Shown here: in pieces, positions 1 through 64,000 of the stretch
How the letters are laid out: each line of letters opens with the position of its first letter
Position numbering within the stretch: position 1 is the stretch's first letter
Assembly (NCBI GenBank): GCA_963704905.1
Contig: CAVPHZ010000001.1
Coordinates: 707,438 to 771,437, forward strand
Direction of reading: 5' to 3'
Source of the DNA: Candidatus Chisholmbacteria bacterium
Lineage (GTDB): Bacteria > Patescibacteriota > Microgenomatia > UBA1400 > Chisholmbacteraceae
DNA length: 64,000 nt
The notes under the pieces: generated by a model
Seen by the model: the letters and a program-made list of their open reading frames with translations, nothing else
What the model was told of the DNA's origin: nothing
Databases searched by the model: none
Position numbers and translations under genes: made by a program

Positions 1-1334
1 ATGTAGAAATGATCAATGTATTGATGGTGAGCTGGTGATGTCGTCGCAATTTTACGGTCAATATTTATGCCATTGATGCCCACAAAAACCGCTAGTGAAG
101 CAAACCACATGGTTGCGAACAGCCGTTTTTCGTTGAAGCGTTTACTCAGCGTGAGAAGTAGTAGGGTGAGCAGGAAGATTGCGATCCAGAAGAGGAAAAA
201 TATACCAATGATACGGACCCGAGTCAGGCCATAGATATCGATATACATGAGATTTCTTTTTAAGGCGGAGAGTAGCATGAGGAACAATTCAGAGGTCAGA
301 ATGACATTGATGAGTTTGAGACTGAAGGCTGATTTTTTTCTCAGACGATATTTGAGAACAATGATATACGCCATGAGTCCGCCGAGAAAGGTTGTGATGA
401 GGAGCTCAGTAAAGCCTTTACGAACGTACTGAGAATATGTAAGGCCTAGGGTAATGAATGACTCTTGGGAGGCGAAGAGGTAGCGAGCTTGAATGATAAG
501 AAAGGTGGTGAAGAGAGCGACAGCGATGATGGTGGGAATTACCAGGTCTTGCAGTGAGAAAAAAGTTAGACGGAAGCGGTTCTTTGGGTGAGTTTTGAGA
601 CGTAGCGAGAGGATGATAGCTGTTGAAATTACAATGACAATTGACCAGGCAATTCTACCGAATGCTTGTTCCACGATGTTTTCCATAAGTTGTTTGAAGA
701 TCGGGTCGGCAGCAGAGAGGAGTGAGCCGAATATTACAAACACTAAGAGGCTGAGGATCGTGGTTTTGAGAATACTCATTATTGATAGATGAGATGGTTG
801 TGTGTCGGAACTTCTGGGTTTAGTTACAAGTTGAATCACATGGCCAAGGTATTTGAATGGCAGGCGAATGAGATTCTTTAGTAGCCAAAGGAGTTTCCAG
901 TGAAGGTGCTCATAAATCAGGATAACAACCAAAAGAAGGTTGGCGGTGTTTGTAAGCAAGAGGTTGATGCTTTGAACAAAACCATTGGCTCTCAAGATAG
1001 GTAGGGAGCTGGCGACTAGGCTAGTCAGAAACAGAGAATAGGTAAAGGGTGAACGTTTTTCCTTTGGGAAAATGATCATTAGACCGAGAAGAAAAAAGAG
1101 ATTGAAGAGCGCAAAACCAAGGAATGGGAAATGTTGTGGAGAGGTGCCATAGATAAAGAGGTTGTATGCAATGATAATGAGGAAGAAAAGGATAGAGATG
1201 TGTTTGGGATAATCAGGAGATTGGTCAGGAATGAAGAGGTTTTTTAGGCGAGCTTGATTGGTAAAGAGTACGTAGGCAAAGAACACTACTCCAGCTAGAG
1301 CAATGATGAGAAAGATCATGAAGAAGATACCCAT
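1..1334 (-). CDS. integral membrane protein, multi-TM; the gene starts at 1334 and its 3' end lies beyond the window start
   Basis: Hand translation from ATG (revcomp of cat at 1332-1334) gives MGIFFMIFLIIALAGVVFFAYVLFTNQARLK... The frame is open down to position 3 (checked in several segments) and the product is very hydrophobic. It is absent from the ORF track because no stop lies inside the window. Confidence 0.55.
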   Translation of the reverse strand, partial: MGIFFMIFLIIALAGVVFFAYVLFTNQARLKNLFIPDQSPDYPKHISILFFLIIIAYNLFIYGTSPQHFPFLGFALFNLFFLLGLMIIFPKEKRSPFTYSLFLTSLVASSLPILRANGFVQSINLLLTNTANLLLVVILIYEHLHWKLLWLLKNLIRLPFKYLGHVIQLVTKPRSSDTQPSHLSIMSILKTTILSLLVFVIFGSLLSAADPIFKQLMENIVEQAFGRIAWSIVIVISTAIILSLRLKTHPKNRFRLTFFSLQDLVIPTIIAVALFTTFLIIQARYLFASQESFITLGLTYSQYVRKGFTELLITTFLGGLMAYIIVLKYRLRKKSAFSLKLINVILTSELFLMLLSALKRNLMYIDIYGLTRVRIIGIFFLFWIAIFLLTLLLLTLSKRFNEKRLFATMWFASLAVFVGINGINIDRKIATTSPAHHQYIDHFY

Positions 1335-1627
1335 TTTGAAGATTTATTATATCATTCTGAGGTTTGAGTGATGTGTGTTGAGCGGTTTTGTGGAAGTTTT
1401 TAGACCAAGGTTTAGTTTTTATGGAACTTCCATTTTAAATATGATTGGTATATCAGTGAATATATTTGCTTGACAAAACTTCAGAATACTATTCAATTGT
1501 ACTTGTTTTATATTTATAGTCGTTTTGCGTGATTTACTCATTGCGCAACTCCAAATCACATCTTTTAGACCCTGTAAGTTGAGAATAAGATGGGTCTTTT
1601 TAGAGAGTTCGAGAGGAGGTGAGAACG

Positions 1628-1738
1628 ATGCCTGCAAAGAAGAAAACAGTAAAAAAGAAAGTAGTTAAGAAGAGAAAAGTAGTAAAGAAGAAAGCTGCTC
1701 CTAAGAAGAAAACTGGTGCAAAGAAGAGAAAGAAGTAG
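1628..1738 (+). CDS. small lysine-rich basic protein (36 aa), histone H1-like composition
   Basis: ATG at 1628 preceded by GGAGGTGA. The product is MPAKKKTVKKKVVKKRKVVKKKAAPKKKTGAKKRKK, stop TAG at 1736. It is followed by an intrinsic terminator and resembles the N-terminal tail of the S1 protein at 12653. Confidence 0.45.
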   Translation: MPAKKKTVKKKVVKKRKVVKKKAAPKKKTGAKKRKK

Positions 1739-1760
1739 CTTCCAAATTATTTTCCTGAAG

Positions 1761-1790
1761 CGGCGCTTCTTGGTAAGCGCCGTTTTTTTT
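1761..1790 (+). terminator. rho-independent terminator
   Basis: Stem cggcgctt/aagcgccg (8 bp perfect) with loop cttggt, followed by T8. Confidence 0.6.
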
Positions 1791-1856
1791 GTTATGACTT
1801 CAGATCACTGGTTTTTTTTAAGCCATTGATATGAATTATGAAAGGGGGTGAGTGGA

Positions 1857-2156
1857 ATGGAAGGATTTATGGATTTTATTCGAAAGCAAGGGGTCGTTGG
1901 TTTGGCGGTTGGTTTTATTTTAGGAGGAGCGGTTTCGAAGGTGGTTTCATCACTCGTTGAAGACATTATAAATCCAATTCTTGGCATCTTTCTCGGTGCA
2001 GCAGGCGGTTTGGATAAATTATCGCTCAAATTTGGAACTGCTGAGATTATGCTAGGGAGTTTTCTTGCTGTGGTGATTGATTTTCTGGTGATTGCATTGG
2101 TGGTCTACTATGGAGTTCAAAGCCTGGGTCTCGAAAAGCTTGATAAAAAGAAATAA
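1857..2156 (+). CDS. mscL: large-conductance mechanosensitive channel MscL
   Basis: MEGFMDFIRKQGVVGLAVGFILGGAVSKVVSSLVEDIINPILG... matches the MscL N-terminal helix/TM1 pattern, about 100 aa, with a K-rich C-terminus. RBS AAAGGGGGTGA lies upstream; the track ORF begins at a GTG at 1848. Confidence 0.85.
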   Translation: MEGFMDFIRKQGVVGLAVGFILGGAVSKVVSSLVEDIINPILGIFLGAAGGLDKLSLKFGTAEIMLGSFLAVVIDFLVIALVVYYGVQSLGLEKLDKKK

Positions 2157-2268
2157 TTTTACCTGAGGAAAATAACACTTGCTTAAATCCCGTTTCCGGC
2201 GGGATTTCTCTTGATCGCTTTTCTGAGTTGTGATATACATCGTGAACGTTTTAGAAATTAGATGCCTT

Positions 2269-2784
2269 ATGAAAGTTGAAACACTTGCTGATCGAGAGAA
2301 ACAGTATTGTTTAGCGGTTGATACACTTCTAGATAGGGATCAGGTGTTTTTGGTCGGCGGTCGTGATTTTGTTTGGAGTAATGAAAATACCTATGGTGCG
2401 TTATGTATTGTGCTTCTCCACTTTGGGCATGGTCGTAGAGAGATTGAGTTACCAGAGAGGTACGCACCGCTGACTACTGCTAGAAAGCATTCGTATTCTG
2501 AGGTTGGAATACAGTCGGTGCGACGAGCTGCACTTGAATATCTTGTTTGTCGAGAACATCTTCCCGGAAAAGTCGTTGAAGAGAGCGGTGGTACTTTTGA
2601 GGCAGTAACTAAAATATTACAGATTTTTTCAAGAGAGTATGACATGGACCTGTCTGATCAAGTGGGGGTTATTTTTACGAATCCAAGAAAAAAAGGTAAG
2701 GAAGTCGAACCTGAAGAAGTCCAGCTTATCTTCAGGGATGTTTTTGCGACACTTTATCCCGAATTACCGCAAAGTAAGGAGTAA
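2269..2784 (+). CDS. hypothetical protein
   Basis: Long ORF (the track gives 2230..2784 from a GTG); the first in-frame ATG is at 2269. No recognisable motif. Confidence 0.45.
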   Translation: MKVETLADREKQYCLAVDTLLDRDQVFLVGGRDFVWSNENTYGALCIVLLHFGHGRREIELPERYAPLTTARKHSYSEVGIQSVRRAALEYLVCREHLPGKVVEESGGTFEAVTKILQIFSREYDMDLSDQVGVIFTNPRKKGKEVEPEEVQLIFRDVFATLYPELPQSKE

Positions 2785-2842
2785 AGTTTCTATTCTCGGT
2801 GTCAACTTTATTGGGTTTGCATGAACGCGGTATACTGAATCT

Positions 2843-3187
2843 ATGCGACTGGTTTTTCGTCTGTTTGTAAATGCGTTTGCGGTCATGGTGGCAACCTATT
2901 TGTTGCCTGGTGTACATGTGGAGGGATACTTTGCTGCGTTTGTTGTGGTAATCGTGCTTGGGGTTCTTAACTCTTTTGTAAAACCAGTGCTCCATTTTTT
3001 TGCGTTGCCGATAACGATTGTCACGCTGGGTTTGTTTTCCCTGGTGATTAATGCTTTTGTGGTGATGTTGGCCGATTTCTTTGTGCGCGGGTTTGCTGTA
3101 GAAGGCTTCTGGTGGGCGTTAGGTTTTAGCTTACTACTTTCGTTGATATCTTCATTTTTGAACTCACTTTCCAATAAGGCTGACTAA
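2843..3187 (+). CDS. phage holin family protein (4-TMS, DUF360/YvlD-like)
   Basis: 114 aa with 4 TM segments and the ...ALPITIVTLGLFSLVINAFVV... signature typical of the superfamily IV holin / YvlD family. Confidence 0.8.
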   Translation: MRLVFRLFVNAFAVMVATYLLPGVHVEGYFAAFVVVIVLGVLNSFVKPVLHFFALPITIVTLGLFSLVINAFVVMLADFFVRGFAVEGFWWALGFSLLLSLISSFLNSLSNKAD

Positions 3188-3205
3188 GTTAATCTAACCT
3201 ATACT

Positions 3206-3685
3206 TCATTTTCGTGATTCTCTTGCCTCTGATGATGTGAGCATCCATAACTGTGGAGTGACGATAATGTATGGACTTCTTCCACTTACAATTCTGACAT
3301 ATTCACTCATATCCCACAGTGATGTAATAGCATCTGGAAATATTTCCTGTTGAAGTCGATCATCCAGGTGCGCTGGAGGCGCTTGGTCAATAAATTGCTG
3401 AACTCCACGCTCAACCATGAGAACAAAACGGAATGGTTTTACCAGTGCAAGTGGACCCTGTATGAGCGGTTTCTCGGATGGGTGAGGCCGAGAATTCATT
3501 CCCCAGTAGTGTTTTGTGGCTGTCATTGTCAATATATCACTGGCTAGAATATCAGGATGCCGAGTGAGTGCTTCTCTAAATGTACTTCGGTGTTGACGAG
3601 CAAATTTTTCAAGGTTATCTAAATACGGTTTCCATTCATGGCTGGGATAGTGAAGTGCGGTTAAGTTTTCTGCGGTGGTTACCAT
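3206..3685 (-). CDS. hypothetical protein
   Basis: 159-aa ORF whose start overlaps the stop of the upstream glycosyltransferase gene by 1 nt (translational coupling). No confident family assignment. Confidence 0.5.
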   Translation of the reverse strand: MVTTAENLTALHYPSHEWKPYLDNLEKFARQHRSTFREALTRHPDILASDILTMTATKHYWGMNSRPHPSEKPLIQGPLALVKPFRFVLMVERGVQQFIDQAPPAHLDDRLQQEIFPDAITSLWDMSEYVRIVSGRSPYIIVTPQLWMLTSSEARESRK

Positions 3686-5043
3686 TAGTTTTTACCTATC
3701 TGGGATATGCTGTTGTGTAGTCTTTTCCAATCTATCTTGGTTATGGAAAGTAGTATAGCTGATATTGTGTAGGCTTCAATCATGATGACAATGGTGAGCG
3801 CTGGGAGATAGTAGCGAGGCCAGTCAGTATAGAGATACGCTCGAAGGCCAATCATGGTAGTTAGCATCCACATGAGAAGGAGTGTTTCCATTGGAACCCT
3901 ATATTGGTGTTTTTTCTCAAGACTTTTCTTGAGCAGTAGTAGTGAACCAATACCAAAAAGCATTGCGTTGATTGGTAAGGTTCCGAACCTTAATAATGAG
4001 AATTCTCCTTTTTCGAAGAAGAGATTTTGGTAGATGAAGTCGTTTACCAGCAATTGACTCTGGATTGGTCTCTCGGTGCTGGGAGATGCTCGTGATTGCT
4101 CATAGGTAAAGCGATGCGTGAACATCTCAGCCATACGTTTTGGGGTATTTGTATAGAGATAGGGATGCAGCGAGATGAATATGATGAGTGCTGAGATGAG
4201 TGAGATGACTCCTGATACGATTAGCTTTGTGAGCAGTGTTTTCTGCCATTTGTTTTTTGAAAGAATGAAGATATAGGTGAGTAATGCAAAAGGGATAATA
4301 AGAATGCCAGTGGTTTTGGTGCTTACAGCGAACCCGAGATTGATACCGATTAGCAGGCTTACTAAGAGGAACTGTTTACTGGCCTTTTTCGAAATGAGCT
4401 CTATTTGTTTATTTATGAAGATGAAATTCAGCAGAAAGAACAACAATTGCATCGCGTCAGTCATAGCTCGGCGTGAGATGGTGAGCATCAGACCATTAGT
4501 TGCTACCAGAAATGTGGTTGTGAGACTATAGAAACTGCCTAGAAGCTTTTTGGTGATGATGGCAATGTATATGAGCGCCAAAAGAGCGAAGACAGTGGAT
4601 GTTTTTCGTCCGAGATAGATAAGTCGGAACACACGATGGCTTTCACCACTTTCTAACCAAGTAAGTGCATTCATGATCTCTTGGTCTGTTGAGTTCAGTC
4701 GGAAGATTGGCATTAAGTTAAAAAGCTTGATCGTTTGAAAGTGGGTCTGGATGTTGGGGATACCTGCAATGTGCAGTGCAGCGCCATAGATGTAGGGTCC
4801 AAGCTTTGGTTGAAGCGGTTCCGCGAGGAAACCATCTGACTTATACCACCTTTGATCTGGGATGTTTCGTTCTACAAAGAATAAGTCGAAATAATAACTT
4901 TTTCCAATAAATAGCCACTCGTCAATGTAGAGTGGGATTTGGTCTAGGCTTGAGAAGTACGCGACTGATATGGCTATGAGCAAGGAGACAAGAAGCGTGT
5001 TGGTGATGAAATGAGCTCTGAATTGTTTGAGAATGGAATTCAT
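3685..5043 (-). CDS. GT-C fold membrane glycosyltransferase (GT39/PMT/ArnT-like)
   Basis: 452 aa, more than 10 TM segments. First extracytoplasmic loop carries a DE motif (YIDEWLF) followed by YYFDLFF...RWY...PKLGPYIYG, paralogous to 5045..6448 and 21609..22943. Confidence 0.7.
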   Translation of the reverse strand: MNSILKQFRAHFITNTLLVSLLIAISVAYFSSLDQIPLYIDEWLFIGKSYYFDLFFVERNIPDQRWYKSDGFLAEPLQPKLGPYIYGAALHIAGIPNIQTHFQTIKLFNLMPIFRLNSTDQEIMNALTWLESGESHRVFRLIYLGRKTSTVFALLALIYIAIITKKLLGSFYSLTTTFLVATNGLMLTISRRAMTDAMQLLFFLLNFIFINKQIELISKKASKQFLLVSLLIGINLGFAVSTKTTGILIIPFALLTYIFILSKNKWQKTLLTKLIVSGVISLISALIIFISLHPYLYTNTPKRMAEMFTHRFTYEQSRASPSTERPIQSQLLVNDFIYQNLFFEKGEFSLLRFGTLPINAMLFGIGSLLLLKKSLEKKHQYRVPMETLLLMWMLTTMIGLRAYLYTDWPRYYLPALTIVIMIEAYTISAILLSITKIDWKRLHNSISQIGKN

Positions 5044-5044
5044 C

Positions 5045-6448
5045 TCAACTGCCTATTGCTGATTTTCTTGATTTGCGACTTGATCGTTTTTGAAGCATCT
5101 TGTCTACTAGCGCTGTTGAAAATTCTGCAATTGCATAGGCCTGCGTAATGGCAATCACTGAGACCATGGGGAGATAGTATCTTGGCCAATTGTTTTTTAG
5201 ATAGAATACTAAACTCAGAAATACGACGATCGTCCAGAGAAGAAGCAGAGCTTCACCAGCGATTTGTTTGCTTTTCTGATAGCGTACAAGCGTGGATTCG
5301 AAAAGATACCAGAGACCGGAGATAAATAACACAAGATCGACAGGAAGTGGTCCCAGGCGGAAATTCACAAATGGACCATGGGTTGGGGAAAGTGTTTGGC
5401 GGATAATGAGTTTGATAGCCTCGCTTCTCGTGTAGATCGCATAGGAAGGATTATCCTGCCAATATTGTTTTGCACTATCCAAGCGATTGGTAAACATCGA
5501 GATAAAATTGCCAGCTGGGTTGTGATAGAGATATGGATGAAGGATGACAAACAGGCTGAAAAAAACAATAAGAACAATGGCGAAACTTTGTATCAATGGA
5601 TTGAATGATTGCTTTTGCAGATGAAGTACTTTGGACAGGCCAGCAAAAAAAGAAGCTAGGAATATCAACAGAACTATTGCGCTAATCTTCACACCAACTC
5701 CAAAGGCGATACTCAAGCCGAGCAACAGACTTTGAGGTACGAGTTTCAAGGTTTTGCTGGTATTGAATTTCTTGAGGATTTGGAGCGAAAGAAAGAGCGT
5801 TGCGTACATGGCAAATAACTGCATTGAATCCGTCATGGCTCTTCTGCCAAAGCTATACATGAGGGGATTGAGGCTCAGGATAAGGGTTGCCAGGAAAGCA
5901 AAGAGGTATCCTTTGACTTGTTTGCAGATGAAAAAAACTATAAGGAAAGTCGCCAGGGAAAAGGTTACTGCAGTTCTCCGAGTCATCCAAATCAACTCCA
6001 GTTTGGGGATGAGCGATTCTTTAAGATTTTCCAATGGCTGGTTCCAGAGAAGAATCCACCAAGCACGCCCATCTCCTTCATCATTAAACCTTGTTTCATT
6101 AAATTTCTGGTCGATATTATCAATGCCATTCAGGTGGAGGGTGAGTCCGTAAAGGTAGGGACCAATTTTTGGCTGGTCTGGATTATCAATATTGCCGTCA
6201 TACCAACGAGGATCTTGAACATCCCTATTTATAAAAAAAAGATCGAAAAAGTAACTTTTTCTGGTGAACATATACTCGTCAGCGTGGAAAGGATGGGTAG
6301 TCAGATTCATGAAGTACATATGCGTGATGAGGAGGAAAGCGATGCCTATTACGCCTGGTTTGATGAACCGCTTGGAGAAGAATCGATTCAAGGACGATTT
6401 TAGGAATGCATTTCGTTGGAGCTGACTGGTTTTTTTTATTACTCCCAT
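5045..6448 (-). CDS. GT-C fold membrane glycosyltransferase (GT39/PMT/ArnT-like), tandem paralog
   Basis: 467 aa with HADEYMF...YFFDLFFINRD...RWYDG...PKIGPYLYG. Tandem with 3685..5043, and its start overlaps the end of the PRTase gene by 10 nt. An A8 tract sits in codons 4-7 (T8 on + strand 6430-6437). Confidence 0.7.
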   Translation of the reverse strand: MGVIKKTSQLQRNAFLKSSLNRFFSKRFIKPGVIGIAFLLITHMYFMNLTTHPFHADEYMFTRKSYFFDLFFINRDVQDPRWYDGNIDNPDQPKIGPYLYGLTLHLNGIDNIDQKFNETRFNDEGDGRAWWILLWNQPLENLKESLIPKLELIWMTRRTAVTFSLATFLIVFFICKQVKGYLFAFLATLILSLNPLMYSFGRRAMTDSMQLFAMYATLFLSLQILKKFNTSKTLKLVPQSLLLGLSIAFGVGVKISAIVLLIFLASFFAGLSKVLHLQKQSFNPLIQSFAIVLIVFFSLFVILHPYLYHNPAGNFISMFTNRLDSAKQYWQDNPSYAIYTRSEAIKLIIRQTLSPTHGPFVNFRLGPLPVDLVLFISGLWYLFESTLVRYQKSKQIAGEALLLLWTIVVFLSLVFYLKNNWPRYYLPMVSVIAITQAYAIAEFSTALVDKMLQKRSSRKSRKSAIGS

Positions 6449-6903
6449 GGGTAGACTATCCAGATGTGGTTGTCAACTTTTCTTGCATACAGATCGGGTT
6501 CAATTTTTGATCTGGGCTTGTAGTGGAGGACAGCGGTGGTGATTGAGGCCGGCAGTTTCTCTTGTACTATTTCGATTGCTTTTGAGATTGTTTGACCACT
6601 ATCAGCAACATCATCGACGATCAAGGCATGTTTGGATTTTATTTGGTAGGAGTTCAGCTGCGAGATTATTTTGACATCTTTTGCCTGGTAGCCGGCTTTG
6701 CCTTCCTCGATTATTTCTTCCAGCTGGAGGGTGATGATGTGAGGGTTGTTTAGGTATTTATTGGCGAGGATGACTGCGGGAGGGAGACCGCCTTTGGTGA
6801 TGGCGACGATGAGATCAATGTTTTTGTTTTTGAGCTGTTTTCCGAGTGTTTGGCAGTCGTGTTCTATATCATTCCAAGTGAGATGTTGTTTGGTTGAAGT
6901 CAT
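6439..6903 (-). CDS. purine (xanthine-guanine type) phosphoribosyltransferase
   Basis: 154 aa with PRPP-binding motif ALIVDDVADSGQT and a ...IWIVYPWE C-terminus resembling Gpt (about 152 aa). Confidence 0.75.
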   Translation of the reverse strand: MTSTKQHLTWNDIEHDCQTLGKQLKNKNIDLIVAITKGGLPPAVILANKYLNNPHIITLQLEEIIEEGKAGYQAKDVKIISQLNSYQIKSKHALIVDDVADSGQTISKAIEIVQEKLPASITTAVLHYKPRSKIEPDLYARKVDNHIWIVYPWE

Positions 6904-7037
6904 GAGGATATTGTAACAAGTTTGACAATGTTAATTATTGTTTAAAACTCTTGAGCATATCGCTGTTGCTGAGAGACTGGTGTCTTTCTCTGTAGTACTA
7001 TTGTGTTGAATAGAGTTCACGATCCCTTCGTTTTCAC

Positions 7038-8449
7038 TCAGGGCAAGCGTGAAGTTCGATCTAGGCTTCGTGGAGTGACGACGTAGTTGATGTATTGCTG
7101 CTTATCTTGAGTAGATGGGTTGAGAGCTTGAAATGTGTTTTCTAGCCGAAGAGTTTGAGTTATTTGATCCCAGCCGGAGAAGTGGCTTTGTTCAAGCGCT
7201 TCGATTGCATCAAGGTAATTTCTTCTACTCGCCCAGAATGAGAGCACCGGTCTTACATTTCCCATGGCGAAGCGGTTGAGATCGATCTGCATTCGCTGCG
7301 GAGTTCCTAGGAGCAGTGCAATACTGTCTGCAAAGCGGCTGGTGAGAACCGGTGCTACTTTGGCTGCCGACAGCGTCGATTACCAGACCAGGTCCATTTA
7401 CCATCATGAAATCATTTCCAAAGTGAATGAGGTCGCCTCCGAAGTAAGCGGTGAGTCTTTTTAGTGAATCTGGATCCTCAAGATTGAAGACTGACACAGC
7501 CAAGATCCTCGGCAGCTTTTTCTTGCACGTGGTATTTGGCAATGACGGCTACGTTGTGCATTTCCCAGCCAAGCTGTGAGAGCTCATCAGCAGTGTTGAG
7601 CCCCATGTTTCCGAAACCAATGATCACTGCTGGTGTGTTTGGTTGTATCAGGTGGTTGGGACCAATGACTTTTTCCAGTCCTTGCTTCACACAGGCGCGG
7701 TTGTCGATGCTGGCTGCTTTGGCGAGTGGGAGTTGGTGGGGTATCAGCTGAAACTCAGGATTTACGGCTATGAATTCAGCAAACCCACCACCGAGTTCTG
7801 AGATTGTTCTCCCTTGTTCGTCTACCGCTATCGCACCGAAACCTAGGGCAAAGCCGCGAATTTGTCCTGAATCTGCTCTAGATTGCCAAAAGCGCTGGCA
7901 GTGGTTTTGGTTGCCTGCTTGACACTGAGTACAGAGAGGTTGATTTACCGCTTTATCTGAGAAAAGCGGGTAGACCGCGTGGCCAGGAACAAGGATCTCG
8001 TGGCCAAGCGTCCAGGAGTGGAGAGCTTTCCCTGGGTGAGATAGTGCAGGTTGCGAGTATTTTGCAAGAGAACGTACTAATGTGTCCTGCAACTTGAGCA
8101 ATGTACTTTGGTTTGAAGTATCAGGAGCGAAGGCCAGGTTTGACAGCGCAAGGTCAAGATTCACGAGCGCTTTGTCAGTACCACAGACTCGGGCGGCTTC
8201 AATTGGCAGGACTTCCATCCCAAGAGCTTCAAGAGTCTTTGCATCAGGTTTTGGGGCATCGCCGTCGTATTTGGCCAGTGGAAGCCGTTTTGCCAGTGTT
8301 TGAGAAAACGCTAGGATTGTATCTACCTGCAGGAGACGGGAGTCAAGCGGGATCGATTCTATTCCAGGAATTGGCGTGAAGCGGACGGCGCGTTGAGTGG
8401 TTATTGGTCTTTCCGGGTTGTTAAGGTTGAGAACTTCTTGATGTCTCAT
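7038..8449 (-). pseudogene. Zn-dependent alcohol/threonine dehydrogenase family gene interrupted by two frameshifts
   Basis: Three consecutive overlapping ORFs (7478..8449, 7225..7542, 7038..7292) together encode CGTD, GHE, C-x2-C-x7-C structural-Zn motif, Rossmann VIIGFGNMG, and GGDLIHFGNDFMM...GLVIDAVG. GC is higher than in neighbouring genes. Confidence 0.55.
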
Positions 8450-8553
8450 TTAATTGTCCGTATTGTAGCAGAGCGTTTCTTGCTTCATATTAAATCTCTT
8501 TTTTTTGTCGAAAAAGCGGGAGCTAGTTACATATTAGCACTCTCTGCAACTGA

Positions 8554-8582
8554 TTGACATAATAGACATTCCATGGTATTAT
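8554..8582 (+). promoter_or_regulatory. near-consensus sigma70-type promoter (TTGACA-17-TATTAT)
   Basis: ttgaca at 8554-8559, 17-nt spacer, tattat at 8577-8582. Followed by an imperfect palindrome acattgttag...ctaacattgt (operator-like). Confidence 0.45.
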
Positions 8583-8599
8583 ATAGGACATTGTTAGGC

Positions 8600-9110
8600 T
8601 AATTGTCTAACATTGTAAAAGACCCTGTGAGCGTAAGCGAGCGGGGATTTTAAAAGGATTTAGAAGGCGAGACACGGAAGAATAGGAAAGGCCCTTCAAT
8701 TTGCCATTTAGGGCAGATTTCAGGGTAAAGGCAGCCGCAGGTCGGAGGCCAAACAAGCTTTGGAAAGGCGGTTTGGGCGGACTCTTTTTTTGTGGGTTTA
8801 ATCCTGAGTAGATTACCCATTCCCCAGATCATAATTTCCAAACAACCGTTAGCAACTTGATAGCAGGAATCTGGCTAGGAACATACGCCTTTCCACCCCC
8901 GAGAGGGGGGATCGTTTCTAGCCAGGTTCTTGCTATTAACCCTGTAAGCACTCCGTGTGTAAAGGGCAAGGCAAGAATACACCTCGAGGTGTTGACTAAG
9001 ACACTTGAGGAGTACCTGGGAGTAAGCAACCAGAGGGCAATCCGCGCTTACCTGGTTGGGACTTTCAGGACTAGCACTTTAAAAATCTGCGGAAAGTCTA
9101 TTAAAAAATA
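8600..9110 (+). ncRNA. candidate structured ncRNA; motifs reminiscent of bacterial RNase P RNA (type A)
   Basis: About 1.3 kb without a credible ORF, downstream of a strong promoter. Contains AGGAAAGGCCC (cf. P4 AGGAAAGUCCGG), UUAGGGCAG, GUGUAAAGGGCAAGGCAAGAAUACACC (cf. GUGAAAGGGUGCGGUAAGAGCGCACC), CCAGAGGGC...GCGCUUACC (cf. ACAGAANCCGGCUUA), and a CCCCCGAGAGGGGGG hairpin. Not verified by a covariance model. Confidence 0.35.
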
Positions 9111-9731
9111 ATCCTTTTCTCCTGGCTTCCGTCATGATTAATGATGTGATTCAGGGCAAACAACCTGGTGGATTTTTTGATACGTTGGTGATTTTCACTT
9201 GAGGGACCTAGAAGCTTGAATGCTTGGTTTTCATGAAAAATCAGTAAAACCTTCATGAAAATGTTATAGGTCAATGATTGGGTGGTGCTGTGGATATTTG
9301 GTAAGAGTGCTGATAGCCTGGAGTATTTTGGCTATATCAAGTGTCCAGAGTACCACTCAATCGGAAGGTGGAGTAACACAAAGAAAATGATTCATTTAGC
9401 CAGGTGAAGCCTGGGAAAGGAGAATAGTCGTGGAAAGTGATGGGACAAGTCTGAGGTGTTGCCAGTTCGGATGTTTTTTTCCCATGGCGAGTGGTCAGCC
9501 CTCTGGGCTTCACTTTCCTGGTCAATGGGGATGACCGTGCATTTATTGTTTGGGCTATTGTTTCAGCTAATGAGTCTTCTCAGTTCGTATCTGAGTTGAG
9601 AGGACAGAAGGGTGACGTTTGGCATTTGGTTCTTCTGGCGTTGGGGACGATTGTCAATCTGGTAATTACCATCATTGGGATTGTAGAGTTCGTGTCGATT
9701 TGGATCTAGTTCAACTGCTGATTCCGTTAGA

Positions 9732-10277
9732 GTGCCAGGAAGAACCTGGGAAGGAGAAAATGAAGTGTTTAACAATTTTGAAGTGCAGCTTATCCTGGGA
9801 GCCTTAGCAATTTCTGCGGTTTCCGTCGTCTTTTCAGCAATGTTTGCCAAAACGACTAAGAGTTACTTTTGGCTAAGAGTTGCTACCGGATTTGTTGGAT
9901 CGTGGGCATCGATAATCGGGGTGAGAACGGCAATTGCTTACTTCAATGTCGATTTGCCTGGGTTTTTACAGTATCTTCCGCTGCCGGTGACTTTTTTTGT
10001 GTGGTTCGCGTTTCTGATTCTGGTCGGTGTGGTTTTTGAAGATGAGGATGAGGAAGAAGAGGCTATTGAGTTTGATTCTAACCGGGAATTTGGTTGCAAT
10101 CGTCAATGTTATCTTTCTGCGATGTGCTTCTATGCGGCAACCACGCGGTACATTTCTTATCAACAGCCACAGCCGATGAGCTACGAGACAGTCAATGGAA
10201 CGGTCATTGAGCATTCCGGCATCGAGTCATGGGGACGGCGTTTCACACACGCTTTCAAATTGACGAGTTTAGGATGA
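9732..10277 (+). CDS. hypothetical membrane protein (start uncertain)
   Basis: ORF-track frame with TM segments and an acidic DEDEEEE stretch. It lies in a GC-elevated region full of short broken ORFs; a perfect SD plus ATG at 9760 is in another frame. Confidence 0.3.
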   Translation: MPGRTWEGENEVFNNFEVQLILGALAISAVSVVFSAMFAKTTKSYFWLRVATGFVGSWASIIGVRTAIAYFNVDLPGFLQYLPLPVTFFVWFAFLILVGVVFEDEDEEEEAIEFDSNREFGCNRQCYLSAMCFYAATTRYISYQQPQPMSYETVNGTVIEHSGIESWGRRFTHAFKLTSLG

Positions 10278-11095
10278 TTCCATGGCTTGCCTTCCTGCCA
10301 ATTGCCGATATGGATTCGAGCGTGCAGCTTCGGATCGGGTTACCGCAGGATGGAAACGGCAGTGTTCTATTGCAACCGGCTATTGGCGTGTACGTTGAGG
10401 AAGGAGTGGAAAATTACCACAAGTGCTGCTGGTATTGACATCTATGCTGGTACGAGGCTCGAGCTGAAACCGAACAGATTTATGGACTCGGTCAACGAGT
10501 GTGACCCGAGACGTCACCCGGGGTGCAGATGGACAGGTGAATGATTGGGGTTTTGCTGTCGGTTATGCTCCTCAGGAACTTGCTTTTCGTGAAGAGAGTC
10601 GGAGAATCCGGACTGCTAACGTCAGGGCTGGATGGAGCAAGCAGTTGTAACCCGATACAATCCTAGGAACAACACAGTGAACGTGCAGTTTCAGGATGAC
10701 GGAGCAGAGCTCCAAGGCTGGTCAGCTGGATGGTTTACAGCGAATCGCCGAGCTGTTCGGTGTCAATCGAAGTCTGTAGGGCGCGATCTTGCCTTTGTCT
10801 ACATCGAGGCACGGAGTTGAGGGAGCATGAAGCAATTGGAGGAAGTAAGGTAATGGTCTGACCACAAGCTGGTCGGGGTCACAGATGACCTATGATGTCA
10901 GCTTTGAGGTTGGATTCACAGAGATTCGAGTGAAGCTCCAGGACGGTGGGTACTGCGAAGGCGGTATCTACTTCAACGATTCAGGAGGTTACTATCCAGA
11001 ATATCAGCCATAAATACCGAATAATTAAGCCGATCTGTAGCTCGTCTCAAGACGAGTGAGTATCCAGTCACTGACTGGAAATCCAATAAAGGATA

Positions 11096-11461
11096 GTGAG
11101 ATACTATGAACGCGTCAGTAGTTGTACCAATGTTGTTTGGTCTGTTGGGACCATTTATGGGAGCTTGCATTATCGGCTCTCAGGACTTCGAGAAGAGAGT
11201 CCCAGTCCGATAAAGATTGGTATTTGCCTTATACTGGTGCTGGCATCGATTTTGGCGATCCAATTCAGCTACGCACTCGGTGAGGGTCAGATGACCTTCA
11301 TTTATGTGAGTGCGTATCTAACGCCGTTGATCGTGATTGCAACCGCGGTAGTCGAAGGTAAGAAGTTTCGCGACTTTGCCACTGCGGTGGTGATCTTCGG
11401 TTTGATCGTAGCCGCATCAATCCTATTTCTCCCCGGATTCCGATTGTTGGTTTTTGGGTAG
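11096..11461 (+). CDS. hypothetical small membrane protein
   Basis: 121-aa ORF with 3 hydrophobic segments. The start is ambiguous and support is weak. Confidence 0.3.
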   Translation: MRYYERVSSCTNVVWSVGTIYGSLHYRLSGLREESPSPIKIGICLILVLASILAIQFSYALGEGQMTFIYVSAYLTPLIVIATAVVEGKKFRDFATAVVIFGLIVAASILFLPGFRLLVFG

Positions 11462-11487
11462 GAAAAGAGGCCCAGCATGGCTCCGAG

Positions 11488-11715
11488 GTGGAGAAATCTA
11501 CCAGGGGGTCGGAGCCTCCAGAAAAAAAGGATGAAAAAGAAATGAAAATTCAAGATGTGATCAAGACTTTTCCTAGGTTGTTCCTCGGAGTGGCAATTGG
11601 AATTGCGGTTCAAACTGCCTCTAATTGGCCTCAGTCGACAGCGGTAGCTGTGGTTGTTACCTGTTTGCTCGTGGCAGTTACAGTCGGACATTATGTCCAT
11701 TACAACTTAGAGTAA
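11488..11715 (+). CDS. hypothetical small membrane protein
   Basis: 75 aa with an ATG start, a KE-rich N-terminus and two TM segments. Confidence 0.3.
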   Translation: MEKSTRGSEPPEKKDEKEMKIQDVIKTFPRLFLGVAIGIAVQTASNWPQSTAVAVVVTCLLVAVTVGHYVHYNLE

Positions 11716-12424
11716 GAAAACTCAATAGCCAGCTTTGGGCATACAATACAAGGCAAACTAAAGCTGCGAAAGCAGTGAGATAGAGTGCACAATGCACTCT
11801 CGGGAAGGTTCTCAGCAGCGAGAACGATAGACTTTCCAAAAAGATTTACTAAAAGACGCTGTCTCGTATGGGATGGTGAATGTTCGGAGAATTGGAGGAG
11901 ATGCATTACGCGCATCGGAGTTAGCCTCGGCTATCTTACCCTCCTTTCTTCACAACATTCATTTATCTCTACAGCGTCTTTTTTTTTGGCCAAAATGTGG
12001 TTGATACTTTTCTTTGCTTCTCCAAAGAAAGTATCCAAAGAAATGAAACCCCAGTGACAGTTCTGTCAGGAGCATGTTTCGCTCAATTTATACGATCTAA
12101 CTCCTCGGGATAAACCCTCGACGGACAGTCGATCGTTTCTAGTTGTTTTCGCTCAACATTCTCTTGAATAGCTCCTGTCAAAGGGGATTTGATTGAAATA
12201 GTACTTTAATTCTTTAGCACTATAGTGCTTTTATATTTTTGGTTTGTACTATTTTTGATCTATTCTGCATTCTTTATTTAAATATTCTCTGATTTCTTGA
12301 GAAAATGGGGACGGGGTGTGTGCAATATTTTCTTTATCCAGAGATATAGATAATTCCTATTACGTTCTATTTATATGTATATGTGATATTTCAGTGTTCC
12401 AGGCACATGTGACTTTAATCTCAT

Positions 12425-12453
12425 TTGCTGAGAAGGAAAAAACTTGTTATACT
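12425..12453 (+). promoter_or_regulatory. putative rpsA promoter (TTGCTG-17-TATACT)
   Basis: -35 at 12425-12430 and -10 at 12448-12453 within an AT-rich region, about 200 nt upstream of the S1 start. Confidence 0.35.
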
Positions 12454-12652
12454 ACTCACCATTCTATAGAAAGGTTGGTAAAGAAACTGTTTCAATATCT
12501 TCTTCCTACTACAACACTGCACTTGTCAGCTGTAAAGGATTCATCTCTCCATCGAAGTAGTCTTCAAATACTCCTTCGTCGAGATTTGTCCTTTTCGCAT
12601 GAAACTTCAGTGTTTCGTAACGAAACAAGATCTTGAACCCGTTTCACGATTT

Positions 12653-14068
12653 ATGCCAAAAAAGGCTACACGCAAAACAGCTCCTAAAAAGGTTTCGAAA
12701 AAACCTGCAAAGAAAAAAGTCACCAAAAAGACTTCGGCAAAGAAGAAATCGACACCACGAAAGTCCGTGGTGAAGAAAGTCCGTTCGACAGCTTCAAAAC
12801 GTTCGACACGCTATAAAACCTCAGTGCAGAAAGCTTCAGTGAAGGCAAGCTCAAAGAAAGAGCCTGATACCGCTGTTCCTGATGTTCCTGAGGAGAAAGT
12901 GACCAAGAGAATAGAAACTTCTAAAGGGGTCGAGCTTCGTGAAGCAGTTGCACTGGGCAAAAAGGGTAAAGAACCAAGCACCATGGAAGAGCTACTCAAT
13001 AAGACCGGTTACAAGCTCTGGGGTGTGAAGCGGGGAGAGTTGGTTGAAGGTCAGATCACTGATATTTCCAAACGGATGGCACTGATTGATATTGGGGCTA
13101 AGACTGAAGGATTGGTGGTCGATAAGGAATATGAGGCGGCGAAAGAGTTTATTCAAGAACTGGCGGTTGGAGATACCATCACCGTTTATGTATTGAGCCC
13201 GGAAAATGACCGGGGACAGATTCTCCTTTCACTCAAGAAAGCAGCAACCGATCGTACTTGGGATAAGTTCCATGAAGCACTCAAGACTAGCGAGATTGTT
13301 ACCGTGCGCGGCCTTGATGTGAATCGTGGCGGTGTGATTGTACGAGCGGATAGCTTACAAGGTTTTGTACCTTCTAGCCAATTTGGAAAGCAGTGGCTGG
13401 GGAAGATGGACGAGCTTGTGGAGCGGACGTTTCAAGTAAGGGTGATTGAAGTTGACAGAGAGAAGAACCGGCTTATCTTTTCCGAGAAACAGGTATCAGA
13501 AGCTGATGAGATCAAACAGCGGTCTGAAGCGCTGAAGAAGATCAAGGTGAACGAAGAGTATGCAGGCGTAGTTTCAGGGATCATGCCGTTTGGAGTGTTT
13601 GTTAGTGTGGATGTGCCCTTTTCTAAAGATGAAAAGTCAGCCAAAGTGGTTGGCAAAGTCGAAGGGTTGGTCCATATCAGCGAGATAAGTTGGGAGAAGG
13701 TTGATGATCCAAATAAGCACTTTCGGGTTGGGGAGAAGCTCAATGTACGAATCTTGGGTATTGATCAAAAATCAGGGAAATTAAATCTTTCAGTGAAGCG
13801 GCTTTCTGACGACCCATGGTCAAAACTTGAGAAGAAGTATCCTCCCGGAAAGAAAGTGAAGGGCAGTGTGTCACGCGTGGCTCCATTTGGTGCGTTTGTT
13901 ACACTAGAACCTGGGGTTGAGGGACTGCTCCATATTTCAAAAATTCCGGCTGGTGAAGAACCGGAGGTTGACTCGAAGATAGAGGTGTATGTTGAGCAGG
14001 TTGACCTTGATAATCGAAGGATGAGCTTGGGAATGGTATTGACAGAGGTTCCGGTTGCATACAAGTAA
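12653..14068 (+). CDS. rpsA: 30S ribosomal protein S1 (4-6 S1 domains) with lysine-rich N-terminal extension
   Basis: Repeated S1 OB-fold motifs (GELVEGQITDI..., GDTITVYVL..., YAGVVSGIMPFGVFVSV...GLVHISEISWEKV, GKKVKGSVSRVAPFGAFVTL...GLLHISKI). The N-terminal 80 aa are K/A/P/S/T-rich (MPKKATRKTAPKKVSKKPAKKKVTKK...). No SD, as is usual for rpsA. Confidence 0.85.
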   Translation: MPKKATRKTAPKKVSKKPAKKKVTKKTSAKKKSTPRKSVVKKVRSTASKRSTRYKTSVQKASVKASSKKEPDTAVPDVPEEKVTKRIETSKGVELREAVALGKKGKEPSTMEELLNKTGYKLWGVKRGELVEGQITDISKRMALIDIGAKTEGLVVDKEYEAAKEFIQELAVGDTITVYVLSPENDRGQILLSLKKAATDRTWDKFHEALKTSEIVTVRGLDVNRGGVIVRADSLQGFVPSSQFGKQWLGKMDELVERTFQVRVIEVDREKNRLIFSEKQVSEADEIKQRSEALKKIKVNEEYAGVVSGIMPFGVFVSVDVPFSKDEKSAKVVGKVEGLVHISEISWEKVDDPNKHFRVGEKLNVRILGIDQKSGKLNLSVKRLSDDPWSKLEKKYPPGKKVKGSVSRVAPFGAFVTLEPGVEGLLHISKIPAGEEPEVDSKIEVYVEQVDLDNRRMSLGMVLTEVPVAYK

Positions 14069-14121
14069 ACATCGATTACAGATTGCAGAATAGAGAAGTT
14101 ATATTATAAAAGGAGACACGT

Positions 14122-14280
14122 ATGGGAAAAAAACGGTTTGTCGTGTATGATGATCAAATATTGATTGACATGGATTTGCTGTTTCATGCAATCCGAGAGG
14201 CAAACGGAGATTGGAAATCCGTGGAAAAAGAACTGCGGGAATTTATCGAATCGATGCAGTCAATGGGAGGGGAAGAATAG
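14122..14280 (+). CDS. small hypothetical protein (52 aa)
   Basis: AAAGGAG RBS 7 nt upstream of ATG. Product MGKKRFVVYDDQILIDMDLLFHAIREANGDWKSVEKELREFIESMQSMGGEE; below the 60-aa track cutoff. Confidence 0.4.
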   Translation: MGKKRFVVYDDQILIDMDLLFHAIREANGDWKSVEKELREFIESMQSMGGEE

Positions 14281-14444
14281 GAAAGAATAGGAAATTGAGA
14301 TTCCGCAACCTAAATTTACTTGGCTTCAAAGGATTCGAATTGAAAATATCCTCCCAAATGACAAGCTCACCAGGCAATAGCCTGGTTCTAGAATCCAGCG
14401 GAAATTTGTCGCGTAATCTCTTTTATTTGAAGAAGGAAAAAAAT

Positions 14445-15317
14445 ATGGCGTTTGATGCGCAGGCAGTAGCTCAAAAACTCAGAGATTTTAAGGTTAAGAA
14501 TGTCCGTCTTGACGAGGCGTTTGATTTCAAAACGAAACGAATCAAGGCGCTTGACGTGATGACTCCAGTTGCTGGGAAGCAATTATTTTTGGCCTGCACT
14601 GATGAGCGGCCGATTGAAAAGATCATCAGTCCAAATAATAATGAGGAGATTGATCCGGCTCAATATGTATTGGTTCACGCAGCCGGGGCTGCGTTTGGAT
14701 TGGTTGATGCCATACGGAATGTACGGGTTACCATCCAGCGGCAGGAGATTTTAAATGCGCTGATTGAAAATGAAGTGATTATTGCCAATCATACGGACAC
14801 TCATGCTCCACTTGGTACTCTCACTGGTTGTGGATATGGCGCATTGCGATCCCTTACGGAAAGCGGAAGTATCTTTGATCGGCCTCCAGTTGAATTGCAC
14901 GATCGCTGTGCTTCGTTTGAAGAGATGGGAGCTTGGAGAGTGGTGCTTTCCGGTGACCATACAGCCGAAGGGTTAGTTGTGAATCCATATAAAGATAAGG
15001 CACTTGATCCGAATGCACCGGAAGCGACGAATTCTTTTTTCTCATTAGACTTAGGTATTTATAAAGGGATCTTGCACTGGATTGAAGGAGCGCTTGGATT
15101 CGGTGAAGAGGCAATGCGGACCATGCTGGTAAAAATGGCACGTGATACGCTGGCAGCGGTGTTTATTCTCTCCAATGCTGAGATTGTTGAAGCGATCTAC
15201 GTTGAGCATGCAGATGAGCAAGATCAATTTTATGCAGGTGTTTTGCATGAAGGATTGGGAGAACTGAAGGAACGAGAAGGGGCAGTTATGCATGTGCTTG
15301 AGCAGAGGATGAAGTAG
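14445..15317 (+). CDS. hypothetical protein with beta-carbonic-anhydrase-like CxDxR / HTD-x10-CG motifs
   Basis: The likely start MAFDAQ follows GAAGGAAAAAAAT; the track ORF starts upstream at 14211. Motifs LACTDERP ... VIIANHTDTHAPLGTLTGCGYG. Paralogous to the next gene. Confidence 0.55.
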   Translation: MAFDAQAVAQKLRDFKVKNVRLDEAFDFKTKRIKALDVMTPVAGKQLFLACTDERPIEKIISPNNNEEIDPAQYVLVHAAGAAFGLVDAIRNVRVTIQRQEILNALIENEVIIANHTDTHAPLGTLTGCGYGALRSLTESGSIFDRPPVELHDRCASFEEMGAWRVVLSGDHTAEGLVVNPYKDKALDPNAPEATNSFFSLDLGIYKGILHWIEGALGFGEEAMRTMLVKMARDTLAAVFILSNAEIVEAIYVEHADEQDQFYAGVLHEGLGELKEREGAVMHVLEQRMK

Positions 15318-15395
15318 ACTGCTTATTGATATTAGGCAGCTTTTTTGGTATATTTGACATCACTCTCCAGAGGGAGAGTTTTTTATTTGCTTATT

Positions 15396-16916
15396 ATGTC
15401 ACCAGAACATCCAGATTTACTTGGCAATCCAAATAAACTTGAAGCTGAGGTTTTCGCTGCCCAAACTCAATGGTTACGAGAGATGTACAGCGGAAGACCA
15501 CGGCAAAAAATTGAACGAGGACTCGATGTTGCTGAAACAATCGTGTTTGATGAGTCCTATCGAGTTGCCGCATATCTCGAGTCTGATCAGTATAAAAAAC
15601 AAAGAAAGAGACTTGAACAATTCCTAGCTGAGAATGTCCGGGTTGCGGAGATTATCTGTATTGATGGGAGACTTGTTCCGTGGACGAGAATGTTGGCACG
15701 AGTGACCAGTGCATTTTCAACACCAGCAGGGATATTGGATGGAAAACAAAAATATGATGGAGAAGTGCTTCCAGGTAGCGAGACACTTAACCGAAGCATT
15801 CGAAATTCTACAAATGCTGGTGATCATGTTATAGAGTTTGCTGGTGTCCATACTTCACTGCACCATAACCGCGATGTCGAGCACCCTAAAGGTTGTGGAA
15901 AGCTCAATGCTGACTTGCGGAGCGGTCCACTTGAAATTCATCCGTCACAATTCCGAGATGGGGCTGTTGCCTTTGATCTTGCTAGAGGTGAGCGGATTAG
16001 TACCTATGACATGCTCGATAATGCAGGAGCAATTGTTATTCCTCGAATTATTGATACCGATTCACAGGGCCTGATTTATATTGGTGATTCTGTGATGGAC
16101 GATATTACTGAGCCAGGAATTAATTATTACGAAACCGAGAGTGTTAGTTTGGGCGGTATTGTGGTTCGTCATAATCAAAGACGTGTGTTTTCAACAAAAC
16201 TTATTCTAACCAATGAACCTGAACTTCCTGATTATTTAAGACAATCAGAGTACAAGTCAGGGAGTGTTAAACTAGATTTTGTTGAAGACCTTCCAAAAAC
16301 GATTGAGCGGATCGTAGATCTCACTGAACATCTGATGCAAACTGAATTTACTGAAGACTGGACTGATAGATTCCGATCAATGTACGATGAGAGAAATTTA
16401 CCCGAGGAGGTCATTCAAGCACTTGTAGTTTATGCTGCTTACAATGTTTCAACTCTATGGTTGTCTGGTTATCATGATGATGAAAAAGTCCCTCATCGCT
16501 TCTCAAATCACGGAGAGCGGTTTGCCGCTGCTGGGGATAAGACACCTGCAGATTTTTGGATTGAGCACTCGCCATTTATCGTTTCTGGTTCGGAAACAGA
16601 GGAGGTTGTAGAAGAGAATCTTGATGTAGCCTTTTCACTCTTGCCAGGTATTTTAGAAAAAACACACGGCGTGGACTTGGATGAAGAAGCAATGCTGCTT
16701 ATTGTAGCAGGCTCGTTAGATCCTGATTCTGATCCTGAAACCCAGAGGAGAGCTGAGGTTTCTTTAGCTGAGCGTTATTTTCAAAAAGTGCAGCATTTGG
16801 AAAAGACTGGACGGTTACGCTCGGGTGAAATCGTTGCATTGCCAGTACTCGTTCATCAAAAAACTAGAAAGCCGATTCGCATTCCAGATTTTTCTGATCA
16901 CTATGCAGCTCGGTAA
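15396..16916 (+). CDS. hypothetical protein, paralog of 14445..15317 (CIDGR / HTS-x12-CG)
   Basis: 507 aa from MSPEHPD. Motifs EIICIDGRLVPW ... VIEFAGVHTSLHHNRDVEHPKGCGKL. Long C-terminal extension without recognisable domains. Confidence 0.55.
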   Translation: MSPEHPDLLGNPNKLEAEVFAAQTQWLREMYSGRPRQKIERGLDVAETIVFDESYRVAAYLESDQYKKQRKRLEQFLAENVRVAEIICIDGRLVPWTRMLARVTSAFSTPAGILDGKQKYDGEVLPGSETLNRSIRNSTNAGDHVIEFAGVHTSLHHNRDVEHPKGCGKLNADLRSGPLEIHPSQFRDGAVAFDLARGERISTYDMLDNAGAIVIPRIIDTDSQGLIYIGDSVMDDITEPGINYYETESVSLGGIVVRHNQRRVFSTKLILTNEPELPDYLRQSEYKSGSVKLDFVEDLPKTIERIVDLTEHLMQTEFTEDWTDRFRSMYDERNLPEEVIQALVVYAAYNVSTLWLSGYHDDEKVPHRFSNHGERFAAAGDKTPADFWIEHSPFIVSGSETEEVVEENLDVAFSLLPGILEKTHGVDLDEEAMLLIVAGSLDPDSDPETQRRAEVSLAERYFQKVQHLEKTGRLRSGEIVALPVLVHQKTRKPIRIPDFSDHYAAR

Positions 16917-17028
16917 CTTTTCAGATCCTACATCATCATTGATTCCAGCGATACTTTAGATACATAACCTCAAGTGAGTGTGAAATTTTGGTTGATAATT
17001 CGACAGGAGGGCTATACTACGGACTGTT

Positions 17029-17709
17029 ATGAGTCTGGCAGAGTTTGTCGGTAAGCAGAAATCGAATGGTCCAGAGTTACCAAGGGCTCTAGTTGTGTTT
17101 GGAACTGGGCCTCACAACGATTATTCAGATTGGCTTGGCAGACCATTCGAAGGTTTCTGGAAAAAGGAAGTAGAAGAACGTCAGTCGATTGCTTCTGATG
17201 TACTATCCAAGTTTCCGCATGCTGCATTGATTGCCGTTGGTGGAGAAACATGGGTAGACAGTTCGTTAGGTGTCGTGAGTGAAGCAGGGTACATGATTCA
17301 TGGACTGACACAAGACGGTTCAGTGCTTGAAGAGACAGATCTATTTCTCGCTGAGAGCGGTGTTGAGACTGTCGAACAGGTTGATGAAATTCTAGAAATT
17401 CTTCGTCGAGAAAACCTTACTCATGGAGCTATCGGTGTGGTTACCTCTTGGCATCAGATGCTACGGACTGCTGTTTTGTTTAAAACCTGGGAAGGGATTC
17501 AGATTGAGCCTCATGTTGCCGGTGAAATTCAGTTCAATCGCAGAGTCATTGAAGAAGGCATCAACGGTTTTGGTGGTTTAAGCTATACAGTATTGATGTT
17601 GGGTCTGCAAAACTTCGGACTATGGGAAGATGGTGGTCCATATCTTTTGAGCTGTCGTTCAAGAAGACGTGCGAACAATCAGCGGATTCGAGACAGTTTC
17701 CAATGGTGA
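17029..17709 (+). CDS. DUF218 (YdcF/SanA-like) domain protein
   Basis: 226 aa with a VVTSWHQMLRTAVLFK motif resembling the TSxxHMxRA signature of DUF218. Confidence 0.5.
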   Translation: MSLAEFVGKQKSNGPELPRALVVFGTGPHNDYSDWLGRPFEGFWKKEVEERQSIASDVLSKFPHAALIAVGGETWVDSSLGVVSEAGYMIHGLTQDGSVLEETDLFLAESGVETVEQVDEILEILRRENLTHGAIGVVTSWHQMLRTAVLFKTWEGIQIEPHVAGEIQFNRRVIEEGINGFGGLSYTVLMLGLQNFGLWEDGGPYLLSCRSRRRANNQRIRDSFQW

Positions 17710-17747
17710 ACTTTTCTAGGATTTAGCGTGGTATACTGCTAGCCGTT

Positions 17748-19082
17748 ATGGCTAAGCAGTCTTCTCTCTACGTTTGTCAGCAGTGCGGAGTGAGTTTTCC
17801 AAAGTGGTCGGGACAGTGCGATAATTGCGGTGAGTGGAATAGCCTGGTTGAGACTGCGGTTTCAACGGGTACGAAGAAAAGCGGATTACGAAGCAAAGCA
17901 GCAGCAATGACGCCTGTAAAGCTTTCGGAAGTTGTGGGGGCTGATCATTCCAGAATCAAAATTGGTATCAGTGAGTTTGATCGAGTGCTAGGCGGCGGTA
18001 TTGTTCCCGGGAGTGTGGTATTAATTGCCGGAGAACCCGGTATCGGAAAATCAACTTTACTAACCCAACTCGCCATTCGAATTGCCCGAAATAATCTGAC
18101 TGTACTGTATGTTTCTGGTGAAGAAAGCCCAAGTCAAATCAAACTGCGGGTGGATCGGTTGCAACAATCAACATCTCACAAACAAGAAGTCGCTCTGTCA
18201 TTTCTTCCTGATACCAATGTCGATGCGATAAACGCTACGATTGAAAAGACGCGACCTGGACTGGTGATTATAGACAGTATCCAGACATTGCGTACAGATG
18301 ACCTGCGATCATCAACCGGTAGCGTGTCGCAAACCAGAGAGTGTACCTCGCGACTCATAGAGGTGGCAAAGAAATTATCCCTTCCGATCTTTTTAGTCGG
18401 ACATGTAACCAAAGAAGGTGCAATTGCCGGACCCAAAGTACTGGAGCATATGGTGGATGCTGTTTTAGAGCTGTCCGGCGATCGTCAACACGAGTACCGT
18501 TTGTTGCGAAGCAGTAAAAACCGATTTGGTGCGAATGATGAAGTGGGGATTTTTTCCATGGATGATACCGGGATGGTTGAGGTCTCTAACCCATCCGACC
18601 GTTTTTTGGAAGAACGGCAAAAAGGTGTTCCCGGCAGTGTAATAGTTTCTGTATTAGAAGGTACACGACCGATGTTGGTAGAAATCCAGTCACTGGTGGT
18701 TTCCAGCAGCTTGGCAGTTCCTCGCCGCGTTGCCAGCGGTGTGGATCAACGACGGGTACAGCTACTGACGGCTGTGCTAACCAAACGGTGCAGTTTGCGT
18801 TTATCTGACAAAGACGTGTATGTGAATGTTGCTGGCGGACTTTCGATCCGTGAGCCGGCTATTGACTTTGGCATTGCAATGGCCATTGCATCCAGTGCTT
18901 TAGATACGCCGTTACCAGTGGGTTCGGTTGTCATAGGAGAAGTTGGGCTACTGGGTGAAGTACGTAATGTATCACGCCTGAAAAAACGCATTGCAGAGGC
19001 AAAAATACAAGGATTCAAGAAATTAGTTTCACCTGAGGGATTTCCGACGCTAACGAAGGCTATCCGTATCTTGCTCAAATAA
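17748..19082 (+). CDS. radA: DNA repair protein RadA/Sms
   Basis: N-terminal C4 zinc finger (CQQCGVSFPKWSGQCDNCGEWNS), Walker A GEPGIGKSTLL, the RadA-specific KNRFG motif, and a Lon-protease-like C-terminal domain. Confidence 0.9.
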   Translation: MAKQSSLYVCQQCGVSFPKWSGQCDNCGEWNSLVETAVSTGTKKSGLRSKAAAMTPVKLSEVVGADHSRIKIGISEFDRVLGGGIVPGSVVLIAGEPGIGKSTLLTQLAIRIARNNLTVLYVSGEESPSQIKLRVDRLQQSTSHKQEVALSFLPDTNVDAINATIEKTRPGLVIIDSIQTLRTDDLRSSTGSVSQTRECTSRLIEVAKKLSLPIFLVGHVTKEGAIAGPKVLEHMVDAVLELSGDRQHEYRLLRSSKNRFGANDEVGIFSMDDTGMVEVSNPSDRFLEERQKGVPGSVIVSVLEGTRPMLVEIQSLVVSSSLAVPRRVASGVDQRRVQLLTAVLTKRCSLRLSDKDVYVNVAGGLSIREPAIDFGIAMAIASSALDTPLPVGSVVIGEVGLLGEVRNVSRLKKRIAEAKIQGFKKLVSPEGFPTLTKAIRILLK

Positions 19083-20064
19083 CTCTTCAGTAAGCAGTTC
19101 ACGCTCTGGTAATTGCTCAAATTTTTCCTAATAGATATTACGTTGACATGATCTCTGTCAACATGTTCCGTTAGTTTTCCTTTGTTTTCCACACGAGCAC
19201 ATATGTTATCCACAATCGTTCTAAAGTTCAATTCGTGTTGAGAATATAGTTCAATAGTAATTGCTACAGGTCTTGTATTTTTCACGGAATATTTCTTTAT
19301 AGGATTGACAGTAGTTGACAATTATGCTAATCTTTGGTCAATGAAGAAAGCAACCCGCGCATTTTCTAAGATGTTGCGTTTAATGCAACGAAAGAGGGAT
19401 CGAGTGAATCGTAGAAATAGGAGCAATGTTGAATTTAGTGCACATCAGCTTTCACACATTGCACGTATGCATCAAAAGTTAGTGGTAATGGGGAGGTAAT
19501 TTAACAGATGGTCTTTTTCTTTGTCACGTTACGCTTGGGCAGGCCGTGACGTGACGAAAAAGAAGAGCATTACTACCGCAGCACGGAGGCTCGAATAGCA
19601 ATGCTCTTTCTTTGAGTAACAGCTCGCGTCCGGACAGGTAACGCGAACAGTTGAATTTGACATTAGCATGGTGGTAAACACCTTGTCAACCTTTCGCATT
19701 TTGTTTGTGCGATTCCAGAGGTGAGTGTTTCCTGAGGAAACACGTCTTTTGTACACAAAGAGTACTCAAGCAAAAAAGAACATATACCTCTGAAGATGAA
19801 GATATTTAGCGATGAAAGTGCGAATGTTGCTTACACATTGAATAGTTCGGCATTTCCAGTGGTGGGTGATGTGTAGGGCAGGCGCATCACCCGCCTCTTG
19901 AGCTGGCGAATCATTTAAAGCTAATCAGTACTTGACAGTCACTCGTTTGGCTGTAAGAATACAAGAGATTCAATCCTCTCATTTTTTCTGAGCAGATATA
20001 GGCAAATTTTTTCGAACGCATGACTTACACACTATTTCATTTCTAATTAACCTTTTATTGCACT

Positions 20065-21591
20065 ATGGCAGTACGATCAACTCGATCCAGAGCGCCAAAA
20101 ACCACAATCAGCACAGCAACAAAAACAGAATCTTCGAAGGCAACTGAGGTAGTGAAAAAGCGAACAACAAAGACACCGTCGAAAGTTTCCCCTCAAGTAG
20201 ATCCTCCGGCAAGCGATGTTACAACAAAAGATCTTGTGGGTGATACCCCAAAGGCGGTTGTGATAACTCCGGTTGAGACAGCTACAGAACCCATAAAAGA
20301 AAAGGCAGCACCACTACCTTCTGAAGTAGCAACTCCACCTGTTGACACTCGACCAGGGCGAATTGATGAGAGACAACGATATGGTAGAGGGAGACGCCGG
20401 TTTGATGGCAGGGTTGATGATCGAGTCATCCCTGATGCAGGAGTACCAACCGAGAAAGTCAAAGGGGTTTTGGACTCTAAAAATGAAGGACATGGATTGC
20501 TTCGTCCTTCGTTTCATCCCAGTAATAATGATATCTACATTTCTTCTTCACAAATTCGTCGGTTTGCTCTGCGACCAGGAGACGTTGTGGAGGGTCCGGC
20601 GAGAAAACCTAAAGAGAATGAGCGCTATTGGGGACTGTTGAAAGTTGAGACGGTCAATGGTGAGAAGGTTGCTGATATGCGAGAGCGAGCGCATTTTGAT
20701 CGCCTCACTCCGATATTTCCCGATGAAAAGTTGGTCCTTGAGACTGGAAAGGAGCCATTTTCTACCCGACTTATCGATCTGGTTGCACCAATCGGAAAAG
20801 GGCAGAGAGGACTTATCGTTTCTCCACCGAAAGCAGGAAAGACGACGATTTTAAAAGATATTGCGCTTGGAGTTGCAACCAATTATCCAGACATCCACAT
20901 CATGGGTGTCCTTATCGGTGAACGACCAGAGGAGGTTACCGATATTCGACGACACCTTGAAAGGGTTACCGGTGGAAAGGGAGAGGTGGCTGCAAGTAAC
21001 TTTGATGAACCGGCAGAGCAACAAACTAATATTGCCGAGGTCGCGTTAGAACGTGCCAAACGGCTTGTGGAGATGGGACGTGATGTTGTGATGGTTTTAG
21101 ATTCTATTACCCGTTTAGCGCGAGCATACAATTTGGCCATTCCAACTTCTGGTCGGACGCTTTCAGGAGGGTTTGATCCCGCAGCACTTTATCCACCAAA
21201 GCGTTTCTTTGGTGCGGCGAGGAATTTTGAACCTTTTGAAACCATGGATGGAAAGAAACATGGATCCCTTACAATTTTGGGAACGACATTGGTTGATACT
21301 GGAAGCCGGATGGATGATCTGATCTATGAAGAGTTTAAAGGTACGGGAAATATGGAGCTTCATCTTGATCGGCGTTTAGCAGAGCGGCGCGTGTTCCCTT
21401 CCATTGATGTCCAGCGGTCTGGGACGCGGAAAGAAGAACTGCTGTTTAATAACTCTGAGTATCAGAGCGTTGTGATGATGCGGCGGATGATTGATGTGTT
21501 AAACAAGGACGAACGAGCCGATATTCTTTTGGATCGGATTCGGAATACGAAGAACAATAAAGAGTTTTTGGCTTCACTTAAAGAGGGATAG
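20065..21591 (+). CDS. rho: transcription termination factor Rho with ~130-aa disordered N-terminal insertion
   Basis: SSQIRRFALRPGDVVEG...ERYWGLLKVETVNGEKV (CSD/OB), Walker A PPKAGKTTIL, ...LDSITRLARAYN..., GTGNMELHLDRRLAERRVFPSID. The N-terminus is rich in T/K/P/S/V. Confidence 0.9.
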   Translation: MAVRSTRSRAPKTTISTATKTESSKATEVVKKRTTKTPSKVSPQVDPPASDVTTKDLVGDTPKAVVITPVETATEPIKEKAAPLPSEVATPPVDTRPGRIDERQRYGRGRRRFDGRVDDRVIPDAGVPTEKVKGVLDSKNEGHGLLRPSFHPSNNDIYISSSQIRRFALRPGDVVEGPARKPKENERYWGLLKVETVNGEKVADMRERAHFDRLTPIFPDEKLVLETGKEPFSTRLIDLVAPIGKGQRGLIVSPPKAGKTTILKDIALGVATNYPDIHIMGVLIGERPEEVTDIRRHLERVTGGKGEVAASNFDEPAEQQTNIAEVALERAKRLVEMGRDVVMVLDSITRLARAYNLAIPTSGRTLSGGFDPAALYPPKRFFGAARNFEPFETMDGKKHGSLTILGTTLVDTGSRMDDLIYEEFKGTGNMELHLDRRLAERRVFPSIDVQRSGTRKEELLFNNSEYQSVVMMRRMIDVLNKDERADILLDRIRNTKNNKEFLASLKEG

Positions 21592-21608
21592 GCTTCAGAT
21601 TTCAGGTT

Positions 21609-22943
21609 TCAATGATTACTTTTTAGCCAATTGCAGAGGATTGGAAAATGCCTTCGTGCTTTTGCTTTACTTATTTCTTTCAGGACTTTGAGTCCGTTGG
21701 CCGCAAGGAAGGTGAGTGCCAATATGGTCGGTGTGTAATAGCGATCAAAACCTCTGAAGGTTATTAGTGCATAATGGCTATTTGAAATGAGGATAAGTAT
21801 AAGAAGTAGCAGGAGAATTGTTTTTCGTTGTTTTGAGTGGTTCATTTTGACCTGTATCATATCGATGATTCCGATAGATGACAGTATTGCAAAGACCAGC
21901 GCTAGTAGATGAGAAGACTGCGGTTTAATTAATACCTTCAAGGCTCGTCCAGGCGTTGCATACCATGGTTGTTTTCCGAAGAAGGAATAAAATCTCTCTT
22001 GCTGCACAACGCGCGCATTGAAGAGTAAATAGGTATTTTGTAGTGGTTTGTCTCTGAGTTCCGGTTCAAAAAAGACGAAAAAAATAGAGAAACTGAGTAC
22101 AAACAATGTCAGAAAGATGGCTGAGCTTTTTAGTGTTGGGTAGTCGATTTTTTTTGGTCCCTTCATATATGCAAACAGGTTTATGAGTATGAGTAGTGGT
22201 AGTGGGAGTAGTAATAGATAGCCGCCATTTAATTTGATGCTGGTGGCTGTGGCTGTTAGACCACCTAGTCCAACTGCTGCGAGATGTTGCATAGAACGAG
22301 AGAGCGTTTGAAAACGGGAAAAGAACAGGTACATTCCAATCACTGTGACAACAAGAATAAAAAGTGAGGGGCTATTCATGAGTGCGAGTCGGTACGTTTC
22401 AAAAAATACCGATCTAGTAGATAGGAAGAGTAGAGCTGCTGATGCGATGAGAAAGCTTTTTGTCCAGAGCCCAATGCTGGTACTTATAATGACTATCATG
22501 AGGAAACCAAGGAATGCATAGATTGGTCGTAGCAAACGAATAGCGGTGATCAACTCTGGTGGAATAATATCGTTGATCTGATCAAGGGGTACCCCTTCCG
22601 GAAGTTGGCTGCTTGCAAAACTCCGCAGGAGTTCCTTTGTATTTCCAAAGCTGGTTGCACTTATTCCTTTGTTATCAAGGATAAATCCTGCGAGATACCT
22701 TCCAAACTGTGGTTGGTCGAGCAGCTGAAATTCAGCTGACCACCATGGGTAGGTTTCTACTTCAGGTACGATATGGAATTTTTCCATTTGACCGGATTTA
22801 CGAAAGAAATAGAATTGAGAATTTAGCGTATATGGTACTTCGTCAGGATTTAAGCCAATTCGTTCGATATTATGAAACCAGAAGTTTGCTGTAACGAATA
22901 TTGTGGTAATAAAGATCAATAGCGGTAATGATTTTTGATGCAT
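21609..22943 (-). CDS. GT-C fold membrane glycosyltransferase (GT39-like) paralog
   Basis: 444 aa, many TM segments. LNPDEVPYTL...FYFFRK...HIVPEVETYPWW...PQFGRYLAG parallels the DE...YFDLFF...RWY...PK[IL]GPY pattern of 3685..6448. Confidence 0.65.
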   Translation of the reverse strand: MHQKSLPLLIFITTIFVTANFWFHNIERIGLNPDEVPYTLNSQFYFFRKSGQMEKFHIVPEVETYPWWSAEFQLLDQPQFGRYLAGFILDNKGISATSFGNTKELLRSFASSQLPEGVPLDQINDIIPPELITAIRLLRPIYAFLGFLMIVIISTSIGLWTKSFLIASAALLFLSTRSVFFETYRLALMNSPSLFILVVTVIGMYLFFSRFQTLSRSMQHLAAVGLGGLTATATSIKLNGGYLLLLPLPLLILINLFAYMKGPKKIDYPTLKSSAIFLTLFVLSFSIFFVFFEPELRDKPLQNTYLLFNARVVQQERFYSFFGKQPWYATPGRALKVLIKPQSSHLLALVFAILSSIGIIDMIQVKMNHSKQRKTILLLLLILILISNSHYALITFRGFDRYYTPTILALTFLAANGLKVLKEISKAKARRHFPILCNWLKSNH

Positions 22944-23076
22944 TTGAGGGTTAGTATGACTGTAGCAATATTAAGCTAATAAGACCATGCCTTTCTGATG
23001 ATTTTGGGAGATTATTGCGTTGCATGTGTCGTGGTGATGTGTTACCATCGTTGCGCTTCCCTCAGCAGAGGGGATT

Positions 23077-24180
23077 ATGCACTTTTTGTTCCGACAGGAC
23101 TCATCAGTCTTTGTTTATTCTCAAGCAATTCGTTCATACCTCACGTATCGGTTGGGTGGGGCGTTTTGGTGGTTTGAAGGTGTGAAGAGGGCAGTTGTAT
23201 CTATCTTGTATCGACGACGTGGACGGTATGCTCAGCCATTTGTGCATTCAGCTATGGCAGGGTTAGTTTTTGCTGGTGTGACGTTTGGTCCATTATTCAT
23301 TGCTCAAACTTTTCCTGGTCAGGCGGCAGAATTAAATGAACAACTTCCTTCTGAGGTTGTATTGGGAACTACGTCTGAACTAGCCCGAGGAACCCTGACA
23401 AATATTTCCGAGAAACCTCGGGCAGAGATCCTTGAGTATGAGGTCCAAGGTGGAGATACGGTGTCGACGATTGCGGAGAAGTTTGGTGTGACCATTGATA
23501 CGATTCTTTGGTCAAACGACATGACAGAAACAACCAAAATTAAACCTGGCCAAACGTTGCAGGTACCTCCAGTTACTGGGATTGTTCACACCGTCCGCAA
23601 AGGGGATACCATTTATTCCATCTCGAAAAAATATGATGCTGGTGCGCAGGCAATTGTTGACTATCCGTTTAACACATTTACCAACGATGAGACCTTTGCA
23701 TTGGCAGTTGGTCAGACGATCATCGTTCCTGATGGAGCATTGCCTGATGTGAAACCGGTATCTCCGAGAACGACGTTAGCGAAACTTAAGACGCCGGATG
23801 CCGGTGCGGTTTCGGCTACTGGGAATTTTGTTTGGCCGGCAGCTGGGAATATTTCGCAAGGGTTTGCTTGGTATCATAAAGGAGTTGATATTGCGAATAA
23901 GGCTGGGGGAGCGATATTGGCTGCCGATTCCGGGACAGTTGTATTGGCTGGATGGCCTGATAATCAAGGCTATGCAAATCGAGTGATTCTCGATCACGGA
24001 AATGGATTTCGTACCCTGTATGCGCATATGTCGAAAGTGAGTGTTCAGGCTGGGCAGACGGTGAATCGCGGAGATGTGATTGGGATGATGGGATGTACCG
24101 GTCGTTGTACGGGAACGCATCTTCATTTTGAAATCATTCAAAATGGAGGGCGAGTGAATGCGTTGAGTTATCTTCAGTAA
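23077..24180 (+). CDS. LysM-domain M23 family metallopeptidase (cell-wall hydrolase)
   Basis: Two LysM repeats (GGDTVSTIAEKFGVTIDTILWSND; VRKGDTIYSISKKYDAGAQAIV) and the M23 motifs HKGVDIA...GYANRVILDHGNGFRTLYAHMS...GCTGRCTGTHLHFEI. N-terminal TM; the start could be an internal ATG near 23251. Confidence 0.8.
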   Translation: MHFLFRQDSSVFVYSQAIRSYLTYRLGGAFWWFEGVKRAVVSILYRRRGRYAQPFVHSAMAGLVFAGVTFGPLFIAQTFPGQAAELNEQLPSEVVLGTTSELARGTLTNISEKPRAEILEYEVQGGDTVSTIAEKFGVTIDTILWSNDMTETTKIKPGQTLQVPPVTGIVHTVRKGDTIYSISKKYDAGAQAIVDYPFNTFTNDETFALAVGQTIIVPDGALPDVKPVSPRTTLAKLKTPDAGAVSATGNFVWPAAGNISQGFAWYHKGVDIANKAGGAILAADSGTVVLAGWPDNQGYANRVILDHGNGFRTLYAHMSKVSVQAGQTVNRGDVIGMMGCTGRCTGTHLHFEIIQNGGRVNALSYLQ

Positions 24181-24612
24181 TGTTGTTACTTCTTTACTCA
24201 CATTCTTTCGAAATACTCAGGACAAGCGAAAGAAGTAACTCCTCCGGAGGCGGACAGGCAAGAAAGTGAGCTGCTAAGAATATTTTTCAGGAATGTTTAG
24301 AGCTCATCTATGCAATCTCACTTGCCGAGTTTGACTCGGCAGCGCTACTTTATTGCCGATCTTGTAATGAGAATTAAGTCTATCAACGACATTCAAATCA
24401 CTTTTAGATGCTGGTGGCAGAGATCGCATGCTTAATGAATTCGCTCTTTCATCCTTAATAAAATATTCCTGAGCGAAATTACTCTATACATAATATGTCT
24501 TACTACATACTTGACCAACTTGCTGCGTTACTGGGCTGAGAAAGCAAAGAGACTACAATTTAAAGCAATAATATTAATGTTCAGTGTGTTATGTATTGAT
24601 CTAGTATGAAGA

Positions 24613-24858
24613 TTATTGATCTGTTTTACAAGTGTAGACTTGGCAGCCGTCTGGGTTGGTTGCAAGTGTCCATTTTGAAGCACAAACGTGACCCCGCGGA
24701 ATTTTTGGAATAGTGCAGAACTCAGGGTTATAGGCACGGGAGACAAATTGGGATGGATTGAAGGCTACCCAGGCTACCAGTGGGAGCGTGAGGAGAGTTA
24801 CCAGGATAAAGATAATTGCAATGTATTTGTGCTCAGGGATGTGTTGGTTAAGTTTCAT
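24613..24858 (-). CDS. small Cys-containing membrane-anchored protein (hypothetical)
   Basis: 81 aa with an N-terminal TM helix and 4 Cys in the C-terminal half. No RBS; weak. Confidence 0.3.
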   Translation of the reverse strand: MKLNQHIPEHKYIAIIFILVTLLTLPLVAWVAFNPSQFVSRAYNPEFCTIPKIPRGHVCASKWTLATNPDGCQVYTCKTDQ

Positions 24859-25081
24859 GAGTACTATGAGAGTAGATGATTTCTGCTCAAGATGTCAAGT
24901 AATATCTTCGGTTGGGAAGACGTATCATGTGTTGAATCTTCGTGATGCGTTCACATTCGTTTAAAGAGAGAATATTTGTGTTTGTGGGGGAGCAGAGACG
25001 ATAAGCTAGATTCACGATCGCGAATTCAAGGTTGCGTTTTGAATATTTCTTTTGAGAGAGATCGTAATTTTGGAAGAAGAG

Positions 25082-25255
25082 TTAGTCTTTCTTTTGGTAT
25101 TTGGCGAACTGGCGTTCTTTTGCCTGCTGGCGTGCGCGGCAAATGGTGCAGTAGGTTGGTTTTTGCACGCCTTTTTGCCGGTAAAACTCCTGTTCGCCTT
25201 CGGTCCAGACGAATTCCTGTTTGCAGTCCTGGCAAGTGAGGGTGAGATCTGGCAT
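25082..25255 (-). CDS. small zinc-ribbon protein (CxxC...CxxC), 57 aa
   Basis: Hand-translated: MPDLTLTCQDCKQEFVWTEGEQEFYRQKGVQKPTYCTICRARQQAKERQFAKYQKKD, stop TAA at 25082-25084. Below the 60-aa track cutoff; the + strand ORFs reported here are its antisense. Confidence 0.5.
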   Translation of the reverse strand: MPDLTLTCQDCKQEFVWTEGEQEFYRQKGVQKPTYCTICRARQQAKERQFAKYQKKD

Positions 25256-25315
25256 GGGTGTAGTTTTTAGATGACTGATGACGGATTACAGATAACGAAT
25301 TCAATCTTTTTGATT

Positions 25316-25391
25316 TGGTGGACCGTAGCGGGGTCGAACCGCTGACCTTTTGCATGCCATGCAAACGCTCTACCAACTGAGCTAACGGCCC
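25316..25391 (-). tRNA. tRNA-Ala (anticodon GGC), CCA encoded
   Basis: GGGCCGTTAGCTCAGTTGGTAGAGCGTTTGCATGGCATGCAAAAGGTCAGCGGTTCGACCCCGCTACGGTCCACCA. All four stems pair, the G3:U70 Ala identity pair is present, and the anticodon loop is AT-GGC-AT. Confidence 0.85.
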
Positions 25392-25790
25392 TTCGCAGTT
25401 ACACTGCTCAGGGTAATAAACCCTTCGTCATTTTGTTCCTCAGGATAAACCAATCGTTTTCTTCAATATTATGTTCTCAAGGTAACGAACCTTTAAAGAT
25501 AATCCTTGTTAATTCTCGGGCTTATCGAGAATAGGTTTTTATTTTAACACACGAGTTTGAATTTCCTATACACTCATATTATATATATGAAAGAGTTAAG
25601 TTCATCTCAAAAGTCAGCTGTATTTAAGCGTTTGTTCTTTGCGTGGTTTGTTAGTTCTCTATTCATCATTGGAATTCACTCAGCACATACTGAATATTTG
25701 AACTCTGGACTGAGCTAAGTCATTGCTGTTATTTATTACACGTTGATCTAGATATATATTGGGATACTTTGTTTACTATACATATGGTTA

Positions 25791-26081
25791 TTGTTGAAGC
25801 TAAGATCACTGAAGCAAATATTCACTTCACGGCTTGTATGTTCACTTCTTATCATTGGAATTGATTATGTTGATACTGAATATCGGTTAGTTAAGCCAGC
25901 TCATGCTTTTGATGGGATTTTGTTCATTGCGTTCACCTTTCTGGTACTGACGAATATCGGATTGTTTGTTGTTCTATTATTCAAGTCTTTTCGACATAAG
26001 CTCATCTTTTTCACTAGCTTGTTGCTGGCAATTCTGTTTCTCTGGTATATGGTTGGTCGAATTTCCTGGTTAATTTTGTAG
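25791..26081 (+). CDS. small membrane protein (TTG start), hypothetical
   Basis: 96 aa with 3 TM segments. Its N-terminus (SLLIIGIDYVDTEY) is repeated in a 44-aa ORF at 25587..25721 (SLFIIGIHSAHTEY). Confidence 0.35.
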   Translation: MLKLRSLKQIFTSRLVCSLLIIGIDYVDTEYRLVKPAHAFDGILFIAFTFLVLTNIGLFVVLLFKSFRHKLIFFTSLLLAILFLWYMVGRISWLIL

Positions 26082-26153
26082 CCGTTCAGTTGGAGCGGTT
26101 TTGATCGATATTTCATACTCCATACTTCATTCTCTATACTCTATACTTGATCC

Positions 26154-27326
26154 ATGACTGAGTTGTTGCCGTTTTTTATAATTTTGTTTGCTGGGGTTTT
26201 CTTTTCAGTTGTATTCCGCCGGATCCATGTGCCGTGGGTGGTAGCGTTGATTGTAGGAGGGATTTTGTTGGGACCGCATGGGTTGAATGTGCTGTCTGTG
26301 ACACCAACGGTTGAGTTTATCTCGCAGATTGGGTTGATCTTCCTGATGTTTATGGCTGGGCTGGAGACGCGACTCAGCAGTTTTGCAAAATTTCAAAAAG
26401 GTTTGCTTTGGCTGTCGTTTGTGAATGGATTTGTACCATTTTTAGTGGGGGTGGGCATAGGTTTGCTTTTCGGTTATGGCTGGGTTTCGTCACTTCTGGT
26501 GGGAATCATTTTTGTATCATCATCGATCGCGGTGGTTATTCCATCGCTAGAGTCGTTTGACCTGTTGCATACAAAACTTGGTCAAGCAGTGGTAATGACT
26601 AGCGTAATTCAAGATGTAGCAAGTTTGGTGATGCTTTCTTTCCTACTGCAAAACATCAGACCTATCGCTAATATTTCGTTGGTGGTGTTTTATCCGTTGT
26701 TGATCATTGTGTTGGTGGTTTTTCGTTATGTCTTGCCCAAGATAAGCCGGTTTTTGATTTCATCATTGTCGGGAAGTGGGGATGTATTTCAACAAGACTT
26801 CCGATCGACATTTTTGATTTTGATTGGTACTGTTTTGGCTTTTGAGCTTCTTGGTTTGCATCCGATTATTGCTGGGTTTTTTGCTGGGTTGGTACTGTCA
26901 CAAACGATCAAAAGCAAAATCTTAAAGGTGAAGATTCGGACGATCAGCTATGGCATATTTATTCCTACCTTTTTCCTGATCATCGGTGCAAAAACCGATA
27001 TTGGAGTGTTTAAAGACGTTGTGGGTACCTTGCCAATCATCCTTTCGGTGGTCTTTGGTTCGGTGCTTTCTAAATTGTTAAGTGGATGGGTTGGGGGTCG
27101 TATGGTTGGCTATTCTGGGGATGAGTCGTTGTTGTTTGCTGTGTCGTCAGTGCCGCAGCTCTCGACAACCTTGGCAGTGGCTTTTACAGCACTTTCACTT
27201 GGCTATATTGATCAAAAGTTAATCACTGCTATGGTGGTGTTGTCGGTGGCGACTGTGCTGGTTAGCCCAACGTTGATGGCGCTATTTGAGAGGAGAATCA
27301 AGGGAGCAATAGAGACGAGATCGTGA
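26154..27326 (+). CDS. cation:proton antiporter (CPA1/CPA2 family, Na+/H+ or K+/H+ exchanger)
   Basis: 390 aa with about 11 TM segments and the motifs ...GGILLGPHGLNVL...GLIFLMFMAGLETRL... Confidence 0.85.
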   Translation: MTELLPFFIILFAGVFFSVVFRRIHVPWVVALIVGGILLGPHGLNVLSVTPTVEFISQIGLIFLMFMAGLETRLSSFAKFQKGLLWLSFVNGFVPFLVGVGIGLLFGYGWVSSLLVGIIFVSSSIAVVIPSLESFDLLHTKLGQAVVMTSVIQDVASLVMLSFLLQNIRPIANISLVVFYPLLIIVLVVFRYVLPKISRFLISSLSGSGDVFQQDFRSTFLILIGTVLAFELLGLHPIIAGFFAGLVLSQTIKSKILKVKIRTISYGIFIPTFFLIIGAKTDIGVFKDVVGTLPIILSVVFGSVLSKLLSGWVGGRMVGYSGDESLLFAVSSVPQLSTTLAVAFTALSLGYIDQKLITAMVVLSVATVLVSPTLMALFERRIKGAIETRS

Positions 27327-27455
27327 TGAGGTGGGTTTGGGTGTTATTGGTGGTGTTGTCGGTGGCGATGGTAATAGGGATAAGCGTGGATGATTGGTTG
27401 GTGGTGAAAGTTGGTTAATATTTTGAATGTCCCCTCTGCAAAATTTGTGGACGGG

Positions 27456-27527
27456 AGACCTAGCCGGGGTCGAACCGCTGACCTTTTGCATGCCATGCAA
27501 ACGCTCTACCAACTGAGCTAACGGCCC
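27456..27527 (-). pseudogene. degenerate copy of tRNA-Ala(GGC)
   Basis: The 5' 62 nt (acceptor 5' strand through T-loop) are identical to the gene at 25316..25391. The 3' part carries a 1-nt insertion in the T-stem and changes that abolish acceptor-stem pairing (…CCCCGGCTAGGTCTCCCG). About 25 nt upstream are also similar. Confidence 0.6.
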
Positions 27528-27635
27528 TGTAAAATGAAATATCAAAGAGATTTTACAGGGTAAACCCTTCTTGATTCTGATAAAAACTTTCAGGATATAC
27601 CTCAAAAACTTTCACACTTCTCCTGTGTTCTTTGG

Positions 27636-28325
27636 CTATTTTAGCATACCAGAGGGATCGGTTTTTGCCTTAGGTTTAGGCTTTTTTATATCGAATTTGA
27701 TCTCGTGCATTTCAGCAAAGGTTCCTGGTTTTTCTTTGATGCCGAGGAAGATGTCAGTGATCATTCCCCGGTGAAATGGCCATTCAAACTCTAGATTTTT
27801 TAGGCTGGTAAATGATTCCTTGGCTTTGGCGATGATGAGATAGGGATTGTAATGACTCACGTATGGCCAGCCGAATTCTTTGAGGCTTGCATGTTCAGTG
27901 GGGTCGAGATAGTAGGAGTCATTAAGGTATTTTTGCTTGAAGTACCCTTCCCGTAAGGGATTGAGAATATCGATGATGGAGGTTTGCACCATTTTTAATA
28001 GCTCATGATCCTCGCCCCAGACAATGACAAGCTTGTCGGTATCTTCGGTTTCCATCCAGGTAAAGTCGAACGGTTCGAAATCATGCATGAGCCGGTTTAA
28101 TTTATCAAACGCTTTACTGAAGTTCTTTTTTGGAATGACGCATTCATAGAGACGGGTATATGGTGGGGAAGTGGTCTGGTTGAGCGTGTATTCAACGTGT
28201 TCCCGCTTGGCAATGGTTTGTGAGAATCGTATGGCAGTTTGGGCTTGCTCTTCCGGCAATAGCGAGCCGACACTAAGGATGATGCCATCCTGTGTCATGA
28301 AGTTACCGTCATCATTTAGTTTCAT
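27636..28325 (-). CDS. hypothetical protein
   Basis: 229-aa ORF, K-rich C-terminus (KKPKPKAKTD). No family recognised. Confidence 0.55.
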   Translation of the reverse strand: MKLNDDGNFMTQDGIILSVGSLLPEEQAQTAIRFSQTIAKREHVEYTLNQTTSPPYTRLYECVIPKKNFSKAFDKLNRLMHDFEPFDFTWMETEDTDKLVIVWGEDHELLKMVQTSIIDILNPLREGYFKQKYLNDSYYLDPTEHASLKEFGWPYVSHYNPYLIIAKAKESFTSLKNLEFEWPFHRGMITDIFLGIKEKPGTFAEMHEIKFDIKKPKPKAKTDPSGMLK

Positions 28326-28526
28326 TATCTTGTGTGCACTTTCTTCCTTGACTTGATCATACTCTTTTTATTGATTCCATAGTTCGTTATTTCACTGGGA
28401 TGTGGGGTTCTCCGAAGACTCTTGAGCCTGGAAAAAATGGCTAAAAGGTGAAAGGGGAAGCGCTTAACAGAATTCAATTTGGACGTGGGGGAGGAATCGT
28501 TTGAGATGAATATGAGTGCCTCTTTG

Positions 28527-28597
28527 TGGACTCACCGGGAGTCGAACCCGGAATCTACCCATGCGAAGGGTAAGGTATACCATTTACCTATGAGCCC
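28527..28597 (-). tRNA. tRNA-Ala (anticodon CGC), CCA not encoded
   Basis: GGGCTCATAGGTAAATGGTATACCTTACCCTTCGCATGGGTAGATTCCGGGTTCGACTCCCGGTGAGTCCA. Cloverleaf with G3:U70, anticodon loop TT-CGC-AT, T-arm CCGGG/TTCGACT/CCCGG. Confidence 0.75.
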
Positions 28598-28652
28598 GTA
28601 TAGAGATTCATTTTAGCACAGAAAAAATCTTCTTTACTCGACTTTGTCGAAG

Positions 28653-28684
28653 AAAAAAGACCCGCTTTGATACGGGTCTTTTTC
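28653..28684. terminator. bidirectional intrinsic terminator hairpin
   Basis: aaaaaagacccg-ctttgata-cgggtcttttt: 6-bp GC-rich stem flanked by A6/T5 on both sides, between the tRNA and the end of 28711..30915. Confidence 0.6.
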
Positions 28685-28710
28685 AATTAATCTTTTTTTC
28701 AAGTATTTGA

Positions 28711-30915
28711 TTATTGTCCTCGTTGAGCTGGGACTCCGGGAGGTGTCGCTTCCTGTTGACCGGCTGGAATATTTGGTGCATTGTCCTGCGGCAGTTCAAT
28801 CGGAGGCTGAATAATTGGCGTTGGTAATGGCTGGGGAGATTGCAGCTCTCCGCCACCGGCTTGCCGTTGAGCTTCTAATTGCTGCTGCTGCAACTCAGTC
28901 AGCTGACTCCTGAGATCCTGCAGCTCTGCTTGGGCTCTGAGATAGTCGTCTGAATCAGTGTCAACTAGGCCCAGTGTGGCTTCCATCTCCCTCACAGCAC
29001 CAACGATATTGTTCTGCTGTTTATACGCAGACGCCAGATTGTAGTGCGCATTGGCATGATCGGGCTTCAATGCCACTGCTTGAGCAAATTGAGTTTGAGC
29101 TCTTGGGAAATCTCCAAGGATCAGGAACACACCGCCGAGCTGAATCCGCAAGTTTGGATTGGTTGGATCTAGCTGTATCGCTTGAACATAGGTGGCAATA
29201 GTCCATTGCTCAGCGTTTTGCGCGATCCCAATTAATTGCCTGTAGGTCTGGGCAAGATTTTCCCAGTTACTGACATTGGTGGGATTGAGTGCAGCTGCGT
29301 TTTTGGACTCACGAATTGCCTGCTGAATCAGTTGGGCAATATCGCTGCGATCTTTCTCAGTGAGCTCACCTTCTTTTCCTGCTATCGCATTGGCGAGTGC
29401 CAGGTTTACCTGAGAATAGGTGCGGTGATAGCGCTCAATTCTCGGGTTGAGATTGATGGCGCGGATAAGATCGTTGTAGGCGGTTCCGCCTTGATTGTCC
29501 CGTACTGAGATCAATGCATTTCTAAAAACGACCTCGGCTGCGTACGCCCTGCCTCCAAACCACAACGTGGCTATTACCAGCGCTGCAGAGGGTAGGAAAA
29601 AGACCCAAGGTAGAACTTGTCCACTAACCTGGCTATCAGTCGCGTCTGGAGCGATGGTACGCATCGCTGCCAGCGACAAGACTGCGTCGCTGATTTTGTG
29701 ATGACCTGCGAGTTTGAGATACACCACAAACAGCGCTAGCAGCACAAAGAACAGGAAAAAGAGCACAATGCTTGGCGGAACCAAGAGCATCAAGGCCAGA
29801 ATAACCATGAGCGATACTGAAATCGGTGCCGTCGCTGAACCGCGTTTTTCTGAACTGAGCAGCTGGGCTCCAGCATATTTGATTAATTGGATGACAAGCA
29901 AGACAAACGCTCCAGCTCCTAGTAGACCGGTGGTTGTCAGCAGATGAAGATAGGTGTTTGATGACTGTCCGAAACGGACGGCCCACAAATTTTCATTTGC
30001 ATTCAGACTCGCTGGGCGGAATCGGGTGAAGGCTTCGTTGTAACCCTCTGGTCCGGTACCAAGAAAGGGTGAATCTTTAAATACCTCAAGTGCAACATCC
30101 CACCCGGCTTTTTGGGGAAGGAAGCTTGGTGAGGTATCTTTTCCTGGGAGAAGCTGAATGCCACTGACCACGATGCCGATAAGCAACACCACGGCAATCA
30201 CGAGTGAGGGAACCTGTTTTTTCTTCAGCCCTCTCATGAGTGAAAGCGGGAAAAGCGGGAGAAGGAAGAGTAACAAATTCATTGGTGCTCCCATTGGACT
30301 CCACCAATCGTTCTTCATGAACTCGACTGGGTAGATCACATTTCCAAGACCAGTAAAGCTGATGAGTGCAAACACCACAACCAGCAGCCCTGCAATTTCA
30401 AGTGCAAAGAATATGCGGTTGAGAATTTTTTCACTTTTTACCGTTGAACTCATGGCAAAAAAGATAACCGTAAGGGCAACGATCAAGCTGGTTTGGCCAT
30501 ACATGGCGTCGGTTTTGCTGGGATCGGCTACAAAGGTTGCTATTAATGTAACGATCACAAAGCCTAGAATCGGCAAGGTGAATGGCGAGAGGGTAATCCG
30601 CACTTTTTTACGCAGGACGAATGAAAGCGTCCAGAGAAAGAGCATGACAGCGGCCGCCAACACGATCAAGACAAACTTGTTGAACAGGTAGAATTCTGTG
30701 GTGATTGGTAAAAAGAACAAGGGAACTGCAAATACCAAGGCGGTAGCTACAGACGTAATAATTGATTGGAGAAGTCCGGCTTTTGCCGTCGACTCACCAG
30801 ATTTGCCTCGAAAGTCAAACATATGCCCTCCTGTCCGAGGATCTCCGGGCGGGGAGATCTCCGTGCTGATTGTCTTAATAGCGATATATTGACGATAGAC
30901 AAATGAATCACGCAT
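28711..30915 (-). CDS. O-antigen ligase (Wzy_C)-like polytopic membrane protein fused to C-terminal TPR repeats, coiled coil and Pro-rich tail
   Basis: About 12 TM segments in the N-terminal 450 aa, then TPR-like repeats (AYNDLIRAINLNP..., HANAHYNLASAYKQQNN), a QL-rich coiled coil and a PQPLPTPIIQPPIELP tail. The true start may be the internal MFDFRG. Confidence 0.65.
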   Translation of the reverse strand: MRDSFVYRQYIAIKTISTEISPPGDPRTGGHMFDFRGKSGESTAKAGLLQSIITSVATALVFAVPLFFLPITTEFYLFNKFVLIVLAAAVMLFLWTLSFVLRKKVRITLSPFTLPILGFVIVTLIATFVADPSKTDAMYGQTSLIVALTVIFFAMSSTVKSEKILNRIFFALEIAGLLVVVFALISFTGLGNVIYPVEFMKNDWWSPMGAPMNLLLFLLPLFPLSLMRGLKKKQVPSLVIAVVLLIGIVVSGIQLLPGKDTSPSFLPQKAGWDVALEVFKDSPFLGTGPEGYNEAFTRFRPASLNANENLWAVRFGQSSNTYLHLLTTTGLLGAGAFVLLVIQLIKYAGAQLLSSEKRGSATAPISVSLMVILALMLLVPPSIVLFFLFFVLLALFVVYLKLAGHHKISDAVLSLAAMRTIAPDATDSQVSGQVLPWVFFLPSAALVIATLWFGGRAYAAEVVFRNALISVRDNQGGTAYNDLIRAINLNPRIERYHRTYSQVNLALANAIAGKEGELTEKDRSDIAQLIQQAIRESKNAAALNPTNVSNWENLAQTYRQLIGIAQNAEQWTIATYVQAIQLDPTNPNLRIQLGGVFLILGDFPRAQTQFAQAVALKPDHANAHYNLASAYKQQNNIVGAVREMEATLGLVDTDSDDYLRAQAELQDLRSQLTELQQQQLEAQRQAGGGELQSPQPLPTPIIQPPIELPQDNAPNIPAGQQEATPPGVPAQRGQ

Positions 30916-31042
30916 GTCAAGGGTGCATTTATATTTCTCTGGTACACGGGAATAAAACGAAGGAGATACGAAGGAAGTATGCTTATACTATATATAGTGT
31001 ATCTTTCTATAGATAAGTGATATGGAGGAATGTGAGAGGTGA

Positions 31043-31068
31043 GATGACAGGGTCCGGTCTTTTCAGTC
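31043..31068. repeat. REP-like palindrome, family A (core TGACAGGGTCCGGTC)
   Basis: gatgacagggtccggtcttttcagtc at the 3' end of the transposase gene. Confidence 0.5.
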
Positions 31069-31746
31069 TATAGCGAGGTCACCGACGAATTCTTTATCGT
31101 CTTGATGGGATGACTCAACGAAAGCTTTATACGAACTTACTCGTTCAAGGGAAGGGTGTTTATCGGATTTCTTGAAGTAAGAGAGGATAAATCTTGGTTT
31201 AACCCAGGTGGCTGTTTTTTCCCCTAGATAATACTGATAACTTGAGTAAGGATAAGTGACAAGGTCCGGTCCTGTCAGCTTGACAGGATTCAGGTGAATG
31301 TAACGGGAGAGGTGGAGGAGGTAGTTGTCTTCTGTTACCAGAGCGGCTTTGTATCTTCCTTGAAAGAGATAGCCAACGCGTTTATATCTTTTGTTGAAAT
31401 ACATTGAGTAAGTTGAGGCAAGGCTGCGGATTAGCTTAGGCATGCCGTTTTTTGTGATTTGTTTGATGAGTAGATGGAAGTGATTAGGCATGAGGCAATA
31501 TGCAAGGAGATCGACTTCTTTGTGAAGGTTCGCTAAAGGCCTTGGTCGGATGAGCGTTTGGTCTGTGGATTCTTCGATGGGGTGTTTGGCGTTTTGACTT
31601 GTTGGAGAAAGATAATATTTCAGGAGGTGGAGAAAGACTCGATAATCTTGGTCATCTTCGAAGATTTTGCGCTTTTCAACGCCACGGTTGTACACGTGAT
31701 AGTGTCCATCTTCAATGTAGACTTTGCGGCTGTGTTTGTGTGGCAT
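31063..31746 (-). CDS. IS200/IS605-like HUH tyrosine (Y1) transposase, RAYT-like
   Basis: Begins MPHKHSRKVYIEDGHYHVYNRGVEKRKIFEDDQDYRVF; contains the HUH motif MPNHFHLLI and catalytic-Tyr region GYLFQGRYKAALV...SRYIHLNP. The track ORF extends to 31938 only by reading through upstream palindromes. Confidence 0.75.
   Translation of the reverse strand: MPHKHSRKVYIEDGHYHVYNRGVEKRKIFEDDQDYRVFLHLLKYYLSPTSQNAKHPIEESTDQTLIRPRPLANLHKEVDLLAYCLMPNHFHLLIKQITKNGMPKLIRSLASTYSMYFNKRYKRVGYLFQGRYKAALVTEDNYLLHLSRYIHLNPVKLTGPDLVTYPYSSYQYYLGEKTATWVKPRFILSYFKKSDKHPSLERVSSYKAFVESSHQDDKEFVGDLAID
31256..31278. repeat. REP-like palindrome, family A, inside transposase CDS (in frame, encodes VKLTGPDLVTYP)
   Basis: gtgacaaggtccggtcctgtcag with arms TGACAAGG/CCTGTCA. 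Confidence 0.55.
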
Positions 31747-31752
31747 GATAGA

Positions 31753-31775
31753 GTGACAGGGTTCGGTCCTGTCAC
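31753..31775. repeat. REP-like palindrome, family A (perfect 8-bp arms)
   Basis: gtgacagg-gttcggt-cctgtcac, immediately 5' of the transposase start. Confidence 0.6.
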
Positions 31776-31803
31776 CTGTCAATCGTAACAGGTGGTAGTG
31801 TTG

Positions 31804-31826
31804 CTGACAAGACCCGGTCCTGTCAG
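31804..31826. repeat. REP-like palindrome, family A
   Basis: ctgacaag-acccggt-cctgtcag. Confidence 0.55.
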
Positions 31827-32000
31827 CGCGAGCGGAGCGAGTGCGGGATTGTGCAGGAAGATGAGAATTCTGGAGAAAAGAGGCGGCGAAGCCGCCTCGA
31901 ACATTTGAGTTAGTTTCCGAAGATAATGGTGCTGGCATTCAATTAGGTAAGGGTTGCTAAGGGAAGTTAAATTAAGGGCAGATAGGGGTTGGTAAGGGTA

Positions 32001-32026
32001 CCTTTAAGGGTTCAACCTTTAAAGGG
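32001..32026. repeat. palindromic repeat, family B (inverted orientation)
   Basis: cctttaagggttcaacctttaaaggg, 4 nt downstream of the stop of 32030..33799. Confidence 0.55.
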
Positions 32027-32029
32027 AGG

Positions 32030-33799
32030 TTAGTTGCCGAAGCGGACGGCACCGGCGTTGTACTCGTTACGGATTTGTTGGGGTGTCAGCGTATAGCGCC
32101 AGATTTTGACGTCGTCGATGAGGCCGTCAAAGGGTTCACCTCCATCGGATTCTGAGCCAATGTGAACATCCAAGGCGTTGGGGACATTTGCTGGAGTCAT
32201 ATAACAACCGCCGGGTGAATCATTTTCAAGTGATCCGTCTACATATATTGCTGCAGTGGAGGGGTTTCCCGAGTTGATATACGTGGCTGCAATATGATGC
32301 CAACCAGGCGAATCAATGAGGCTTGTGCCAAAGATCGTGCAAGCATTACTGCCATCTGTTACATAGAATCGAGCATTATCTCCTGAGCCAGATATTGTTA
32401 AGACGTAACCAGCGTCAGTGTTTGTTGCATAGTTGTTGTCTTTTGCAAGAATCACGTCATTGGTGCTTGCAGAATTTCGATAAACCCAGGCTGAGACGCT
32501 GAACTCGTCGTGAATATCGAGGAGATCGTCTTCGCCAATATTTACATAATCATCGTTTCCATCAAAGCCGAGGGAGGCGTTTCGTTTTCCTGTCGTACCG
32601 TCGTTCCACATTTCGTAGTTGTTGCCACTTGAGCATGAGCCGGTTGCGGTGTTTTGGGGTGGAGTACCGGTACCGGGGGTGATGGTTCCGGTGTTGCTGT
32701 TGCCGCTTGAATCATAGGCGTTGGTGCCGGAGCACTCATCAAATTTCCACCAGCCAACCGGTCCGCCGCGGTTGTATTCCCAGGCGATTTGAGCTTGGGT
32801 GCGGGCGGTGTTATAAACCCTAACTTGGTCGATCAATCCATTGAACTCTCCCGCGGGTGTTGAGTCGCCTGTACGTCCGATATTCCAGGTGTCTACACCT
32901 GCAGCATACGTTACGTTATTTGTATCAGCATTTTCTTGAACCCCGTCAACAAACAGCTTCCTATCAGTAGCAGAAGCAAAGACACCGGTTATGTAGTGCC
33001 ACGATCCATCGTTAATTGTTGTCGTACTTGCAACTGATTGTGATGTAGTGTTTTGGGCAATAATTGTAATGTTCCCAGTCAGATTTGTCTCAAGACTATA
33101 AATCACGTTTGACTGGGAGACGTCGGTCAAGGAAATGACTGTGTCCCGAACAGTTGTCGTTGTGTTTATCCAGGCAGAGAGGGTAAAGGGGTAGGCGCTG
33201 ACGAGCTGATCACTGGCTCCGATGTAATCACTACTCCCACCAAACTGTAGACAAGCTCCAAATTTACACGCACCAGCATGTCTCCAGGTAGGTGATCCAC
33301 CAAAGGTGCCTGTGTATCCGTTCCCTGATGTGTCGTATGCATTGGTTCCGGTTTTTTCGTCCAATTTCCACTCGGCAACAGGCGGAGTGCAGGCGGAACC
33401 TTGACCTGGGGGGCAGTATTCGTTTGTTGATGACCAGGATGCGTTGCCTGAGGAATCGGTGCTAGTGGCGCCGAAGACTTGCGAGAAGCCTTGGTTGTAC
33501 TCGGTCTTTATCTGATCGGCCGTGAGGGCGAAGTTGTAGATTTTGACTTCATCGATTTGGCCATCGAAATAATGATTTGGATTATCTGATTGCCAGGCAC
33601 TGCCGGAACCAATTTTGAGGCTGTTTGAAGTCGTAGGTATGCTGCCATCAAAGCTCGTAGAGCCTTTATTATTGCCGTCAATATATAGAGTAATGGTTGA
33701 GCTATCAACACTGGCGACCACATGATGCCAGGCACCCGACCAGTCATTAGTGTCTTTGACGGATGGACTAGCTTGTTCCATCGTAAAGAGAAATCCCAA
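32030..33799 (-). CDS. LamG/concanavalin A-like lectin repeat protein (C-terminal fragment of giant gene A)
   Basis: 589 aa with recurrent LamG_3-type motifs (FDGQIDEVKIYNFALTADQI, GLIDQVRVYNTARTQAQIAWEYNRGGPVGWWKFDE, GLIDDVKIWRYTLTPQQIRNEYNAG). Its start overlaps the upstream ORF, i.e. a frameshift. Confidence 0.6.
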   Translation of the reverse strand: MGFLFTMEQASPSVKDTNDWSGAWHHVVASVDSSTITLYIDGNNKGSTSFDGSIPTTSNSLKIGSGSAWQSDNPNHYFDGQIDEVKIYNFALTADQIKTEYNQGFSQVFGATSTDSSGNASWSSTNEYCPPGQGSACTPPVAEWKLDEKTGTNAYDTSGNGYTGTFGGSPTWRHAGACKFGACLQFGGSSDYIGASDQLVSAYPFTLSAWINTTTTVRDTVISLTDVSQSNVIYSLETNLTGNITIIAQNTTSQSVASTTTINDGSWHYITGVFASATDRKLFVDGVQENADTNNVTYAAGVDTWNIGRTGDSTPAGEFNGLIDQVRVYNTARTQAQIAWEYNRGGPVGWWKFDECSGTNAYDSSGNSNTGTITPGTGTPPQNTATGSCSSGNNYEMWNDGTTGKRNASLGFDGNDDYVNIGEDDLLDIHDEFSVSAWVYRNSASTNDVILAKDNNYATNTDAGYVLTISGSGDNARFYVTDGSNACTIFGTSLIDSPGWHHIAATYINSGNPSTAAIYVDGSLENDSPGGCYMTPANVPNALDVHIGSESDGGEPFDGLIDDVKIWRYTLTPQQIRNEYNAGAVRFGN

Positions 33800-35204
33800 T
33801 TTCTCCCGGGTTTACGTCATTATGAAAGAAAATGTAATTCCTTCGATCCGCTGCTCCAGAGTCAGGCCTCATTTTTGTCAGTGATTCTGAATATGTGGTT
33901 GTATCTTCAATATTAATCCAGTAAGAAACACTAAAATTATTTGAAAAATTCAATGACGGGTCGTCGGCTACTCTAACATAGTCATCGGTTGTGCCAGAGG
34001 TTTCAAAGTCTAAAGCTTTCCCGAATTTACCTGAATTGGTCCAGGTTGGGCAAGCGGAGTCGCCGGATTGGGGGCAGGAGGTTGCTCCGCCAAGGTTGCC
34101 ATTGTTTCCCTGTGGACTAGAATCATTGGCCGCGTCGCCGTATCCTTCGTCGAATTTGAGGTTCAGTATTGGGGAGCCGACGGGGGAGCCGGGGGCGGGA
34201 TGCCCGGCGTTCATGTCGGAAATTATTTGTTCCTGAGTGCGGGCGTAGTTGTAGATGCGGGCTTCGTCAATTCTTCCATTAGTGTATTCTAATGCTCCGG
34301 TTGAACCTCTTCTGCCGACTTCAAAATCTGCACTTGAATCATAAACTCCTCCTGAGTGGTTAGTTGTATCAGCGGACCCTCCGTTTATACTAATTCCAAT
34401 GTCGGTGTTATCTTCGTCATACCAAGCAGCCACGAAATACCAATTGTTAGCGGACGGGGATCCCAGAGTATCAGCATCAAGTGTGGTAAGACCACCTGCA
34501 CCACCATCACTGCTAACGAGAAATCTGAACCTATCTGTACTAGTACCTGTGTAGCTTAGGTTTGCAGACCAATTTCCCGTATCGCCCATCTGAGACATAA
34601 ATGCTTGAGCGTCGGACGCTTTTGCGTCCATATACACCCAAGCGGTATACGTAAAGCTTCCACCTGAGTGAGTATTGTCAAGTTGAGTACTAGAGGAGGA
34701 CAGGTATTCTGAATTTGCTGAAGTGAATTGTCCTGCACTTCCAAATTTTCCAATTGCTTGAGTAACAGTAGCATTGTCAGTAAGGTTGTTTTCGTTTCCT
34801 GATGAGTCATACCTTGCTCCAGATGATTCCTCCATTTTGTAGTACGCCACTGGCGCCGGCGCCGAGGTGTAGAGGGATTGGATTTCGGCGGGGGAAAGGG
34901 CGCGGTTGTAGATGCGGGCTTCGTCGACAGCTCCATTAAAGTAGTTACCGGACACTCCTCCCACGGCGAAAGCGCCGCTGCCGTCATTTCCACCACTTGC
35001 CGCCGTTGTGTCGATGGCAGATCCGTTGCACGTCCGGATGCCAATGGCGGCTTTTGATGCGTCGTGGTAGGCGACGACGAAGTACCAAGTGGAGGTTGAG
35101 AGATTACCGAAGCTGTCGGCATAGACGTTGGAAGAACTACCGGCGGCGTCGGTGTACCATTCGAACTGAAATCGGTAGTTTCCACCACCGATGTTGTTGG
35201 CCAC
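33768..35204 (-). CDS. LamG-repeat protein fragment (gene A)
   Basis: 478 aa with NGAVDEARIYNRALSPAEIQSLY, GRIDEARIYNYARTQEQIISDMNAGHPAPGSP. Continues in another frame upstream (35204..35677 of the track ORF 34556..35677). Confidence 0.55.
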   Translation of the reverse strand: MANNIGGGNYRFQFEWYTDAAGSSSNVYADSFGNLSTSTWYFVVAYHDASKAAIGIRTCNGSAIDTTAASGGNDGSGAFAVGGVSGNYFNGAVDEARIYNRALSPAEIQSLYTSAPAPVAYYKMEESSGARYDSSGNENNLTDNATVTQAIGKFGSAGQFTSANSEYLSSSSTQLDNTHSGGSFTYTAWVYMDAKASDAQAFMSQMGDTGNWSANLSYTGTSTDRFRFLVSSDGGAGGLTTLDADTLGSPSANNWYFVAAWYDEDNTDIGISINGGSADTTNHSGGVYDSSADFEVGRRGSTGALEYTNGRIDEARIYNYARTQEQIISDMNAGHPAPGSPVGSPILNLKFDEGYGDAANDSSPQGNNGNLGGATSCPQSGDSACPTWTNSGKFGKALDFETSGTTDDYVRVADDPSLNFSNNFSVSYWINIEDTTTYSESLTKMRPDSGAADRRNYIFFHNDVNPGEIGISLYDGTS

Positions 35205-35486
35205 TGAGGTAGTTTGCGTAGTCGGCCGTTCCGGCTTCCATTTGTACTCATCGGAAAACCCGAATTCAGAGTTGCGAGATTTACCCAGGCTGTAACTGTA
35301 TAGTCTCTATCTCCTGCGCTGAGGGTAGCGTTATCCGTTCTTGTAAGTCTTTCGGAGTTGGCGGAGGCGAAGTTGGATGCATTTCCAAACTTTCCTGAGC
35401 CCGAAGGCGTGGTGTTGTTGTCGGTTAGCGTAAAGGCGTTTCCTGATGAATCTGCTCTTGATACAGCTCCTGAGCCGTCTGATGTT

Positions 35487-36041
35487 TCATCCATTTTCCA
35501 ATATCCAGCCAGTCCTTCGGAGAGGGGATCGGCGGTGAGGGTGGCCGTAGGATTGGGAGGTTTGGGAACCCAAGACATCGCCTCTGACCTGGTCTGCGGT
35601 TCTGGCATAGGGATAGATGACGATTTCGTCGAGGTTGCCATCCCAAGGGTTGGAACTCCCATCTGTATCAATACCAATAAAGAGATCGGTGTTGTCGTTT
35701 AAGGAATTATCTGCACCTGTTGAAGAGTTCTGGGTGATTAGCGCTCCATCGATGTAAATGCTAATTGAGGTTGTGCCGTCTTTGACGGCTTCGAAGTGGT
35801 GCCATTGACTGTCGGCATAGCTTCCCTGGGCGGCAGTTGTGCAGGCCGTATCCTCAGGGAAGGAGGTTGCGTCGTCGTCAATCCCAAGGCAGATATAACC
35901 GGAGCTATCCATGTAGATTTTGTAGCCCGCATCGTCATACCTCGCCAGGATGGTATTTGTTCCATCGATAGTGGAGGAGTGGCGGAACCAACCGCTAATG
36001 CTAAAGCTACCGCGTTCCAAAATTAAAGTCCGTGTCTGCAT
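35487..36041 (-). CDS. LamG-repeat protein fragment (gene A)
   Basis: 184 aa with ...WHHFEAVKDGTTSISIYIDGAL...GNLDEIVIYPYARTADQV; overlaps its neighbours in other frames. Confidence 0.5.
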   Translation of the reverse strand: MQTRTLILERGSFSISGWFRHSSTIDGTNTILARYDDAGYKIYMDSSGYICLGIDDDATSFPEDTACTTAAQGSYADSQWHHFEAVKDGTTSISIYIDGALITQNSSTGADNSLNDNTDLFIGIDTDGSSNPWDGNLDEIVIYPYARTADQVRGDVLGSQTSQSYGHPHRRSPLRRTGWILENG

Positions 36042-37110
36042 TCCGAGTCAAATAGTCATCTGTTCCATCAAAGGAGAGGTTTCTCTCCAATTGTGCTTGT
36101 CCGCCTATGCCGGTGGTGTTCCAGGTGGCGCCAGAAATTGTCAGGTGATTGCCGTATGGTGATGAATCGGAAGCGGTGGTGCCATAGCCTTCGTCAAAGT
36201 GCCAGACGGCAACCGGGTTTTGGCCTTTGTCGTCTGAGAAGGCATCCACTTCTATGCCTTCGGAGTGGGAAACGAGGCCGGATTGGTAGAGATCAGTGAC
36301 CTCGGCTGCACTTAGGTCGTCCTCGAAAATTCGGATATCCGAGTACTGCCAGATCGTCCCCCCGCTCGAGCTGGGGAGAAGGATTGTTGATGTGTTTCCG
36401 GGGTCGGTGGTATTCGCGTTTGTTCCTGGGGTTCCGGCATTCAGATATAAACTTATTCCTGTGGTTGAGTTCCACGTTGCTGCAAGATGGTACCAAGTGT
36501 TGGCGGCGATGTTCACTTGTTTATAGGCAATGTTATTTGAATAGCCAACCACTTTATTAAGGCGGAATTCTGCTGTTGGATAGGCGTTATATTCGAGCCT
36601 GAATCCGTCCCCGCTTGTTTCGTAGTTAAGAATGCCTTGTATTGTTGACGCGATCTGGCTTTGTGAGAGGTTTGATTTTACCCATAGACTCATACTTCCT
36701 TCGTCAGTTGTGAAGTTGCTCGTGCCCCCTGCATACTGAACGTTAGCTGCGGTGCGAGTACTTGTACTTTCGTGTGCTGTCCCGCTCCAGGAGTAGCCAG
36801 TGCCCAGGGTCCCGTCAGCATAGGTGGTGGGGTAGGATTTTTGCTCGAGCTGGATACCGTCGATGTAGAGGGTGCCTGAGTCTTCGACAAGAGTAACGCC
36901 ATAATTTTGAGCGCTTGCTGTTCCTGCGGCGGTGTAGCTTAGGCGCCACCAACCACCTCCCACGTCCGTGTAGGTTGTTCCTGCTTGCGCTGAACCTTGC
37001 CAATAAAGCTGGGCGATTGTGTTGTTAACCGTTCCTCCCTTGATTCTCCGAACATAAGCAGAGAGGGTATGAGTATTGGTGTTGCCTGCATCTGATTGAG
37101 GTGTAGACAT
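36007..37110 (-). CDS. LamG/jelly-roll repeat protein fragment (gene A)
   Basis: 367 aa, S/T/G/N/Y-rich beta-strand composition. Overlaps 35487..36041 and 37025..37720. Confidence 0.5.
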   Translation of the reverse strand: MSTPQSDAGNTNTHTLSAYVRRIKGGTVNNTIAQLYWQGSAQAGTTYTDVGGGWWRLSYTAAGTASAQNYGVTLVEDSGTLYIDGIQLEQKSYPTTYADGTLGTGYSWSGTAHESTSTRTAANVQYAGGTSNFTTDEGSMSLWVKSNLSQSQIASTIQGILNYETSGDGFRLEYNAYPTAEFRLNKVVGYSNNIAYKQVNIAANTWYHLAATWNSTTGISLYLNAGTPGTNANTTDPGNTSTILLPSSSGGTIWQYSDIRIFEDDLSAAEVTDLYQSGLVSHSEGIEVDAFSDDKGQNPVAVWHFDEGYGTTASDSSPYGNHLTISGATWNTTGIGGQAQLERNLSFDGTDDYLTRNADTDFNFGTR

Positions 37111-37720
37111 TTTGATTGGTTGAATCTGATAGGACGAGTTTGTAAGAGGAACCGCCGAATTTCATATATGGGTTATTTGTCTCTTCGGAGGCTGAACCAC
37201 CAGATGCGGTCCAGCCGGTGCTGTAGGTCGCATGTTCAAAGGAGGGATTAGTGACCTTGTTGGTGGTGCTTTCCTCAATGAAGACACCTTCATGGCCGGC
37301 GTAGGTATTCCCACCCTCAACCTTTCCATTGCCGGTTGTGCTTGTATCAGCACCTACTAATCCGGCGACGTACCTCGGGGTTCCATTGATTGTTCCATGA
37401 TACCCGTTTCCTGAGTCGTCGATGGTTTTGCCGGTGTTTCTGGGGTCGTCGCCGTTTTCGTCGAAGTGGTAGAGAAGTAGGGTGTAATCATCGCGGACAA
37501 ACGGTTCTATTGAGGGTGTGAAGCTAGATGAGTAGCGTTTAGTGTTGGAGATTCTAACCTCGTCTATCATGCCTGGGAATTGTTGAAGGATCTCACTATC
37601 TCTCCCAATCCAGAACGTATTGGCGGAGTCACTCTTGGTAGCCTCCTGTACATGCGTTAGTAGTGCTATATGCGGGTTCGGAGCCATTAATAAATATCTG
37701 CGGTGTGCCGGAACTTGCAT
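37025..37720 (-). CDS. LamG-repeat protein fragment (gene A)
   Basis: 231 aa with ...GMIDEVRISNTKRYSSSFT... LamG-type motif. Confidence 0.5.
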   Translation of the reverse strand: MQVPAHRRYLLMAPNPHIALLTHVQEATKSDSANTFWIGRDSEILQQFPGMIDEVRISNTKRYSSSFTPSIEPFVRDDYTLLLYHFDENGDDPRNTGKTIDDSGNGYHGTINGTPRYVAGLVGADTSTTGNGKVEGGNTYAGHEGVFIEESTTNKVTNPSFEHATYSTGWTASGGSASEETNNPYMKFGGSSYKLVLSDSTNQNVYTSIRCRQHQYSYPLCLCSENQGRNG

Positions 37721-38699
37721 CCCAAGACACCGCTATGTGTGTCCATTCGTCGTAGTTTACCGCACTACTTATTCCATAGTTCCCGTCCTGAGTGGTGCAA
37801 TCGGTCAAAAAGTTTAGGTGTCCATTAGTTTCTCCTAATTCAACTCTCCAGCCGTTAGGGGTACCGCGTTTTGAGATCGGTGTGTCTACAACGTTTTGAC
37901 TATCGTCATGCCAATACATCCAGAATTCCAGCGTAAAGTCGTTGTTGGGAAGATTATCTAATCCACTGTCGGTATTTGTAACCGATTGGTACGTGCCTGT
38001 TGCGTCGAGCCCTGCGAACTCCATGGCGGATTTGGCACCGCCATAGCGGATGGCGCCGGATTCTGCGGTGGGGTCTTCAGCGCCGTCGCCGTTGATGCAC
38101 TCAGTGGTGCCGTCGAAGGGGCAAACGAGGAGGGCGTTGGTGCTTCCCACGTCGAAAGTGTCTACGGTGCCAGTTGGTGCAGAGGCTTGAGGATTACTGT
38201 AATACAGATAGTAGTCGGTATCTGATGAGCCTGCGTTGAGGGCGGCTTGCAGAGGGAAGTGGACTTTGGCAGCACCTGATGCTCCACAAGTTGCGTTTCC
38301 TGGAACGGAGATGTAGCGGTCAAGATCGGTGACTGAACCTCCATTTTGATAGAGGATTCTGATGTCATCACAGTCATCTTGGAGTTTTCCCTGGGTTGTC
38401 AGGTCTTTGGCGTTGACTGAGATTGCGACAGTTGTCCCGCTAGCGAGGTTTTCTGCGCTGTTATTGGTAATGGTCAGCTGTTTTCTTTTGGTCCAACCTT
38501 GATGAGCAGCGCTCCAGGAGGCTTCTGCAATATCAGACTGATATAAACTATATATTAGTATTGGTAAAAGTACCAAAATTAGTCCAGCTGAGATGGGGAG
38601 TAGGCGACGGCGGTTGTTTCGCACTTTCAGTATGAGACCTTTAAAGGTTGAACCCTGCAAGGGGGCATAGTTTAGTAGTTTTCGGTTCATAGATACCAT
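37629..38699 (-). CDS. N-terminal part of giant gene A: signal-anchor TM + DUF2341-like module
   Basis: RRRLLPISAGLILVLLPILIYSLYQS...ASWSAAHQGWTKRKQLTITNN...DCDDIRILYQNGG...YYLYYSNP, paralogous to the N-termini at 43546 and 49630. The track start reads through a family-B repeat, so the real start is probably downstream. Confidence 0.6.
   Translation of the reverse strand: MVSMNRKLLNYAPLQGSTFKGLILKVRNNRRRLLPISAGLILVLLPILIYSLYQSDIAEASWSAAHQGWTKRKQLTITNNSAENLASGTTVAISVNAKDLTTQGKLQDDCDDIRILYQNGGSVTDLDRYISVPGNATCGASGAAKVHFPLQAALNAGSSDTDYYLYYSNPQASAPTGTVDTFDVGSTNALLVCPFDGTTECINGDGAEDPTAESGAIRYGGAKSAMEFAGLDATGTYQSVTNTDSGLDNLPNNDFTLEFWMYWHDDSQNVVDTPISKRGTPNGWRVELGETNGHLNFLTDCTTQDGNYGISSAVNYDEWTHIAVSWDASSGTPQIFINGSEPAYSTTNACTGGYQE
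38638..38664. repeat. palindromic repeat, family B
   Basis: cctttaaaggttgaaccctgcaaggg at the 5' end of gene A. Confidence 0.55.
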
Positions 38700-38719
38700 A
38701 GATTAGTTTCCAGTTTCCA

Positions 38720-38995
38720 TTAGTTTCCAAAATTCACTGCTCCTGAGTTGTATTCATTTCTGATTTGCTGGGGGGTGAGGGCGTAATTGAAGATTTTGAC
38801 GTCGTCGATTTGGCCTGCCGGATTGTATGCAGCAAGGTCGTTACAAGAGCGAGCTATCGTTGCGGCTTGAGGATGATTGTGCATTGCTGTGTATGATCCA
38901 ACTGTGCCTGTTGTCATACTCATCGCGACGCCGTTGCGGTAATGTTGAATACCTGAATTCGATCCAGACCCGTCATACGTTGTCAAAACATGCAC
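38720..38995 (-). CDS. LamG C-terminal fragment (end of giant gene B)
   Basis: ...GQIDDVKIFNYALTPQQIRNEYNSGAVNFGN, nearly identical to the C-terminus of 32030..33799. Confidence 0.45.
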   Translation of the reverse strand: MHVLTTYDGSGSNSGIQHYRNGVAMSMTTGTVGSYTAMHNHPQAATIARSCNDLAAYNPAGQIDDVKIFNYALTPQQIRNEYNSGAVNFGN

Positions 38996-39096
38996 CCAGG
39001 CGCTTTGGTCAGCGGTGAAGGTTTGTACTGAGTCTGCGCTAATTCGGTTTCCGTTTGAGTTGTCGTAAAGAACTAACCCTAAGGTGTCGGTGTTGC

Positions 39097-39648
39097 TTAA
39101 CCAAAGTTATATTCAAACTGATCAGAACTATCGTTGCATTTTAATATCACTTTAAAGCCGGTTGCATCGGACATATTTAACCAGGCACTGATACTGAAAG
39201 GCCTGTCGGAAACAGAGTCCCCAAAAGATAATTTGTCATTATCGGGAACCAGGACATAATCATCTGTACCGTCAAAAGCAAGGCTTGCGTTTCTTTTACC
39301 ACCGGCACCGTCGGCCCACATATCGCCCGCGGATCCTCCACAGGTACCGACCGCGTTTCCTGTTTGGGAGTAAATTGTACTAGCGGCGATATTTCCGGCA
39401 TTGTCATTGGCAGTTGATCCCGAGCACTCGTCGAACTTCCAGTGAGCGATGGGCCCGCCGCGGTTGTATTCCCAGGCTATTTGGGCTGGAGTGCGAGTGT
39501 AGTTATATAGACGCACTTGGTCTATCATGCCATCTACGGTACGAGTTCCAGCTTGAGAATTTCCGATATATTGAGTAGCAGAGGAATCACTATTTCTTGT
39601 TCCTGTAGAGTTAGAATCTGTTGTTAGTGTTTGAAGAACACCATTCAC
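39097..39648 (-). CDS. LamG-repeat fragment (gene B 3' region)
   Basis: 183 aa with GMIDQVRLYNYTRTPAQIAWEYNRGGPIAHWKFDE. The flanking sequence is coding-like but frame-broken. Confidence 0.45.
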   Translation of the reverse strand: MNGVLQTLTTDSNSTGTRNSDSSATQYIGNSQAGTRTVDGMIDQVRLYNYTRTPAQIAWEYNRGGPIAHWKFDECSGSTANDNAGNIAASTIYSQTGNAVGTCGGSAGDMWADGAGGKRNASLAFDGTDDYVLVPDNDKLSFGDSVSDRPFSISAWLNMSDATGFKVILKCNDSSDQFEYNFG

Positions 39649-40153
39649 ATATATTGACGGATCGTTGTTGGCATCAGTGTTATCATACGTGACTTCCAGA
39701 TGAACCCACTCATTTGCATTATATGCATTTTGGACCTTCCAGTTTGCTCCACCACCTGAGAAAGTATAATCAAATGAAATATCTATTCCTCCCGAATCAT
39801 TTTCTGTCGATAATCTCCATACATTTTTGTCAAGAATCGAGGCATCGTTATTTTCACCATCACTACTTATATCTACCCAGGCTGATACAGAGCCGCCACT
39901 GTCAAAAATGTCAGCTATTGAACTGTCGCTACCTGCAGTGACGTAGTCATCTTGACTGAGACCAGTGGCGCCGTCGAAGAAAAGTGCCCAATTGCGTTCA
40001 CCTCCAACGGGCGTCCATGCGGGACCGTTGGTGAGGGTGCCGGTGTTGTTGTTGGCGCTAGTATCAAATGTAGAAGTGCCTGAGCCTTCATTAAATAGCC
40101 ATTCGGCGACGGGGGGAGTGCAGGCGGAGCCTTGGCCGGGGGGACAGTATTCG

Positions 40154-43100
40154 TTAGTGGCCGACCAGGTGGCGGTAGCCCGATGAGTCGGTGGAGGTGG
40201 CGCCGAAGACGGCAGATTTGCCTTGGTTCATTTCTGCTTTGACTTGGTCGGCAGTGAGGGCGAAGTTGTAGATTTTGACTTCGTCGATTTTACCATCCCA
40301 GTATTCACCCCATGCTGTGTTATACCCAATATAGATGGGGAGTGAATGAGAACTGAGGTTAAGTGTGCCTGATGCGCTGACACTATCTTCAAGAATACCG
40401 TTTTTATAGAGCTTAATAATCGATCCGTTATAAGTGACAGCTAGATGAGTCCATATACCAGTTGAAATACTTACACTAGAATTCCAATCGCAAGTTTGTG
40501 GTCCGGAGAGGACAACACCAACAGTTCCTCCTTGAGTGTAGAAATAGATGTTTTTTCCTGTACACGCTCCAGCACCTGCTGTGAAAGCTGACATGATAGT
40601 GTCGTATCCACTAAGTGTAGATGGGTTTACCCATGCAGAAAGGGTGATTTCGTCCGAAGGATTAAGACTGTCATCATCAGCAATGCTTATGTAATCACCA
40701 CCATCATAATTTAGTGCTTTCCCATATTTTCCCTCGTTGGTCCAACTTGGGCAGGTTGCTGCTCCAGGGCAGGAGCCTTGAAGGTCACCGTTGTTTCCTT
40801 GGGGTGAGGAATCGTTGGCCGCGTCGCCGTAACCTTCATCAAAATTTAGGTGGAGAACCGGAGATCCGATGGGGGAGCCGGGGGCGGGGTGTCCGGCGTT
40901 CATGTCGGAAATGATTTGGGAAGGGTTGCGTTCGTAACTATACAGCTTCACTTCATCGAAAATCCCTGGAAAGTTATAGCCAGAGCCAGCGACCCAGTTA
41001 CCTAGCACTGGTGTATTTAGTGGATTCCCAGTATCCATTGTCGTCGCTGAGGTTGTTGAAGTGTCAACTAAAATTCCATTGACATATAATTTATGTATAT
41101 CCGTGACGCTGTTATACACTGCGGCTACGTGATACCACTCATGAGTTGAAAAGGTGTTTGGATCACAGACAATCACTGAACTTTGTCCTGCTGATCTGAA
41201 AAAAGCCCCAAACACACCAGCTCCGCATCCTGCATAATTGTTAATTACTCCTACTACATTTCTTCCGACACTAGACATATCTGAAGTATTTTCTGCGTAA
41301 AAATACCTACCCCGTCCGCTTGTTCCAGATGATGTAGGATAAACCCAGCCTTCGGTTGTGAAGGCAGCTAAACCTTTGACGCTTGATGCGGTACTTAGAG
41401 AGATTCTGTCAGTAGAACTTGTGAAGCTTGATGTTTCTATTCCGTTCCCGAATTTGCCGTTTCTCCAGAGAACTGTGGTTGTGTTACCCAGTGTTCCTGT
41501 GATGCCGTTTCCGCTTGAATCGTACGCCTTGTCATTTTGTCCTTCATCTAATTTCCAGTATCCGAACGGTCCTGGGGCCCAGTTGTAGAGAGCGGAAACT
41601 TCGGCGGGGGAAAGGGCTTTCTGGTAGTAGCGAACCTCGTCTACAATCCCAGGGTAAAACGAGCTTGTGGCGTCTCTACTTCCTACATTGAAATTGCTGG
41701 AGGCATCGGTGATGTTGTTGCCACCGCCGTTGGTTGTAGACACATATGTCGCCTCAATGCCATTGACATAGATGTGCGCTTCGCTTGCTGATGTCGTCCC
41801 ACCGAATGTCACGACGACGTGGTTCCACTGGCTGGTCGAGAATATGTTGTTGGCTGTTACTATTTCGAGGTTCGGATTATCGTCTGTTTCTTTGAGAAAT
41901 GCGATGGCGTTTGTTGGAATGAGCGCTAATCTCCAATATCCGGTATCTCCCGATGTATTGCGTTTTGATATGACATATCCAGTATCGCTCGTGGGTTTGA
42001 TCCATGCAGATGCTGTAAACGGACCAGAGCCATCCAGTGAGTCTGGACTCCCCATGGCAATGTTGTCATCGGTGCCGTCTACCTGACAGCCGTACCCAAA
42101 TTTTCCTGGGACGGTGCAGTCCATTCCGGTAGTGTTTGCTCCGTAGTCGGTAGTTCCGTTGTTGCTGTTACCCGATGAATCTGTCACAGTTTGACCATCT
42201 CCTGAGACGTTGTCATCCATTTTCCAATACCCAACTAGGCCGTTTGAGAGCCAGGAATTGTCAGGGCCGAAGGAGGCTGCAGCGCCTTTGTTGTAATCGA
42301 CTTTGATTTCGTCTGCCGAGCGGGCATAGGGGTAGATTTTTACCTCATCAATGAATCCATCAAACGCGCCGTCAACACTGGCGCCTCCTGCCCAATTGGC
42401 TGCGCCAACCCATAGCGGGTCGTTTGATAGAGTGGGTGCAACGTCGGCTCCACCATCAGCAGCTTCTACAGGCATTCCGTTGAGATATGCTTGCCAGCTC
42501 GATGAGGTTCCAAAAGTAAAGGTCATGGCAAAATGCATCCATTTGTTTTCAACAATCCGGTCATCGTTGATGCCCCAATCGGGGTAACCTCCACCGCTTT
42601 GTTCGTATCCGAACTTGATTTCGTTATCTCCTGATCCATCTGCATCCCAAATCCAGATTTGATAGTTGGCGTTGTCTGAGCCTGTTGTTGCGCCTTTGCC
42701 GAGCAAGATGCCCTGATCAGAATAGCCGGGTATTGTTGTGGCTTTAAACCAGAATGCGATGGTTATTTCGTCGCCACTATCAAAATCGAGTACGCTGTTT
42801 GCGCCTGGGTCGGCGACGCTGACGTAATCATCTGTCCCGTCAAACTGGAGGCACTTACCGTTTTTACACATGTCTTCAGTCTGCCAGGTAGCGCCGTTTC
42901 TGACGCCGTCGTTTTTCCCAACACCTATGTCGCAAGTGTCGTCTGTACCGTTTTCGCAGGTGTTGTCCGTGCCTTCATCGAACTTCCAGTAGGCAATTGG
43001 GCCAGGGCCGATTTCTTCACTTCCTGCACTTGGAGCACCTCCAGAGGGGGAGAGGGATGTGTAGCTTGATAGGTCTTCTGAAACGGAGCCTGCGGAAGGA

Positions 43101-43546
43101 TTTCCGTAGTAATGATAGAAGGCATTGCCTCCATTAATAATGGTGGGAAAGAGGACATCATAGGTTGTGGCGGCGTTATTGCAGGTGCCGGTGAGATCGA
43201 GTCTCAAGAGTAATCCGTTGATGTCGGTGAACCTGCTGTCATCACAGTCAGATTGCATTTTTCCGGCTGTGATCAAAGTTGCGGTATCAATTGTTACCTC
43301 AACCCTTCTGTCAGTGAGTGCTGCATTGTGGGTAAAGGAGTACCTTGTTCTATATGCCCAGGAGTCATCGAACCAGCCTGCTTGTGCGGGTTGAGAATGA
43401 TAGAGGGAGTAGAGAATGACGGGGAGCAATACCAAGAGCAAACCTCCCGCAACTGGAAGCAGTTTTCTTCTGTTTTTTTGGATTGCAGATTTCATTGCAG
43501 ATTTCAGAGATTTCAGATTTATGATGCTAAGTCTAAATTTCTTCAT
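40154..43546 (-). CDS. giant DUF2341 + tandem LamG_3 (concanavalin-like) surface protein, gene B (longest intact ORF, 1130 aa)
   Basis: N-terminus MKKFRLS...NRRKLLPVAGGLLLVLLPVILYSLYHS, then AGWFDDSWAYRTRYSF...DCDDSRFTDINGLLL...YHYYGNPSAGS (DUF2341-like), then at least 6 LamG-type units each ending ..[FI]DEVK[IL]Y.Y.R....I. A 12-bp tandem repeat sits in the first codons. Confidence 0.8.
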   Translation of the reverse strand: MKKFRLSIINLKSLKSAMKSAIQKNRRKLLPVAGGLLLVLLPVILYSLYHSQPAQAGWFDDSWAYRTRYSFTHNAALTDRRVEVTIDTATLITAGKMQSDCDDSRFTDINGLLLRLDLTGTCNNAATTYDVLFPTIINGGNAFYHYYGNPSAGSVSEDLSSYTSLSPSGGAPSAGSEEIGPGPIAYWKFDEGTDNTCENGTDDTCDIGVGKNDGVRNGATWQTEDMCKNGKCLQFDGTDDYVSVADPGANSVLDFDSGDEITIAFWFKATTIPGYSDQGILLGKGATTGSDNANYQIWIWDADGSGDNEIKFGYEQSGGGYPDWGINDDRIVENKWMHFAMTFTFGTSSSWQAYLNGMPVEAADGGADVAPTLSNDPLWVGAANWAGGASVDGAFDGFIDEVKIYPYARSADEIKVDYNKGAAASFGPDNSWLSNGLVGYWKMDDNVSGDGQTVTDSSGNSNNGTTDYGANTTGMDCTVPGKFGYGCQVDGTDDNIAMGSPDSLDGSGPFTASAWIKPTSDTGYVISKRNTSGDTGYWRLALIPTNAIAFLKETDDNPNLEIVTANNIFSTSQWNHVVVTFGGTTSASEAHIYVNGIEATYVSTTNGGGNNITDASSNFNVGSRDATSSFYPGIVDEVRYYQKALSPAEVSALYNWAPGPFGYWKLDEGQNDKAYDSSGNGITGTLGNTTTVLWRNGKFGNGIETSSFTSSTDRISLSTASSVKGLAAFTTEGWVYPTSSGTSGRGRYFYAENTSDMSSVGRNVVGVINNYAGCGAGVFGAFFRSAGQSSVIVCDPNTFSTHEWYHVAAVYNSVTDIHKLYVNGILVDTSTTSATTMDTGNPLNTPVLGNWVAGSGYNFPGIFDEVKLYSYERNPSQIISDMNAGHPAPGSPIGSPVLHLNFDEGYGDAANDSSPQGNNGDLQGSCPGAATCPSWTNEGKYGKALNYDGGDYISIADDDSLNPSDEITLSAWVNPSTLSGYDTIMSAFTAGAGACTGKNIYFYTQGGTVGVVLSGPQTCDWNSSVSISTGIWTHLAVTYNGSIIKLYKNGILEDSVSASGTLNLSSHSLPIYIGYNTAWGEYWDGKIDEVKIYNFALTADQVKAEMNQGKSAVFGATSTDSSGYRHLVGH

Positions 43547-43547
43547 A

Positions 43548-43573
43548 CCTTTAAAGGTTGAACCCTACAAGGG
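43548..43573. repeat. palindromic repeat, family B
   Basis: cctttaaaggttgaaccctacaaggg immediately 5' of the gene B start codon. Confidence 0.55.
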
Positions 43574-43584
43574 TGGGTTTTCTA

Positions 43585-44265
43585 TTATTCTATTATTAAT
43601 GGGCCTAGTGCTTCTTGGCTATCGATCTCCTGTGCTTCTACAAAGGCTTTGTAGGTTTGTGTTTTCAAAAGACCTTTGAGAGTTGGGGAGGTGAAAAAGT
43701 CTAGAACGATATTTGGTTTTATCCAGGAATCTTGCCGTTTTTTTATGTAGTTTGCATACGAAGAGTACGCATTTTCAAGGCTTTTTGCGTACTCGGAAGG
43801 ATTAAGGTGTATATACCGCGAGAGGTGCAGGAGGTAGTTATCGTTTCCTACTAGCACAGCTTTGTAGATACCCTGGAAGAGTGAGCCTACTCGCTTATAT
43901 CTTTTATTAAAATACATCGAGTAGCGGGTGAGCAGTGACTGCATAAAACTCTTCATGGCCCCTTGTTCTTTTTGCTGGAGGAGGAGATGGAAGTGATTTG
44001 GCATCAGACAATAGGCGACTAATTTGATTTTTTTATGAAAGTTTTTTGGCAGGCGAGGCACACCTTTAAAGGTTGAACCCTTAAAGGTGACATTTACTGC
44101 GAATTTATTTGGATCGGGAGGTTTTGTTAGGGAGGTTTTGAGGTATTTGAGAAAGACTCTATAGTCTTGATCGTCCTCGAAAATTGTGCGCTTTTCAACA
44201 CCTCTGTTGTAGATGTGATAGTAACCGTCTTTGATGCTGATTTTTATGATGTTTTTAGCAGGCAT
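43585..44265 (-). CDS. IS200/IS605-like HUH tyrosine (Y1) transposase, RAYT-like, paralog 2
   Basis: MPAKNIIKISIKDGYYHIYNRGVEKRTIFEDDQDYRVF...MPNHFHLLL...GSLFQGIYKAVLV...SRYIHLNP. Roughly 55-60% identical to 31063..31746, with an embedded family-B repeat encoding TFKGSTFKG. Confidence 0.75.
   Translation of the reverse strand: MPAKNIIKISIKDGYYHIYNRGVEKRTIFEDDQDYRVFLKYLKTSLTKPPDPNKFAVNVTFKGSTFKGVPRLPKNFHKKIKLVAYCLMPNHFHLLLQQKEQGAMKSFMQSLLTRYSMYFNKRYKRVGSLFQGIYKAVLVGNDNYLLHLSRYIHLNPSEYAKSLENAYSSYANYIKKRQDSWIKPNIVLDFFTSPTLKGLLKTQTYKAFVEAQEIDSQEALGPLIIE
44058..44088. repeat. palindromic repeat, family B, inside transposase CDS
   Basis: cacctttaaaggttgaacccttaaaggtg, a near-perfect 31-bp palindrome. 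Confidence 0.55.
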
Positions 44266-44294
44266 GGCAGTGGTTGTTTGTTTTCATAATCTTA

Positions 44295-44320
44295 CCCTTT
44301 AAAGGTTGAACCCTGCAAGG
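44295..44320. repeat. palindromic repeat, family B
   Basis: ccctttaaaggttgaaccctgcaagg, between the transposase start and the gene C stop. Confidence 0.55.
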
Positions 44321-45196
44321 TTAGGGGCCGAAATAGACGGCGCCGTTGTTGTAGGCTTTTTTGACTTGGTCGGGTGAGAGCGGGTAGCTGTAGAACTTGA
44401 CTTGGTCTATCTGGCCGTCGAAAGGATTGCCGCCATCGGACTCGGAACCGATGCGGAAGTCGAGGGCATTGTCGGGGTTGCTGCCACCTCCTTGTCCAAT
44501 GGTGCCAGGAATTCCGTCTATATATATCCTCACTAATTCATTTCCACCACTTCCGTCGAACTCATAGGTGACGACGATATGGTGCCAGTTGCTGTCTGTG
44601 ATTGTGGACGGACCCTGTCCGATTACAGCTCCACTTCCATTGCCGGCTGTAAACTGCACTAAGTCACCCGGGTGAATGTATAGTGCATACCCATCTGTTG
44701 TAGAGACGGAAATATCGTTGTCCTTAGCTACTATGACATCAAAGGTATTGTAGGTGTCTCTGCTCACCCAGGCTTCGATGGAGAAGCTTTCTCCTTCTGC
44801 GATATCCAGTTCGTCCGGGTCGTTCATGTCGACATAATCGTTGGTGCCGTCGAAGTCGAGCGAGGCATTGCGTTTTCCTACGGTGCCGTTGTCCCACATT
44901 TCGTCTCCTGCGCCTGAAGAACAGGTTCCGACGGAGTCATTGGAACCACTAGTGTCACCGGGTACGATAGTTCCGTTGTTGCCGAAATTGCTGTCATCAT
45001 AGACGGTGGTTCCCTGGCATTCGTCCAGCTTCCATTGGCCGATGGGAGCGCCTCGGTTATATAGCCAGGCGGCTTGGGCAGTGGTCACAGCAAAGTCGTA
45101 GACAGTGACCCCATCGATTATGCCCGTTGAACTCATCCGTGGTATTGTGGGCTGCGCCAACCTGGAAGTTATTGGAATTTGAGGGCGAGTTGACAT
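44321..45196 (-). CDS. LamG-repeat C-terminal fragment of giant gene C
   Basis: 291 aa ending ...FDGQIDQVKFYSYPLSPDQVKKAYNNGAVYFGP. Overlaps the upstream ORF by 140 nt in another frame. Confidence 0.55.
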   Translation of the reverse strand: MSTRPQIPITSRLAQPTIPRMSSTGIIDGVTVYDFAVTTAQAAWLYNRGAPIGQWKLDECQGTTVYDDSNFGNNGTIVPGDTSGSNDSVGTCSSGAGDEMWDNGTVGKRNASLDFDGTNDYVDMNDPDELDIAEGESFSIEAWVSRDTYNTFDVIVAKDNDISVSTTDGYALYIHPGDLVQFTAGNGSGAVIGQGPSTITDSNWHHIVVTYEFDGSGGNELVRIYIDGIPGTIGQGGGSNPDNALDFRIGSESDGGNPFDGQIDQVKFYSYPLSPDQVKKAYNNGAVYFGP

Positions 45197-46550
45197 TTAC
45201 CAGGATTCCGCTATTCCCTTCTTCGTCCGCCTGTCCGTCAATATAGATGGTGGTTAGCGTGTCGCTGTTGTCATCCCAGACGGCGACGACGTGATGCCAG
45301 CCGCTGTTGGCGGAGAACGTCGTGTTGCTGTGGGTGATGTACTGGTCTGTTCCGTCGTCAACCTCAAAGCGGATGTCATCGCTACCCGAACCTTCGAAGT
45401 AGAGATTGTAATGGGCTCCGGCACCTCCAGGTCCGGCACCTTTGCCGACGATTACCTGGTCAGAGGTGACGTCGCTGCCGATATTAAACCAAGCAGAGAT
45501 GGTGAAATCCTGACTGTCGCCAAAATCAATTTCGTTACTGCAGTCGACTTCCTGAGCTCCAGAATACTTCAACGCTTTCCCTCCCAGTCCGTTTGAGTTG
45601 CGAGGGCCTTCTGCAACGTTCACTCTAGTGGGATCCTGGGATTCCGAACCTGAGGTGGTTCCCAGGTAGCATTCCATGCTTGCATCTTCTGAGTGGGCAA
45701 AAACATTTTGGCCATCGGGGTCTTCAAAGTAGAGCTCAATGAGCGGGTCGCTTAAGCTATTTCCTTCTTCATCATGGTCAGCGACATTGCCAAATGAAGC
45801 AGAGGAGGCGAAGTTATAATCGGCTATGATCTGGGAGCGGGTCAGGGTGGAGCCGTAGACTTTCATTTCATCAAGCATGCCTCCGTTGAAATCAGCAATA
45901 TTTCCAGAGTTTACGAAGAAGGTTGTATCCTCACCGTTGTTCGCCGATCCGATATCGCCTATGGTTCCCGAGTGTGACTCGTTGTCATCGTTGCCGTCGA
46001 TATAGATTTTGCTGTTGCCTCCACTACCGCCTGAGTCCTGGTCCCAGATGATAGCAAAATAGTGCCAGCCGGAAGCGGTGAAGGTGGTGGTGCTGGCCAT
46101 TTCATACTCATCGGTACCGTCGTCAATTTCAAATACCAGTTTGTCACTAGTTCCGTCGATGTAAATACTCCAACCGGCTGATGTCCGGTCAGCCCGTTTT
46201 GAAAATAAGGCATGGTCAGAATTAAAATCTGCCGTGCGGTTAAACCAGCCGGTAAAGGTGCGGTCGTCCGTGTCATTGATATCAAAGAGCTCAACGTCGG
46301 TAGCTGCCCCCCCTACGTCGGCTGAGCATGAGGTCCCGTTGCACAATGATGTACCGTTTACTTTCCCTGCAAACCTCCACAGCTGGTCGGCACCGCCAGC
46401 TACAGCGATAACTGCATCGTTTTGATTTACAGATTGGTCACATATGTCGCTGGTGCCATCGGTGCAGGTGTTGTTGCGCATCTCATCGAACTTCCAGTAG
46501 CCGATCGGTGAACCGATGGGAGAGCCGGGGGCGGGGTGGCCGGCATTCAT
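45057..46550 (-). CDS. LamG-repeat fragment (gene C)
   Basis: 497 aa. Starts MNAGHPAPGSPIGSPIGYWKFDE (motif shared with genes A and B) and contains GGMLDEMKVYGSTLTRSQIIADYN. Confidence 0.55.
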   Translation of the reverse strand: MNAGHPAPGSPIGSPIGYWKFDEMRNNTCTDGTSDICDQSVNQNDAVIAVAGGADQLWRFAGKVNGTSLCNGTSCSADVGGAATDVELFDINDTDDRTFTGWFNRTADFNSDHALFSKRADRTSAGWSIYIDGTSDKLVFEIDDGTDEYEMASTTTFTASGWHYFAIIWDQDSGGSGGNSKIYIDGNDDNESHSGTIGDIGSANNGEDTTFFVNSGNIADFNGGMLDEMKVYGSTLTRSQIIADYNFASSASFGNVADHDEEGNSLSDPLIELYFEDPDGQNVFAHSEDASMECYLGTTSGSESQDPTRVNVAEGPRNSNGLGGKALKYSGAQEVDCSNEIDFGDSQDFTISAWFNIGSDVTSDQVIVGKGAGPGGAGAHYNLYFEGSGSDDIRFEVDDGTDQYITHSNTTFSANSGWHHVVAVWDDNSDTLTTIYIDGQADEEGNSGILVNVNSPSNSNNFQVGAAHNTTDEFNGHNRWGHCLRLCCDHCPSRLAI

Positions 46551-47141
46551 GTCTTCAACTATTTGTTCATCGGTGCGAGCATAGTCGTAAACTGTGGATC
46601 GTCGATCACACCGTTGAAGAATTGCTCACTGCCAGCGCGAGTTCGTGCACCTATTCGGATATCAACATCGCTAGCGTCTTGTATTACCAACGGACCGGAC
46701 GTGCTTATATTGAGTGTTGAATCAAGCCATAGTTTTGTTTCTGATCCTGCAGTTAGACGACGTGATATAAAGTGCCATTGTCCTGGGGTAATCGTTCCAA
46801 TGCTTGGGTCGCCACTCGGCTTGAACTCGTATAGACTCCAAATTCTACAGCTCCACTGGAACTTAATTGGCAATAGTACAACCTTTGGGACGTTCCACTA
46901 TCTTGTGCAATAATGATTTGTCTAACTGCTGCTGAGTTGGACTTTATCCATGCTGTTATCAGTCATGCTATTCCCTTCTAAATGGTCGTTGGTGCCTGTG
47001 GTCAAGTCGTCATCTCTTTCGTCAAAATCAAGTGCACCGCCAAATCTTCCAGGAACCCAATCTGATTCTGTCATACTAGCATCCGGAGGGTACCTTACTG
47101 CTTTGAGAGAGCGATCGTAGGCGGTGGTGCCAGTATTTTCG

Positions 47142-49073
47142 TCAATTGGCCAATAAGCGATACGGTCCCGGCGCCCAGTTGTAGAGGGCTTGTACCTGTT
47201 TTGGGGAAAGCGCGTGTTTATAGACACGCAGGTCATCAATGTGGCCATCATAGTAGTTGGCTGGTGTTCCTGAAGAGTCCTCGGCTCCTACGACTAACTC
47301 TCCCGCATCATTTCCAATAGACGAGGGAATAGTGCCTGTGGTAGAGCTGGCTTGAAGCTCTCCATTGACAAAGAGCTTGACCGTTTGAGATGACGCATCA
47401 TAGACTCCGACCACATGTTGGAGGGTATTGGCTGAGAGCGGTGTTCCAGTTGTGGCTTCATAGTTTGCGGCAGCATCTATATACATTCGTAGATTGGCCC
47501 CTTCCATTGCAAGCAGATAACTTTCATTGGCACCATCCCATTTGCCAATGATATCCTGACTCCCGGTTGTATCATCAGGGTTTATCCAAGCTGAGAGTGT
47601 GAGACTTCCGGTTACTGAGAGATAGGCATTATCCACCACATCAAAGTACTGTGATGATCCATTGTGCTCAGACCCGTTGCCAAACTTTGCACCGGTGAAG
47701 GTAGTGGTCCCGGTATTGGTCAGTGTTGTTCCATTTCCACTCAGATCTGTTGCATTTCCACTTAATTCATCCATCTTCCAGTAGCCGATGAGGCCGTCGG
47801 AGAGCCAGGAATTGTCGGGGCCGAAGGCGGCCGCATAGCTCTGATTGTAGTCTGATTTAATTTCAGCTTCAGAACGAGCGTAGCGGTAGACTTTGATTTC
47901 ATCCAAAAACCCTTCCCATTGGCCACCTGCGCCATCACCATCCAGACCAATGTAGAAATCGTCGCTGTTTTCGAGCGTACCGGTGGCAGCGATGGACGTA
48001 TCTGAAGCGACCTCTACGCCGTCGATATACAGGTTGATTGAGGTGGTGCCGTTTTTTACTGCGGAAAAGTGATGCCATTTGCTATCGGCATAATTGGCAG
48101 TGCTGGTCGCGATGTCGGAATTCGAGCCATTGTCGATAGTAAATGATATATAGCCTAAATTTTCCATTCTCACTTCATAACCGATGCCAGTATTTCTCTT
48201 CGTGATGATGTTGTCGGCTCCGGCAGGCGTACTTGTGTGGCGGAACCAGCCTGAGAGGGTAAAGTCCGTATTCGCATCAAAGTCAAGCTGATCGTCGTCG
48301 GTCCTGGTTAAGTATTGCTGGGTGGGGATGTCAAACTCGAAGCGCAAACACTTTCCTGAGATACACTCATCTTCAGTACGCCAGGTGGCATTGGTTTTTG
48401 AAAGGTCGATACCGTGGCCGGTTGCGTCGCAAGCGTCGTTGGTTCCGCCAGAGCAGGTGTTGTCCACGCCTTCGTCGAACTTCCAGTAGGCGACGGGGCC
48501 TGGGCTTGCTTCCTCAGCTTCATAGGAACCATAGGCCGGAACTGTCGGGGTGGTGGTTGCCAGTTTTCTGGTAAAGACGTGGTCGACGGAGAAAGTGTTG
48601 GTTATATCAGTAGTTTCTAGTCTGACATATTGTGCAGAGTTTGGATACTGTGTTGAGTGTGTGGCGCTTGTGCCATCAACGCTCAACACTGCATTGCTTG
48701 CACCTATGGTGATGTCGTACTGATGATAGGAGGTGTCTTCGGCGACCGCTGCTGTTGAGGATTGGGTTGTTCCTCCGTTGGCTGTCTCTGTTTCATGGTT
48801 CCCGCCGGTAGTAGCATCGAAGAACATGGCGGCTGAGTCGTCAGTTGTGTAGCTCGTAGTGATGGTGGCGGTGTTACTGAACCCAAGCCTTCCGAGTGCG
48901 GCGGTGTTATTTTGGCTGGCTCGCATAGTGACAACCTCAACGTCGTTATCTCCTGGGCTGGCATCACCAAATGTGTCGGCTGAGGCAATGCCTTCCAGGT
49001 CGGTGGCGTCGTCGGTAGCAAGAGGGAGAGGTTCCCAGACCCAACAGAAGGAGCATCTTCTTGATAAGCCCAT
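47142..49073 (-). CDS. LamG-repeat fragment (gene C)
   Basis: 643 aa with GFLDEIKVYRYARSEAEIKSDYN, GHIDDLRVYKHALSPKQVQALYNWAPGP. The small ORFs 46559..46873 and 46922..47251 between this and 45057..46550 carry the same kind of motifs in shifted frames. Confidence 0.55.
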   Translation of the reverse strand: MGLSRRCSFCWVWEPLPLATDDATDLEGIASADTFGDASPGDNDVEVVTMRASQNNTAALGRLGFSNTATITTSYTTDDSAAMFFDATTGGNHETETANGGTTQSSTAAVAEDTSYHQYDITIGASNAVLSVDGTSATHSTQYPNSAQYVRLETTDITNTFSVDHVFTRKLATTTPTVPAYGSYEAEEASPGPVAYWKFDEGVDNTCSGGTNDACDATGHGIDLSKTNATWRTEDECISGKCLRFEFDIPTQQYLTRTDDDQLDFDANTDFTLSGWFRHTSTPAGADNIITKRNTGIGYEVRMENLGYISFTIDNGSNSDIATSTANYADSKWHHFSAVKNGTTSINLYIDGVEVASDTSIAATGTLENSDDFYIGLDGDGAGGQWEGFLDEIKVYRYARSEAEIKSDYNQSYAAAFGPDNSWLSDGLIGYWKMDELSGNATDLSGNGTTLTNTGTTTFTGAKFGNGSEHNGSSQYFDVVDNAYLSVTGSLTLSAWINPDDTTGSQDIIGKWDGANESYLLAMEGANLRMYIDAAANYEATTGTPLSANTLQHVVGVYDASSQTVKLFVNGELQASSTTGTIPSSIGNDAGELVVGAEDSSGTPANYYDGHIDDLRVYKHALSPKQVQALYNWAPGPYRLLAN

Positions 49074-49630
49074 TTAAATGCGTTTGGAGTTGATCCAACT
49101 GAGAAGGCATCGAAGAATTCAAATGTTTTTTCGCCGCTGCTGTAGGCATCCGCTGACGGATTGCCATAGTACATATAAATAGTAGTGTCCTCATCAATGG
49201 ATGGAACTTTTACCCAAATATCATAGTCGCTGGCTGAGCAATCGATGGTGTCGGCGGAGTTATTTTCATCTTCAATCCAGTAATCGAGAAGTTTGCCGCC
49301 TGTATCGGTGAAGCGGAGGTCGTCGCAGTCTGCTTGGAGTTTTCCGGCAGTATTTAAACCGTCGACATCGACCTCATCTAGTTCAACCTGAAAATCAGTG
49401 AGAGTTGTGGAGCCGGTGTAGGTGATAATAATGGCTTTTCTGTGTGACCAAGAATCGTTGTACCATGCAGCTGAGGCGCTATCAGAGTGATATAAACTAT
49501 ATAGTACTACTGGGATTAATATCAATAGAAGACCGAGGGATATCGGAAACAAACGTCTCCTCAAATTTTCAATTTTCAATTTTCGAATTTTCAGTGAATG
49601 GTTCATAATTTTCGAATTATCAATTATCAA
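48704..49630 (-). CDS. N-terminal part of giant gene C: signal-anchor TM + DUF2341-like module
   Basis: MIIDNSKIMNHSLKIRKLKIENLRRRLFPISLGLLLILIPVVLYSLYHS...AAWYNDSWSHRKAIIITY...DCDDLRFTDTGGKLL...IYMYYGNPSA. After about aa 190 the frame is spurious; the real continuation is 47142..49073. Confidence 0.6.
   Translation of the reverse strand: MIIDNSKIMNHSLKIRKLKIENLRRRLFPISLGLLLILIPVVLYSLYHSDSASAAWYNDSWSHRKAIIITYTGSTTLTDFQVELDEVDVDGLNTAGKLQADCDDLRFTDTGGKLLDYWIEDENNSADTIDCSASDYDIWVKVPSIDEDTTIYMYYGNPSADAYSSGEKTFEFFDAFSVGSTPNAFKWAYQEDAPSVGSGNLSLLLPTTPPTWKALPQPTHLVMPAQEITTLRLSLCEPAKITPPHSEGLGSVTPPPSLRATQLTTQPPCSSMLLPAGTMKQRQPTEEQPNPQQQRSPKTPPIISTTSP
49564..49592. repeat. heptanucleotide tandem repeat (AATTTTC)x3 plus an imperfect 4th copy in the 5' coding region of gene C
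   Basis: aattttc aattttc aattttc gaattttc on the + strand, i.e. (GAAAATT)n on the coding strand encoding ...LKIRKLKIENL. More degenerate copies extend to about 49660. Confidence 0.6.
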
Positions 49631-49660
49631 TTTTCAAACAATTATTCAATCTTCTAATTT

Positions 49661-50035
49661 TCAATCTTTATATTTTCTACTTGATTGGATAATCTTGCTA
49701 AAAATCAATAGAAGTTCCTGTCCTTCCTTCCAGAGTTTTTTAATTGTTTCCTTTTTACCTGGATTTGTTTTAGCAAGTAACCGCAGCCAGTGTTTTGTTT
49801 CTTTTATTTCCTTTTTGCAGATTGCAATTTTATGTACGAAATCTCTTTTACTTTCGGCTTCAGTGGCTTCTGCATAATTGGCACCGATAGATCCTCCTGA
49901 TCCGACAAGTTGTTCAATAATCCTTCTATTCAGAGGAGAGATACTTATTGTCTTAAGAGCGTCAATGATCTCCTCTGCGTATATTGCTGTTCGTTCCTCT
50001 AGATCGTATCGTGTTTTTTTTACTGCTTGAGTCAT
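49661..50035 (-). CDS. four-helix-bundle protein (23S rRNA intervening-sequence protein / Avd-like family)
   Basis: 124 aa with ...LVGSGGSIGANYAEATEAESKRDFVHKIAICKKEIKETKHWLRLL..., matching the four-helix-bundle family that includes DGR accessory protein Avd. Confidence 0.75.
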   Translation of the reverse strand: MTQAVKKTRYDLEERTAIYAEEIIDALKTISISPLNRRIIEQLVGSGGSIGANYAEATEAESKRDFVHKIAICKKEIKETKHWLRLLAKTNPGKKETIKKLWKEGQELLLIFSKIIQSSRKYKD

Positions 50036-50069
50036 TGAAATTTGATTGATAATTGACCATTGAACATTG

Positions 50070-53000
50070 TTAATTTTGCGACGCTGTTGCCACTACATCA
50101 ATAATCCACCAGTTGAATTTGAGGTCGGCGGTGGCTGGGACCGGGGTTTCGACCCAGAATCCCTGACCTTCGTCGATGAGCGTGACTCCCAGCACTACCT
50201 GGGTCAGGCCGGCTGGGGTGATAAAGATTTTTGAGTTTTTGGTTACCGCTGATGTCTGCACATAGATGCTGCGCTGGTTGGCCGGAAGGGTGGCGCTACC
50301 AATGGAAGGAGCCTGGACCGTCGGTTGGGCTGGCGGTTGCTGTGGCTGACTGCTACCCGTGGCTTCGGTAGTTACGGCCAGGACAGCGGACTGGGTGGCG
50401 ATGGTGAGCTTGCCGGCAACCAGGTCACCAAATCCGGCTTTGGGTGCAGTGACTTCTTTGGCGGTTATTCTGCCTTCAATACTGATATCTCCCTGCGGGG
50501 TCAGGACGATTTTGCCGTTGAAGGCATCGATGTTCCCAGCTAGCGGGAGACTTTGGAGTTTGAGGTCCTGTGCTAGGGCATTGATGCTGGTATCGATATC
50601 ATCGATCTGGAGGAAACCGACGTTTAAGGTACCGAGAATGGTCGTGTCTTCAAGCACGGCTTTTCCGAGCAGTCTGAGGTCATGATCGATCTGCAATTCA
50701 TCTCCGACTAATGCAATGCCGTCGATGTTGAGGTCTCCACCCGTTGGTGTGCCTGAGCTGGTGGCTGGCTGGGCCAGATCGAGGAACTGTTCGAAGAGCA
50801 CCAGGTTGGCTTCCAAATCTGCAATTCTTTGGTCATGTTCTGAGAGCTGACCGCTTTGGGTGGCGACTTCCGTTTGAAGTTCATCAGTAGTGGTTGCGAG
50901 ACCAGCGATATCGCTAGAATGTGTTTCGAGAATGTCTTCAATTGTCTGGATTTCATCAGTCTGATCAGTTGATTGCTGGGCGAGATTGTCGAGATCCTGC
51001 AATGCCTGGTCAAGGTTCAGTTCAATTTGTTCCTGCTGAGCGCTGATATCGCCAAAGGTGTTTATGGCGAACAAGACATCTGATTCGTGCCAGCCAGGAT
51101 TAATGAAGAGCATGATTTGGTCAATACCGCTTCCGGCAGTCCAGGATTCCATGGCTTGTCCGATGACGTGGCCGGAATCTATGGCTTTAGTCGCTTGGCC
51201 ATTTTCTGAGGATGTTAGGAAGTCACCAGCGAGGATGGATGGTGAGTCTGGGTCAACATGGACCGGTACTCGTCCGGCAAGGGCAACGAGGTAGGAGTTT
51301 TCTTCTCCGCCATCACCAAGAATAAGCCCTGGCTGGGTTGAAATGATGCCGATGACGGTTGGGTCGTATGGCTCTCGTGCTTTGTGGATTCGAACGGTTT
51401 CGTTTGGATCGATTTTAACAACATCTCCTTCTTCGAGTTCTTCGGTTGAAACGAAGTACTCAGCAAGGTCGAAGCCTGAACCGGTGTTATGGTTGTCGCT
51501 GTCGTCCATGAAGCTGATGAGGTTCCAGGTCGAGCTGTTTAAGGCGAAGGTGATGACGTCTCCATCTGCCAAGGTGATGTCGGTTGAGCCGCAGTTGATG
51601 CTGGTGGTTGGCGTGCCGTCGCACTCGATGGTGGAGTTGGCGTCATTGACCTCGACGATGATGATCTGTCCGTCGGTGCCGTCGGTGAAGTTGGTGTAGG
51701 CGGTGCCGGAGGTGTTGGCGGTTATCCAGTGGGAGCCTGCTGACACGTCCGGAGTCGCGCTATCTGCCGTGAGCGTTTGCTGAGCATCAAGTGAAAAGCC
51801 GCCTTGGACGATTGCTGTTCCTTCTGCCGAGAGATCAAAGACAATGTCGCCGGAGTTGTAGGTCTTTAAGGTTAGGTTGTTGCTTTCTGAAGCTTCGCCG
51901 ACGTCAATGGTGAAGGGTGCGTCGGTTTTGATGTTTGAACTGGTCTGATTGGTAAAGACCAAATCATAAGCCATGGAAACATCCCCGCTGGCGGTGAAGG
52001 CGTGGGGGACGGCTGAGGTGATGCCGGTTTGGCTAACAGTGAATACGTCTGATCCATTGTTATAGACGGCGAACAGGTTTCCGGTGACGGTGGCATTGCC
52101 GTTGACATCGATGACGAACAAGTCTGCATCGGTGGTGTCTGCTGATCCCGGATTCCAAGCAAACCGTCCCAAGGCTCCATTGAGTGACCCGTCTGCGAGT
52201 CCTGTAGAAGTGCTTTCGACATACATGGCATTCCCGGTTGTAAGGGCATCTACGGAAAGTTGAATCCCTTGGGCTGTTGTTAAGGCATCGGCTTGGATAT
52301 CGAGGACATCGGCGTCAATCTGGGCAGCGGTGATTTGCATAGCGATTTGGTCAGTATCGTCGGTATCAAGGAGGAAGCCTGTTACTGCGTCTGTTGAGCC
52401 AACGTCGACTTCAAAAAGTGCAGTTGTTGAGGTATTCCCAACGACCACGCCACCGTCCCCCTCGATTCTCATGCGCTCGTTCGTAGTGGCCTCCCCACCC
52501 GTAAAGAGACGGATATCGTCACCAGAACCTGCTGCAATGAGCGATAAGCCGTTGAGATTGGCGGAAGAACTGACATACCCTCGGTTCCCGTAGACGTTTG
52601 CCGTAGTAGTTGATCCTCCGACGCCGAAGCTTGCGATGTTATTTCCACCCCCATCGTTCATGGCTTGGAGGTTTGCAAAACCATTTGCGTGGGTGTTTTC
52701 TACTAAGGTTCCGATTGCTCCACCGTCGAGACTATCCCCGATATGCAGATAGGAGAGCGGAGTTGATTCATTTGTGGCTTCTGATCCGAGCTGGAAAGCT
52801 CCATATCCCGCACTAGCCTGTTTCAATGCAAATTGAAGTACGGAGCCGTTGGTATCATACCCCCTTAACCAATATGCGTTTTCGTCAGAATTGTCAGTGA
52901 ACTCGAGGTCGAGAAGGGAAGTGTTTCCGGCAAGGTCAGCGTCCGAATTATCAATCTTCATGACCGTTCCGGTGTCGAGTGTGCTTGCCAGAAAAACGTT

Positions 53001-55643
53001 ATCTTCTGCGTAGATTCCATAGTCCCAGTTAGTGCCTTGCTGGTAGATGGCGTATTCGGTAGAGGTGGTTTGTGCGGCAAGATCCTCGATGTGAAGCCCG
53101 TAGGTAGTTGATCCGGCTACTGAGGTCAGATTACTGAAATCTAGATTGAGCCCGGTGAGCGCGCCGGTTTGGGTCTCGGCTGAGTCAAAGGCGATGTCTA
53201 CTAAAGTTCCAGTCTCAAAGACATCGGCGCCGATGTCGATAGGTGTGGCTGAATCAGCACCGAAGAGGATATCGACGTTTCCAGACATATTGATTCCTGT
53301 ATCCCATCCAGATCCGATGTTGATCGCTGTTTCTGAAGCGCTGCTGCCGGCGGTTCCGTCGATGTTGATAGCATAGAGTGTTTCATCTCCAGATGGAGTG
53401 TTGACTGTGTCGAGATTGAGATGGAGGAGTGATTCAGTGACTGCGCCGGCACTGTTGCCAAATTCTCCGGCGATGTAGAGCGCGTCAACTCCATCAGTGA
53501 CAATACCGGTTGTGTTACCGGTGAGGTTGATGACTGCTGCATCGACGGTTGGGATGGTGTTGTTGGTTGTGTTTTCCAGCTCAAACTGCGTATCACCAGC
53601 GTCTCCGTATCTCAGACTCAAGTAGTCTGAGATGGATGATTTAGTGATGACTCCGCCTGAACTTGAGAATGCTCCAGCACTTCCACCACCCTGATCGGTT
53701 GAGGCATCCATGAAGGCAATGAGTTTCCAGTCTGTTCCATCGTACTGCCAGGTGGTGACGTCTCCGGTAGCCGTGACAATATCCGTTGTTCCTCCACTTA
53801 AACCTGAAGAGGTGACGTCGAAGGTGATATCTCCATTGCTTTCGATCACGACAAATTGTCCTGGAGCAAGAGAGTCCGTGCCGGCGTCAAAGTCTGTGAT
53901 GGTGAAACTGGTTGAGCCGGTGATCCAGTTGGTTCCACCTGAAATATCTGGGGTTGCGTCCGCATCTGCGAGCGTTTGCTGTGCGCCAAATCCTATACCA
54001 GCTTCCGCCAGGATTCCGATATCGAGATTTGTTCCTTGTTGATAGAGGCCATACTCAGTTGAATTTGTTTGGCTGGCCGGGTCGTTGATGTGTATGCCGT
54101 ACAGATTGTTTGTGCCATCGGGAGTAAGGTTAGTAAGGTCGATGTCTATACCGAGAATGTCACCGCCTGATTGAGATGTCGCCCCTCCCCAGTCGATGTT
54201 GAGGATGTCACCACTGGTATTGTTGATGTCTAGGTCCAATGCTGTCTGGTCAACATCGTCTTGATCAATGGTGAGGGCGATGAGGTCTGCGGTTCCGGTG
54301 TCGATTTCTACGAGACCGGCTGGAGCGATAACATCTGCACCGATTCCGAGTTGACCGGTAGTGGTGATGGTGAGGAAAGCATTGGTTCCCGGTGTAGTGC
54401 CGTCTCCGATTTGGAAGAAATCGTCGTCGTCCCCGCCAGCATCTTCATCGACACCAATCCAGAAATCGGTATCCGTGGCGGTGGCGACGTCAAAGATGAT
54501 GCTGGGGTCGGCGTCTTGAAGCATGACGTTGCCTCCCGATGTTCCTCCTGGAGTGAGGAGGATGTTTCCGTAGTTGTAGGTGTTTAGCGTGAGATTGTTA
54601 CTTTCAAAACTCTCTCCGACGTCAATGGTGAACGGTCCGTATGACTCGATTTGGCTGGCAGTTTGGTTAGTAAAGATCGCGTCATAGGAGAAGGAGACAT
54701 CTCCGGCAGCGGTAAAGGAGTGGGGGACTGCAGATTCTATCTGGGTTTGGGAAACGGTGAAGACATCTGAGCCGTTATCATAGACCGCAAACAGATTCCC
54801 CGTGACTGTTGCATTCCCATTGACATCAATCACAAACAGGTCAGCATCAGTGGTATCTGCTGATCCCGGGTTCCAGGCAAATCTTCCCAGGGCTCCATTG
54901 AGGGATCCATCTGCAAGTCCGGTTGAGGTTGATTCCACATAGAGGGCATTACCGGTGGTTAAACCATCTGCTGACATGGCAAATAAGCCTGAGGTTTGGA
55001 TGGCATCGGCAGTGATATCGATGAGGTTTTCAGTGGTCAGGGCTCCGGTCCAGTCAATGTCAAACAGACCGCCTCTGGTTCCGGCGCCATTGAGGTCGAA
55101 GGTGGCGACGGTGCCGGTGGTGTTGTTGTCATTGACCTCAATCATGCTGGCGGTACGGGCACTGGCCGTATTGCCGATGACCATGGCTTGGGAATCAACC
55201 GCAGTTGCACCCAAGTCGATGTTGATGACGTCTCCAGTTGCTGCTCCGGCGCCGACGTTGACATCGATAAGGTTGCTCGTCCAGGCTTGTGCTCCAGTGG
55301 TGATGTCGATGAGGTTTTCGTTGGTGAACGCTCCGGAGGTATCGATATCAAAGATCCCTCCTCTTGTTGATGAGCTGTCAATATCAACGGTGGCGACCGT
55401 GCCGGTGGTGTTGTTCTCGGTGATCTGTACGGCTGATTGGGTTCTGGCTCCGGCTGAGGTCGACATGACTAACCCTTGAGCGCCCGTAGCTGCGGCGCCC
55501 ATTGAAATGTTGATTGCGTCACCGGTGTCGGCAATGTTGCCGAAGTTGAGGTCAACTAAGTTTCCTGATGAAGCAGCTGGTGGAGGTGGTGATATCGATG
55601 ATATTTGAGGCAGGACCACCAGTGATATTGAAGTCCATGACAT
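50070..55643 (-). CDS. C-terminal 1857 aa of a giant repetitive T/G/D/N/A-rich beta-solenoid-like surface protein
   Basis: The first 390 aa are identical to an internal segment of 55552..63993, and its start overlaps that ORF by 92 nt through a 1-nt indel. It has repeated ...NLIDITTGAQAWTSN... and GDxINIDLGATAV units, and a C-terminal module (DLAEYFVSTEELEEGDVVKIDPNETVRIHKAREPYDPTVIGIIS...GRVPVHV) followed by a coiled coil and tail. Confidence 0.7.
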   Translation of the reverse strand: MSWTSISLVVLPQISSISPPPPAASSGNLVDLNFGNIADTGDAINISMGAAATGAQGLVMSTSAGARTQSAVQITENNTTGTVATVDIDSSSTRGGIFDIDTSGAFTNENLIDITTGAQAWTSNLIDVNVGAGAATGDVINIDLGATAVDSQAMVIGNTASARTASMIEVNDNNTTGTVATFDLNGAGTRGGLFDIDWTGALTTENLIDITADAIQTSGLFAMSADGLTTGNALYVESTSTGLADGSLNGALGRFAWNPGSADTTDADLFVIDVNGNATVTGNLFAVYDNGSDVFTVSQTQIESAVPHSFTAAGDVSFSYDAIFTNQTASQIESYGPFTIDVGESFESNNLTLNTYNYGNILLTPGGTSGGNVMLQDADPSIIFDVATATDTDFWIGVDEDAGGDDDDFFQIGDGTTPGTNAFLTITTTGQLGIGADVIAPAGLVEIDTGTADLIALTIDQDDVDQTALDLDINNTSGDILNIDWGGATSQSGGDILGIDIDLTNLTPDGTNNLYGIHINDPASQTNSTEYGLYQQGTNLDIGILAEAGIGFGAQQTLADADATPDISGGTNWITGSTSFTITDFDAGTDSLAPGQFVVIESNGDITFDVTSSGLSGGTTDIVTATGDVTTWQYDGTDWKLIAFMDASTDQGGGSAGAFSSSGGVITKSSISDYLSLRYGDAGDTQFELENTTNNTIPTVDAAVINLTGNTTGIVTDGVDALYIAGEFGNSAGAVTESLLHLNLDTVNTPSGDETLYAINIDGTAGSSASETAINIGSGWDTGINMSGNVDILFGADSATPIDIGADVFETGTLVDIAFDSAETQTGALTGLNLDFSNLTSVAGSTTYGLHIEDLAAQTTSTEYAIYQQGTNWDYGIYAEDNVFLASTLDTGTVMKIDNSDADLAGNTSLLDLEFTDNSDENAYWLRGYDTNGSVLQFALKQASAGYGAFQLGSEATNESTPLSYLHIGDSLDGGAIGTLVENTHANGFANLQAMNDGGGNNIASFGVGGSTTTANVYGNRGYVSSSANLNGLSLIAAGSGDDIRLFTGGEATTNERMRIEGDGGVVVGNTSTTALFEVDVGSTDAVTGFLLDTDDTDQIAMQITAAQIDADVLDIQADALTTAQGIQLSVDALTTGNAMYVESTSTGLADGSLNGALGRFAWNPGSADTTDADLFVIDVNGNATVTGNLFAVYNNGSDVFTVSQTGITSAVPHAFTASGDVSMAYDLVFTNQTSSNIKTDAPFTIDVGEASESNNLTLKTYNSGDIVFDLSAEGTAIVQGGFSLDAQQTLTADSATPDVSAGSHWITANTSGTAYTNFTDGTDGQIIIVEVNDANSTIECDGTPTTSINCGSTDITLADGDVITFALNSSTWNLISFMDDSDNHNTGSGFDLAEYFVSTEELEEGDVVKIDPNETVRIHKAREPYDPTVIGIISTQPGLILGDGGEENSYLVALAGRVPVHVDPDSPSILAGDFLTSSENGQATKAIDSGHVIGQAMESWTAGSGIDQIMLFINPGWHESDVLFAINTFGDISAQQEQIELNLDQALQDLDNLAQQSTDQTDEIQTIEDILETHSSDIAGLATTTDELQTEVATQSGQLSEHDQRIADLEANLVLFEQFLDLAQPATSSGTPTGGDLNIDGIALVGDELQIDHDLRLLGKAVLEDTTILGTLNVGFLQIDDIDTSINALAQDLKLQSLPLAGNIDAFNGKIVLTPQGDISIEGRITAKEVTAPKAGFGDLVAGKLTIATQSAVLAVTTEATGSSQPQQPPAQPTVQAPSIGSATLPANQRSIYVQTSAVTKNSKIFITPAGLTQVVLGVTLIDEGQGFWVETPVPATADLKFNWWIIDVVATASQN

Positions 55644-57540
55644 TGGCTGAAGCGTTTAGGGATCCGGAGGAATTAATCTGGAAGATGGCGGCATCGTCGG
55701 AGGCAGAACCGGTGCTAGCGGTGGTGATATCAATTAATGCGTCGGTTCTTGCCCCACCTGCGTCAGCGACAACAAAGGCGCCACCGGCGAGGTTGCTTGA
55801 ACCCATGCTGATATTGTGAATGTCTCCGGTTGAAGCAGCGGCGCCGACATTGACGTCAAATATGTTTCCAGTCCAAGCTTGGGCGCCGGTGGTGATGTCG
55901 AATATATTTCCGGTCCAGGCTGCAGAAGTGTCGATGTCCATGAGCCAGCCGGCAGTGTTGGAGATGGCTGCGTTACTGACAACAAAGTTTTGCAGGGCTA
56001 CGGCGTTGGCCGGTACAGCGACGTTGAAGATGTCTCCGGTTTGAGCGGCGTTCCCAGGATTGATGTCAATGTAGTTCCCGGTTGCGGCTTGGGCTCCCGA
56101 GGTGATATCGATGACGTTTGAAGCAAAGGTTCCCGTGGTGTTGATGTCATAGATGTTGGCAAGTGAATTCAGGTTTCCTGATGCATTGATTTGGAAAATC
56201 GCTGCGTTGTCAGAGGCGGAACCGGTACTGGCGGTGGTGATGTCGATGATGGCGTCAGTTCTGGCGCCGCCGGCAGCTGAGACGACGAAGGCTCCTCCAG
56301 CGAGGTTGTTGGTTCCCATGTTGACGTTTAGAGCATCACCGGTTGAGGCTGCGGCTCCGACGTTGATATCAATGAGGTTACTGGTCCAGGCTTGAGCTCC
56401 GGTGGTAATATCGATTAAGTGCTCGGTTCCGAAAGCTCCGGTGGTGTCGATGTCAAAGAGACTTCCTCTTGTGCCACCAATGTTAAAGTCAAATGTGGGT
56501 ACTGTGCCGCTAGTATTATTGTCGTTAATCTCGACCATGCTGGCTGTTCTGATGCTTGAGGAGTTGCTAATGACCAAGGCTTGGGCGTTGACTGCGGTTG
56601 CACCTAGGTCAAGGTTGATGAGGTCTCCGGTAGCCGCAACAGCACCGATGTTCAGATCGAGAAGATTGGATGTGAAGGCTGCGGAGGCGGTGATATCAAT
56701 TAGATGTTCGGTTCCCAAGGCTCCAGTTAGGTTGGCGTCTAGGAGCCCTCCTCTGGTTTCAGCAGAATCCCATTGAATGGTGGGGACGGTTCCGGTGGTG
56801 TTGTTTTCATTGATGTCTATGAGGGCTGTGGTTCTTACCCCTGAAACACTGGTCAAATCAAGGGCCTCACCGGCGACTGCGGAAGAGATCGCTGCTCCGG
56901 TGTCCCATCCGGAGCCGATATTGATGGCTGTTTCACTGGCTCCGGTTCCGGTAATACCATCCAGATTTATTCCATAGAACAAGTCCCCAGATCCGCCTCC
57001 AGCGATAGGGTCAAAGTTCACATGAAGTCCTGAGATTGTTCCATCCGCGACGATATTTCCAGCCTCCATGATAAGGTACAACCCATCAACTCCATCGGTA
57101 ACGATTCCAGTGTTGGTTGCGCCAGAAGAGAGATCAATAGAAATTGCATCGGCGGTGGGAATGACTTGGTTGGTTGAGCTGTCGATTTCAAACTGAATAT
57201 CTGCTGCATCACCATATTGGAGCCGGAGTCTATCAGCAGCGGTGAATTTATCAATGATGCCTCCACTGGTGGTAAATGGCTGACTGGCCCCGGTGGCCCA
57301 GCCGCAGTTGGTGAGGGCCGGATCACAGAGCAGATCATCTCCCCAGTACAAGGATCCGGTGGCCTGTCCCGGTCCGGTACCGAAGTTGATGACGTTGTTG
57401 GCAGAGGCATCCACATTCAAGCCAATGGTGGTGCCATTGACCGAGAGTCCGGTATTGAACAGGGCATCGTCTTCCACATAGAGGCCATAGTCCCAACCGG
57501 TGCCAGCCTGATAGATACCATATTCATCGCCGTCTTTTGC
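54450..57540. repeat. segmental duplication copy 1 (about 3.1 kb) within the giant gene
   Basis: Near-identical to 57950..60740 (offset 3502 bp, then 3198 bp after a 304-bp indel); e.g. ORF 54996..55370 = 58498..58872 and 57018..57416 = 60216..60614. Confidence 0.7.
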
Positions 57541-60500
57541 ACTTCCTGCGAGATTTTGAAGGTAGAGTCCGTAGATGTTGTCATCGGTGGTTTGATCGGT
57601 GGCATTGTTAGCGGCAAGGATATTTAACCCTGCAAAGGTGTCGGCGTCATTGCCGGTATCTCCGGTGACATTCAAGTCCGCAAAGATGGCATCAACGCCA
57701 TTTGTAAGTGTACCGACATCCACGATCAAGGCATCTACGGTCGTGTCGGTGGTATCGGCATCTATGGTTAGCGAGTCGGCAGCTCCCAGGTCAAAGTTTC
57801 CGGCGCCATCGACATCAAATCTGGCATCTGGGATGCTATCACCGATGCCAACGTTTCCTGAAGTGTCTACCGTGAGGAAGATGTTAGACCCCGGAGTGGT
57901 GCCATCACCGATGTGGAAGTAGTCATTGTCATCTCCGCTTGCATCTTCCTGTACGCCAAGCCAAAAGTCAGTATCTGTGGCGGTGGCGACGTCAAAGATG
58001 ATGCTGGGGTCGGCGTCACTGAGGACAACGTTACCGGCGCTGGTGCTGCCGGGAGTGAAGACGATGTCACCGGCGTTGTAGGTATTGAGGGTGAAATCGT
58101 TACTTTCAAAACTTTCGCCGACATCAATGGTGAACGGACCGTATGACTCGATTTGGGAGGCGGTTTGGTTGGTGAAGATTGCATCATAGGAGAAGGAGAC
58201 ATCTCCGGCAGCGGTAAAGGAGTGGGGGACTGCAGATTCTATCTGGGTTTGGGAAACGGTGAAGACATCTGAGCCGTTATCATAGACCGCAAACAGATTC
58301 CCCGTGACTGTTGCATTCCCATTGACATCAATCACAAACAGGTCAGCATCGGTGGTGTCTGCTGATCCCGGGTTCCAGGCAAATCTTCCCAGGGCTCCAT
58401 TGAGGGATCCATCTGCAAGTCCGGTTGAGGTTGATTCCACATAGAGGGCATTACCGGTGGTTAAACCATCTGCTGACATGGCAAATAAGCCTGAGGTTTG
58501 GATGGCATCGGCAGTGATATCGATGAGGTTTTCAGTGGTCAGGGCTCCGGTCCAGTCAATGTCAAACAGACCGCCTCTGGTTCCGGCGCCATTGAGGTCG
58601 AAGGTGGCGACGGTGCCGGTGGTGTTGTTGTCATTGACCTCAATCATGCTGGCGGTACGGGCACTGGCCGTATTGCCGATGACCATGGCTTGGGAATCAA
58701 CCGCAGTTGCACCCAAGTCGATGTTGATGACGTCTCCAGTTGCTGCTCCGGCGCCGACGTTGACATCGATAAGGTTGCTCGTCCAGGCTTGTGCTCCAGT
58801 GGTGATGTCGATGAGGTTTTCGTTGGTGAACGCTCCGGAGGTATCGATATCAAAGATCCCTCCTCTTGTTGATGAGCTGTCAATATCAACGGTGGCGACC
58901 GTGCCGGTAGTGTTGTTCTCGGTGATCTGTACGGCTGATTGGGTCCTGGCTCCGGCTGAGGTCGACATGACTAACCCTTGGGCAGCGGTTGCCGTAGCAC
59001 CCATAGAGATGTTGATGGCATCTCCGGTGTCGGCAATGTTGCCGAAGTTGAGGTCAACTAAGTTGCCTGAACTTGCAGCTGAAGAAGTGGTGATATCAAT
59101 GATATTTGAGGCCGGACCGCCGGTGATATTGAAGTCCATGACGTTGGCGAGAGAGTTGAGGGCGCCGGAGGAATTAATCTGGAAGATGGCGGCATCGTCG
59201 GAGGCAGATCCAGTACTGGCGGTGGTGATATCAATTAATGCATCGGTTCTTGCCCCACCTGCGTCAGCGATGACAAAGGCGCCACCGGCGAGGTTGCTTG
59301 AACCCATGCTGATATTGTGAATGTCTCCGGTTGAAGCCGCGGCGCCGACATTGACGTCAAATATGTTTCCAGTCCAAGCTTGGGCGCCGGTGGTGATGTC
59401 GAACATATTTCCGGTCCAGGCCGCAGAAGTGTCGATGTCCATGAGCCAGCCGGCGGTGTTCGAGATAGCTGCGTTACTGACAACAAAGTTTTGCAGGGCT
59501 ACGGCGTTGGCTGGAACTGCTACATTGAAGATGTCTCCGGTGGCTGCGGCATTTCCCGGATTAATATCAAAGATGTTGCTGGTCCAGGCTTGAGCTCCGG
59601 TGGTAATATCGATTAAGTGCTCGGTTCCGAAAGCTCCGGTGGTGTCGATGTCAAAGAGACTTCCTCTTGTGCCACCAATGTTAAAGTCAAATGTGGGTAC
59701 TGTGCCGCTAGTATTATTGTCGTTAATCTCGACCATGCTGGCTGTTCTGATGCTTGAGGAGTTGCTAATGACCAAGGCTTGGGCGTTGACTGCGGTTGCA
59801 CCTAGGTCAAGGTTGATGAGGTCTCCGGTAGCCGCAACAGCACCGATGTTCAGATCGAGAAGATTGGATGTGAAGGCTGCGGAGGCGGTGATATCAATTA
59901 GATGTTCGGTTCCCAAGGCTCCAGTTAGGTTGGCGTCTAGGAGCCCTCCTCTGGTTTCAGCAGAATCCCATTGAATGGTGGGGACGGTTCCGGTGGTGTT
60001 GTTTTCATTGATGTCTATGAGGGCTGTGGTTCTTACCCCTGAAACACTGGTCAAATCAAGGGCCTCACCGGCGACTGCGGAAGAGATCGCTGCTCCGGTG
60101 TCCCATCCGGAGCCGATATTGATGGCTGTTTCACTGGCTCCGGTTCCGGTAATACCATCCAGATTTATTCCATAGAACAAGTCCCCAGATCCGCCTCCAG
60201 CGATAGGGTCAAAGTTCACATGAAGTCCTGAGATTGTTCCATCCGCGACGATATTTCCAGCCTCCATGATAAGGTACAACCCATCAACTCCATCGGTAAC
60301 GATTCCAGTGTTGGTTGCGCCAGAAGAGAGATCAATAGAAATTGCATCGGCGGTGGGAATGACTTGGTTGGTTGAGCTGTCGATTTCAAACTGAATATCT
60401 GCTGCATCACCATATTGGAGCCGGAGTCTATCAGCAGCGGTGAATTTATCAATGATGCCTCCACTGGTGGTAAATGGCTGACTGGCCCCGGTGGCCCAGC

Positions 60501-63500
60501 CGCAGTTGGTGAGGGCCGGATCACAGAGCAGATCATCTCCCCAGTACAAGGATCCGGTGGCCTGTCCCGGTCCGGTACCGAAGTTGATGACGTTGTTGGC
60601 AGAGGCATCCACATTCAAGCCAATGGTGGTGCCATTGACCGAGAGTCCGGTATTGAACAGGGCATCGTCTTCCACATAGAGGCCATAGTCCCAACCGGTG
60701 CCAGCCTGATAGATACCATATTCATCGCCGGCATCGGGAGTGCCTGCCAAGTTCTGGACCCGGATGCCATAGACAATGTCATCATCGGTACTGGTCTGGG
60801 TGGCCAGGACATCCAAGCCAATCAAGGTATCCACCCCGGCATCGGTGATGGTTTCAATATCCAGATTGATGGCTTGCTGGTTGGTGGTACTATCCAAATC
60901 TACATTGATGATGCCGGTGGTGCCGGTATTATCCGTGGTGGCGGCATCGATGGTCAGGTCATTGCCGGCTCCCAGGACCAAGGCCAAGTCGGTGACATCA
61001 CTGATAGCGCCACTATTGATATCGATGCCATTGATGGTCTCATCGGTCACCGTGGTTATATCCCCAGTGGCGGCGACTTGGAAGACGTTTCCGGTGCCGG
61101 CGGTGAGGGTGCCGGAGACATCCAGGTTGCCGGTGGTGCCGCCATCGGCCAAGGTCATCAGGTCATTGCCGGCATCATCTTCCCAGGTAAAGGTACCCCC
61201 ATCGGCAATCTGAATTTGGGTGGTGGTGTCATTGAAGAAGAGGTTGGCATCCCAGCCGGAACCAATGGAGAGGGCCCGTTCCAGGACGGTGCCGTCGGCA
61301 GAGGCAAGGTTGGCGATATTGATGCCGCTTAAGACATCGGCATCCCCGGTGGCGGCTGAGGTGACATCCACATTGATGGCACTGACGGTATCGACATTGG
61401 CATCGGCTCCTAAGGTGAGGTTGAAGTCGGTCTGACTGCCATCATCGGTGATGGTGTTGGTCCAGCTGTGCAGCCCCGTCCAAGCAAAGTCGTAGGCTTC
61501 GTTGACGGCCACATCATTGGCATTGACGGTAATCCCGGTGCCGGCACCCACCGTGAAGGTGACATCACCATCGGCACCCACCAGCACATCATCGGCTCCG
61601 CCGGTCAAGCCATTGCCGGCCACCGCATCTCCCAAGAGTCGGATGGTGAGATCCAAGTTCTCATCGGTGTCATCGCCATTGACCAGGTCGGTGAGGACAT
61701 TGCCATCGGTACTGGTAAAGCGCAGGACATTGCTGTCGACAATGGCATAGGTATCGGTATCGTCATCGGCAATGGTCCAGGAGGTGAAGGCAGAGGCTCC
61801 GGTAGCCCAGCCGCAGTTGGTGAGGGCCGGATCACAGAGCAGATCATCTCCCCAGTACAAGGATCCGGTGGCCTGTCCCGGTCCGGTACCGAAGTTGATG
61901 ACGTTGTTGGCAGAGGCATCCACATTCAAGCCAATGGTGGTGCCATTGACCGAGAGTCCGGTATTGAACAGGGCATCGTCTTCCACATAGAGGCCATAGT
62001 CCCAACCGGTGCCAGCCTGATAGATACCATATTCATCGCCGGCATCGGGAGTGCCTGCCAAGTTCTGGACCCGGATGCCATAGACAATGTCATCATCGGT
62101 ACTGGTCTGGGTGGCCAGGACATCCAAGCCAATCAAGGTATCCACCCCGGCATCGGTGATGGTTTCAATATCCAGATTGATGGCTTGCTGGTTGGTGGTA
62201 CTATCCAAATCTACATTGATGATGCCGGTGGTGCCGGTATTATCCGTGGTGGCGGCATCGATGGTCAGGTCATTGCCGGCTCCCAGGACCAAGGCCAAGT
62301 CGGTGACATCACTGATAGCGCCACTATTGATATCGATGCCATTGATGGTCTCATCGGTCACCGTGGTTATATCCCCAGTGGCGGCGACTTGGAAGACGTT
62401 TCCGGTGCCGGCGGTGAGGGTGCCGGAGACATCCAGGTTGCCGGTGGTGCCGCCATCGGCCAAGGTCATCAGGTCATTGCCGGCATCATCTTCCCAGGTA
62501 AAGGTACCCCCATCGGCAATCTGAATTTGGGTGGTGGTGTCATTGAAGAAGAGGTTGGCATCCCAGCCGGAACCAATGGAGAGGGCCCGTTCCAGGACGG
62601 TGCCGTCGGCAGAGGCAAGGTTGGCGATATTGATGCCGCTTAAGACATCGGCATCCCCGGTGGCGGCTGAGGTGACATCCACATTGATGGCACTGACGGT
62701 ATCGACATTGGCATCGGCTCCTAAGGTGAGGTTGAAGTCGGTCTGACTGCCATCATCGGTGATGGTGTTGGTCCAGCTGTGCAGCCCCGTCCAAGCAAAG
62801 TCGTAGGCTTCGTTGACGGCCACATCATTGGCATTGACGGTAATCCCGGTGCCGGCACCCACCGTGAAGGTGACATCACCATCGGCACCCACCAGCACAT
62901 CATCGGCTCCGCCGGTCAAGCCATTGCCGGCCACCGCATCTCCCAAGAGTCGGATGGTGAGATCCAAGTTCTCATCGGTGTCATCGCCATTGACCAGGTC
63001 GGTGAGGACATTGCCATCGGTACTGGTAAAGCGCAGGACATTGCTGTCGACAATGGCATAGGTATCGGTATCGTCATCGGCAATGGTCCAGGAGGTGAAG
63101 GCAGAGGCTCCGGTAGCCCAGCCGCAGTTGGTGAGGGCCGGATCACAGAGCAGATCATCTCCCCAGTACAAGGATCCGGTGGCCTGTCCCGGTCCGGTAC
63201 CGAAGTTGATGACGTTGTTGGCAGAGGCATCCACATTCAAGCCAATGGTGGTGCCATTGACCGAGAGTCCGGTATTGAACAGGGCATCGTCTTCCACATA
63301 GAGGCCATAGTCCCAACCGGTGCCAGCCTGATAGATACCATATTCATCGCCGGCATCGGGAGTGCCTGCCAAGTTCTGGACCCGGATGCCATAGACAATG
63401 TCATCATCGGTACTGGTCTGGGTGGCCAGGACATCCAAGCCAATCAAGGTATCCACCCCGGCATCGGTGATGGTTTCAATATCCAGATTGATGGCTTGCT

Positions 63501-64000
63501 GGTTGGTGGTACTATCCAAATCTACATTGATGATGCCGGTGGTGCCGGTATTATCCGTGGTGGCGGCATCGATGGTCAGGTCATTGCCGGCTCCCAGGAC
63601 CAAGGCCAAGTCGGTGACATCACTGATAGCGCCACTATTGATATCGATGCCATTGATGGTCTCATCGGTCACCGTGGTTATATCCCCAGTGGCGGCGACT
63701 TGGAAGACGTTTCCGGTGCCGGCGGTGAGGGTGCCGGAGACATCCAGGTTGCCGGTGGTGCCGCCATCGGCCAAGGTCATCAGGTCATTGCCGGCATCAT
63801 CTTCCCAGGTAAAGGTACCCCCATCGGCAATCTGAATTTGGGTGGTGGTGTCATTGAAGAAGAGGTTGGCATCCCAGCCGGAACCAATGGAGAGGGCCCG
63901 TTCCAGGACGGTGCCGTCGGCAGAGGCAAGGTTGGCGATATTGATGCCGCTTAAGACATCGGCATCCCCGGTGGCGGCTGAGGTGACATCCACATTGATG
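55552..64000 (-). CDS. giant repetitive surface protein, N-terminal-ward 2813+ aa; the 5' end is probably beyond the window; the same gene as 50070..55643 apart from a frameshift
   Basis: A single ORF to the window edge with three 437-aa repeats identical at DNA level, then duplicated 1000-aa segments. The in-frame ATG at 63993 is probably not the true start. GC about 58%. Confidence 0.7.
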   Translation of the reverse strand, partial: INVDVTSAATGDADVLSGINIANLASADGTVLERALSIGSGWDANLFFNDTTTQIQIADGGTFTWEDDAGNDLMTLADGGTTGNLDVSGTLTAGTGNVFQVAATGDITTVTDETINGIDINSGAISDVTDLALVLGAGNDLTIDAATTDNTGTTGIINVDLDSTTNQQAINLDIETITDAGVDTLIGLDVLATQTSTDDDIVYGIRVQNLAGTPDAGDEYGIYQAGTGWDYGLYVEDDALFNTGLSVNGTTIGLNVDASANNVINFGTGPGQATGSLYWGDDLLCDPALTNCGWATGASAFTSWTIADDDTDTYAIVDSNVLRFTSTDGNVLTDLVNGDDTDENLDLTIRLLGDAVAGNGLTGGADDVLVGADGDVTFTVGAGTGITVNANDVAVNEAYDFAWTGLHSWTNTITDDGSQTDFNLTLGADANVDTVSAINVDVTSAATGDADVLSGINIANLASADGTVLERALSIGSGWDANLFFNDTTTQIQIADGGTFTWEDDAGNDLMTLADGGTTGNLDVSGTLTAGTGNVFQVAATGDITTVTDETINGIDINSGAISDVTDLALVLGAGNDLTIDAATTDNTGTTGIINVDLDSTTNQQAINLDIETITDAGVDTLIGLDVLATQTSTDDDIVYGIRVQNLAGTPDAGDEYGIYQAGTGWDYGLYVEDDALFNTGLSVNGTTIGLNVDASANNVINFGTGPGQATGSLYWGDDLLCDPALTNCGWATGASAFTSWTIADDDTDTYAIVDSNVLRFTSTDGNVLTDLVNGDDTDENLDLTIRLLGDAVAGNGLTGGADDVLVGADGDVTFTVGAGTGITVNANDVAVNEAYDFAWTGLHSWTNTITDDGSQTDFNLTLGADANVDTVSAINVDVTSAATGDADVLSGINIANLASADGTVLERALSIGSGWDANLFFNDTTTQIQIADGGTFTWEDDAGNDLMTLADGGTTGNLDVSGTLTAGTGNVFQVAATGDITTVTDETINGIDINSGAISDVTDLALVLGAGNDLTIDAATTDNTGTTGIINVDLDSTTNQQAINLDIETITDAGVDTLIGLDVLATQTSTDDDIVYGIRVQNLAGTPDAGDEYGIYQAGTGWDYGLYVEDDALFNTGLSVNGTTIGLNVDASANNVINFGTGPGQATGSLYWGDDLLCDPALTNCGWATGASQPFTTSGGIIDKFTAADRLRLQYGDAADIQFEIDSSTNQVIPTADAISIDLSSGATNTGIVTDGVDGLYLIMEAGNIVADGTISGLHVNFDPIAGGGSGDLFYGINLDGITGTGASETAINIGSGWDTGAAISSAVAGEALDLTSVSGVRTTALIDINENNTTGTVPTIQWDSAETRGGLLDANLTGALGTEHLIDITASAAFTSNLLDLNIGAVAATGDLINLDLGATAVNAQALVISNSSSIRTASMVEINDNNTSGTVPTFDFNIGGTRGSLFDIDTTGAFGTEHLIDITTGAQAWTSNIFDINPGNAAATGDIFNVAVPANAVALQNFVVSNAAISNTAGWLMDIDTSAAWTGNMFDITTGAQAWTGNIFDVNVGAAASTGDIHNISMGSSNLAGGAFVIADAGGARTDALIDITTASTGSASDDAAIFQINSSGALNSLANVMDFNITGGPASNIIDITTSSAASSGNLVDLNFGNIADTGDAINISMGATATAAQGLVMSTSAGARTQSAVQITENNTTGTVATVDIDSSSTRGGIFDIDTSGAFTNENLIDITTGAQAWTSNLIDVNVGAGAATGDVINIDLGATAVDSQAMVIGNTASARTASMIEVNDNNTTGTVATFDLNGAGTRGGLFDIDWTGALTTENLIDITADAIQTSGLFAMSADGLTTGNALYVESTSTGLADGSLNGALGRFAWNPGSADTTDADLFVIDVNGNATVTGNLFAVYDNGSDVFTVSQTQIESAVPHSFTAAGDVSFSYDAIFTNQTASQIESYGPFTIDVGESFESNDFTLNTYNAGDIVFTPGSTSAGNVVLSDADPSIIFDVATATDTDFWLGVQEDASGDDNDYFHIGDGTTPGSNIFLTVDTSGNVGIGDSIPDARFDVDGAGNFDLGAADSLTIDADTTDTTVDALIVDVGTLTNGVDAIFADLNVTGDTGNDADTFAGLNILAANNATDQTTDDNIYGLYLQNLAGSAKDGDEYGIYQAGTGWDYGLYVEDDALFNTGLSVNGTTIGLNVDASANNVINFGTGPGQATGSLYWGDDLLCDPALTNCGWATGASQPFTTSGGIIDKFTAADRLRLQYGDAADIQFEIDSSTNQVIPTADAISIDLSSGATNTGIVTDGVDGLYLIMEAGNIVADGTISGLHVNFDPIAGGGSGDLFYGINLDGITGTGASETAINIGSGWDTGAAISSAVAGEALDLTSVSGVRTTALIDINENNTTGTVPTIQWDSAETRGGLLDANLTGALGTEHLIDITASAAFTSNLLDLNIGAVAATGDLINLDLGATAVNAQALVISNSSSIRTASMVEINDNNTSGTVPTFDFNIGGTRGSLFDIDTTGAFGTEHLIDITTGAQAWTSNLIDINVGAAASTGDALNVNMGTNNLAGGAFVVSAAGGARTDAIIDITTASTGSASDNAAIFQINASGNLNSLANIYDINTTGTFASNVIDITSGAQAATGNYIDINPGNAAQTGDIFNVAVPANAVALQNFVVSNAAISNTAGWLMDIDTSAAWTGNIFDITTGAQAWTGNIFDVNVGAAASTGDIHNISMGSSNLAGGAFVVADAGGARTDALIDITTASTGSASDDAAIFQINSSGSLNASANVMDFNITGGPASNIIDITTSTSCFIRKLS
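57950..60740. repeat. segmental duplication copy 2
   Basis: See copy 1. It differs by single-nucleotide changes (e.g. TGA vs TGG at 55477/58979) and a 304-bp indel. Confidence 0.7.
60495..64000. repeat. perfect tandem repeat, unit 1311 bp, about 2.7 copies in the window (the array may continue past 64000)
   Basis: + strand ORFs 60776..61213 = 62087..62524 = 63398..63835 and 61468..62643 = 62779..63954 are identical in translation at an exact 1311-bp offset; the giant protein repeats VDVTSAATGDADVLSG...DTVSAIN three times. Confidence 0.8.

Follow-up and report, generated by a model that had tools for sequence, protein, structure and literature searches.

With moderate confidence, we interpret the plus strand from 8589 to ~9415 of the window (the whole 64,000-nt stretch of DNA analysed here, from a member of the Patescibacteria: Microgenomates, Chisholmbacteria-like) as a clade-specific, conserved and highly structured non-coding RNA of ~0.83 kb that forms the 5′ leader of a ~3.4-kb cassette, located between a divergently transcribed gene and rpsA. 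The RNA is previously undescribed and common to a small group of uncultured, Chisholmbacteria-like CPR bacteria. Few large structured RNAs of unknown function exist in bacteria, and time and again they have been a source of new biology; the present one offers covariation support, an exactly conserved 22-mer and a testable pseudoknot. As CPR/Patescibacteria genomes are small and densely packed, a conserved, mostly non-coding cassette of more than 3 kb stands out, and the RNA occupies the site held by the 23S-5S rRNA genes in related lineages, adjoining rpsA. At the head of the cassette lies the RNA, followed by unconserved small membrane-protein ORFs and, just upstream of rpsA, by a second conserved structured element. 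The features along the cassette are:

8533 to 8582, plus strand: conserved promoter, with an upstream block beginning ATTAGCACTCT (8533–8553), then TTGACA-17-TATTAT (8554–8582) with a TG extended −10
8588 to 8617, plus strand: hairpin at the 5′ terminus of the RNA (palindrome ACATTGTTAG..CTAACATTGT), pair probability 0.99
8623 to 8726, plus strand: largely genome-specific segment, with a GUAA-loop hairpin (8623–8646), the first GGAAAGGC copy (8685–8692) and a local hairpin (8691–8726)
8740 to 8791, plus strand: conserved, attenuator/terminator-like hairpin plus U7 (8785–8791), with the second GGAAAGGC copy (8762–8769)
8857 to 8939, plus strand: conserved long hairpin (26 bp in the window) with the invariant GCCUUUCC (8887–8894) and a mini-hairpin (8896–8909) in its apical loop
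8940 to 9272, plus strand: variable middle part, with hairpins at 8982–9010, 9015–9069 and 9205–9272 and a weak hairpin with U6 (9151–9178)
9276 to 9389, plus strand: conserved 3′ long hairpin (9276–9362, 36 bp) and SD-like region, with GGUGGAG (9367–9373) and AUG (9387)
9400 to 9432, plus strand: translation-start module, copy 1, consisting of a CCAGG-N5-CCUGG hairpin, GGGAAAGGAGAA and GUG (9430), which opens a 34-codon ORF (9430–9534)
9735 to 10277, plus strand: translation-start module, copy 2 (9735–9767), and the orphan ORF P0003, a 170-aa membrane protein (GUG 9765–10277)
11851 to 12195, plus strand: conserved structured element closing the cassette, with a ~130-nt composite hairpin (11851–11982), U9 (11979–11987) and a covarying 13-bp hairpin (12003–12035)

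Folding z-scores of −5.8 and −6.3 were obtained for the plus strand (160-nt windows), compared with values near 0 for the minus strand, and none of the 373 windows elsewhere in the 64 kb fell below −5; the strand specificity of the fold is due to G-U pairs. Homologs of the RNA, which came from the contigs carrying the closest S1 proteins, were found in at least three other lineages (L125, L124 and L121). The matches were 8522–8896 to L125 3241–3524 (E = 6e-5), 8654–8797 to L124 (E = 3e-4) and 8851–8942 to L125 3720–3823 (E = 2e-3), while the relatives matched each other with E = 2e-14 to 2e-23. A total of 110 rpsA loci from the genome and metagenome scans yielded no homolog of the RNA. Common features are the near-consensus promoter, the 5′ hairpin, the hairpin plus U7, two copies of GGARAGGC together with GCCUUUCC, and the 36-bp hairpin next to the SD-like GGUGGGUGAG and AUG. 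Within the cassette, only the RNA modules can still be aligned between the window and the related genomes; for the ORFs, divergence has erased any recognisable similarity.

The near-consensus promoter pointed out in the sequence-only reading is present and conserved in the homologs. It is the sole sigma-70 match of at least 11/12 on either strand of the window and has a predicted transcription start at ~8589. The window shares the block ATTAGCACTCTnTnCnAnTGATTGACA..CATGGTA with L125 and the TGGTAGAAT −10 with L121. The palindrome downstream had been likened to an operator; its sequence is there, but it behaves as the 5′ hairpin of the RNA, with a stem that varies in sequence and keeps its pairing. 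In L125 and L121 the hairpin is retained with three compensatory and three one-sided changes in 12 pairs. Because the stem covaries, we dropped the operator reading; ACAWTGTTA is also not enriched.

The 5′ hairpin, the 26-bp hairpin and the 3′ long hairpin all covary across three to five lineages, as conserved structured RNAs generically do. For the 26-bp hairpin, 90.9% of the alignment cells are paired and both sides changed in 10 pairs, compared with 4.5 in shuffles (0/500) and 0–2 in slid controls; for the 3′ long hairpin, 94.8% are paired, with eight compensatory pairs vs 3.0 in shuffles (0/500) and 0–1 in slid controls, counts that represent few independent events because they come from three to four lineages, two of them close to each other. 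The sequence-only reading had named another large structured RNA as its fallback, and the conservation of RNA and promoter together with the covarying helices supports this.

The same results bear on the idea that the region is non-functional DNA decaying at a rearrangement breakpoint, with hairpins left by inverted duplications and a fortuitous promoter. It would fit a dehydrogenase-like neighbour lying in three frames, an apparently frameshifted membrane-protein ORF, the orphan state of the ORFs and the lack of the cassette in L114 and L115. However, promoter and helices have been conserved, the latter through compensatory changes, in genomes with S1 proteins of 67–75% identity, and the fold is limited to the plus strand by its G-U pairs. 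We therefore regard decay as very improbable.

Within the conserved core, the hairpin at 8740–8783 (−16 kcal/mol) is directly followed by U7. Defining a terminator as a stable hairpin that ends 0–2 nt before a U-tract of at least six, downstream of a promoter, its sequence and computed fold make it a putative attenuator or terminator. A hairpin of −12 to −17 kcal/mol precedes the U7 immediately in the window, L125, L124 and L121, and a profile search with this module gave E = 1e-11 to 1e-13. The 22-mer AAGCTTTGGAAAGGCGGTTTGG (8755–8776), which contains the second GGAAAGGC copy, is identical in L122–124 and is shared with a genome whose S1 protein has only 68% identity. The local hairpin upstream (8691–8726) is gapped in L125 and L124, but the first GGAAAGGC copy is itself conserved. 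Across the lineages, the hairpin carrying GCCUUUCC in its loop measures 20–26 bp. GCCUUUCC is complementary to both GGAAAGGC copies; the three 8-mers (two of GGARAGGC and one of GCCUUUCC) occur together in the window, L125 and L124, are all absent in L121, and appear nowhere else on the plus strand of the window. The candidate pairing GGAAAGGC:GCCUUUCC shows a single one-sided change, GGAGAGGC in L125. Judged by complementarity, the two may form a pseudoknot.

Further downstream, the block AGCACyUU..AUCUG (9072–9091) is the only stretch of the middle part that aligns with L125, L121 and L124. At the 3′ long hairpin conservation resumes, and in every lineage GGUGGGUGAG is followed by AUG. CCACUCA in the 3′ arm (9353–9359) could alternatively pair with the SD-like GGUGGAG downstream, and when folded on its own this anti-SD/SD hairpin appears in L125, L121 and L124. 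In the thermodynamic ensemble the long hairpin wins by more than 20 kcal/mol, so that switching would depend on some trigger, for instance cleavage or the binding of a factor. The conserved AUG is followed by mutually unrelated ORFs of 3, 6, 57 and 78 codons, which weakens a reading as translational control.

Could this RNA be RNase P RNA? The sequence-only reading had proposed a type A RNase P RNA of ~450 nt. All sequence strings quoted for it exist, including AGGAAAGGCCC (8684–8694), TTAGGGCAG (8708–8716), CCCCCGAGAGGGGGG (8896–8910), GTGTAAAGGGCAAGGCAAGAATACACC (8957–8983) and CCAGAGGGCAATCCGCGCTTACC (9031–9053), but the assignment fails: four of the five motifs are not conserved in the homologs. 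AGGAAAGGCCC and UUAGGGCAG sit in one local hairpin (8691–8726, pair probability 0.96–0.98), an insertion absent from the homologs. The strings taken for CR-II/III and CR-V (9031–9053) fall in the variable middle part and are unconserved, and so is the supposed J12/13-P13. The covariance search suggested at the time, run against Rfam, returned no RNase P or other family at gathering score in the 64-kb window. With permissive filters nothing appeared at E ≤ 10 on 8350–9850 or on 8585–9110 (526 nt), and the homologous loci of L121, L124 and L125 contained no Rfam family either. Specifically, no covariance model of tmRNA, 6S, SRP RNA, riboswitches, OLE, GOLLD, ROOL, HEARO, raiA or group I/II introns matched, and ARAGORN, used to look for tmRNA, reported three tRNA-Ala genes and nothing else. 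No pair of CR-I (GAGGAAAGUCC) and CR-V (ACAGAAnnnGGCUUA) that would make P4 was found in any locus. No terminal helix is seen in the MFE structure or the ensemble, P1-P3 cannot be formed, and P1 is precluded by the local covarying hairpin at the 5′ end.

A highly diverged RNase P RNA below the Rfam thresholds deserves separate consideration. CPR RNase P RNAs are known to escape the Rfam thresholds: Lui et al. 2021 (PMC8172020) had to lower those of RF00010 for 10 of 35 complete CPR genomes and describe absent or extended helices. The conserved GGAAAGGC resembles the CR-I core GGAAAGUCC, and no rnpB was found elsewhere in the window. Like type A RNase P RNA (RF00010), the RNA here is non-coding and several hundred nt long and has a promoter of its own, a GGAAAG-containing conserved motif in a candidate long-range pairing and lineage-specific helix insertions, and CPR versions of RNase P RNA are divergent (PMC8172020). 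Against this stand the empty searches at E ≤ 10 on 526 nt, on 1.5 kb and on three homologous loci, and an architecture without a covariance-model signal, P1-P4 or a conserved equivalent of CR-II, CR-III, CR-IV or CR-V. GGAAAGGC is complementary to a hairpin loop 120–385 nt downstream in a register that differs from P4, and the shortest homolog, L121, lacks it entirely. Moreover, the locus is followed by small ORFs and is dispensable in close relatives: L114 and L115 lack it at this position, and an essential gene could be missing there only if it had moved. We hence consider a diverged RNase P RNA extremely improbable. The case shows that short motifs resembling RNase P have no diagnostic value, a relevant point given how hard it is to find RNase P RNAs in CPR bacteria.

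As for the protein-coding content, the region 8450–9730 had been called ORF-free. The ORFs inside it are indeed all short, the longest encoding 84 aa (8857–9111, plus strand) and 72 aa (9491–9709, plus strand), and a 95-aa ORF on the minus strand (9563–9850) overlaps the end of the region. None of the three gave a Pfam, PHROGs or PADLOC match or a coding-like codon score, a score that discriminates weakly here. The ORF-poor stretch is longer than initially reported, however, reaching from 8450 to ~12600 with small orphan ORFs only. Hidden or decayed protein genes were rejected after an empty six-frame Pfam scan of 8450–12600 and empty PHROGs and PADLOC searches. A retron was considered, too; a long hairpin is present, but the six frames of 8450–12600 contain no RT or other Pfam domain. 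The translation-start module occurs twice in the window, compared with zero expected copies. The 170-aa ORF behind its second copy has no homolog among 1.84 billion representative proteins and no Pfam match. One small membrane-protein ORF looks frameshifted.

Our best guess, with about even confidence, is a cis-acting attenuator and leader RNA. Most transcripts would stop at the hairpin plus U7, giving an RNA of ~200 nt, whereas read-through transcripts would fold into the core of long helices, with the loop GCCUUUCC pairing with one GGAAAGGC copy or the other. Both helices of at least 20 bp would be natural substrates of RNase III, and it would depend on the 3′ long hairpin if CCACUCA is available for masking GGUGG(G)UGAG, the SD-like sequence of the first small ORF. 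Through attenuator, helices and SD masking, the RNA would thereby control elongation, stability and translation of the cassette in cis. Long structured 5′ leaders and attenuators include the RNase III-processed rpsO-pnp and rnc leaders and phage early leaders. The RNA resembles these in its strong promoter, the promoter-proximal hairpin with U-tract, perfect helices of at least 20 bp that suit RNase III and, ahead of the first ORF, an alternative hairpin that would mask the SD. It differs in being much longer (0.5–0.85 kb), and its downstream genes are unconserved, with no ligand or protein partner known. In mRNAs of type I toxin-antitoxin systems (hok/sok, tisB), a highly folded, translationally inert leader precedes ORFs for small hydrophobic peptides. 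The cassette has a similar layout, and two of its ORFs (9430–9534 and 9491–9709) overlap, but it has no conserved toxin ORF and no convincing antisense promoter, and its leader is several times longer.

Instead of a leader, the locus might produce one or more stand-alone, trans-acting non-coding RNAs, either a ~200-nt sRNA ending at U7 or a 0.65–0.85-kb structured RNA that has a function of its own, e.g., as RNP scaffold, protein sponge or ribozyme, the ORFs being incidental. This is possible, if somewhat unlikely. That the RNA modules alone still align and are better conserved than the ORF "cargo" speaks for it, as do the conserved terminator-like hairpin plus U7 and the combination of a conserved core, lineage-specific helix insertions and a candidate pseudoknot, which is typical of functional structured RNAs. 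Yet small ORFs with strong SDs always follow on the same strand: RNA and small-ORF array are co-present in the window, L124, L125 and L121 and were lost together in L114 and L115. In addition, the 3′ end of the RNA bears the conserved SD-like element and AUG, and no strong terminator separates RNA and ORFs in the window.

The large RNAs OLE, GOLLD, ROOL, raiA and HEARO, all in Rfam, are comparable in size class, in having a conserved helical core with variable insertions, in their narrow phylogenetic range and in a biochemical role that is unknown. In contrast to them, the RNA described here matches no model, consists mainly of long hairpins in series instead of multi-way junctions and is physically linked to both rpsA and an array of small ORFs. 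More speculatively, and in our view unlikely, it could be the first representative of a novel class of large (0.5–0.85 kb) CPR structured RNAs with a fold stabilised by the GGAAAGGC:GCCUUUCC pseudoknot and a function beyond leader control, and the 3′ element at 11851–12195 would then add another new motif to this system. If so, this function might be, e.g., that of an RNP scaffold, a ribozyme or a regulator connecting ribosomal protein S1 with the former rRNA locus.

The 3′ element, which adjoins the rpsA promoter and is conserved in six lineages, continues as CCAAAGAA..CCCCAGUGA to ~12195 and has a folding z-score of −6.2. Using nhmmer, it was detected in L124 (E = 7e-25), L121 (1e-17) and L119 (5e-12), and it was found in L125 and L116, too; five of the 13 pairs of its 13-bp hairpin are compensatory across five lineages. 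In the close relatives L114 and L115 the whole cassette is absent and a PRTase gene abuts rpsA, while most other Microgenomates have 23S-5S rRNA at this position, directly upstream of rpsA on the same strand. For the latter reason we considered a decayed rRNA operon, but found no similarity to 23S or 5S.

This arrangement also raises the thought that the RNA is a promoter-proximal processive-antitermination or read-through element that, in place of the rRNA operon, would serve rpsA expression from the strong upstream promoter. The 23S-5S order in most relatives, several hairpin plus U-tract signals (8785, 9173, 9465 and 11979) between that promoter and rpsA, and the conserved 3′ element beside the rpsA promoter are compatible with such a role. 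Nevertheless, it appears quite unlikely: rpsA retains its own conserved promoter and SD block, L114 and L115 manage without the cassette, and no boxA-like or put/EAR-like match was found.

With regard to the origin of the region, its tetranucleotide composition is native, i.e., typical of the genome, on which grounds foreign DNA or an assembly chimera was rejected. A phage or defence-island origin was discarded as there was no match in the phage database, viral contigs, PHROGs or PADLOC; two 17-mer matches in this search were due to chance. A repeat or MITE was likewise rejected, as no further copy of the region exists within the window. Long-range repeats (9080–9101/11827–11848, 8560–8572/9091–9103 and a 13-mer at 8616/11850) are at chance level. 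Among the neighbours, a 323-aa protein has one distant homolog, without synteny, and a dehydrogenase-like gene is split over three frames.

All features that the sequence-only reading listed for 8450-9730 are present in the window. Its near-consensus promoter, TTGACA-17-TATTAT at 8554-8582 with a TG extended -10, is the sole sigma-70 consensus match at 11 or more of 12 positions on both strands of the 64-kb window, and its palindrome lies at 8588-8617. The region is ORF-poor as described (ORFs inside it have at most 84 codons); a 95-codon minus-strand ORF overlaps the right edge of 8450-9730, and the ORF-poor stretch in fact reaches ~12600. A six-frame scan of 8450-12600 found no Pfam domain remnants. 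Positions 8001-12000 show the tetranucleotide usage typical of this genome, which makes it unlikely that the DNA was recently acquired from a foreign source or joined by chimeric assembly. CCWGG sites show an enrichment of about sevenfold in 8922-9957. There are 13 of them in ~1 kb, compared with 2.6 per kb window-wide, and many lie in hairpin arms.

Downstream of the promoter, 8800-9115 folds with z = -6.6 on the plus strand vs -0.8 on the minus strand, and a sliding fold scan has minima of z = -5.8 (8800-8959) and -6.3 (9280-9439), on the plus strand only. By comparison, 373 windows of equal size taken from the rest of the 64 kb never go below -5, and just two plus-strand values lie below -4. 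The strand asymmetry arises because 23 of the 178 pairs predicted for 8589-9480 are G-U. MFE and ensemble folding resolve this interval into a chain of ~12 local hairpins, most with pair probability >0.9, with two long helices:
8857-8882/8914-8939, plus strand, perfect 26-bp helix
9276-9362, plus strand, helix of 14+13+5 bp

The rpsA gene that follows (12599-14068) matches Patescibacteria/Microgenomates MAGs at up to 62% identity among genome contigs; for a neighbouring 323-aa ORF only one homolog was found, the distant protein P0002. Genome and metagenome scans yielded 110 rpsA loci, none of which resembles window 8450-12600, and phage genomes and viral contigs gave no match. Closer relatives, Candidatus Chisholmbacteria MAGs included, were found by searching with the rpsA product S1 (67-77% identity). 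One of these rpsA loci, L114, shares its contig with P0002 and has the gene order of the window (holin-like gene, PRTase, rpsA, 51-aa ORF, 289-aa ORF, radA, rho, M23 peptidase); its PRTase-rpsA gap is only 140 bp, and another locus, L115, has one 211-aa ORF there. Compared with both, the window holds ~5.3 kb of extra DNA (6904 to ~12200), made up of a dehydrogenase-like gene in three frames (7065-8449) and a ~3.4-4-kb unit with the RNA. The dehydrogenase-like gene, on the minus strand, matches P0002 in three frames (residues 22-340, 304-353 and 369-450) and is either a frameshifted pseudogene or a product of indel errors; the contig of the closest relative has an intact homolog ~20 kb away from its rpsA gene. 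Three further lineages, L121, L122-124 (MHCM01000003) and L125-127 (MHCL01000017), carry a 2.8-3.6-kb stretch immediately upstream of rpsA, on the rpsA strand and after a divergent gene, with only small Pfam-less ORFs. The cassette, being present in these lineages, is therefore ancestral to the Chisholmbacteria-like clade, and L114 and L115 have lost it. Most Microgenomates have 23S and 5S rRNA genes immediately upstream of rpsA on the same strand, with radA next; the 23S gene often contains group I introns or LAGLIDADG genes (L006, L007, L013, L018-L046 and others). The Chisholmbacteria-like clade has the cassette, or nothing, at this place, and no rRNA similarity was found upstream of rpsA in the window.

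The RNA is recognizable in these relatives. With nhmmer, window 8522-8896 aligned to L125 3241-3524 (E = 6e-5), 8654-8797 to L124 2582-2713 (E = 3e-4) and 8851-8942 to L125 3720-3823 (E = 2e-3); among the relatives, the corresponding region gave 2e-14 (L124-L125), 2e-23 (L125-L121) and 2e-13 (L124-L121). The aligned homologs share a promoter block (ATTAGCACTCT..TTGACA..CATGGTA), the 5' hairpin, a hairpin followed by U7, the long hairpin, the block AGCACyUU..AUCUG and the 3' long hairpin. Module profile searches against 128 loci matched only the window and the L121, L122-124 and L125 lineages. The 22-mer AAGCTTTGGAAAGGCGGTTTGG (window 8755-8776) is identical in L122-124, although the S1 proteins of the window and L122-124 are only 68% identical. 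For L124, the JGI annotation has a 758-nt 'gene' (2473-3230) that coincides with the conserved RNA and is given a 20-residue product; it may denote the RNA or be an odd feature call.

Covariation was counted in three sequences per element. The 5' hairpin (window, L125, L121) has 12 pairs, of which 3 changed on both sides and 3 on one side. In the long hairpin 8857-8939 (window, L125, L124; 33 pairs, 90.9% of cells paired), 10 pairs changed on both sides, compared with 4.5 in shuffles (0/500) and 0-2 with partners slid. The 3' long hairpin 9276-9362 (window, L125, L121, the latter two being close; 39 pairs, 94.8% of cells paired) has 8 such changes, compared with 3.0 in shuffles (0/500) and 0-1 when slid. 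Many of the kept pairs are G-U, valid on the plus strand only. As far as three sequences per helix can tell, the pattern is that of a selected RNA structure; neutral decay is a very unlikely account. The promoter, the plus-strand-specific RNA with its covarying helices and the terminator-like signal are all conserved.

The type A RNase P RNA proposed for this region was not borne out. At gathering score no RNase P family matched in the window, and only three tRNAs did among all families. Because CPR bacteria can carry RNase P RNAs that Rfam thresholds miss, as Lui et al. 2021 (PMC8172020) documented, 8350-9850 and also 8585-9110 alone were searched again with permissive filters and E<=10. Neither gave an RNase P-related match; the top hit of any kind was a miRNA hairpin that matches the 26-bp helix by chance. 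ARAGORN found no tmRNA. The five 'RNase P-like' strings do exist:
8684-8694
8708-8716
8896-8910
8957-8983
9031-9053
Among the motifs proposed, however, only GGAAAGGC is conserved in the homologs. AGGAAAGGCCC and UUAGGGCAG together make up a single local hairpin, both arms and the loop (8691-8726, P = 0.96-0.98); the hairpin with GGCCC and UUAGGGCAG is a window-specific insertion. A P1 is lacking, since the 5' end folds into a hairpin by itself, and the proposed CR-V forms no canonical P4 with either GGAAAGGC copy. The CCCCC-GAGA-GGGGG mini-hairpin is kept in structure and not in sequence, and the 'J12/13-P13' and 'CR-V' strings fall in the variable middle part of the RNA. Every testable point of membership failed (no model match, motifs not conserved, locus lost in L114 and L115), and we regard an RNase P RNA as extremely improbable.

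No family of Rfam 15 matches the RNA, nor do its homologs in L121, L124 and L125 match any at gathering score or E<=10; a literature search on structured RNAs of Chisholmbacteria and Patescibacteria found nothing relevant. As kinds of element, leaders, attenuators and large structured RNAs are already known; judged by these searches, and on a thin base of 3-6 lineages, this RNA family, its architecture and its genomic setting appear to be new.

Near the promoter, each of the four lineages has a hairpin (-12 to -17 kcal/mol) that stands just before the U7 tract and whose outer stem sequences vary between lineages. It has the form of an intrinsic terminator or attenuator, as a predicted signal. 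GGARAGGC occurs exactly twice in each of the window, L125 and L124, upstream of or within the U7 hairpin, and GCCUUUCC exactly once, in each case within the long hairpin's apical loop; L121, a short variant, lacks all three, and the plus strand of the 64-kb window has no further copies of either 8-mer. This points to a long-range pairing of GGARAGGC with GCCUUUCC, for which sequence conservation leaves almost no covariation as proof. In the 3' long hairpin, CCACUCA of the 3' arm is also complementary to a downstream SD-like GGUGG(G)UGAG, followed in every lineage by an AUG 5-13 nt further on. If the 5' arm is left out of the fold, this alternative pairing makes a hairpin; at equilibrium it loses by >20 kcal/mol. 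We infer, with about even confidence, a cis-acting attenuator and leader: transcription would terminate early at U7, read-through RNA would fold via the GGAAAGGC:GCCUUUCC contact, RNase III could process the helices of at least 20 bp, and the 3' long hairpin would control how accessible the SD of the first ORF is.

The ORFs behind the conserved AUG are unrelated (3, 6, 57 and 78 codons). Conservation is better in the RNA than in the ORFs behind it, which keeps a stand-alone non-coding RNA a serious rival, though we hold it to be the less probable. The window has two copies of a start module (CCAGG-N5-CCUGG hairpin, GGGAAAGGAGAA, GUG) at 9400-9432 and 9735-9767. ORF 9491-9709 has no homolog, ORF 9765-10277 (P0003) matched itself alone among 1.84 billion representative proteins, and the small ORFs gave no PHROGs or PADLOC match. 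A small 4-TM membrane protein is encoded at 11108-11461 (plus strand) with one apparent frameshift (MNASVVVPMLFGLLGPFMG.. in one frame, ..IGICLILVLASILAIQF.. in another). L121 500-2530 holds paralogous small TM ORFs in tandem, each after a module GAGAGGAGGATGTRGA-N-ATG, and a zinc-ribbon ORF of ~65 aa (MKGT..CPxC..HHxC) is common to L121 and L125 (4140-4400) and absent from the window.

A second conserved non-coding element of the cassette, found in six lineages, closes it at 11851-12195:
11851-11982, plus strand, composite hairpin of ~130 nt, then U9 (z = -6.2)
12003-12035, plus strand, 13-bp hairpin, 5/13 pairs compensatory in five lineages
Conserved sequence (CCAAAGAA..CCCCAGUGA) follows the 13-bp hairpin to ~12195. 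The element aligns with L124 (E = 7e-25), L121 (1e-17) and L119 (5e-12); L125 and L116 align with it too, and it has no Rfam match. The RNA is physically coupled both to small membrane-protein ORFs in a fast-evolving array and to this conserved 3' element by rpsA, and the whole cassette is present or absent together. After the closing element comes a conserved rpsA promoter/SD block (TGnTATACT..TTCTAnAGAAAGG, 12446-12480); a role of the RNA in read-through towards rpsA seems improbable. The 3' arm of the 13-bp hairpin (AAAGAAAGU) is similar to the rpsA SD block. Between this block and the start, the window has ~170 extra structured nt (z ~-4.3 on both strands). The probable rpsA start codon is ATG 12653, and the 489-aa ORF, called from 12599, probably begins too early.

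Elsewhere in the window, tRNA-Ala(GGC) at 27453-27527 (minus strand) is a copy of 25316-25391, with ~63 nt identical and the 3' acceptor strand then broken; the two copies flank a Na+/H+ exchanger gene, a layout also seen in the relative L001. The ORF-free stretch 19322-20046 upstream of rho has an unusually stable fold, with z = -4.6 (minus strand) and -3.7 (plus strand), and relatives have only 50-65-aa ORF calls there. Two giant ORFs of 1857 aa and >2813 aa, the latter running beyond the window edge, occupy 50070-63993 on the minus strand, with tandem repeats of ~1.3 kb and G+C and tetranucleotide usage unlike the rest of the window.

Follow-up and report, generated by a model that had tools for sequence, protein, structure and literature searches.

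Two adjacent genes of a Candidatus Chisholmbacteria bacterium probably encode divergent relatives of zeta-class and CsoSCA2-type carbonic anhydrases

In the canonical beta-carbonic anhydrases (beta-CAs; Pfam Pro_CA; PDB 1DDZ, 2A5V), the second and the third zinc ligands are joined in an HxxC motif. Two further types are of importance for the proteins described here. CDCA1 of the diatom Thalassiosira weissflogii is a cadmium/zinc carbonic anhydrase of the zeta class (Pfam PF18484; PDB 3BOB, 3BOH, 3UK8, 7BEZ), and CsoSCA is the carboxysomal carbonic anhydrase of the epsilon/beta subclass (PF08936, PF20686; PDB 2FGY, 9G4T, 8THM). To our knowledge, the zeta class has so far been characterized in diatoms only. 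The zeta-CAs have their three ligands and their Asp/Arg dyad in common with the beta-CAs (PMC8217695), and a single repeat of CDCA imitates the dimer of a beta-CA (PMC4413181). The active site of CsoSCA is formed by C173, D175, R177, H242, C253, H397, and E399 in the numbering of H. neapolitanus, and the ligands H242 and C253 thus have a spacing of 11 (PMC9164163, Table 2). Stand-alone CsoSCA2 genes, which were gathered via Pfam08936, are widespread, and the CsoSCA2 clade includes genes from six phyla of the Candidate Phyla Radiation (CPR; PMC9164163).

The window, i.e. the whole stretch of 64,000 nucleotides that was analyzed, contains two adjacent genes on the same strand that lack a functional annotation (hypothetical). 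Gene 1 (14445-15317, plus strand) encodes a protein of 290 aa and has an ATG start codon with the sequence aaggaaa upstream of it, and gene 2 (15396-16916, plus strand) encodes a protein of 506 aa. A preliminary description had reported C-x-D-x-R…H…C-G motifs in both proteins, and the translations confirmed their presence and their positions. In protein 1, the predicted first metal ligand and the Asp/Arg dyad are found in C51-T-D53-E-R55 (14595-14609, plus strand; translation checked), and the predicted second and third ligands in H116-TDTHAPLGTLTG-C129-G (14790-14834, plus strand), which has the pattern H116-x-D118…G128-C129-G130. The corresponding elements of protein 2 are C88-I-D90-G-R92 (15657-15671, plus strand; translation checked) for the predicted first zinc ligand and the dyad, and H152-TSLHHNRDVEHPKG-C167-G (15849-15899, plus strand) for the predicted second and third zinc ligands. 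In addition, the C-terminal domain of protein 2 contains H372-G-E374 (16509-16517, plus strand), the counterpart of H397/E399 of CsoSCA. The distances had to be corrected. The first Cys and the His are separated by 65 residues in protein 1 and by 64 in protein 2, instead of about 75, and the gap between His and the second Cys is indeed extended, with a spacing of 13 for protein 1 and of 15 for protein 2.

The motif combination is specific for the two proteins. The pattern C.D.R.{45,90}H.{2,17}CG matched 2 of the 115 window ORFs of at least 100 aa, namely proteins 1 and 2, and a mean of only 0.01 matches per window was obtained with residue-shuffled ORFs, which rules out that the motif arose by chance. 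The intergenic spacer has a length of 78 bp (15318-15395, plus strand). A consensus scan revealed two terminator-like hairpins in it, each followed by a T-run (15319-15339 and 15362-15379), as well as a promoter-like site (15326-15354). These elements suggest that separate transcription of the two genes may be possible.

The AF2 model of protein 1 had a pLDDT of 92. Comparison of the model with the PDB using Foldseek retrieved six CDCA1 chains with E values from 1.5e-7 to 2.3e-6 and a probability of 1.00; the TM(target) scores to the CDCA1 repeats were 0.64–0.70, and the sequence identity was 17–18%. The next match had an E value of 0.035, so that CDCA1 was the only significant match among those listed, and no beta-CA was present among the best 50 PDB matches listed. 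The sequence comparisons pointed in the same direction. The Pfam CDCA model matched protein 1 with 13.9 bits (E 0.042), which does not reach the gathering cutoff of 29.2 bits, and it also matched 10 of the 19 members of the protein-1 family, with a best E value of 4e-4 and all scores under the cutoff. The family matches were colinear (profile positions 2-142) and spanned all three ligands; for the family members P0009 and P0012 and for the paralogue of locus L001, the alignments started upstream of the first Cys and were colinear through the three ligands. When the protein 1 profile was compared with the PDB, the CDCA1 chains 3boh/3bob were the top matches. In this HMM alignment, H116, D118, G-C129-G, R146-P, and G-x-H172 of protein 1 align on identical residues of CDCA1, and the His-Cys spacing of CDCA1 is 10. 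Within the family, C51, D53, R55, H116, and C129 are invariant in the 19 homologues, and the His-Cys spacing is 13 in every one of them (19/19). NCBIfam yielded no matches for protein 1, phmmer against the PDB gave nothing relevant, and a sequence search of the PDB with the L001 paralogue produced no informative match. In summary, the model and the alignments characterize protein 1 as a putative, very divergent zeta-class homologue that is CDCA-like, comprises a single repeat, and is extended at both termini.

For protein 2, the AF2 model also had a pLDDT of 92, and its best Foldseek matches in the PDB were the CsoSCA structures 2fgy, 9g4t, and 8thm, which come from two organisms. The E values ranged from 1.5e-10 to 6e-9, and the alignments of 537–564 columns covered the full length, with an identity of 12–14%. 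The tandem beta-CA 1ddz followed with an E value of 5.5e-5, and then other beta-CAs were matched weakly. For both models, the TM-scores to known structures were moderate, i.e. 0.5–0.7. In the model of protein 2, a helical region at the N-terminus precedes the catalytic domain, which a helical linker joins to a defunct C-terminal domain resembling a beta-CA; only about 11 residues at the N-terminus are disordered. The seven active-site residues of CsoSCA have counterparts in the same order in protein 2, i.e. C88, D90, R92, H152, C167, H372, and E374, whereby the equivalence is defined by order, pattern, and fold and not by a residue-level alignment to CsoSCA. The C-terminal region of about 330 aa had been described as being of unknown function. 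The full-length match to the CsoSCA fold and the seven residues, including H372-x-E374, show that it is instead a CsoSCA-type linker followed by a catalytically defunct second domain.

Relatives of protein 2 were difficult to find. A word-indexed homologue search with the protein 2 sequence or the family profile returned protein 2 itself alone, and an exhaustive search of 1.84 billion representatives yielded 35 full-length homologues. Among 34 protein-2 homologues, C88, D90, R92, H152, C167, and E374 are invariant, and H372 is conserved in 33 of 34. The His-Cys spacing is variable in this family, with values between 3 and 17, of which 10 is the most frequent; one member, P0047, has a spacing of 3 and thereby the canonical HxxC. 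The Pfam CsoSCA models did not match protein 2 at E <= 10, and CsoSCA_cat was matched weakly by 3 of the 34 relatives, with E values of at least 0.014. The family profile did not retrieve CsoSCA (2FGY) from the PDB but gave spurious weak matches only, NCBIfam yielded no matches for protein 2, and phmmer against the PDB gave nothing relevant. Taken together, the predicted structure and the conserved residues identify protein 2 as a probable, very divergent homologue of stand-alone CsoSCA (CsoSCA2-like). For both proteins, the structure predictions and the Foldseek comparisons thus favor carbonic anhydrase folds with Cys/His/Cys and Asp/Arg residues of the beta-CA type, as had been proposed, and not an unrelated fold.

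The genomic context was found to be conserved in part. Fourteen related loci of Chisholmbacteria-like CPR genomes share an arrangement in which rpsA is followed by a small ORF, one or more CA-like genes, radA, and rho. The slot between rpsA and radA varies in content and can hold a zeta-like gene alone, a zeta-like and a CsoSCA-like gene, two zeta-like paralogues, a CsoSCA-like gene alone, or two CsoSCA-like genes. In the window, the small ORF encodes 52 aa (14122-14280, plus strand) and is located between rpsA (S1) and gene 1 as a syntenic companion. Near-identical counterparts are present at the same position in loci L001 and L002, and a related ORF of 47 aa is present in L016. The 52-aa ORF has no Pfam match, and whether it is part of the CA unit is uncertain. 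The neighbors of the gene pair encode S1, DUF218, RadA, Rho, and a LysM-M23 peptidase; no sulfur-metabolism genes were present among the neighbors, and near gene 2 there were no Rubisco or shell genes and no alpha-carboxysome locus. In another genome, the gene for the protein-2 relative P0042 adjoins a second CA-type gene, Pro_CA_2. A slot protein of 310 aa in L004-type loci (CIDDG…HARCG) was considered as a further carbonic anhydrase and was discarded, with no detectable relation to either family, Pfam, or the PDB. An association with DAB-like complexes, which pump protons across the membrane, was seen in only 1 of the 8 contexts examined and was therefore rejected as a general explanation. 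For an ORF-poor stretch of the window (8450-12598), the Rfam search and the phage comparison yielded nothing.

The two adjacent genes thus probably encode divergent single-chain, "pseudo-dimeric" relatives of the beta-type carbonic anhydrases, one zeta-class-like and the other CsoSCA2-like. Both proteins are most likely cytoplasmic zinc carbonic anhydrases. The N-termini of both proteins, read by eye, contain no obvious signal peptide, and therefore, a cytoplasmic location is probable. Each protein would bind one Zn(II) via Cys-His-Cys and a water molecule, with Asp and Arg of CxDxR positioning the zinc-bound hydroxide for its attack on CO2; the net reaction would be CO2 + H2O <-> HCO3- + H+. 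H372/E374 from the defunct second domain would complete the site of protein 2, as in CsoSCA. A likely role would be the supply of bicarbonate/CO2 or the buffering of pH in a minimal fermentative cell. A more far-reaching proposal regards the slot as an "inorganic-carbon" locus that is dedicated to this purpose and reshuffled rapidly, and at which zeta-like and CsoSCA-like enzymes interchange or complement one another. In this view, the zeta class would have in protein 1 its first branch from bacteria, one with a single repeat, and the two members of the pair would have distinct roles, e.g. a carbonic anhydrase and a COS/CS2 hydrolase, different metal usage, or a heteromeric complex. We regard this proposal as tentative and, on balance, doubtful.

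Originally, the two genes had been thought to be tandem duplicates that found a new subfamily of beta-CAs via an insertion of 10–12 residues between His and Cys. The motif logic common to both proteins fits such an origin, and zeta-CA and CsoSCA have each been termed deeply divergent beta-CAs (PMC10880623). Furthermore, genuine tandem paralogues do occur at the slot elsewhere, i.e. in L001 (hhalign 89%) and in L017. The loop of the protein-2 family also behaves as an insertion because its length varies from 3 to 17, and this part of the proposal can be retained. As the mark of an undescribed subfamily, the long His-Cys spacing has to be given up, as it is already known in two classes; it is normal for the zeta class (10 in CDCA) and for CsoSCA (11) and is not new. 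The designation as tandem paralogues did not hold either. Proteins 1 and 2 show no detectable similarity to one another (BLASTP E at least 9.8; hhalign of the two families, probability 1.4% in an irrelevant segment), and their best structural relatives belong to two different described classes, the Foldseek PDB lists having no entry in common among the matches listed. An origin by duplication that created a new subfamily is therefore largely refuted and appears highly improbable.

Other functions of carbonic anhydrase folds have to be considered as well. CDCA1 hydrolyzes CS2 in addition to CO2, and the CS2 hydrolase of Acidianus has the fold and the site of a beta-CA (PMC8217695); accordingly, one or both proteins might operate with this Zn(Cys)2His site as COS/CS2 hydrolases or as enzymes for other heterocumulenes (cyanate, carbodiimide-like). 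That a genome of less than 1 Mb keeps two distinct CA-like genes next to each other suggests non-redundancy, e.g. one enzyme could convert COS to CO2 and H2S and the other hydrate CO2, and the Pro_CA_2 gene next to that of P0042 could be understood in the same way. Yet, the absence of sulfur-metabolism genes among the neighbors argues against hydrolases of this kind, and in other genomes each type can be found at the slot without the other, which is more in keeping with interchangeable enzymes than with an obligate partnership, so that we consider such a function unlikely. It is even less probable that the proteins have retained only the CA fold and are non-catalytic derivatives, i.e. sensors of CO2/bicarbonate or metal, scaffolds, or zinc stores. 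The extreme divergence from the characterized enzymes, the longer ligand loops, and the additional C-terminal helical extension of protein 1 would be compatible with a loss of catalysis, and degraded, inactive derivatives of CsoSCA are known in Thiomicrospira (PMC9164163). Those known inactive derivatives lack active-site residues, whereas all ligand and dyad residues are invariant in the 19 and 34 homologues, at mean column identities of 25–62%.

Carbonic anhydrase activity of these zeta-class-like and CsoSCA2-like proteins would have several implications. The host organisms have genomes of less than 1 Mb and are thought to be limited to essential functions. Relatives are labeled "hypothetical" or "uncharacterized", and if the two proteins are active, the current annotation pipelines would be overlooking carbonic anhydrases completely. 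The zeta class would then reach uncultivated CPR bacteria, and the unstudied stand-alone CsoSCA2 group would gain a deeper branch. Moreover, the length of the His-Cys loop, which varies between 3 and 17 residues in the protein-2 family, illustrates the tolerance of the beta-type zinc site and is of use for spotting further cryptic carbonic anhydrases.

The pair reveals no new catalytic principle and no new kind of system, and its members can be compared directly with the known enzymes. Both proteins have the Cys/His/Cys ligands and the Asp-Arg dyad of CxDxR in common with the canonical beta-CAs, and the metal ligands and the dyad are likewise common to the CS2/COS hydrolases with a beta-CA fold. 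In contrast to the canonical enzymes, neither protein contains HxxC (spacings 13 and 15), neither is matched by Pro_CA, and both have one site per two-lobe chain, whereas canonical beta-CAs are homodimers of equal subunits. Protein 1 differs from CDCA1 in the His-Cys spacing (13 versus 10), in having a single repeat instead of three tandem repeats, in about 20 additional N-terminal and about 55 additional C-terminal (helical) residues, and in its host, a non-photosynthetic CPR bacterium instead of a diatom; the identity is only 17–18%, and protein 1 stays below the Pfam threshold. Nevertheless, it resembles CDCA1 in its fold, in the colinear elements Cys…His-x-Asp…Gly-Cys-Gly, the CxDxR dyad, R-P, and G-x-H, and in the single chain of two lobes that mimics a beta-CA dimer and has one metal site. 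Protein 2 differs from CsoSCA in the His-Cys spacing (15 versus 11), in the distance from the third ligand to HxE (205 versus 144 residues), in the missing match to the Pfam CsoSCA models with an identity of 12–14%, and in a disordered N-terminus of only about 11 residues. It shares with CsoSCA the length of about 500 aa, the succession, from the N-terminus onward, of a helical part, an active domain, and a defunct one, and the order of the seven residues, and its location outside of a carboxysome locus in a CPR host is that of CsoSCA2.

The two genes lie on the same strand: gene 1 (14445-15317, plus strand), which has an ATG start preceded by a ribosome-binding-like sequence (aaggaaa), encodes protein 1 of 290 aa, and gene 2 (15396-16916) encodes protein 2 of 506 aa. 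The translations contain C51-T-D-E-R55 and H116-TDTHAPLGTLTG-C129-G in protein 1, and C88-I-D-G-R92 and H152-TSLHHNRDVEHPKG-C167-G in protein 2. The preliminary description had the layout of these Cys and His motifs right, but the first Cys is separated from the His by 65 and 64 residues, respectively, and not by about 75; the distances from His to the second Cys are 13 and 15 residues. The window has 115 ORFs of 100 aa or more, and of these only proteins 1 and 2 matched the pattern C.D.R.{45,90}H.{2,17}CG, while residue-shuffled ORFs yielded 0.01 matches per window. Therefore, the motif pair is real and not a chance occurrence. In consensus scans, the 78-bp spacer between the genes (15318-15395) shows a TG-extended promoter-like site and two hairpins, each with a T-run behind it, which suggests that protein 2 may be transcribed separately or in an attenuated manner.

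Relatives of protein 1 formed only 19 clusters in the protein database, all of about 290 aa and with 41-67% identity; one of them includes Candidatus Chisholmbacteria entries at NCBI and UniProt labelled "hypothetical" or "uncharacterized". C51, D53, E54, R55, H116, D118, G128-C129-G130, and H172 are invariant in the family alignment. The sole Pfam match of protein 1 was CDCA, the cadmium carbonic anhydrase repeat of the zeta class (E 0.042, under threshold). The same model was matched by 10 of the 19 relatives (best E 4e-4), in colinear alignments over profile positions 2-142 with all three putative ligands inside. When the family profile was compared with PDB, chains of the cadmium carbonic anhydrase CDCA1 (3boh, 3bob) ranked top at E 0.2-0.6, and the alignment superposed H-x-D, G-C-G, R-P, and G-x-H. 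The link to CDCA suggested by these comparisons is thus weak but consistent. The structural evidence is clearer. With the confident AlphaFold2 model (pLDDT 92, pTM 0.92), six CDCA1 chains were the only significant Foldseek matches in PDB (E 1.5e-7 to 2.3e-6, probability 1.00, target TM 0.64-0.70; next match E 0.035). Protein 1 is longer than a CDCA repeat at both ends, and its C-terminal extension is helical.

For protein 2, a word-indexed homologue search returned only the query, and no Pfam or NCBIfam model matched. An exhaustive search of 1.84 billion representatives retrieved 35 relatives, nearly all of them 460-570 aa long and aligned over their entire length, three of which weakly matched the Pfam model CsoSCA_cat. 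C88, D90, R92, H152, C167, and E374 are invariant in this family, and H372 is shared by 33 of the 34 sequences. The best Foldseek matches of the predicted structure, a confident model (pLDDT 92), were the carboxysomal carbonic anhydrases (CsoSCA) of Halothiobacillus and Cyanobium (2fgy, 9g4t, 8thm), with full-length alignments at E 1.5e-10 to 6e-9, followed by the tandem beta-CA 1ddz (E 5.5e-5) and, weakly, by other beta-CAs. All seven active-site residues of CsoSCA (C173, D175, R177, H242, C253, H397, and E399; PMC9164163 Table 2) are reproduced in protein 2, matched by pattern and order, the last two (H372, E374) being contributed by the C-terminal domain. Consequently, the C-terminal 330 aa, previously regarded as a region of unknown function, represent a CsoSCA-type linker and a defunct duplicate domain. 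Stand-alone CsoSCA2 genes are widespread and unstudied, also in six CPR phyla, and were collected via Pfam08936 (PMC9164163). In contrast, the clade of protein 2 escapes this model and is therefore a deeper or faster-evolving branch.

A paralogous relationship of the two proteins, as initially proposed, was not supported by BLASTP (E at least 9.8) or by profile-profile comparison of the families (1.4% probability). According to a review, the zeta class and CsoSCA could each represent strongly diverged beta-CAs (PMC10880623), and thus, as far as the active site is concerned, the original intuition was right. The proposed undescribed subfamily defined by the insertion did not hold: the His-Cys spacing is already 10 in CDCA1, so that long spacing is a feature of the class, with protein 1 three residues longer. 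In the protein 2 family, the loop is shortest in member P0047 (3 residues, the canonical HxxC) and reaches 17 at most, with a mode of 10 and 14-15 in the window clade.

The gene order in the window is rpsA (S1), a conserved 52-aa ORF, gene 1, gene 2, a DUF218 gene, radA, and rho; farther out are genes for a LysM-M23 peptidase, for tRNA-Ala, and for a Na+/H+ exchanger. Rubisco or shell genes were not found near the pair. The 52-aa ORF (MGKKRFVVYDDQILIDMDLLFHAIREANGDWKSVEKELREF…; 14122-14280, plus strand) lacks a Pfam match. Its strong conservation between rpsA and the CA-like gene extends to all loci that reach far enough to include that stretch (L001:5786-5941, L002:2696-2854, L016:1325-1468). 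The DUF218-domain protein (17029-17709, plus strand; E 6e-6, just below the Pfam cutoff) is missing from the related loci examined. Elsewhere, about 4.1 kb (8450-12598) contain no ORF above 181 aa on either strand, which is uncommon for a genome otherwise dense in genes; searches there found neither an Rfam family (E <= 0.1) nor a match to phage DNA. Three tRNA-Ala genes (two GGC and one CGC anticodon; 25316-25391, 27453-27527, and 28526-28597, minus strand) are interleaved with protein genes within 3.3 kb. The stretch from about 28000 to 64000 is richer in GC (0.52-0.57, up from about 0.40-0.44), and its minus strand carries very large ORFs, e.g., of 2813 aa (55552-63993) and 1130 aa (40154-43546); these may encode surface or secreted proteins or belong to a compositionally distinct island.

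In related loci from Candidatus Chisholmbacteria genomes and metagenomes, rpsA and radA-rho are retained and the content between them varies. This slot holds a zeta-like gene alone (L003, L007-L010), together with a CsoSCA-like gene (window, L002), with a second, distant zeta-like paralogue (L001; hhalign 89%, Pfam CDCA E 0.0018), or with an unrelated protein (L004, L011-L014). The latter, of 310 aa (L004:5938-6870), is encoded after the zeta-like gene in some Chisholmbacteria; it contains CIDDG … H-A-R-C-G and showed no detectable similarity to either CA-like family, Pfam, or PDB. A CsoSCA-like gene occurs alone in L016 and in L015 (directly before radA, no upstream sequence), and two occur in L017. 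There (L017:1317-4895), a 660-aa protein with CVDQG … H-R-G-C-G has canonical HxxC spacing, lacks the Arg of the dyad, and is related to the protein 2 family in its N-terminal half (hhalign 70%, to that half of the family); directly downstream of its gene come a 506-aa CsoSCA-like gene and radA. More distant members of the family reside in ordinary housekeeping contexts. One of them, P0042, divergently adjoins a small gene of the beta-CA family Pro_CA_2 (L020:178-2249), a second case in which CA-type genes of two different kinds are neighbours. Another, P0026, is directly downstream of Proton_antipo_M and a fused Complex1_30kDa/49kDa (NuoCD) gene (L005:1273-5940); this arrangement, found at one locus only, resembles the DAB/NDH-type systems of vectorial CO2 hydration.

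Taken together, proteins 1 and 2 are most likely cytoplasmic zinc carbonic anhydrases. We hold the assignment of folds and families with high confidence, and the overall explanation, including the enzymatic activity, to be probable. Zeta-CAs bind the metal with two Cys and one His and retain the Asp/Arg dyad of beta-CAs (PMC8217695), and a single CDCA repeat imitates a beta-CA dimer (PMC4413181). In both proteins, the Asp-Arg dyad would orient a hydroxide bound to Zn(Cys)2(His), and each single chain, with its one active site, would resemble a dimer of beta-CA. Alternatively, the proteins could be COS/CS2 hydrolases (CDCA1 itself hydrolyses CS2; PMC8217695), whereas non-catalytic roles are unlikely because the catalytic residues are invariant. 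The two proteins are divergent members or variants of CA classes that have already been described.

Follow-up and report, generated by a model that had tools for sequence, protein, structure and literature searches.

The 64-kb window (the whole stretch of DNA that was analysed, belonging to one single 772,908-bp contig) is best explained as carrying an ordinary, adhesin-like surface-protein locus of a Microgenomates (CPR/Patescibacteria) bacterium, whose RAYT-like units probably neither shuffle the LamG genes nor form a gene-switching system, and whose 14 frame breaks match errors in the consensus of a metagenome assembly, in a region that varies between strains, more closely than they match real decay. 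We put the probability of this explanation, taken as a whole, at roughly 0.6. The locus lies in a conserved chromosomal slot with the order giant repetitive protein, four-helix-bundle gene, LamG gene(s) and Wzy/TPR gene. The minus strand carries all credible genes from 28711 to 64000, as had been claimed for every gene of this interval, and the main features are as follows.

50070..63993, minus strand: giant repetitive protein region, upstream boundary (two ORFs with a 92-nt overlap)
49661..50035, minus strand: four-helix-bundle ("23S rRNA intervening sequence protein") gene, directly upstream of gene C (PF05635, 55 bits; TIGR02436, 73 bits)
44321..49630, minus strand: gene C, DUF2341 + LamG_3 giant surface protein, ~1,765 aa stitched, 6 frame changes
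43585..44265, minus strand: RAYT-like Y1/HUH gene 2, 226 aa, intact (Y1_Tnp, 46.2 bits)
38720..43546, minus strand: gene B, LamG_3 giant surface protein, ~1,607 aa stitched, 2 frame changes
32030..38699, minus strand: gene A, LamG_3 giant surface protein, ~2,220 aa stitched, 6 frame changes
31880..31898, minus strand: intrinsic-terminator-like hairpin, GAGGCGGCTTCGCCGCCTC then TTTTCT, ~130 nt downstream of gene A
31063..31746, minus strand: RAYT-like Y1/HUH gene 1, 227 aa, intact (Y1_Tnp, 49.5 bits)
28711..30915, minus strand: Wzy_C + TPR membrane protein, at the conserved downstream edge of the locus (Pfam; synteny with the relative L008)

The earlier note had read A, B and C as three genes with paralogous signal-anchor N-termini, and this is borne out, as they are tandem genes with homologous N-termini and multiple LamG_3 domains. 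Gene B begins with an intact ORF of 1,130 aa (40154-43546), indeed the sole long intact ORF of the three genes, which is followed by its two frame changes; its Pfam score for LamG_3 is 316 bits, while the stitched product of gene A holds 8 LamG_3 stretches (534 bits) and every fragment of gene C is matched by LamG_3. A DUF2341 module had been assigned to each gene, which holds only for gene C (72 bits, against a Pfam threshold of 23.4 bits), as gene B reaches 14.5 bits and gene A has no match. Gene C likely starts at the ATG at 49606; gene A either carries a repeat copy (38638-38662) in frame in its N-terminal tail or has its true start at a GTG near 38618. The domain content, together with the adhesion or host-interaction role proposed for large DUF2341 proteins of Patescibacteria (PMC11809585), suggests that the LamG proteins act as adhesins. 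If most of the breaks are consensus errors, we infer that A, B and C would be intact in the organism, as cell-surface proteins of ~1,600-2,200 aa.

The LamG family returns more than 1,600 matches, mostly intact and 1,500-1,950 aa long, in Roizman-, Davies-, Gottesman- and Microgenomates-group bacteria, and its genes are frequently found in tandem (for example in L007). Gene B is collinear with homologues of 1,500-1,950 aa through its frame changes. An intact version, which it had been suggested to look for in related genomes, is present in the syntenic relative L008 (Rho 64% identical), where the order is giant gene, IVP, one intact 1,506-aa LamG gene, IVP, TPR/Wzy ... M23, Rho; the four-helix-bundle gene occupies the matching position, and neither a RAYT-like gene nor the repeats were found at this locus. 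L008 also has a single 4,470-aa gene where the giant region sits, and the two ORFs of that region probably belong to one and the same gene, split by an additional frame change near 55555-55655.

A, B and C are anciently diverged tandem paralogues of a widespread signal-anchor, DUF2341-like and multi-LamG_3 family. Their proteins are 29-36% identical to one another; no DNA stretch of at least 40 nt exceeds 90% identity among them, and the highest value, 89.6% over 48 nt (B/C), falls at a family-wide motif. The blocks once described as near-identical are only 75-81% identical in their DNA and correspond to a landmark, DMNAGHPAPGSPVGSP, that is present in 88/120 homologues, and the C- and N-termini that paralogues share are likewise family-wide. 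Since blocks and termini are conserved throughout a family that counts more than 1,600 Microgenomates proteins, they are no evidence of the gene conversion that had been proposed.

The two HUH transposase paralogues recognised earlier are confirmed as Y1_Tnp genes (cut-off 23 bits), so that both the LamG and the transposase family calls were correct. They are 50% identical; gene 2 carries the HFH motif as well as RYIHLNP, with the catalytic Tyr, and scores 41.2 bits with NCBIfam REP_Tyr_transpos, below the cut-off of 80 bits, while gene 1 scores 49.6 bits with this model and 13.8 bits with IS200. The relatives of gene 2 number more than 7,800 and are mostly from Patescibacteria. Only gene 2 stands between LamG genes (C and B) and gene 1 follows A, contrary to the view that the two transposases partition the array. 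Each gene is accompanied by its own repeat: repeat 1 (25 nt), with five copies against 0 expected by chance, and a palindrome family absent from the earlier note, repeat 2 (TGACAGGACCGGACCCTGTCA), around gene 1. The copies are listed below, without strand.

44296..44320: repeat 1, 5'-flank copy of RAYT-like gene 2, directly past the gene C stop codon
44063..44087: repeat 1, internal in-frame copy in RAYT-like gene 2, encoding TFKGSTFKG, a conserved peptide
43548..43572: repeat 1, 3'-flank copy of RAYT-like gene 2, 1 base ahead of the gene B ATG
38638..38662: repeat 1, solo copy between the gene B stop and the gene A signal anchor, sharing the frame of the ATG at 38699
32001..32025: repeat 1, solo copy 4 nt past the gene A stop, loop inverted relative to the other copies
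31805..31825: repeat 2 (TGACAGG..CCTGTCA), the more distant copy upstream of RAYT-like gene 1 (good hairpin, -8.9 kcal/mol, z -3.4)
31754..31774: repeat 2, 5'-flank copy, 8 nt ahead of the RAYT-like gene 1 ATG (-7.6 kcal/mol, z -3.1)
31257..31277: repeat 2, internal in-frame copy, encoding LTGPDLVT directly past the YIHLNP motif
31045..31065: repeat 2, degenerate 3'-flank copy overlapping the RAYT-like gene 1 stop codon

Repeat 1 had been described as a palindrome lying exactly at gene ends or starts. The five copies stand, but the one placed at 44058 is the copy 44063-44087 within the transposase coding sequence, and only 2/5 fold better than shuffled sequence; this internal copy is the sole perfect hairpin among them (-9.9 kcal/mol, z -5.2).

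The stop-free stretches and the blastx frame map together give 14 frame changes, all on the minus strand.

48707..49073, minus strand: C0, frame 1 to 2, no finer position (overlap of stop-free stretches; blastx frame map)
47145..47287, minus strand: C1, one extra base at about 47162, no homopolymer (residues 641/642 of homologue P0013 abut at 47163/47161)
46925..46962, minus strand: C2 (stop-free overlap; blastx frame map)
46756..46897, minus strand: C3 (stop-free overlap; blastx frame map)
46562..46625, minus strand: C4, about 46592-46600, within the IDD..VYDYA motif
45060..45196, minus strand: C5, about 45123 (P0084 residue 1268 on either side)
40157..40227, minus strand: B0, one extra base near 40177 (residues 1349/1350 of P0007 adjoin at 40178/40176)
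39100..39106, minus strand: B1, narrowed to 7 nt (7-nt overlap of stop-free stretches)
37632..37732, minus strand: A0, about 37634
37028..37161, minus strand: A1 (stop-free overlap; blastx frame map)
36010..36047, minus strand: A2, one extra base near 36012 (residues 259/260 of P0049 adjoin at 36013/36011)
35490..35698, minus strand: A3, about 35522
34559..35306, minus strand: A4, about 35100-35320 by the blastx frame map
33771..33811, minus strand: A5, about 33802

Adjacent stop-free stretches overlap and the stitched frames are free of stops, which upholds the claim that overlapping ORFs in shifting frames mean indels rather than stop codons. At the localised junctions homologue coordinates run on across each break with a 1-nt offset, and each break appears to be an indel of about 1 nt in otherwise contiguous coding sequence. 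The breaks run in both the +1 and -1 directions, homopolymers of at least 4 nt are absent from 6/14 junction intervals, and the localised sites lie outside runs. Stitching yields products of 1,765, 1,607 and 2,220 aa, with no in-frame stop in the 16.8 kb of A/B/C frames. Each ORF fragment is a singleton in a collection of 15 billion proteins. Outside the LamG genes, breaks are found in the MDR/ADH-like gene at 7041-8449 (two) and the giant gene (at most one), both accessory, which brings the total to 17. As a random substitution creates a stop in 4.1% of cases, the chance of seeing none is 0.18 at 3 substitutions per indel and 0.003 at 10, so that zero stops beside 14 indels calls for at most 3 substitutions per indel. 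This is the pattern of a process that makes indels only, as is typical of errors in a sequencing consensus but not of neutral decay.

Assembly error is the best-supported of the three readings offered earlier, although not in its repeat-induced form, since an assembler would not be misled by repeats that have diverged this far. Most breaks would be consensus or polishing errors in a metagenome assembly that was probably long-read, confined to strain-variable accessory genes where reads of co-existing variants may have been collapsed or short-read polishing may have failed. Collapsing alleles introduces false indels and frameshifts into a consensus assembly (PMC8445201), and small-indel frameshifts are a known problem in long-read metagenomics (10.1101/2021.08.23.457338); the assembly of L008 has "contig_N" record names. 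Nanopore errors typically fall in homopolymers and affect long essential genes too (10.64898/2026.04.03.716430), unlike the window, where most sites lie outside homopolymers and housekeeping genes are unbroken, so that some particular circumstance, for instance strain collapse or failed polishing, has to be assumed. Uniform random or homopolymer long-read error at a locus that is not special would equally give an indel-only pattern, but the mostly non-homopolymer sites and above all the distribution of breaks lead us to reject it as very improbable: at the LamG rate of 0.83 per kb, the 19.2 kb of intact genes nearby should hold 16 breaks and hold none (P about 1e-7), and ~11.6 are expected in the 14-kb giant gene, where at most one is seen (P about 1e-4). 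That adjacent giant gene should be strain-variable too, which also counts against consensus error. Selection would likewise restrict real mutations to dispensable genes, and it is possible, though we think it unlikely, that the indels are real and that the LamG genes after their triplication, the giant gene and the ADH-like gene are very recent pseudogenes under relaxed selection. Breaks are confined to dispensable accessory genes, with 19 kb of genes, housekeeping ones among them, left intact, the sites differ from the homopolymer sites typical of sequencing error, and the broken genes are all on the C-rich strand; GC skew is positive over the whole window, which puts all minus-strand genes on the lagging strand. 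Replication-transcription collisions are reported to induce indels, and the driver could possibly be such a head-on conflict, or another indel-biased process such as a lack of mismatch repair. Recent massive pseudogenisation is nevertheless strained: 14 indels (17 with the other genes) come with zero nonsense mutations (P at most 0.003 if substitutions outnumber indels at least tenfold), every fragment keeps a strong LamG_3 score with no visible decay, slippage would favour runs and short repeats, of which none is seen at the sites, and it would require that none of A, B and C is functional any longer, in a family that is conserved and intact in relatives. Programmed recoding, by ribosomal frameshifting or transcriptional slippage, or phase-variable contingency loci at simple repeats would account for the stop-free stitched frames and for nothing further, and this is the least credible reading, as there are six breaks per gene (A and C) in both directions, the localised sites lack slippery heptamers, homopolymers and short tandem repeats, homologues are single ORFs, and stop-codon reassignment is unable to repair a frame change.

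It is also highly implausible that REP/RAYT-driven cassettes move, exchange or switch LamG modules, with the breaks as scars or off-states. In its favour, the RAYT-like genes and repeats are located in the array's three gaps and beyond its end, and all five repeat 1 copies of the window fall within 12.3 kb at the locus. These positions are expected, however, since this compact stretch has no non-coding DNA outside the gaps: one RAYT-like unit occupies the C/B gap and one the gap after A, and the two solo repeat 1 copies sit in those remaining after B and after A. Y1 transposases (IS200/IS605, RAYT families) move single-stranded, hairpin-bounded DNA and are not known as catalysts of gene conversion. 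No frame break falls at any repeat, the repeats being all in gaps or inside a transposase gene; the paralogues are old and without recently exchanged sequence; A, B and C are each full length with their own start and signal anchor, so that none is a silent cassette; and L008 keeps its LamG gene without any RAYT-like element. The repeats belong to the transposase units themselves, and elsewhere such a unit adjoins unrelated genes (pilus, glycosyltransferase, beta-lactamase-like). The cassette system is largely refuted by these observations.

Each of the two RAYT-like genes is flanked on either side by copies of its cognate repeat and contains a third copy within its reading frame. We found no description in the literature of flank and internal repeat copies co-varying in RAYT-like genes; across relatives they do so at 40/65 loci, compared with 1/65 in the control, and the unit of flank repeat, gene with internal repeat and flank repeat recurs in unrelated genomic contexts.

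The part of the earlier note that described the locus itself, namely the three LamG genes, their frame breaks, the transposases and the repeats, proves largely real. The extents of the genes, taken from the ORF listing and a three-frame map, are as follows.

Gene C: 49630 (probable ATG 49606) to 44321, minus strand
Gene B: 43546 to 38720, minus strand
Gene A: 38699 to 32030, minus strand

Laminin_G_3 (PF13385) is matched in nearly every fragment of these genes, with multiple domains above the Pfam gathering score (316 bits for the long ORF of gene B, 240 and 136 bits for fragments of gene A, and 183, 117 and 99 bits for fragments of gene C), and a good LamG domain score is retained in every fragment. 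Stitching the frames of gene A restores eight domains, seen as eight Laminin_G_3 stretches with a score of 534 bits. The stitched products of C, B and A comprise 1,765, 1,607 and 2,220 residues and contain no internal stops, and each of the three genes is full length with its own start and signal anchor. A search with the domain models named in the earlier note recovers LamG_3 and Y1_Tnp above their cut-offs, but DUF2341 (PF10102, gathering score 23.4 bits) passes in gene C only (72.2 bits), with gene B giving a partial match of 14.5 bits over model positions 1-60 of 84 and gene A giving none. In this respect the locus differs from the name of the known family, whose members are entered at NCBI as "DUF2341 domain-containing protein" or "LamG-like jellyroll fold domain-containing protein" (Microgenomates, Patescibacteria); a precomputed PF10102 match is absent in many family members too.

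The ORF of gene B has more than 1,600 relatives at an E-value of 1e-10 or lower, the best 120 of which are nearly all single ORFs of 1,420-1,970 aa from Roizmanbacteria, Daviesbacteria, Gottesmanbacteria and "Microgenomates group" genomes and metagenomes, and identity to the next-best match (self excluded) is only 38-44%. Homology of all three genes to this family is collinear over the full length, with E-values down to 1e-240. The landmark DMNAGHPAPGSP[VI]GSP occurs once per protein in 88 of 120 homologues, and both the N-terminal anchor with AxW.D..W.YR and DCDD.RF and the C-terminal motif GQIDDV+IYNYALT..Q....YN.GAVRFGP are common to the homologues. The build is that of the Microgenomates DUF2341/LamG giants (signal anchor, AxW.D..W.YR / DCDD.RF module, 6-8 LamG_3 domains, a single DMNAGHPAPGSPVGSP and a C-terminal IDDV+IYNYALT..YN.GAVRFG), and tandem paralogues and an adjoining four-helix-bundle gene are also seen in relatives, one of whose loci (L007) holds intact tandem paralogues of 1,556 and 1,531 aa. 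Whereas these giants are single ORFs of ~1,400-2,000 aa, the reading frames here are broken 14 times as assembled. In the syntenic relative L008 (Rho 64% identical) the order is a 4,470-aa giant, a four-helix-bundle gene, an intact 1,506-aa LamG gene, a second four-helix-bundle gene and TPR/Wzy, with an M23 peptidase gene and Rho farther along; this is the order in the window except for the triplication, which sets three LamG copies here against one in L008, and the transposases. Neither repeat is present in L008. The LamG locus is ordinary for its lineage, a further member of a common CPR adhesin-gene family; a role in adhesion or host interaction has been discussed for large DUF2341 proteins of Patescibacteria (PMC11809585). 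The four-helix-bundle gene ("23S rRNA intervening sequence protein", TIGR02436) repeatedly adjoins LamG giants (window 49661-50035; L008 9531-9899 and 14572-14904), one database entry (P0040) has it fused to a LamG giant, and in the relative's locus L016 a gene matching TIGR02436 and also the bAvd family (4184-4549) lies near a RAYT-like gene.

The cassette system that the earlier note proposed for the LamG genes is not supported. The likeness to antigenic-variation systems such as pilE/pilS and vlsE is superficial, consisting of co-oriented tandem surface-protein paralogues with repeats at their borders; unlike those systems, the locus shows no silent truncated cassettes, no highly similar tracts and no mosaic exchange, and all three genes are full length. 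Gene conversion between the paralogues fares no better. There is no trace of a recent event, since full-length identity among A, B and C is 29-36% and their best DNA matches reach 75-81% over 130-200 nt (89.6% in one case, over 48 nt at a conserved motif), and the supposed signs of exchange, the DMNAGHPAPGSP landmark and the N- and C-terminal motifs, are family-wide. The idea that transposases and repeats partition the LamG genes finds no evidence in their placement at boundaries, because gene boundaries are the only harmless sites in a stretch nearly devoid of non-coding DNA; elsewhere, transposase-repeat units adjoin pilus, glycosyltransferase and other unrelated genes. The HUH elements here are of a known class, seated in the only non-coding DNA available. 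A diversity-generating retroelement, which would comprise a repeat pair of ~100-150 nt differing mainly at adenines together with a reverse transcriptase, was also considered and rejected, as 28-56 kb of the window contains no template/variable repeat pair; no reverse transcriptase domain was found in the ORFs scanned, which took in part of the small ORFs. The case is a caution in that shattered paralogues, palindromes and transposases reduce to a common adhesin family, small HUH elements and breaks that are indels only.

To place the breaks, sliding blastx with 240-nt windows was run against 119 family homologues and each window was assigned one frame. The resulting frame paths are 1-2-1-0-1-2-1 for gene C, 1-0-1 for gene B and 2-1-0-2-1-2-1 for gene A, which amounts to 14 frame changes or 0.83 per kb. 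At the junctions that could be localised, the homologue numbering runs on with a one-base offset (P0013 641/642 at 47163/47161, P0007 1349/1350 at 40178/40176 and P0049 259/260 at 36013/36011, each a homologous LamG-family protein), and the tightest junction spans 7 nt (39100-39106). Homopolymers of at least 4 nt are absent from 6 of the 14 junction intervals, and the localised sites lie outside such runs. Across 17 other genes totalling 19.2 kb (among them S1, RadA, Rho, a Na/H exchanger, two PMT-like genes, the M23 peptidase, Wzy/TPR and both transposases), 0 breaks are seen where 16 would be expected at the LamG rate (P ~1e-7). Breaks also occur outside the LamG genes, in an MDR/ADH-like gene and a pair of giant ORFs. 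The former (8449-7041, minus strand) lies in three overlapping frames, that is, two frame changes and no stop, and has a weak match to the alcohol dehydrogenase structure PDB 8h2a that is collinear across the frames; the latter (2,813+ aa and 1,857 aa) overlap by 92 nt (55552-55655, minus strand), with the repeat motif carrying on in the other frame, and probably form a single gene exceeding 4,600 aa and interrupted by one frame change. About 17 breaks are thus counted in all, every one an indel, all in accessory genes and with 0 nonsense codons.

The most likely origin of the LamG shattering is technical, and we assign a probability of about 0.6 to the frame breaks being an artefact of this kind. 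The absence of stops weighs heavily here: 4.1% of random substitutions in the coding sequence of A, B and C would give a stop, and the probability of finding none alongside 14 indels is 0.18 at 3 substitutions per indel, 0.003 at 10 and 1e-5 at 20. Neutral decay, the recent pseudogenisation of the earlier note, is therefore a poor fit, and a process that leaves only indels points to consensus error. If the LamG region is strain-variable in the sampled population, variant reads may have been collapsed or short-read polishing may have failed, and such variability would account for breaks confined to accessory genes. Collapsed alleles are documented to cause spurious indels and apparent frameshifts (PMC8445201), and small-indel frameshifts are a recognised problem of long-read metagenomics (10.1101/2021.08.23.457338). 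Two observations count against an artefact: the giant gene beside the LamG genes is almost clean of breaks, and the pattern is unlike that of ordinary nanopore frameshifts, which are homopolymeric and hit long essential genes too (10.64898/2026.04.03.716430). In the public protein collection all of the ORF fragments are singletons from one 772,908-bp contig, with no second assembly represented. Under the technical reading, anyone working from this public contig without correcting the frames would count too few intact giant surface proteins and too many pseudogenes.

That the indels are real and very recent seems to us unlikely. In that case a whole surface-protein cluster of an episymbiont-type bacterium would have been lost at once through an unusual indel-specific process, and a less likely novel reading is that lagging-strand surface genes of this CPR bacterium are subject to such a mutational process. 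Several other explanations can be set aside. Homopolymer error is rejected because the localised sites lie outside runs, stop-codon reassignment because the breaks shift the frame and are not stop codons, and introns or inteins because no more than 1 nt separates the two sides of a junction. The repeat-induced misassembly raised in the earlier note is rejected too, as identity between the paralogues does not exceed 81% over stretches of up to 200 nt, apart from the one 48-nt stretch at 89.6%. Simple-repeat contingency (phase-variable) genes differ in that the frame changes here are not in homopolymers or short tandem repeats. As to strand, GC skew is positive in every 2-kb block of the window regardless of gene strand, reaching 0.35 at the left end, which places the minus-strand surface-protein cluster on the C-rich (presumably lagging) strand; GC content climbs from ~0.41 to 0.57 across the window.

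The two RAYT-like genes and their repeats are arranged as follows.

RAYT-like gene 1: 31063-31746, minus strand
RAYT-like gene 2: 43585-44265, minus strand
Repeat 1, 5' of RAYT-like gene 2: 44296-44320, directly after the stop codon of gene C
Repeat 1, 3' of RAYT-like gene 2: 43548-43572, one base ahead of the ATG of gene B
Repeat 1, internal: 44063-44087, in frame within RAYT-like gene 2, encoding TFKGSTFKG
Repeat 1, solo: 38638-38662, between the stop of gene B and the anchor of gene A
Repeat 1, solo: 32001, 4 nt past the stop of gene A
Repeat 2, palindrome TGACAGGACCGGACCCTGTCA around RAYT-like gene 1: 31754 and 31805 upstream, and 31045 over the stop codon
Repeat 2, internal: 31257-31277, in frame within RAYT-like gene 1, encoding LTGPDLVT just after YIHLNP

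Both proteins match Y1_Tnp in Pfam (49.5 bits for gene 1 and 46.2 bits for gene 2, cut-off 23), the HUH motif and catalytic Tyr are readable in both as NHFH and RYIHLNP, and the two are 50% identical to each other. The family assignment of the earlier note stands as far as Y1/HUH and a best NCBIfam match to REP_Tyr_transpos (NF047646; 49.6 and 41.2 bits) are concerned, but both scores fall under the equivalog cut-off of 80, and the IS200 model (NF033573, cut-off 55) gives 13.8 bits for gene 1 and no match for gene 2. Each gene has more than 7,800 relatives of ~226-230 aa, those that are named coming from Woesebacteria, Chisholmbacteria or the Patescibacteria group, and from one sample to the next the relatives have unchanged genomic neighbours, which suggests a resident gene rather than an active IS. 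A family profile search of PDB sequences gave no match; the AlphaFold2 model of RAYT-like gene 2 is poor (mean pLDDT 63, below 50 at the repeat-encoded residues 56-71), and Foldseek matches obtained with it (all E-values at least 0.3) are meaningless. The public ORF call for RAYT-like gene 1 (291 aa, from 31938) is probably too long, since it reads through both upstream palindromes and through a terminator-like hairpin at 31880-31898 (minus strand; 8 pairs, 7 of them G-C, then TTTTCT) that lies between gene A and RAYT-like gene 1.

Four copies of repeat 1 do lie at gene ends or starts, as the earlier note had it of all its palindromes, but the fifth (44063-44087) is inside RAYT-like gene 2; the repeat 2 family around RAYT-like gene 1 had been missed. 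Convincing folds are obtained for the internal copy and the 32001 copy only, the other three folding no better than shuffled sequence, and an operon terminator is rejected as the role of repeat 1 on these grounds and given the proper terminator-like hairpin at 31880-31898. Extra dispersed copies are rare: the 64-kb window has 2 solo copies, 82 kb of sequence surrounding 40 relatives has 4, and an exact 19-mer scan of the repeat core finds 6 loci in 185,579 species genomes (the source genome not being among them). The solo copy at 38638-38662 is in frame in a possible N-terminal tail of gene A, where it reads LQGSTFKG. The same repeat, 25-27 nt long, is likewise in frame in a GT2 gene of Gottesmanbacteria (MFJR01000013.1, L001 2810-2834), reading VTFKGSTFKG; the Pfam alignment of that gene is only ~6 residues longer than the model, and we do not accept this copy as a proven insertion.

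The internal copies are not confined to the window. The three-copy layout was examined in the window (43548-44320 and 31045-31825) and in the relatives' loci L005, L009, L012, L014, L016 and L017-L096, and the internal copy sits at one of two subfamily-specific sites, either ahead of the HUH motif (T[FL][KQ]G-xx-FKG) or immediately behind the catalytic-Tyr motif (LTG-xx-[PL]V). Since T[FL][KQ]G-xx-FKG[VI]PRQPKN is conserved across the subfamily of RAYT-like gene 2, the copy inside that gene is not an insertion; LTG-xx-[PL]V is conserved in the subfamily of RAYT-like gene 1. Flanking and internal copies change together: the loop is TTCAA in the window repeat (encoding S and T), AGCCT in all three copies of L009 (A and S) and GGTTA/GGTAA in L012 (L and P), and in L016 one and the same 23-mer, TTGACAGGGCCGCACCCTGTCAA, recurs in each of the three places. 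Among 65 metagenome loci with complete flanks, the flank 18-mer matches an internal site of its own gene at 16/18 or better in 40, compared with 1/65 in a control in which flanks were paired with the gene of another locus, and the upstream and downstream flanks match each other at that level in 45 of 65 related loci. Of the 40 loci, 21 have the internal site ahead of HUH, 11 after the Tyr, 1 at both positions and 7 elsewhere; the flank copies lie a median of 21 nt ahead of the ATG and 6 nt past the stop.

We tentatively suggest, as a possibility rather than the favoured outcome, that the internal copy is functional, as a putative self-binding/autoregulatory site or alternative end, and that the solo copies beside the LamG genes and the in-frame copies elsewhere would be non-autonomous derivatives. 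Alternatively, the internal copy may merely have been homogenised by gene conversion. A functional internal copy would amount to an undescribed design of HUH element, in which protein sequence and DNA substrate are the same stretch and must co-evolve. Full-text searches on RAYT or IS200 with CPR or Patescibacteria turned up no account of the three-copy architecture. That a very large CPR protein family has a peptide motif whose coding sequence is the gene's own bounding palindrome, with the three copies co-varying element by element, may outweigh the original finding, and the repeat-encoded motif is a testable handle on DNA recognition by these enzymes and on the origin of REP-like sequences. 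The residual interest of the locus is modest and lies in this co-varying repeat of CPR RAYT-like genes and in the origin of breaks that are indels only and restricted to accessory genes.

As in RAYT/REP systems (Nunvar 2010, PMC2817692; Bertels and Rainey 2011, PMC3116915), the enzymes are Y1/HUH proteins with REP_Tyr_transpos as their best NCBIfam match. The genes are also apparently single-copy and stably placed, with short cognate imperfect palindromes close on either side; two different RAYT-like genes share one genome with a repeat class each, and a few solo copies sit in intergenic gaps. RAYT/REP systems typically have over 100 REP/REPIN copies scattered through the genome, often as inverted pairs, whereas dispersed copies are rare near the window genes and their relatives and the two flank copies of repeat 1 share one loop orientation instead of being inverted. 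The equivalog score and the third, in-frame copy co-varying with the flanks are further differences, as is the tetranucleotide tag: REP hairpins carry a conserved GTAG/CGTC at their foot (PMC3733652), and none is conserved in the nine window copies read, GTAG being present in the 43548 copy only, inside an arm. With IS200-type IS (IS200/IS605) the units share a length of ~0.77 kb, a Y1 gene as sole gene, subterminal hairpin-like repeats in the same orientation and an intergenic position with no visible target duplication; they differ in the IS200 model score, in a protein ~75 aa longer than IS200 TnpA and in that the 64-kb window holds no identical second copy, the two present being only 50% identical. 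With flank copies tight on the gene and dispersed copies rare in the DNA covered, the architecture resembles a self-contained IS200-like unit, or else a RAYT of low copy number, more than it does a classical REP system of high copy number. Rickettsia palindromic elements are similar in that the repeat (25-27 nt) can sit in frame in coding sequence, but this repeat is far shorter, the copy in the RAYT-like gene is a conserved part of the family and the GT2 copy may reflect either ancestry or insertion.

Outside the LamG locus, Rfam and tRNA scans return three tRNA-Ala genes within 3.3 kb (25316-28597, minus strand) and nothing else. Two of these have the anticodon GGC and one CGC, and one of the GGC genes scores poorly in Rfam (35 bits).
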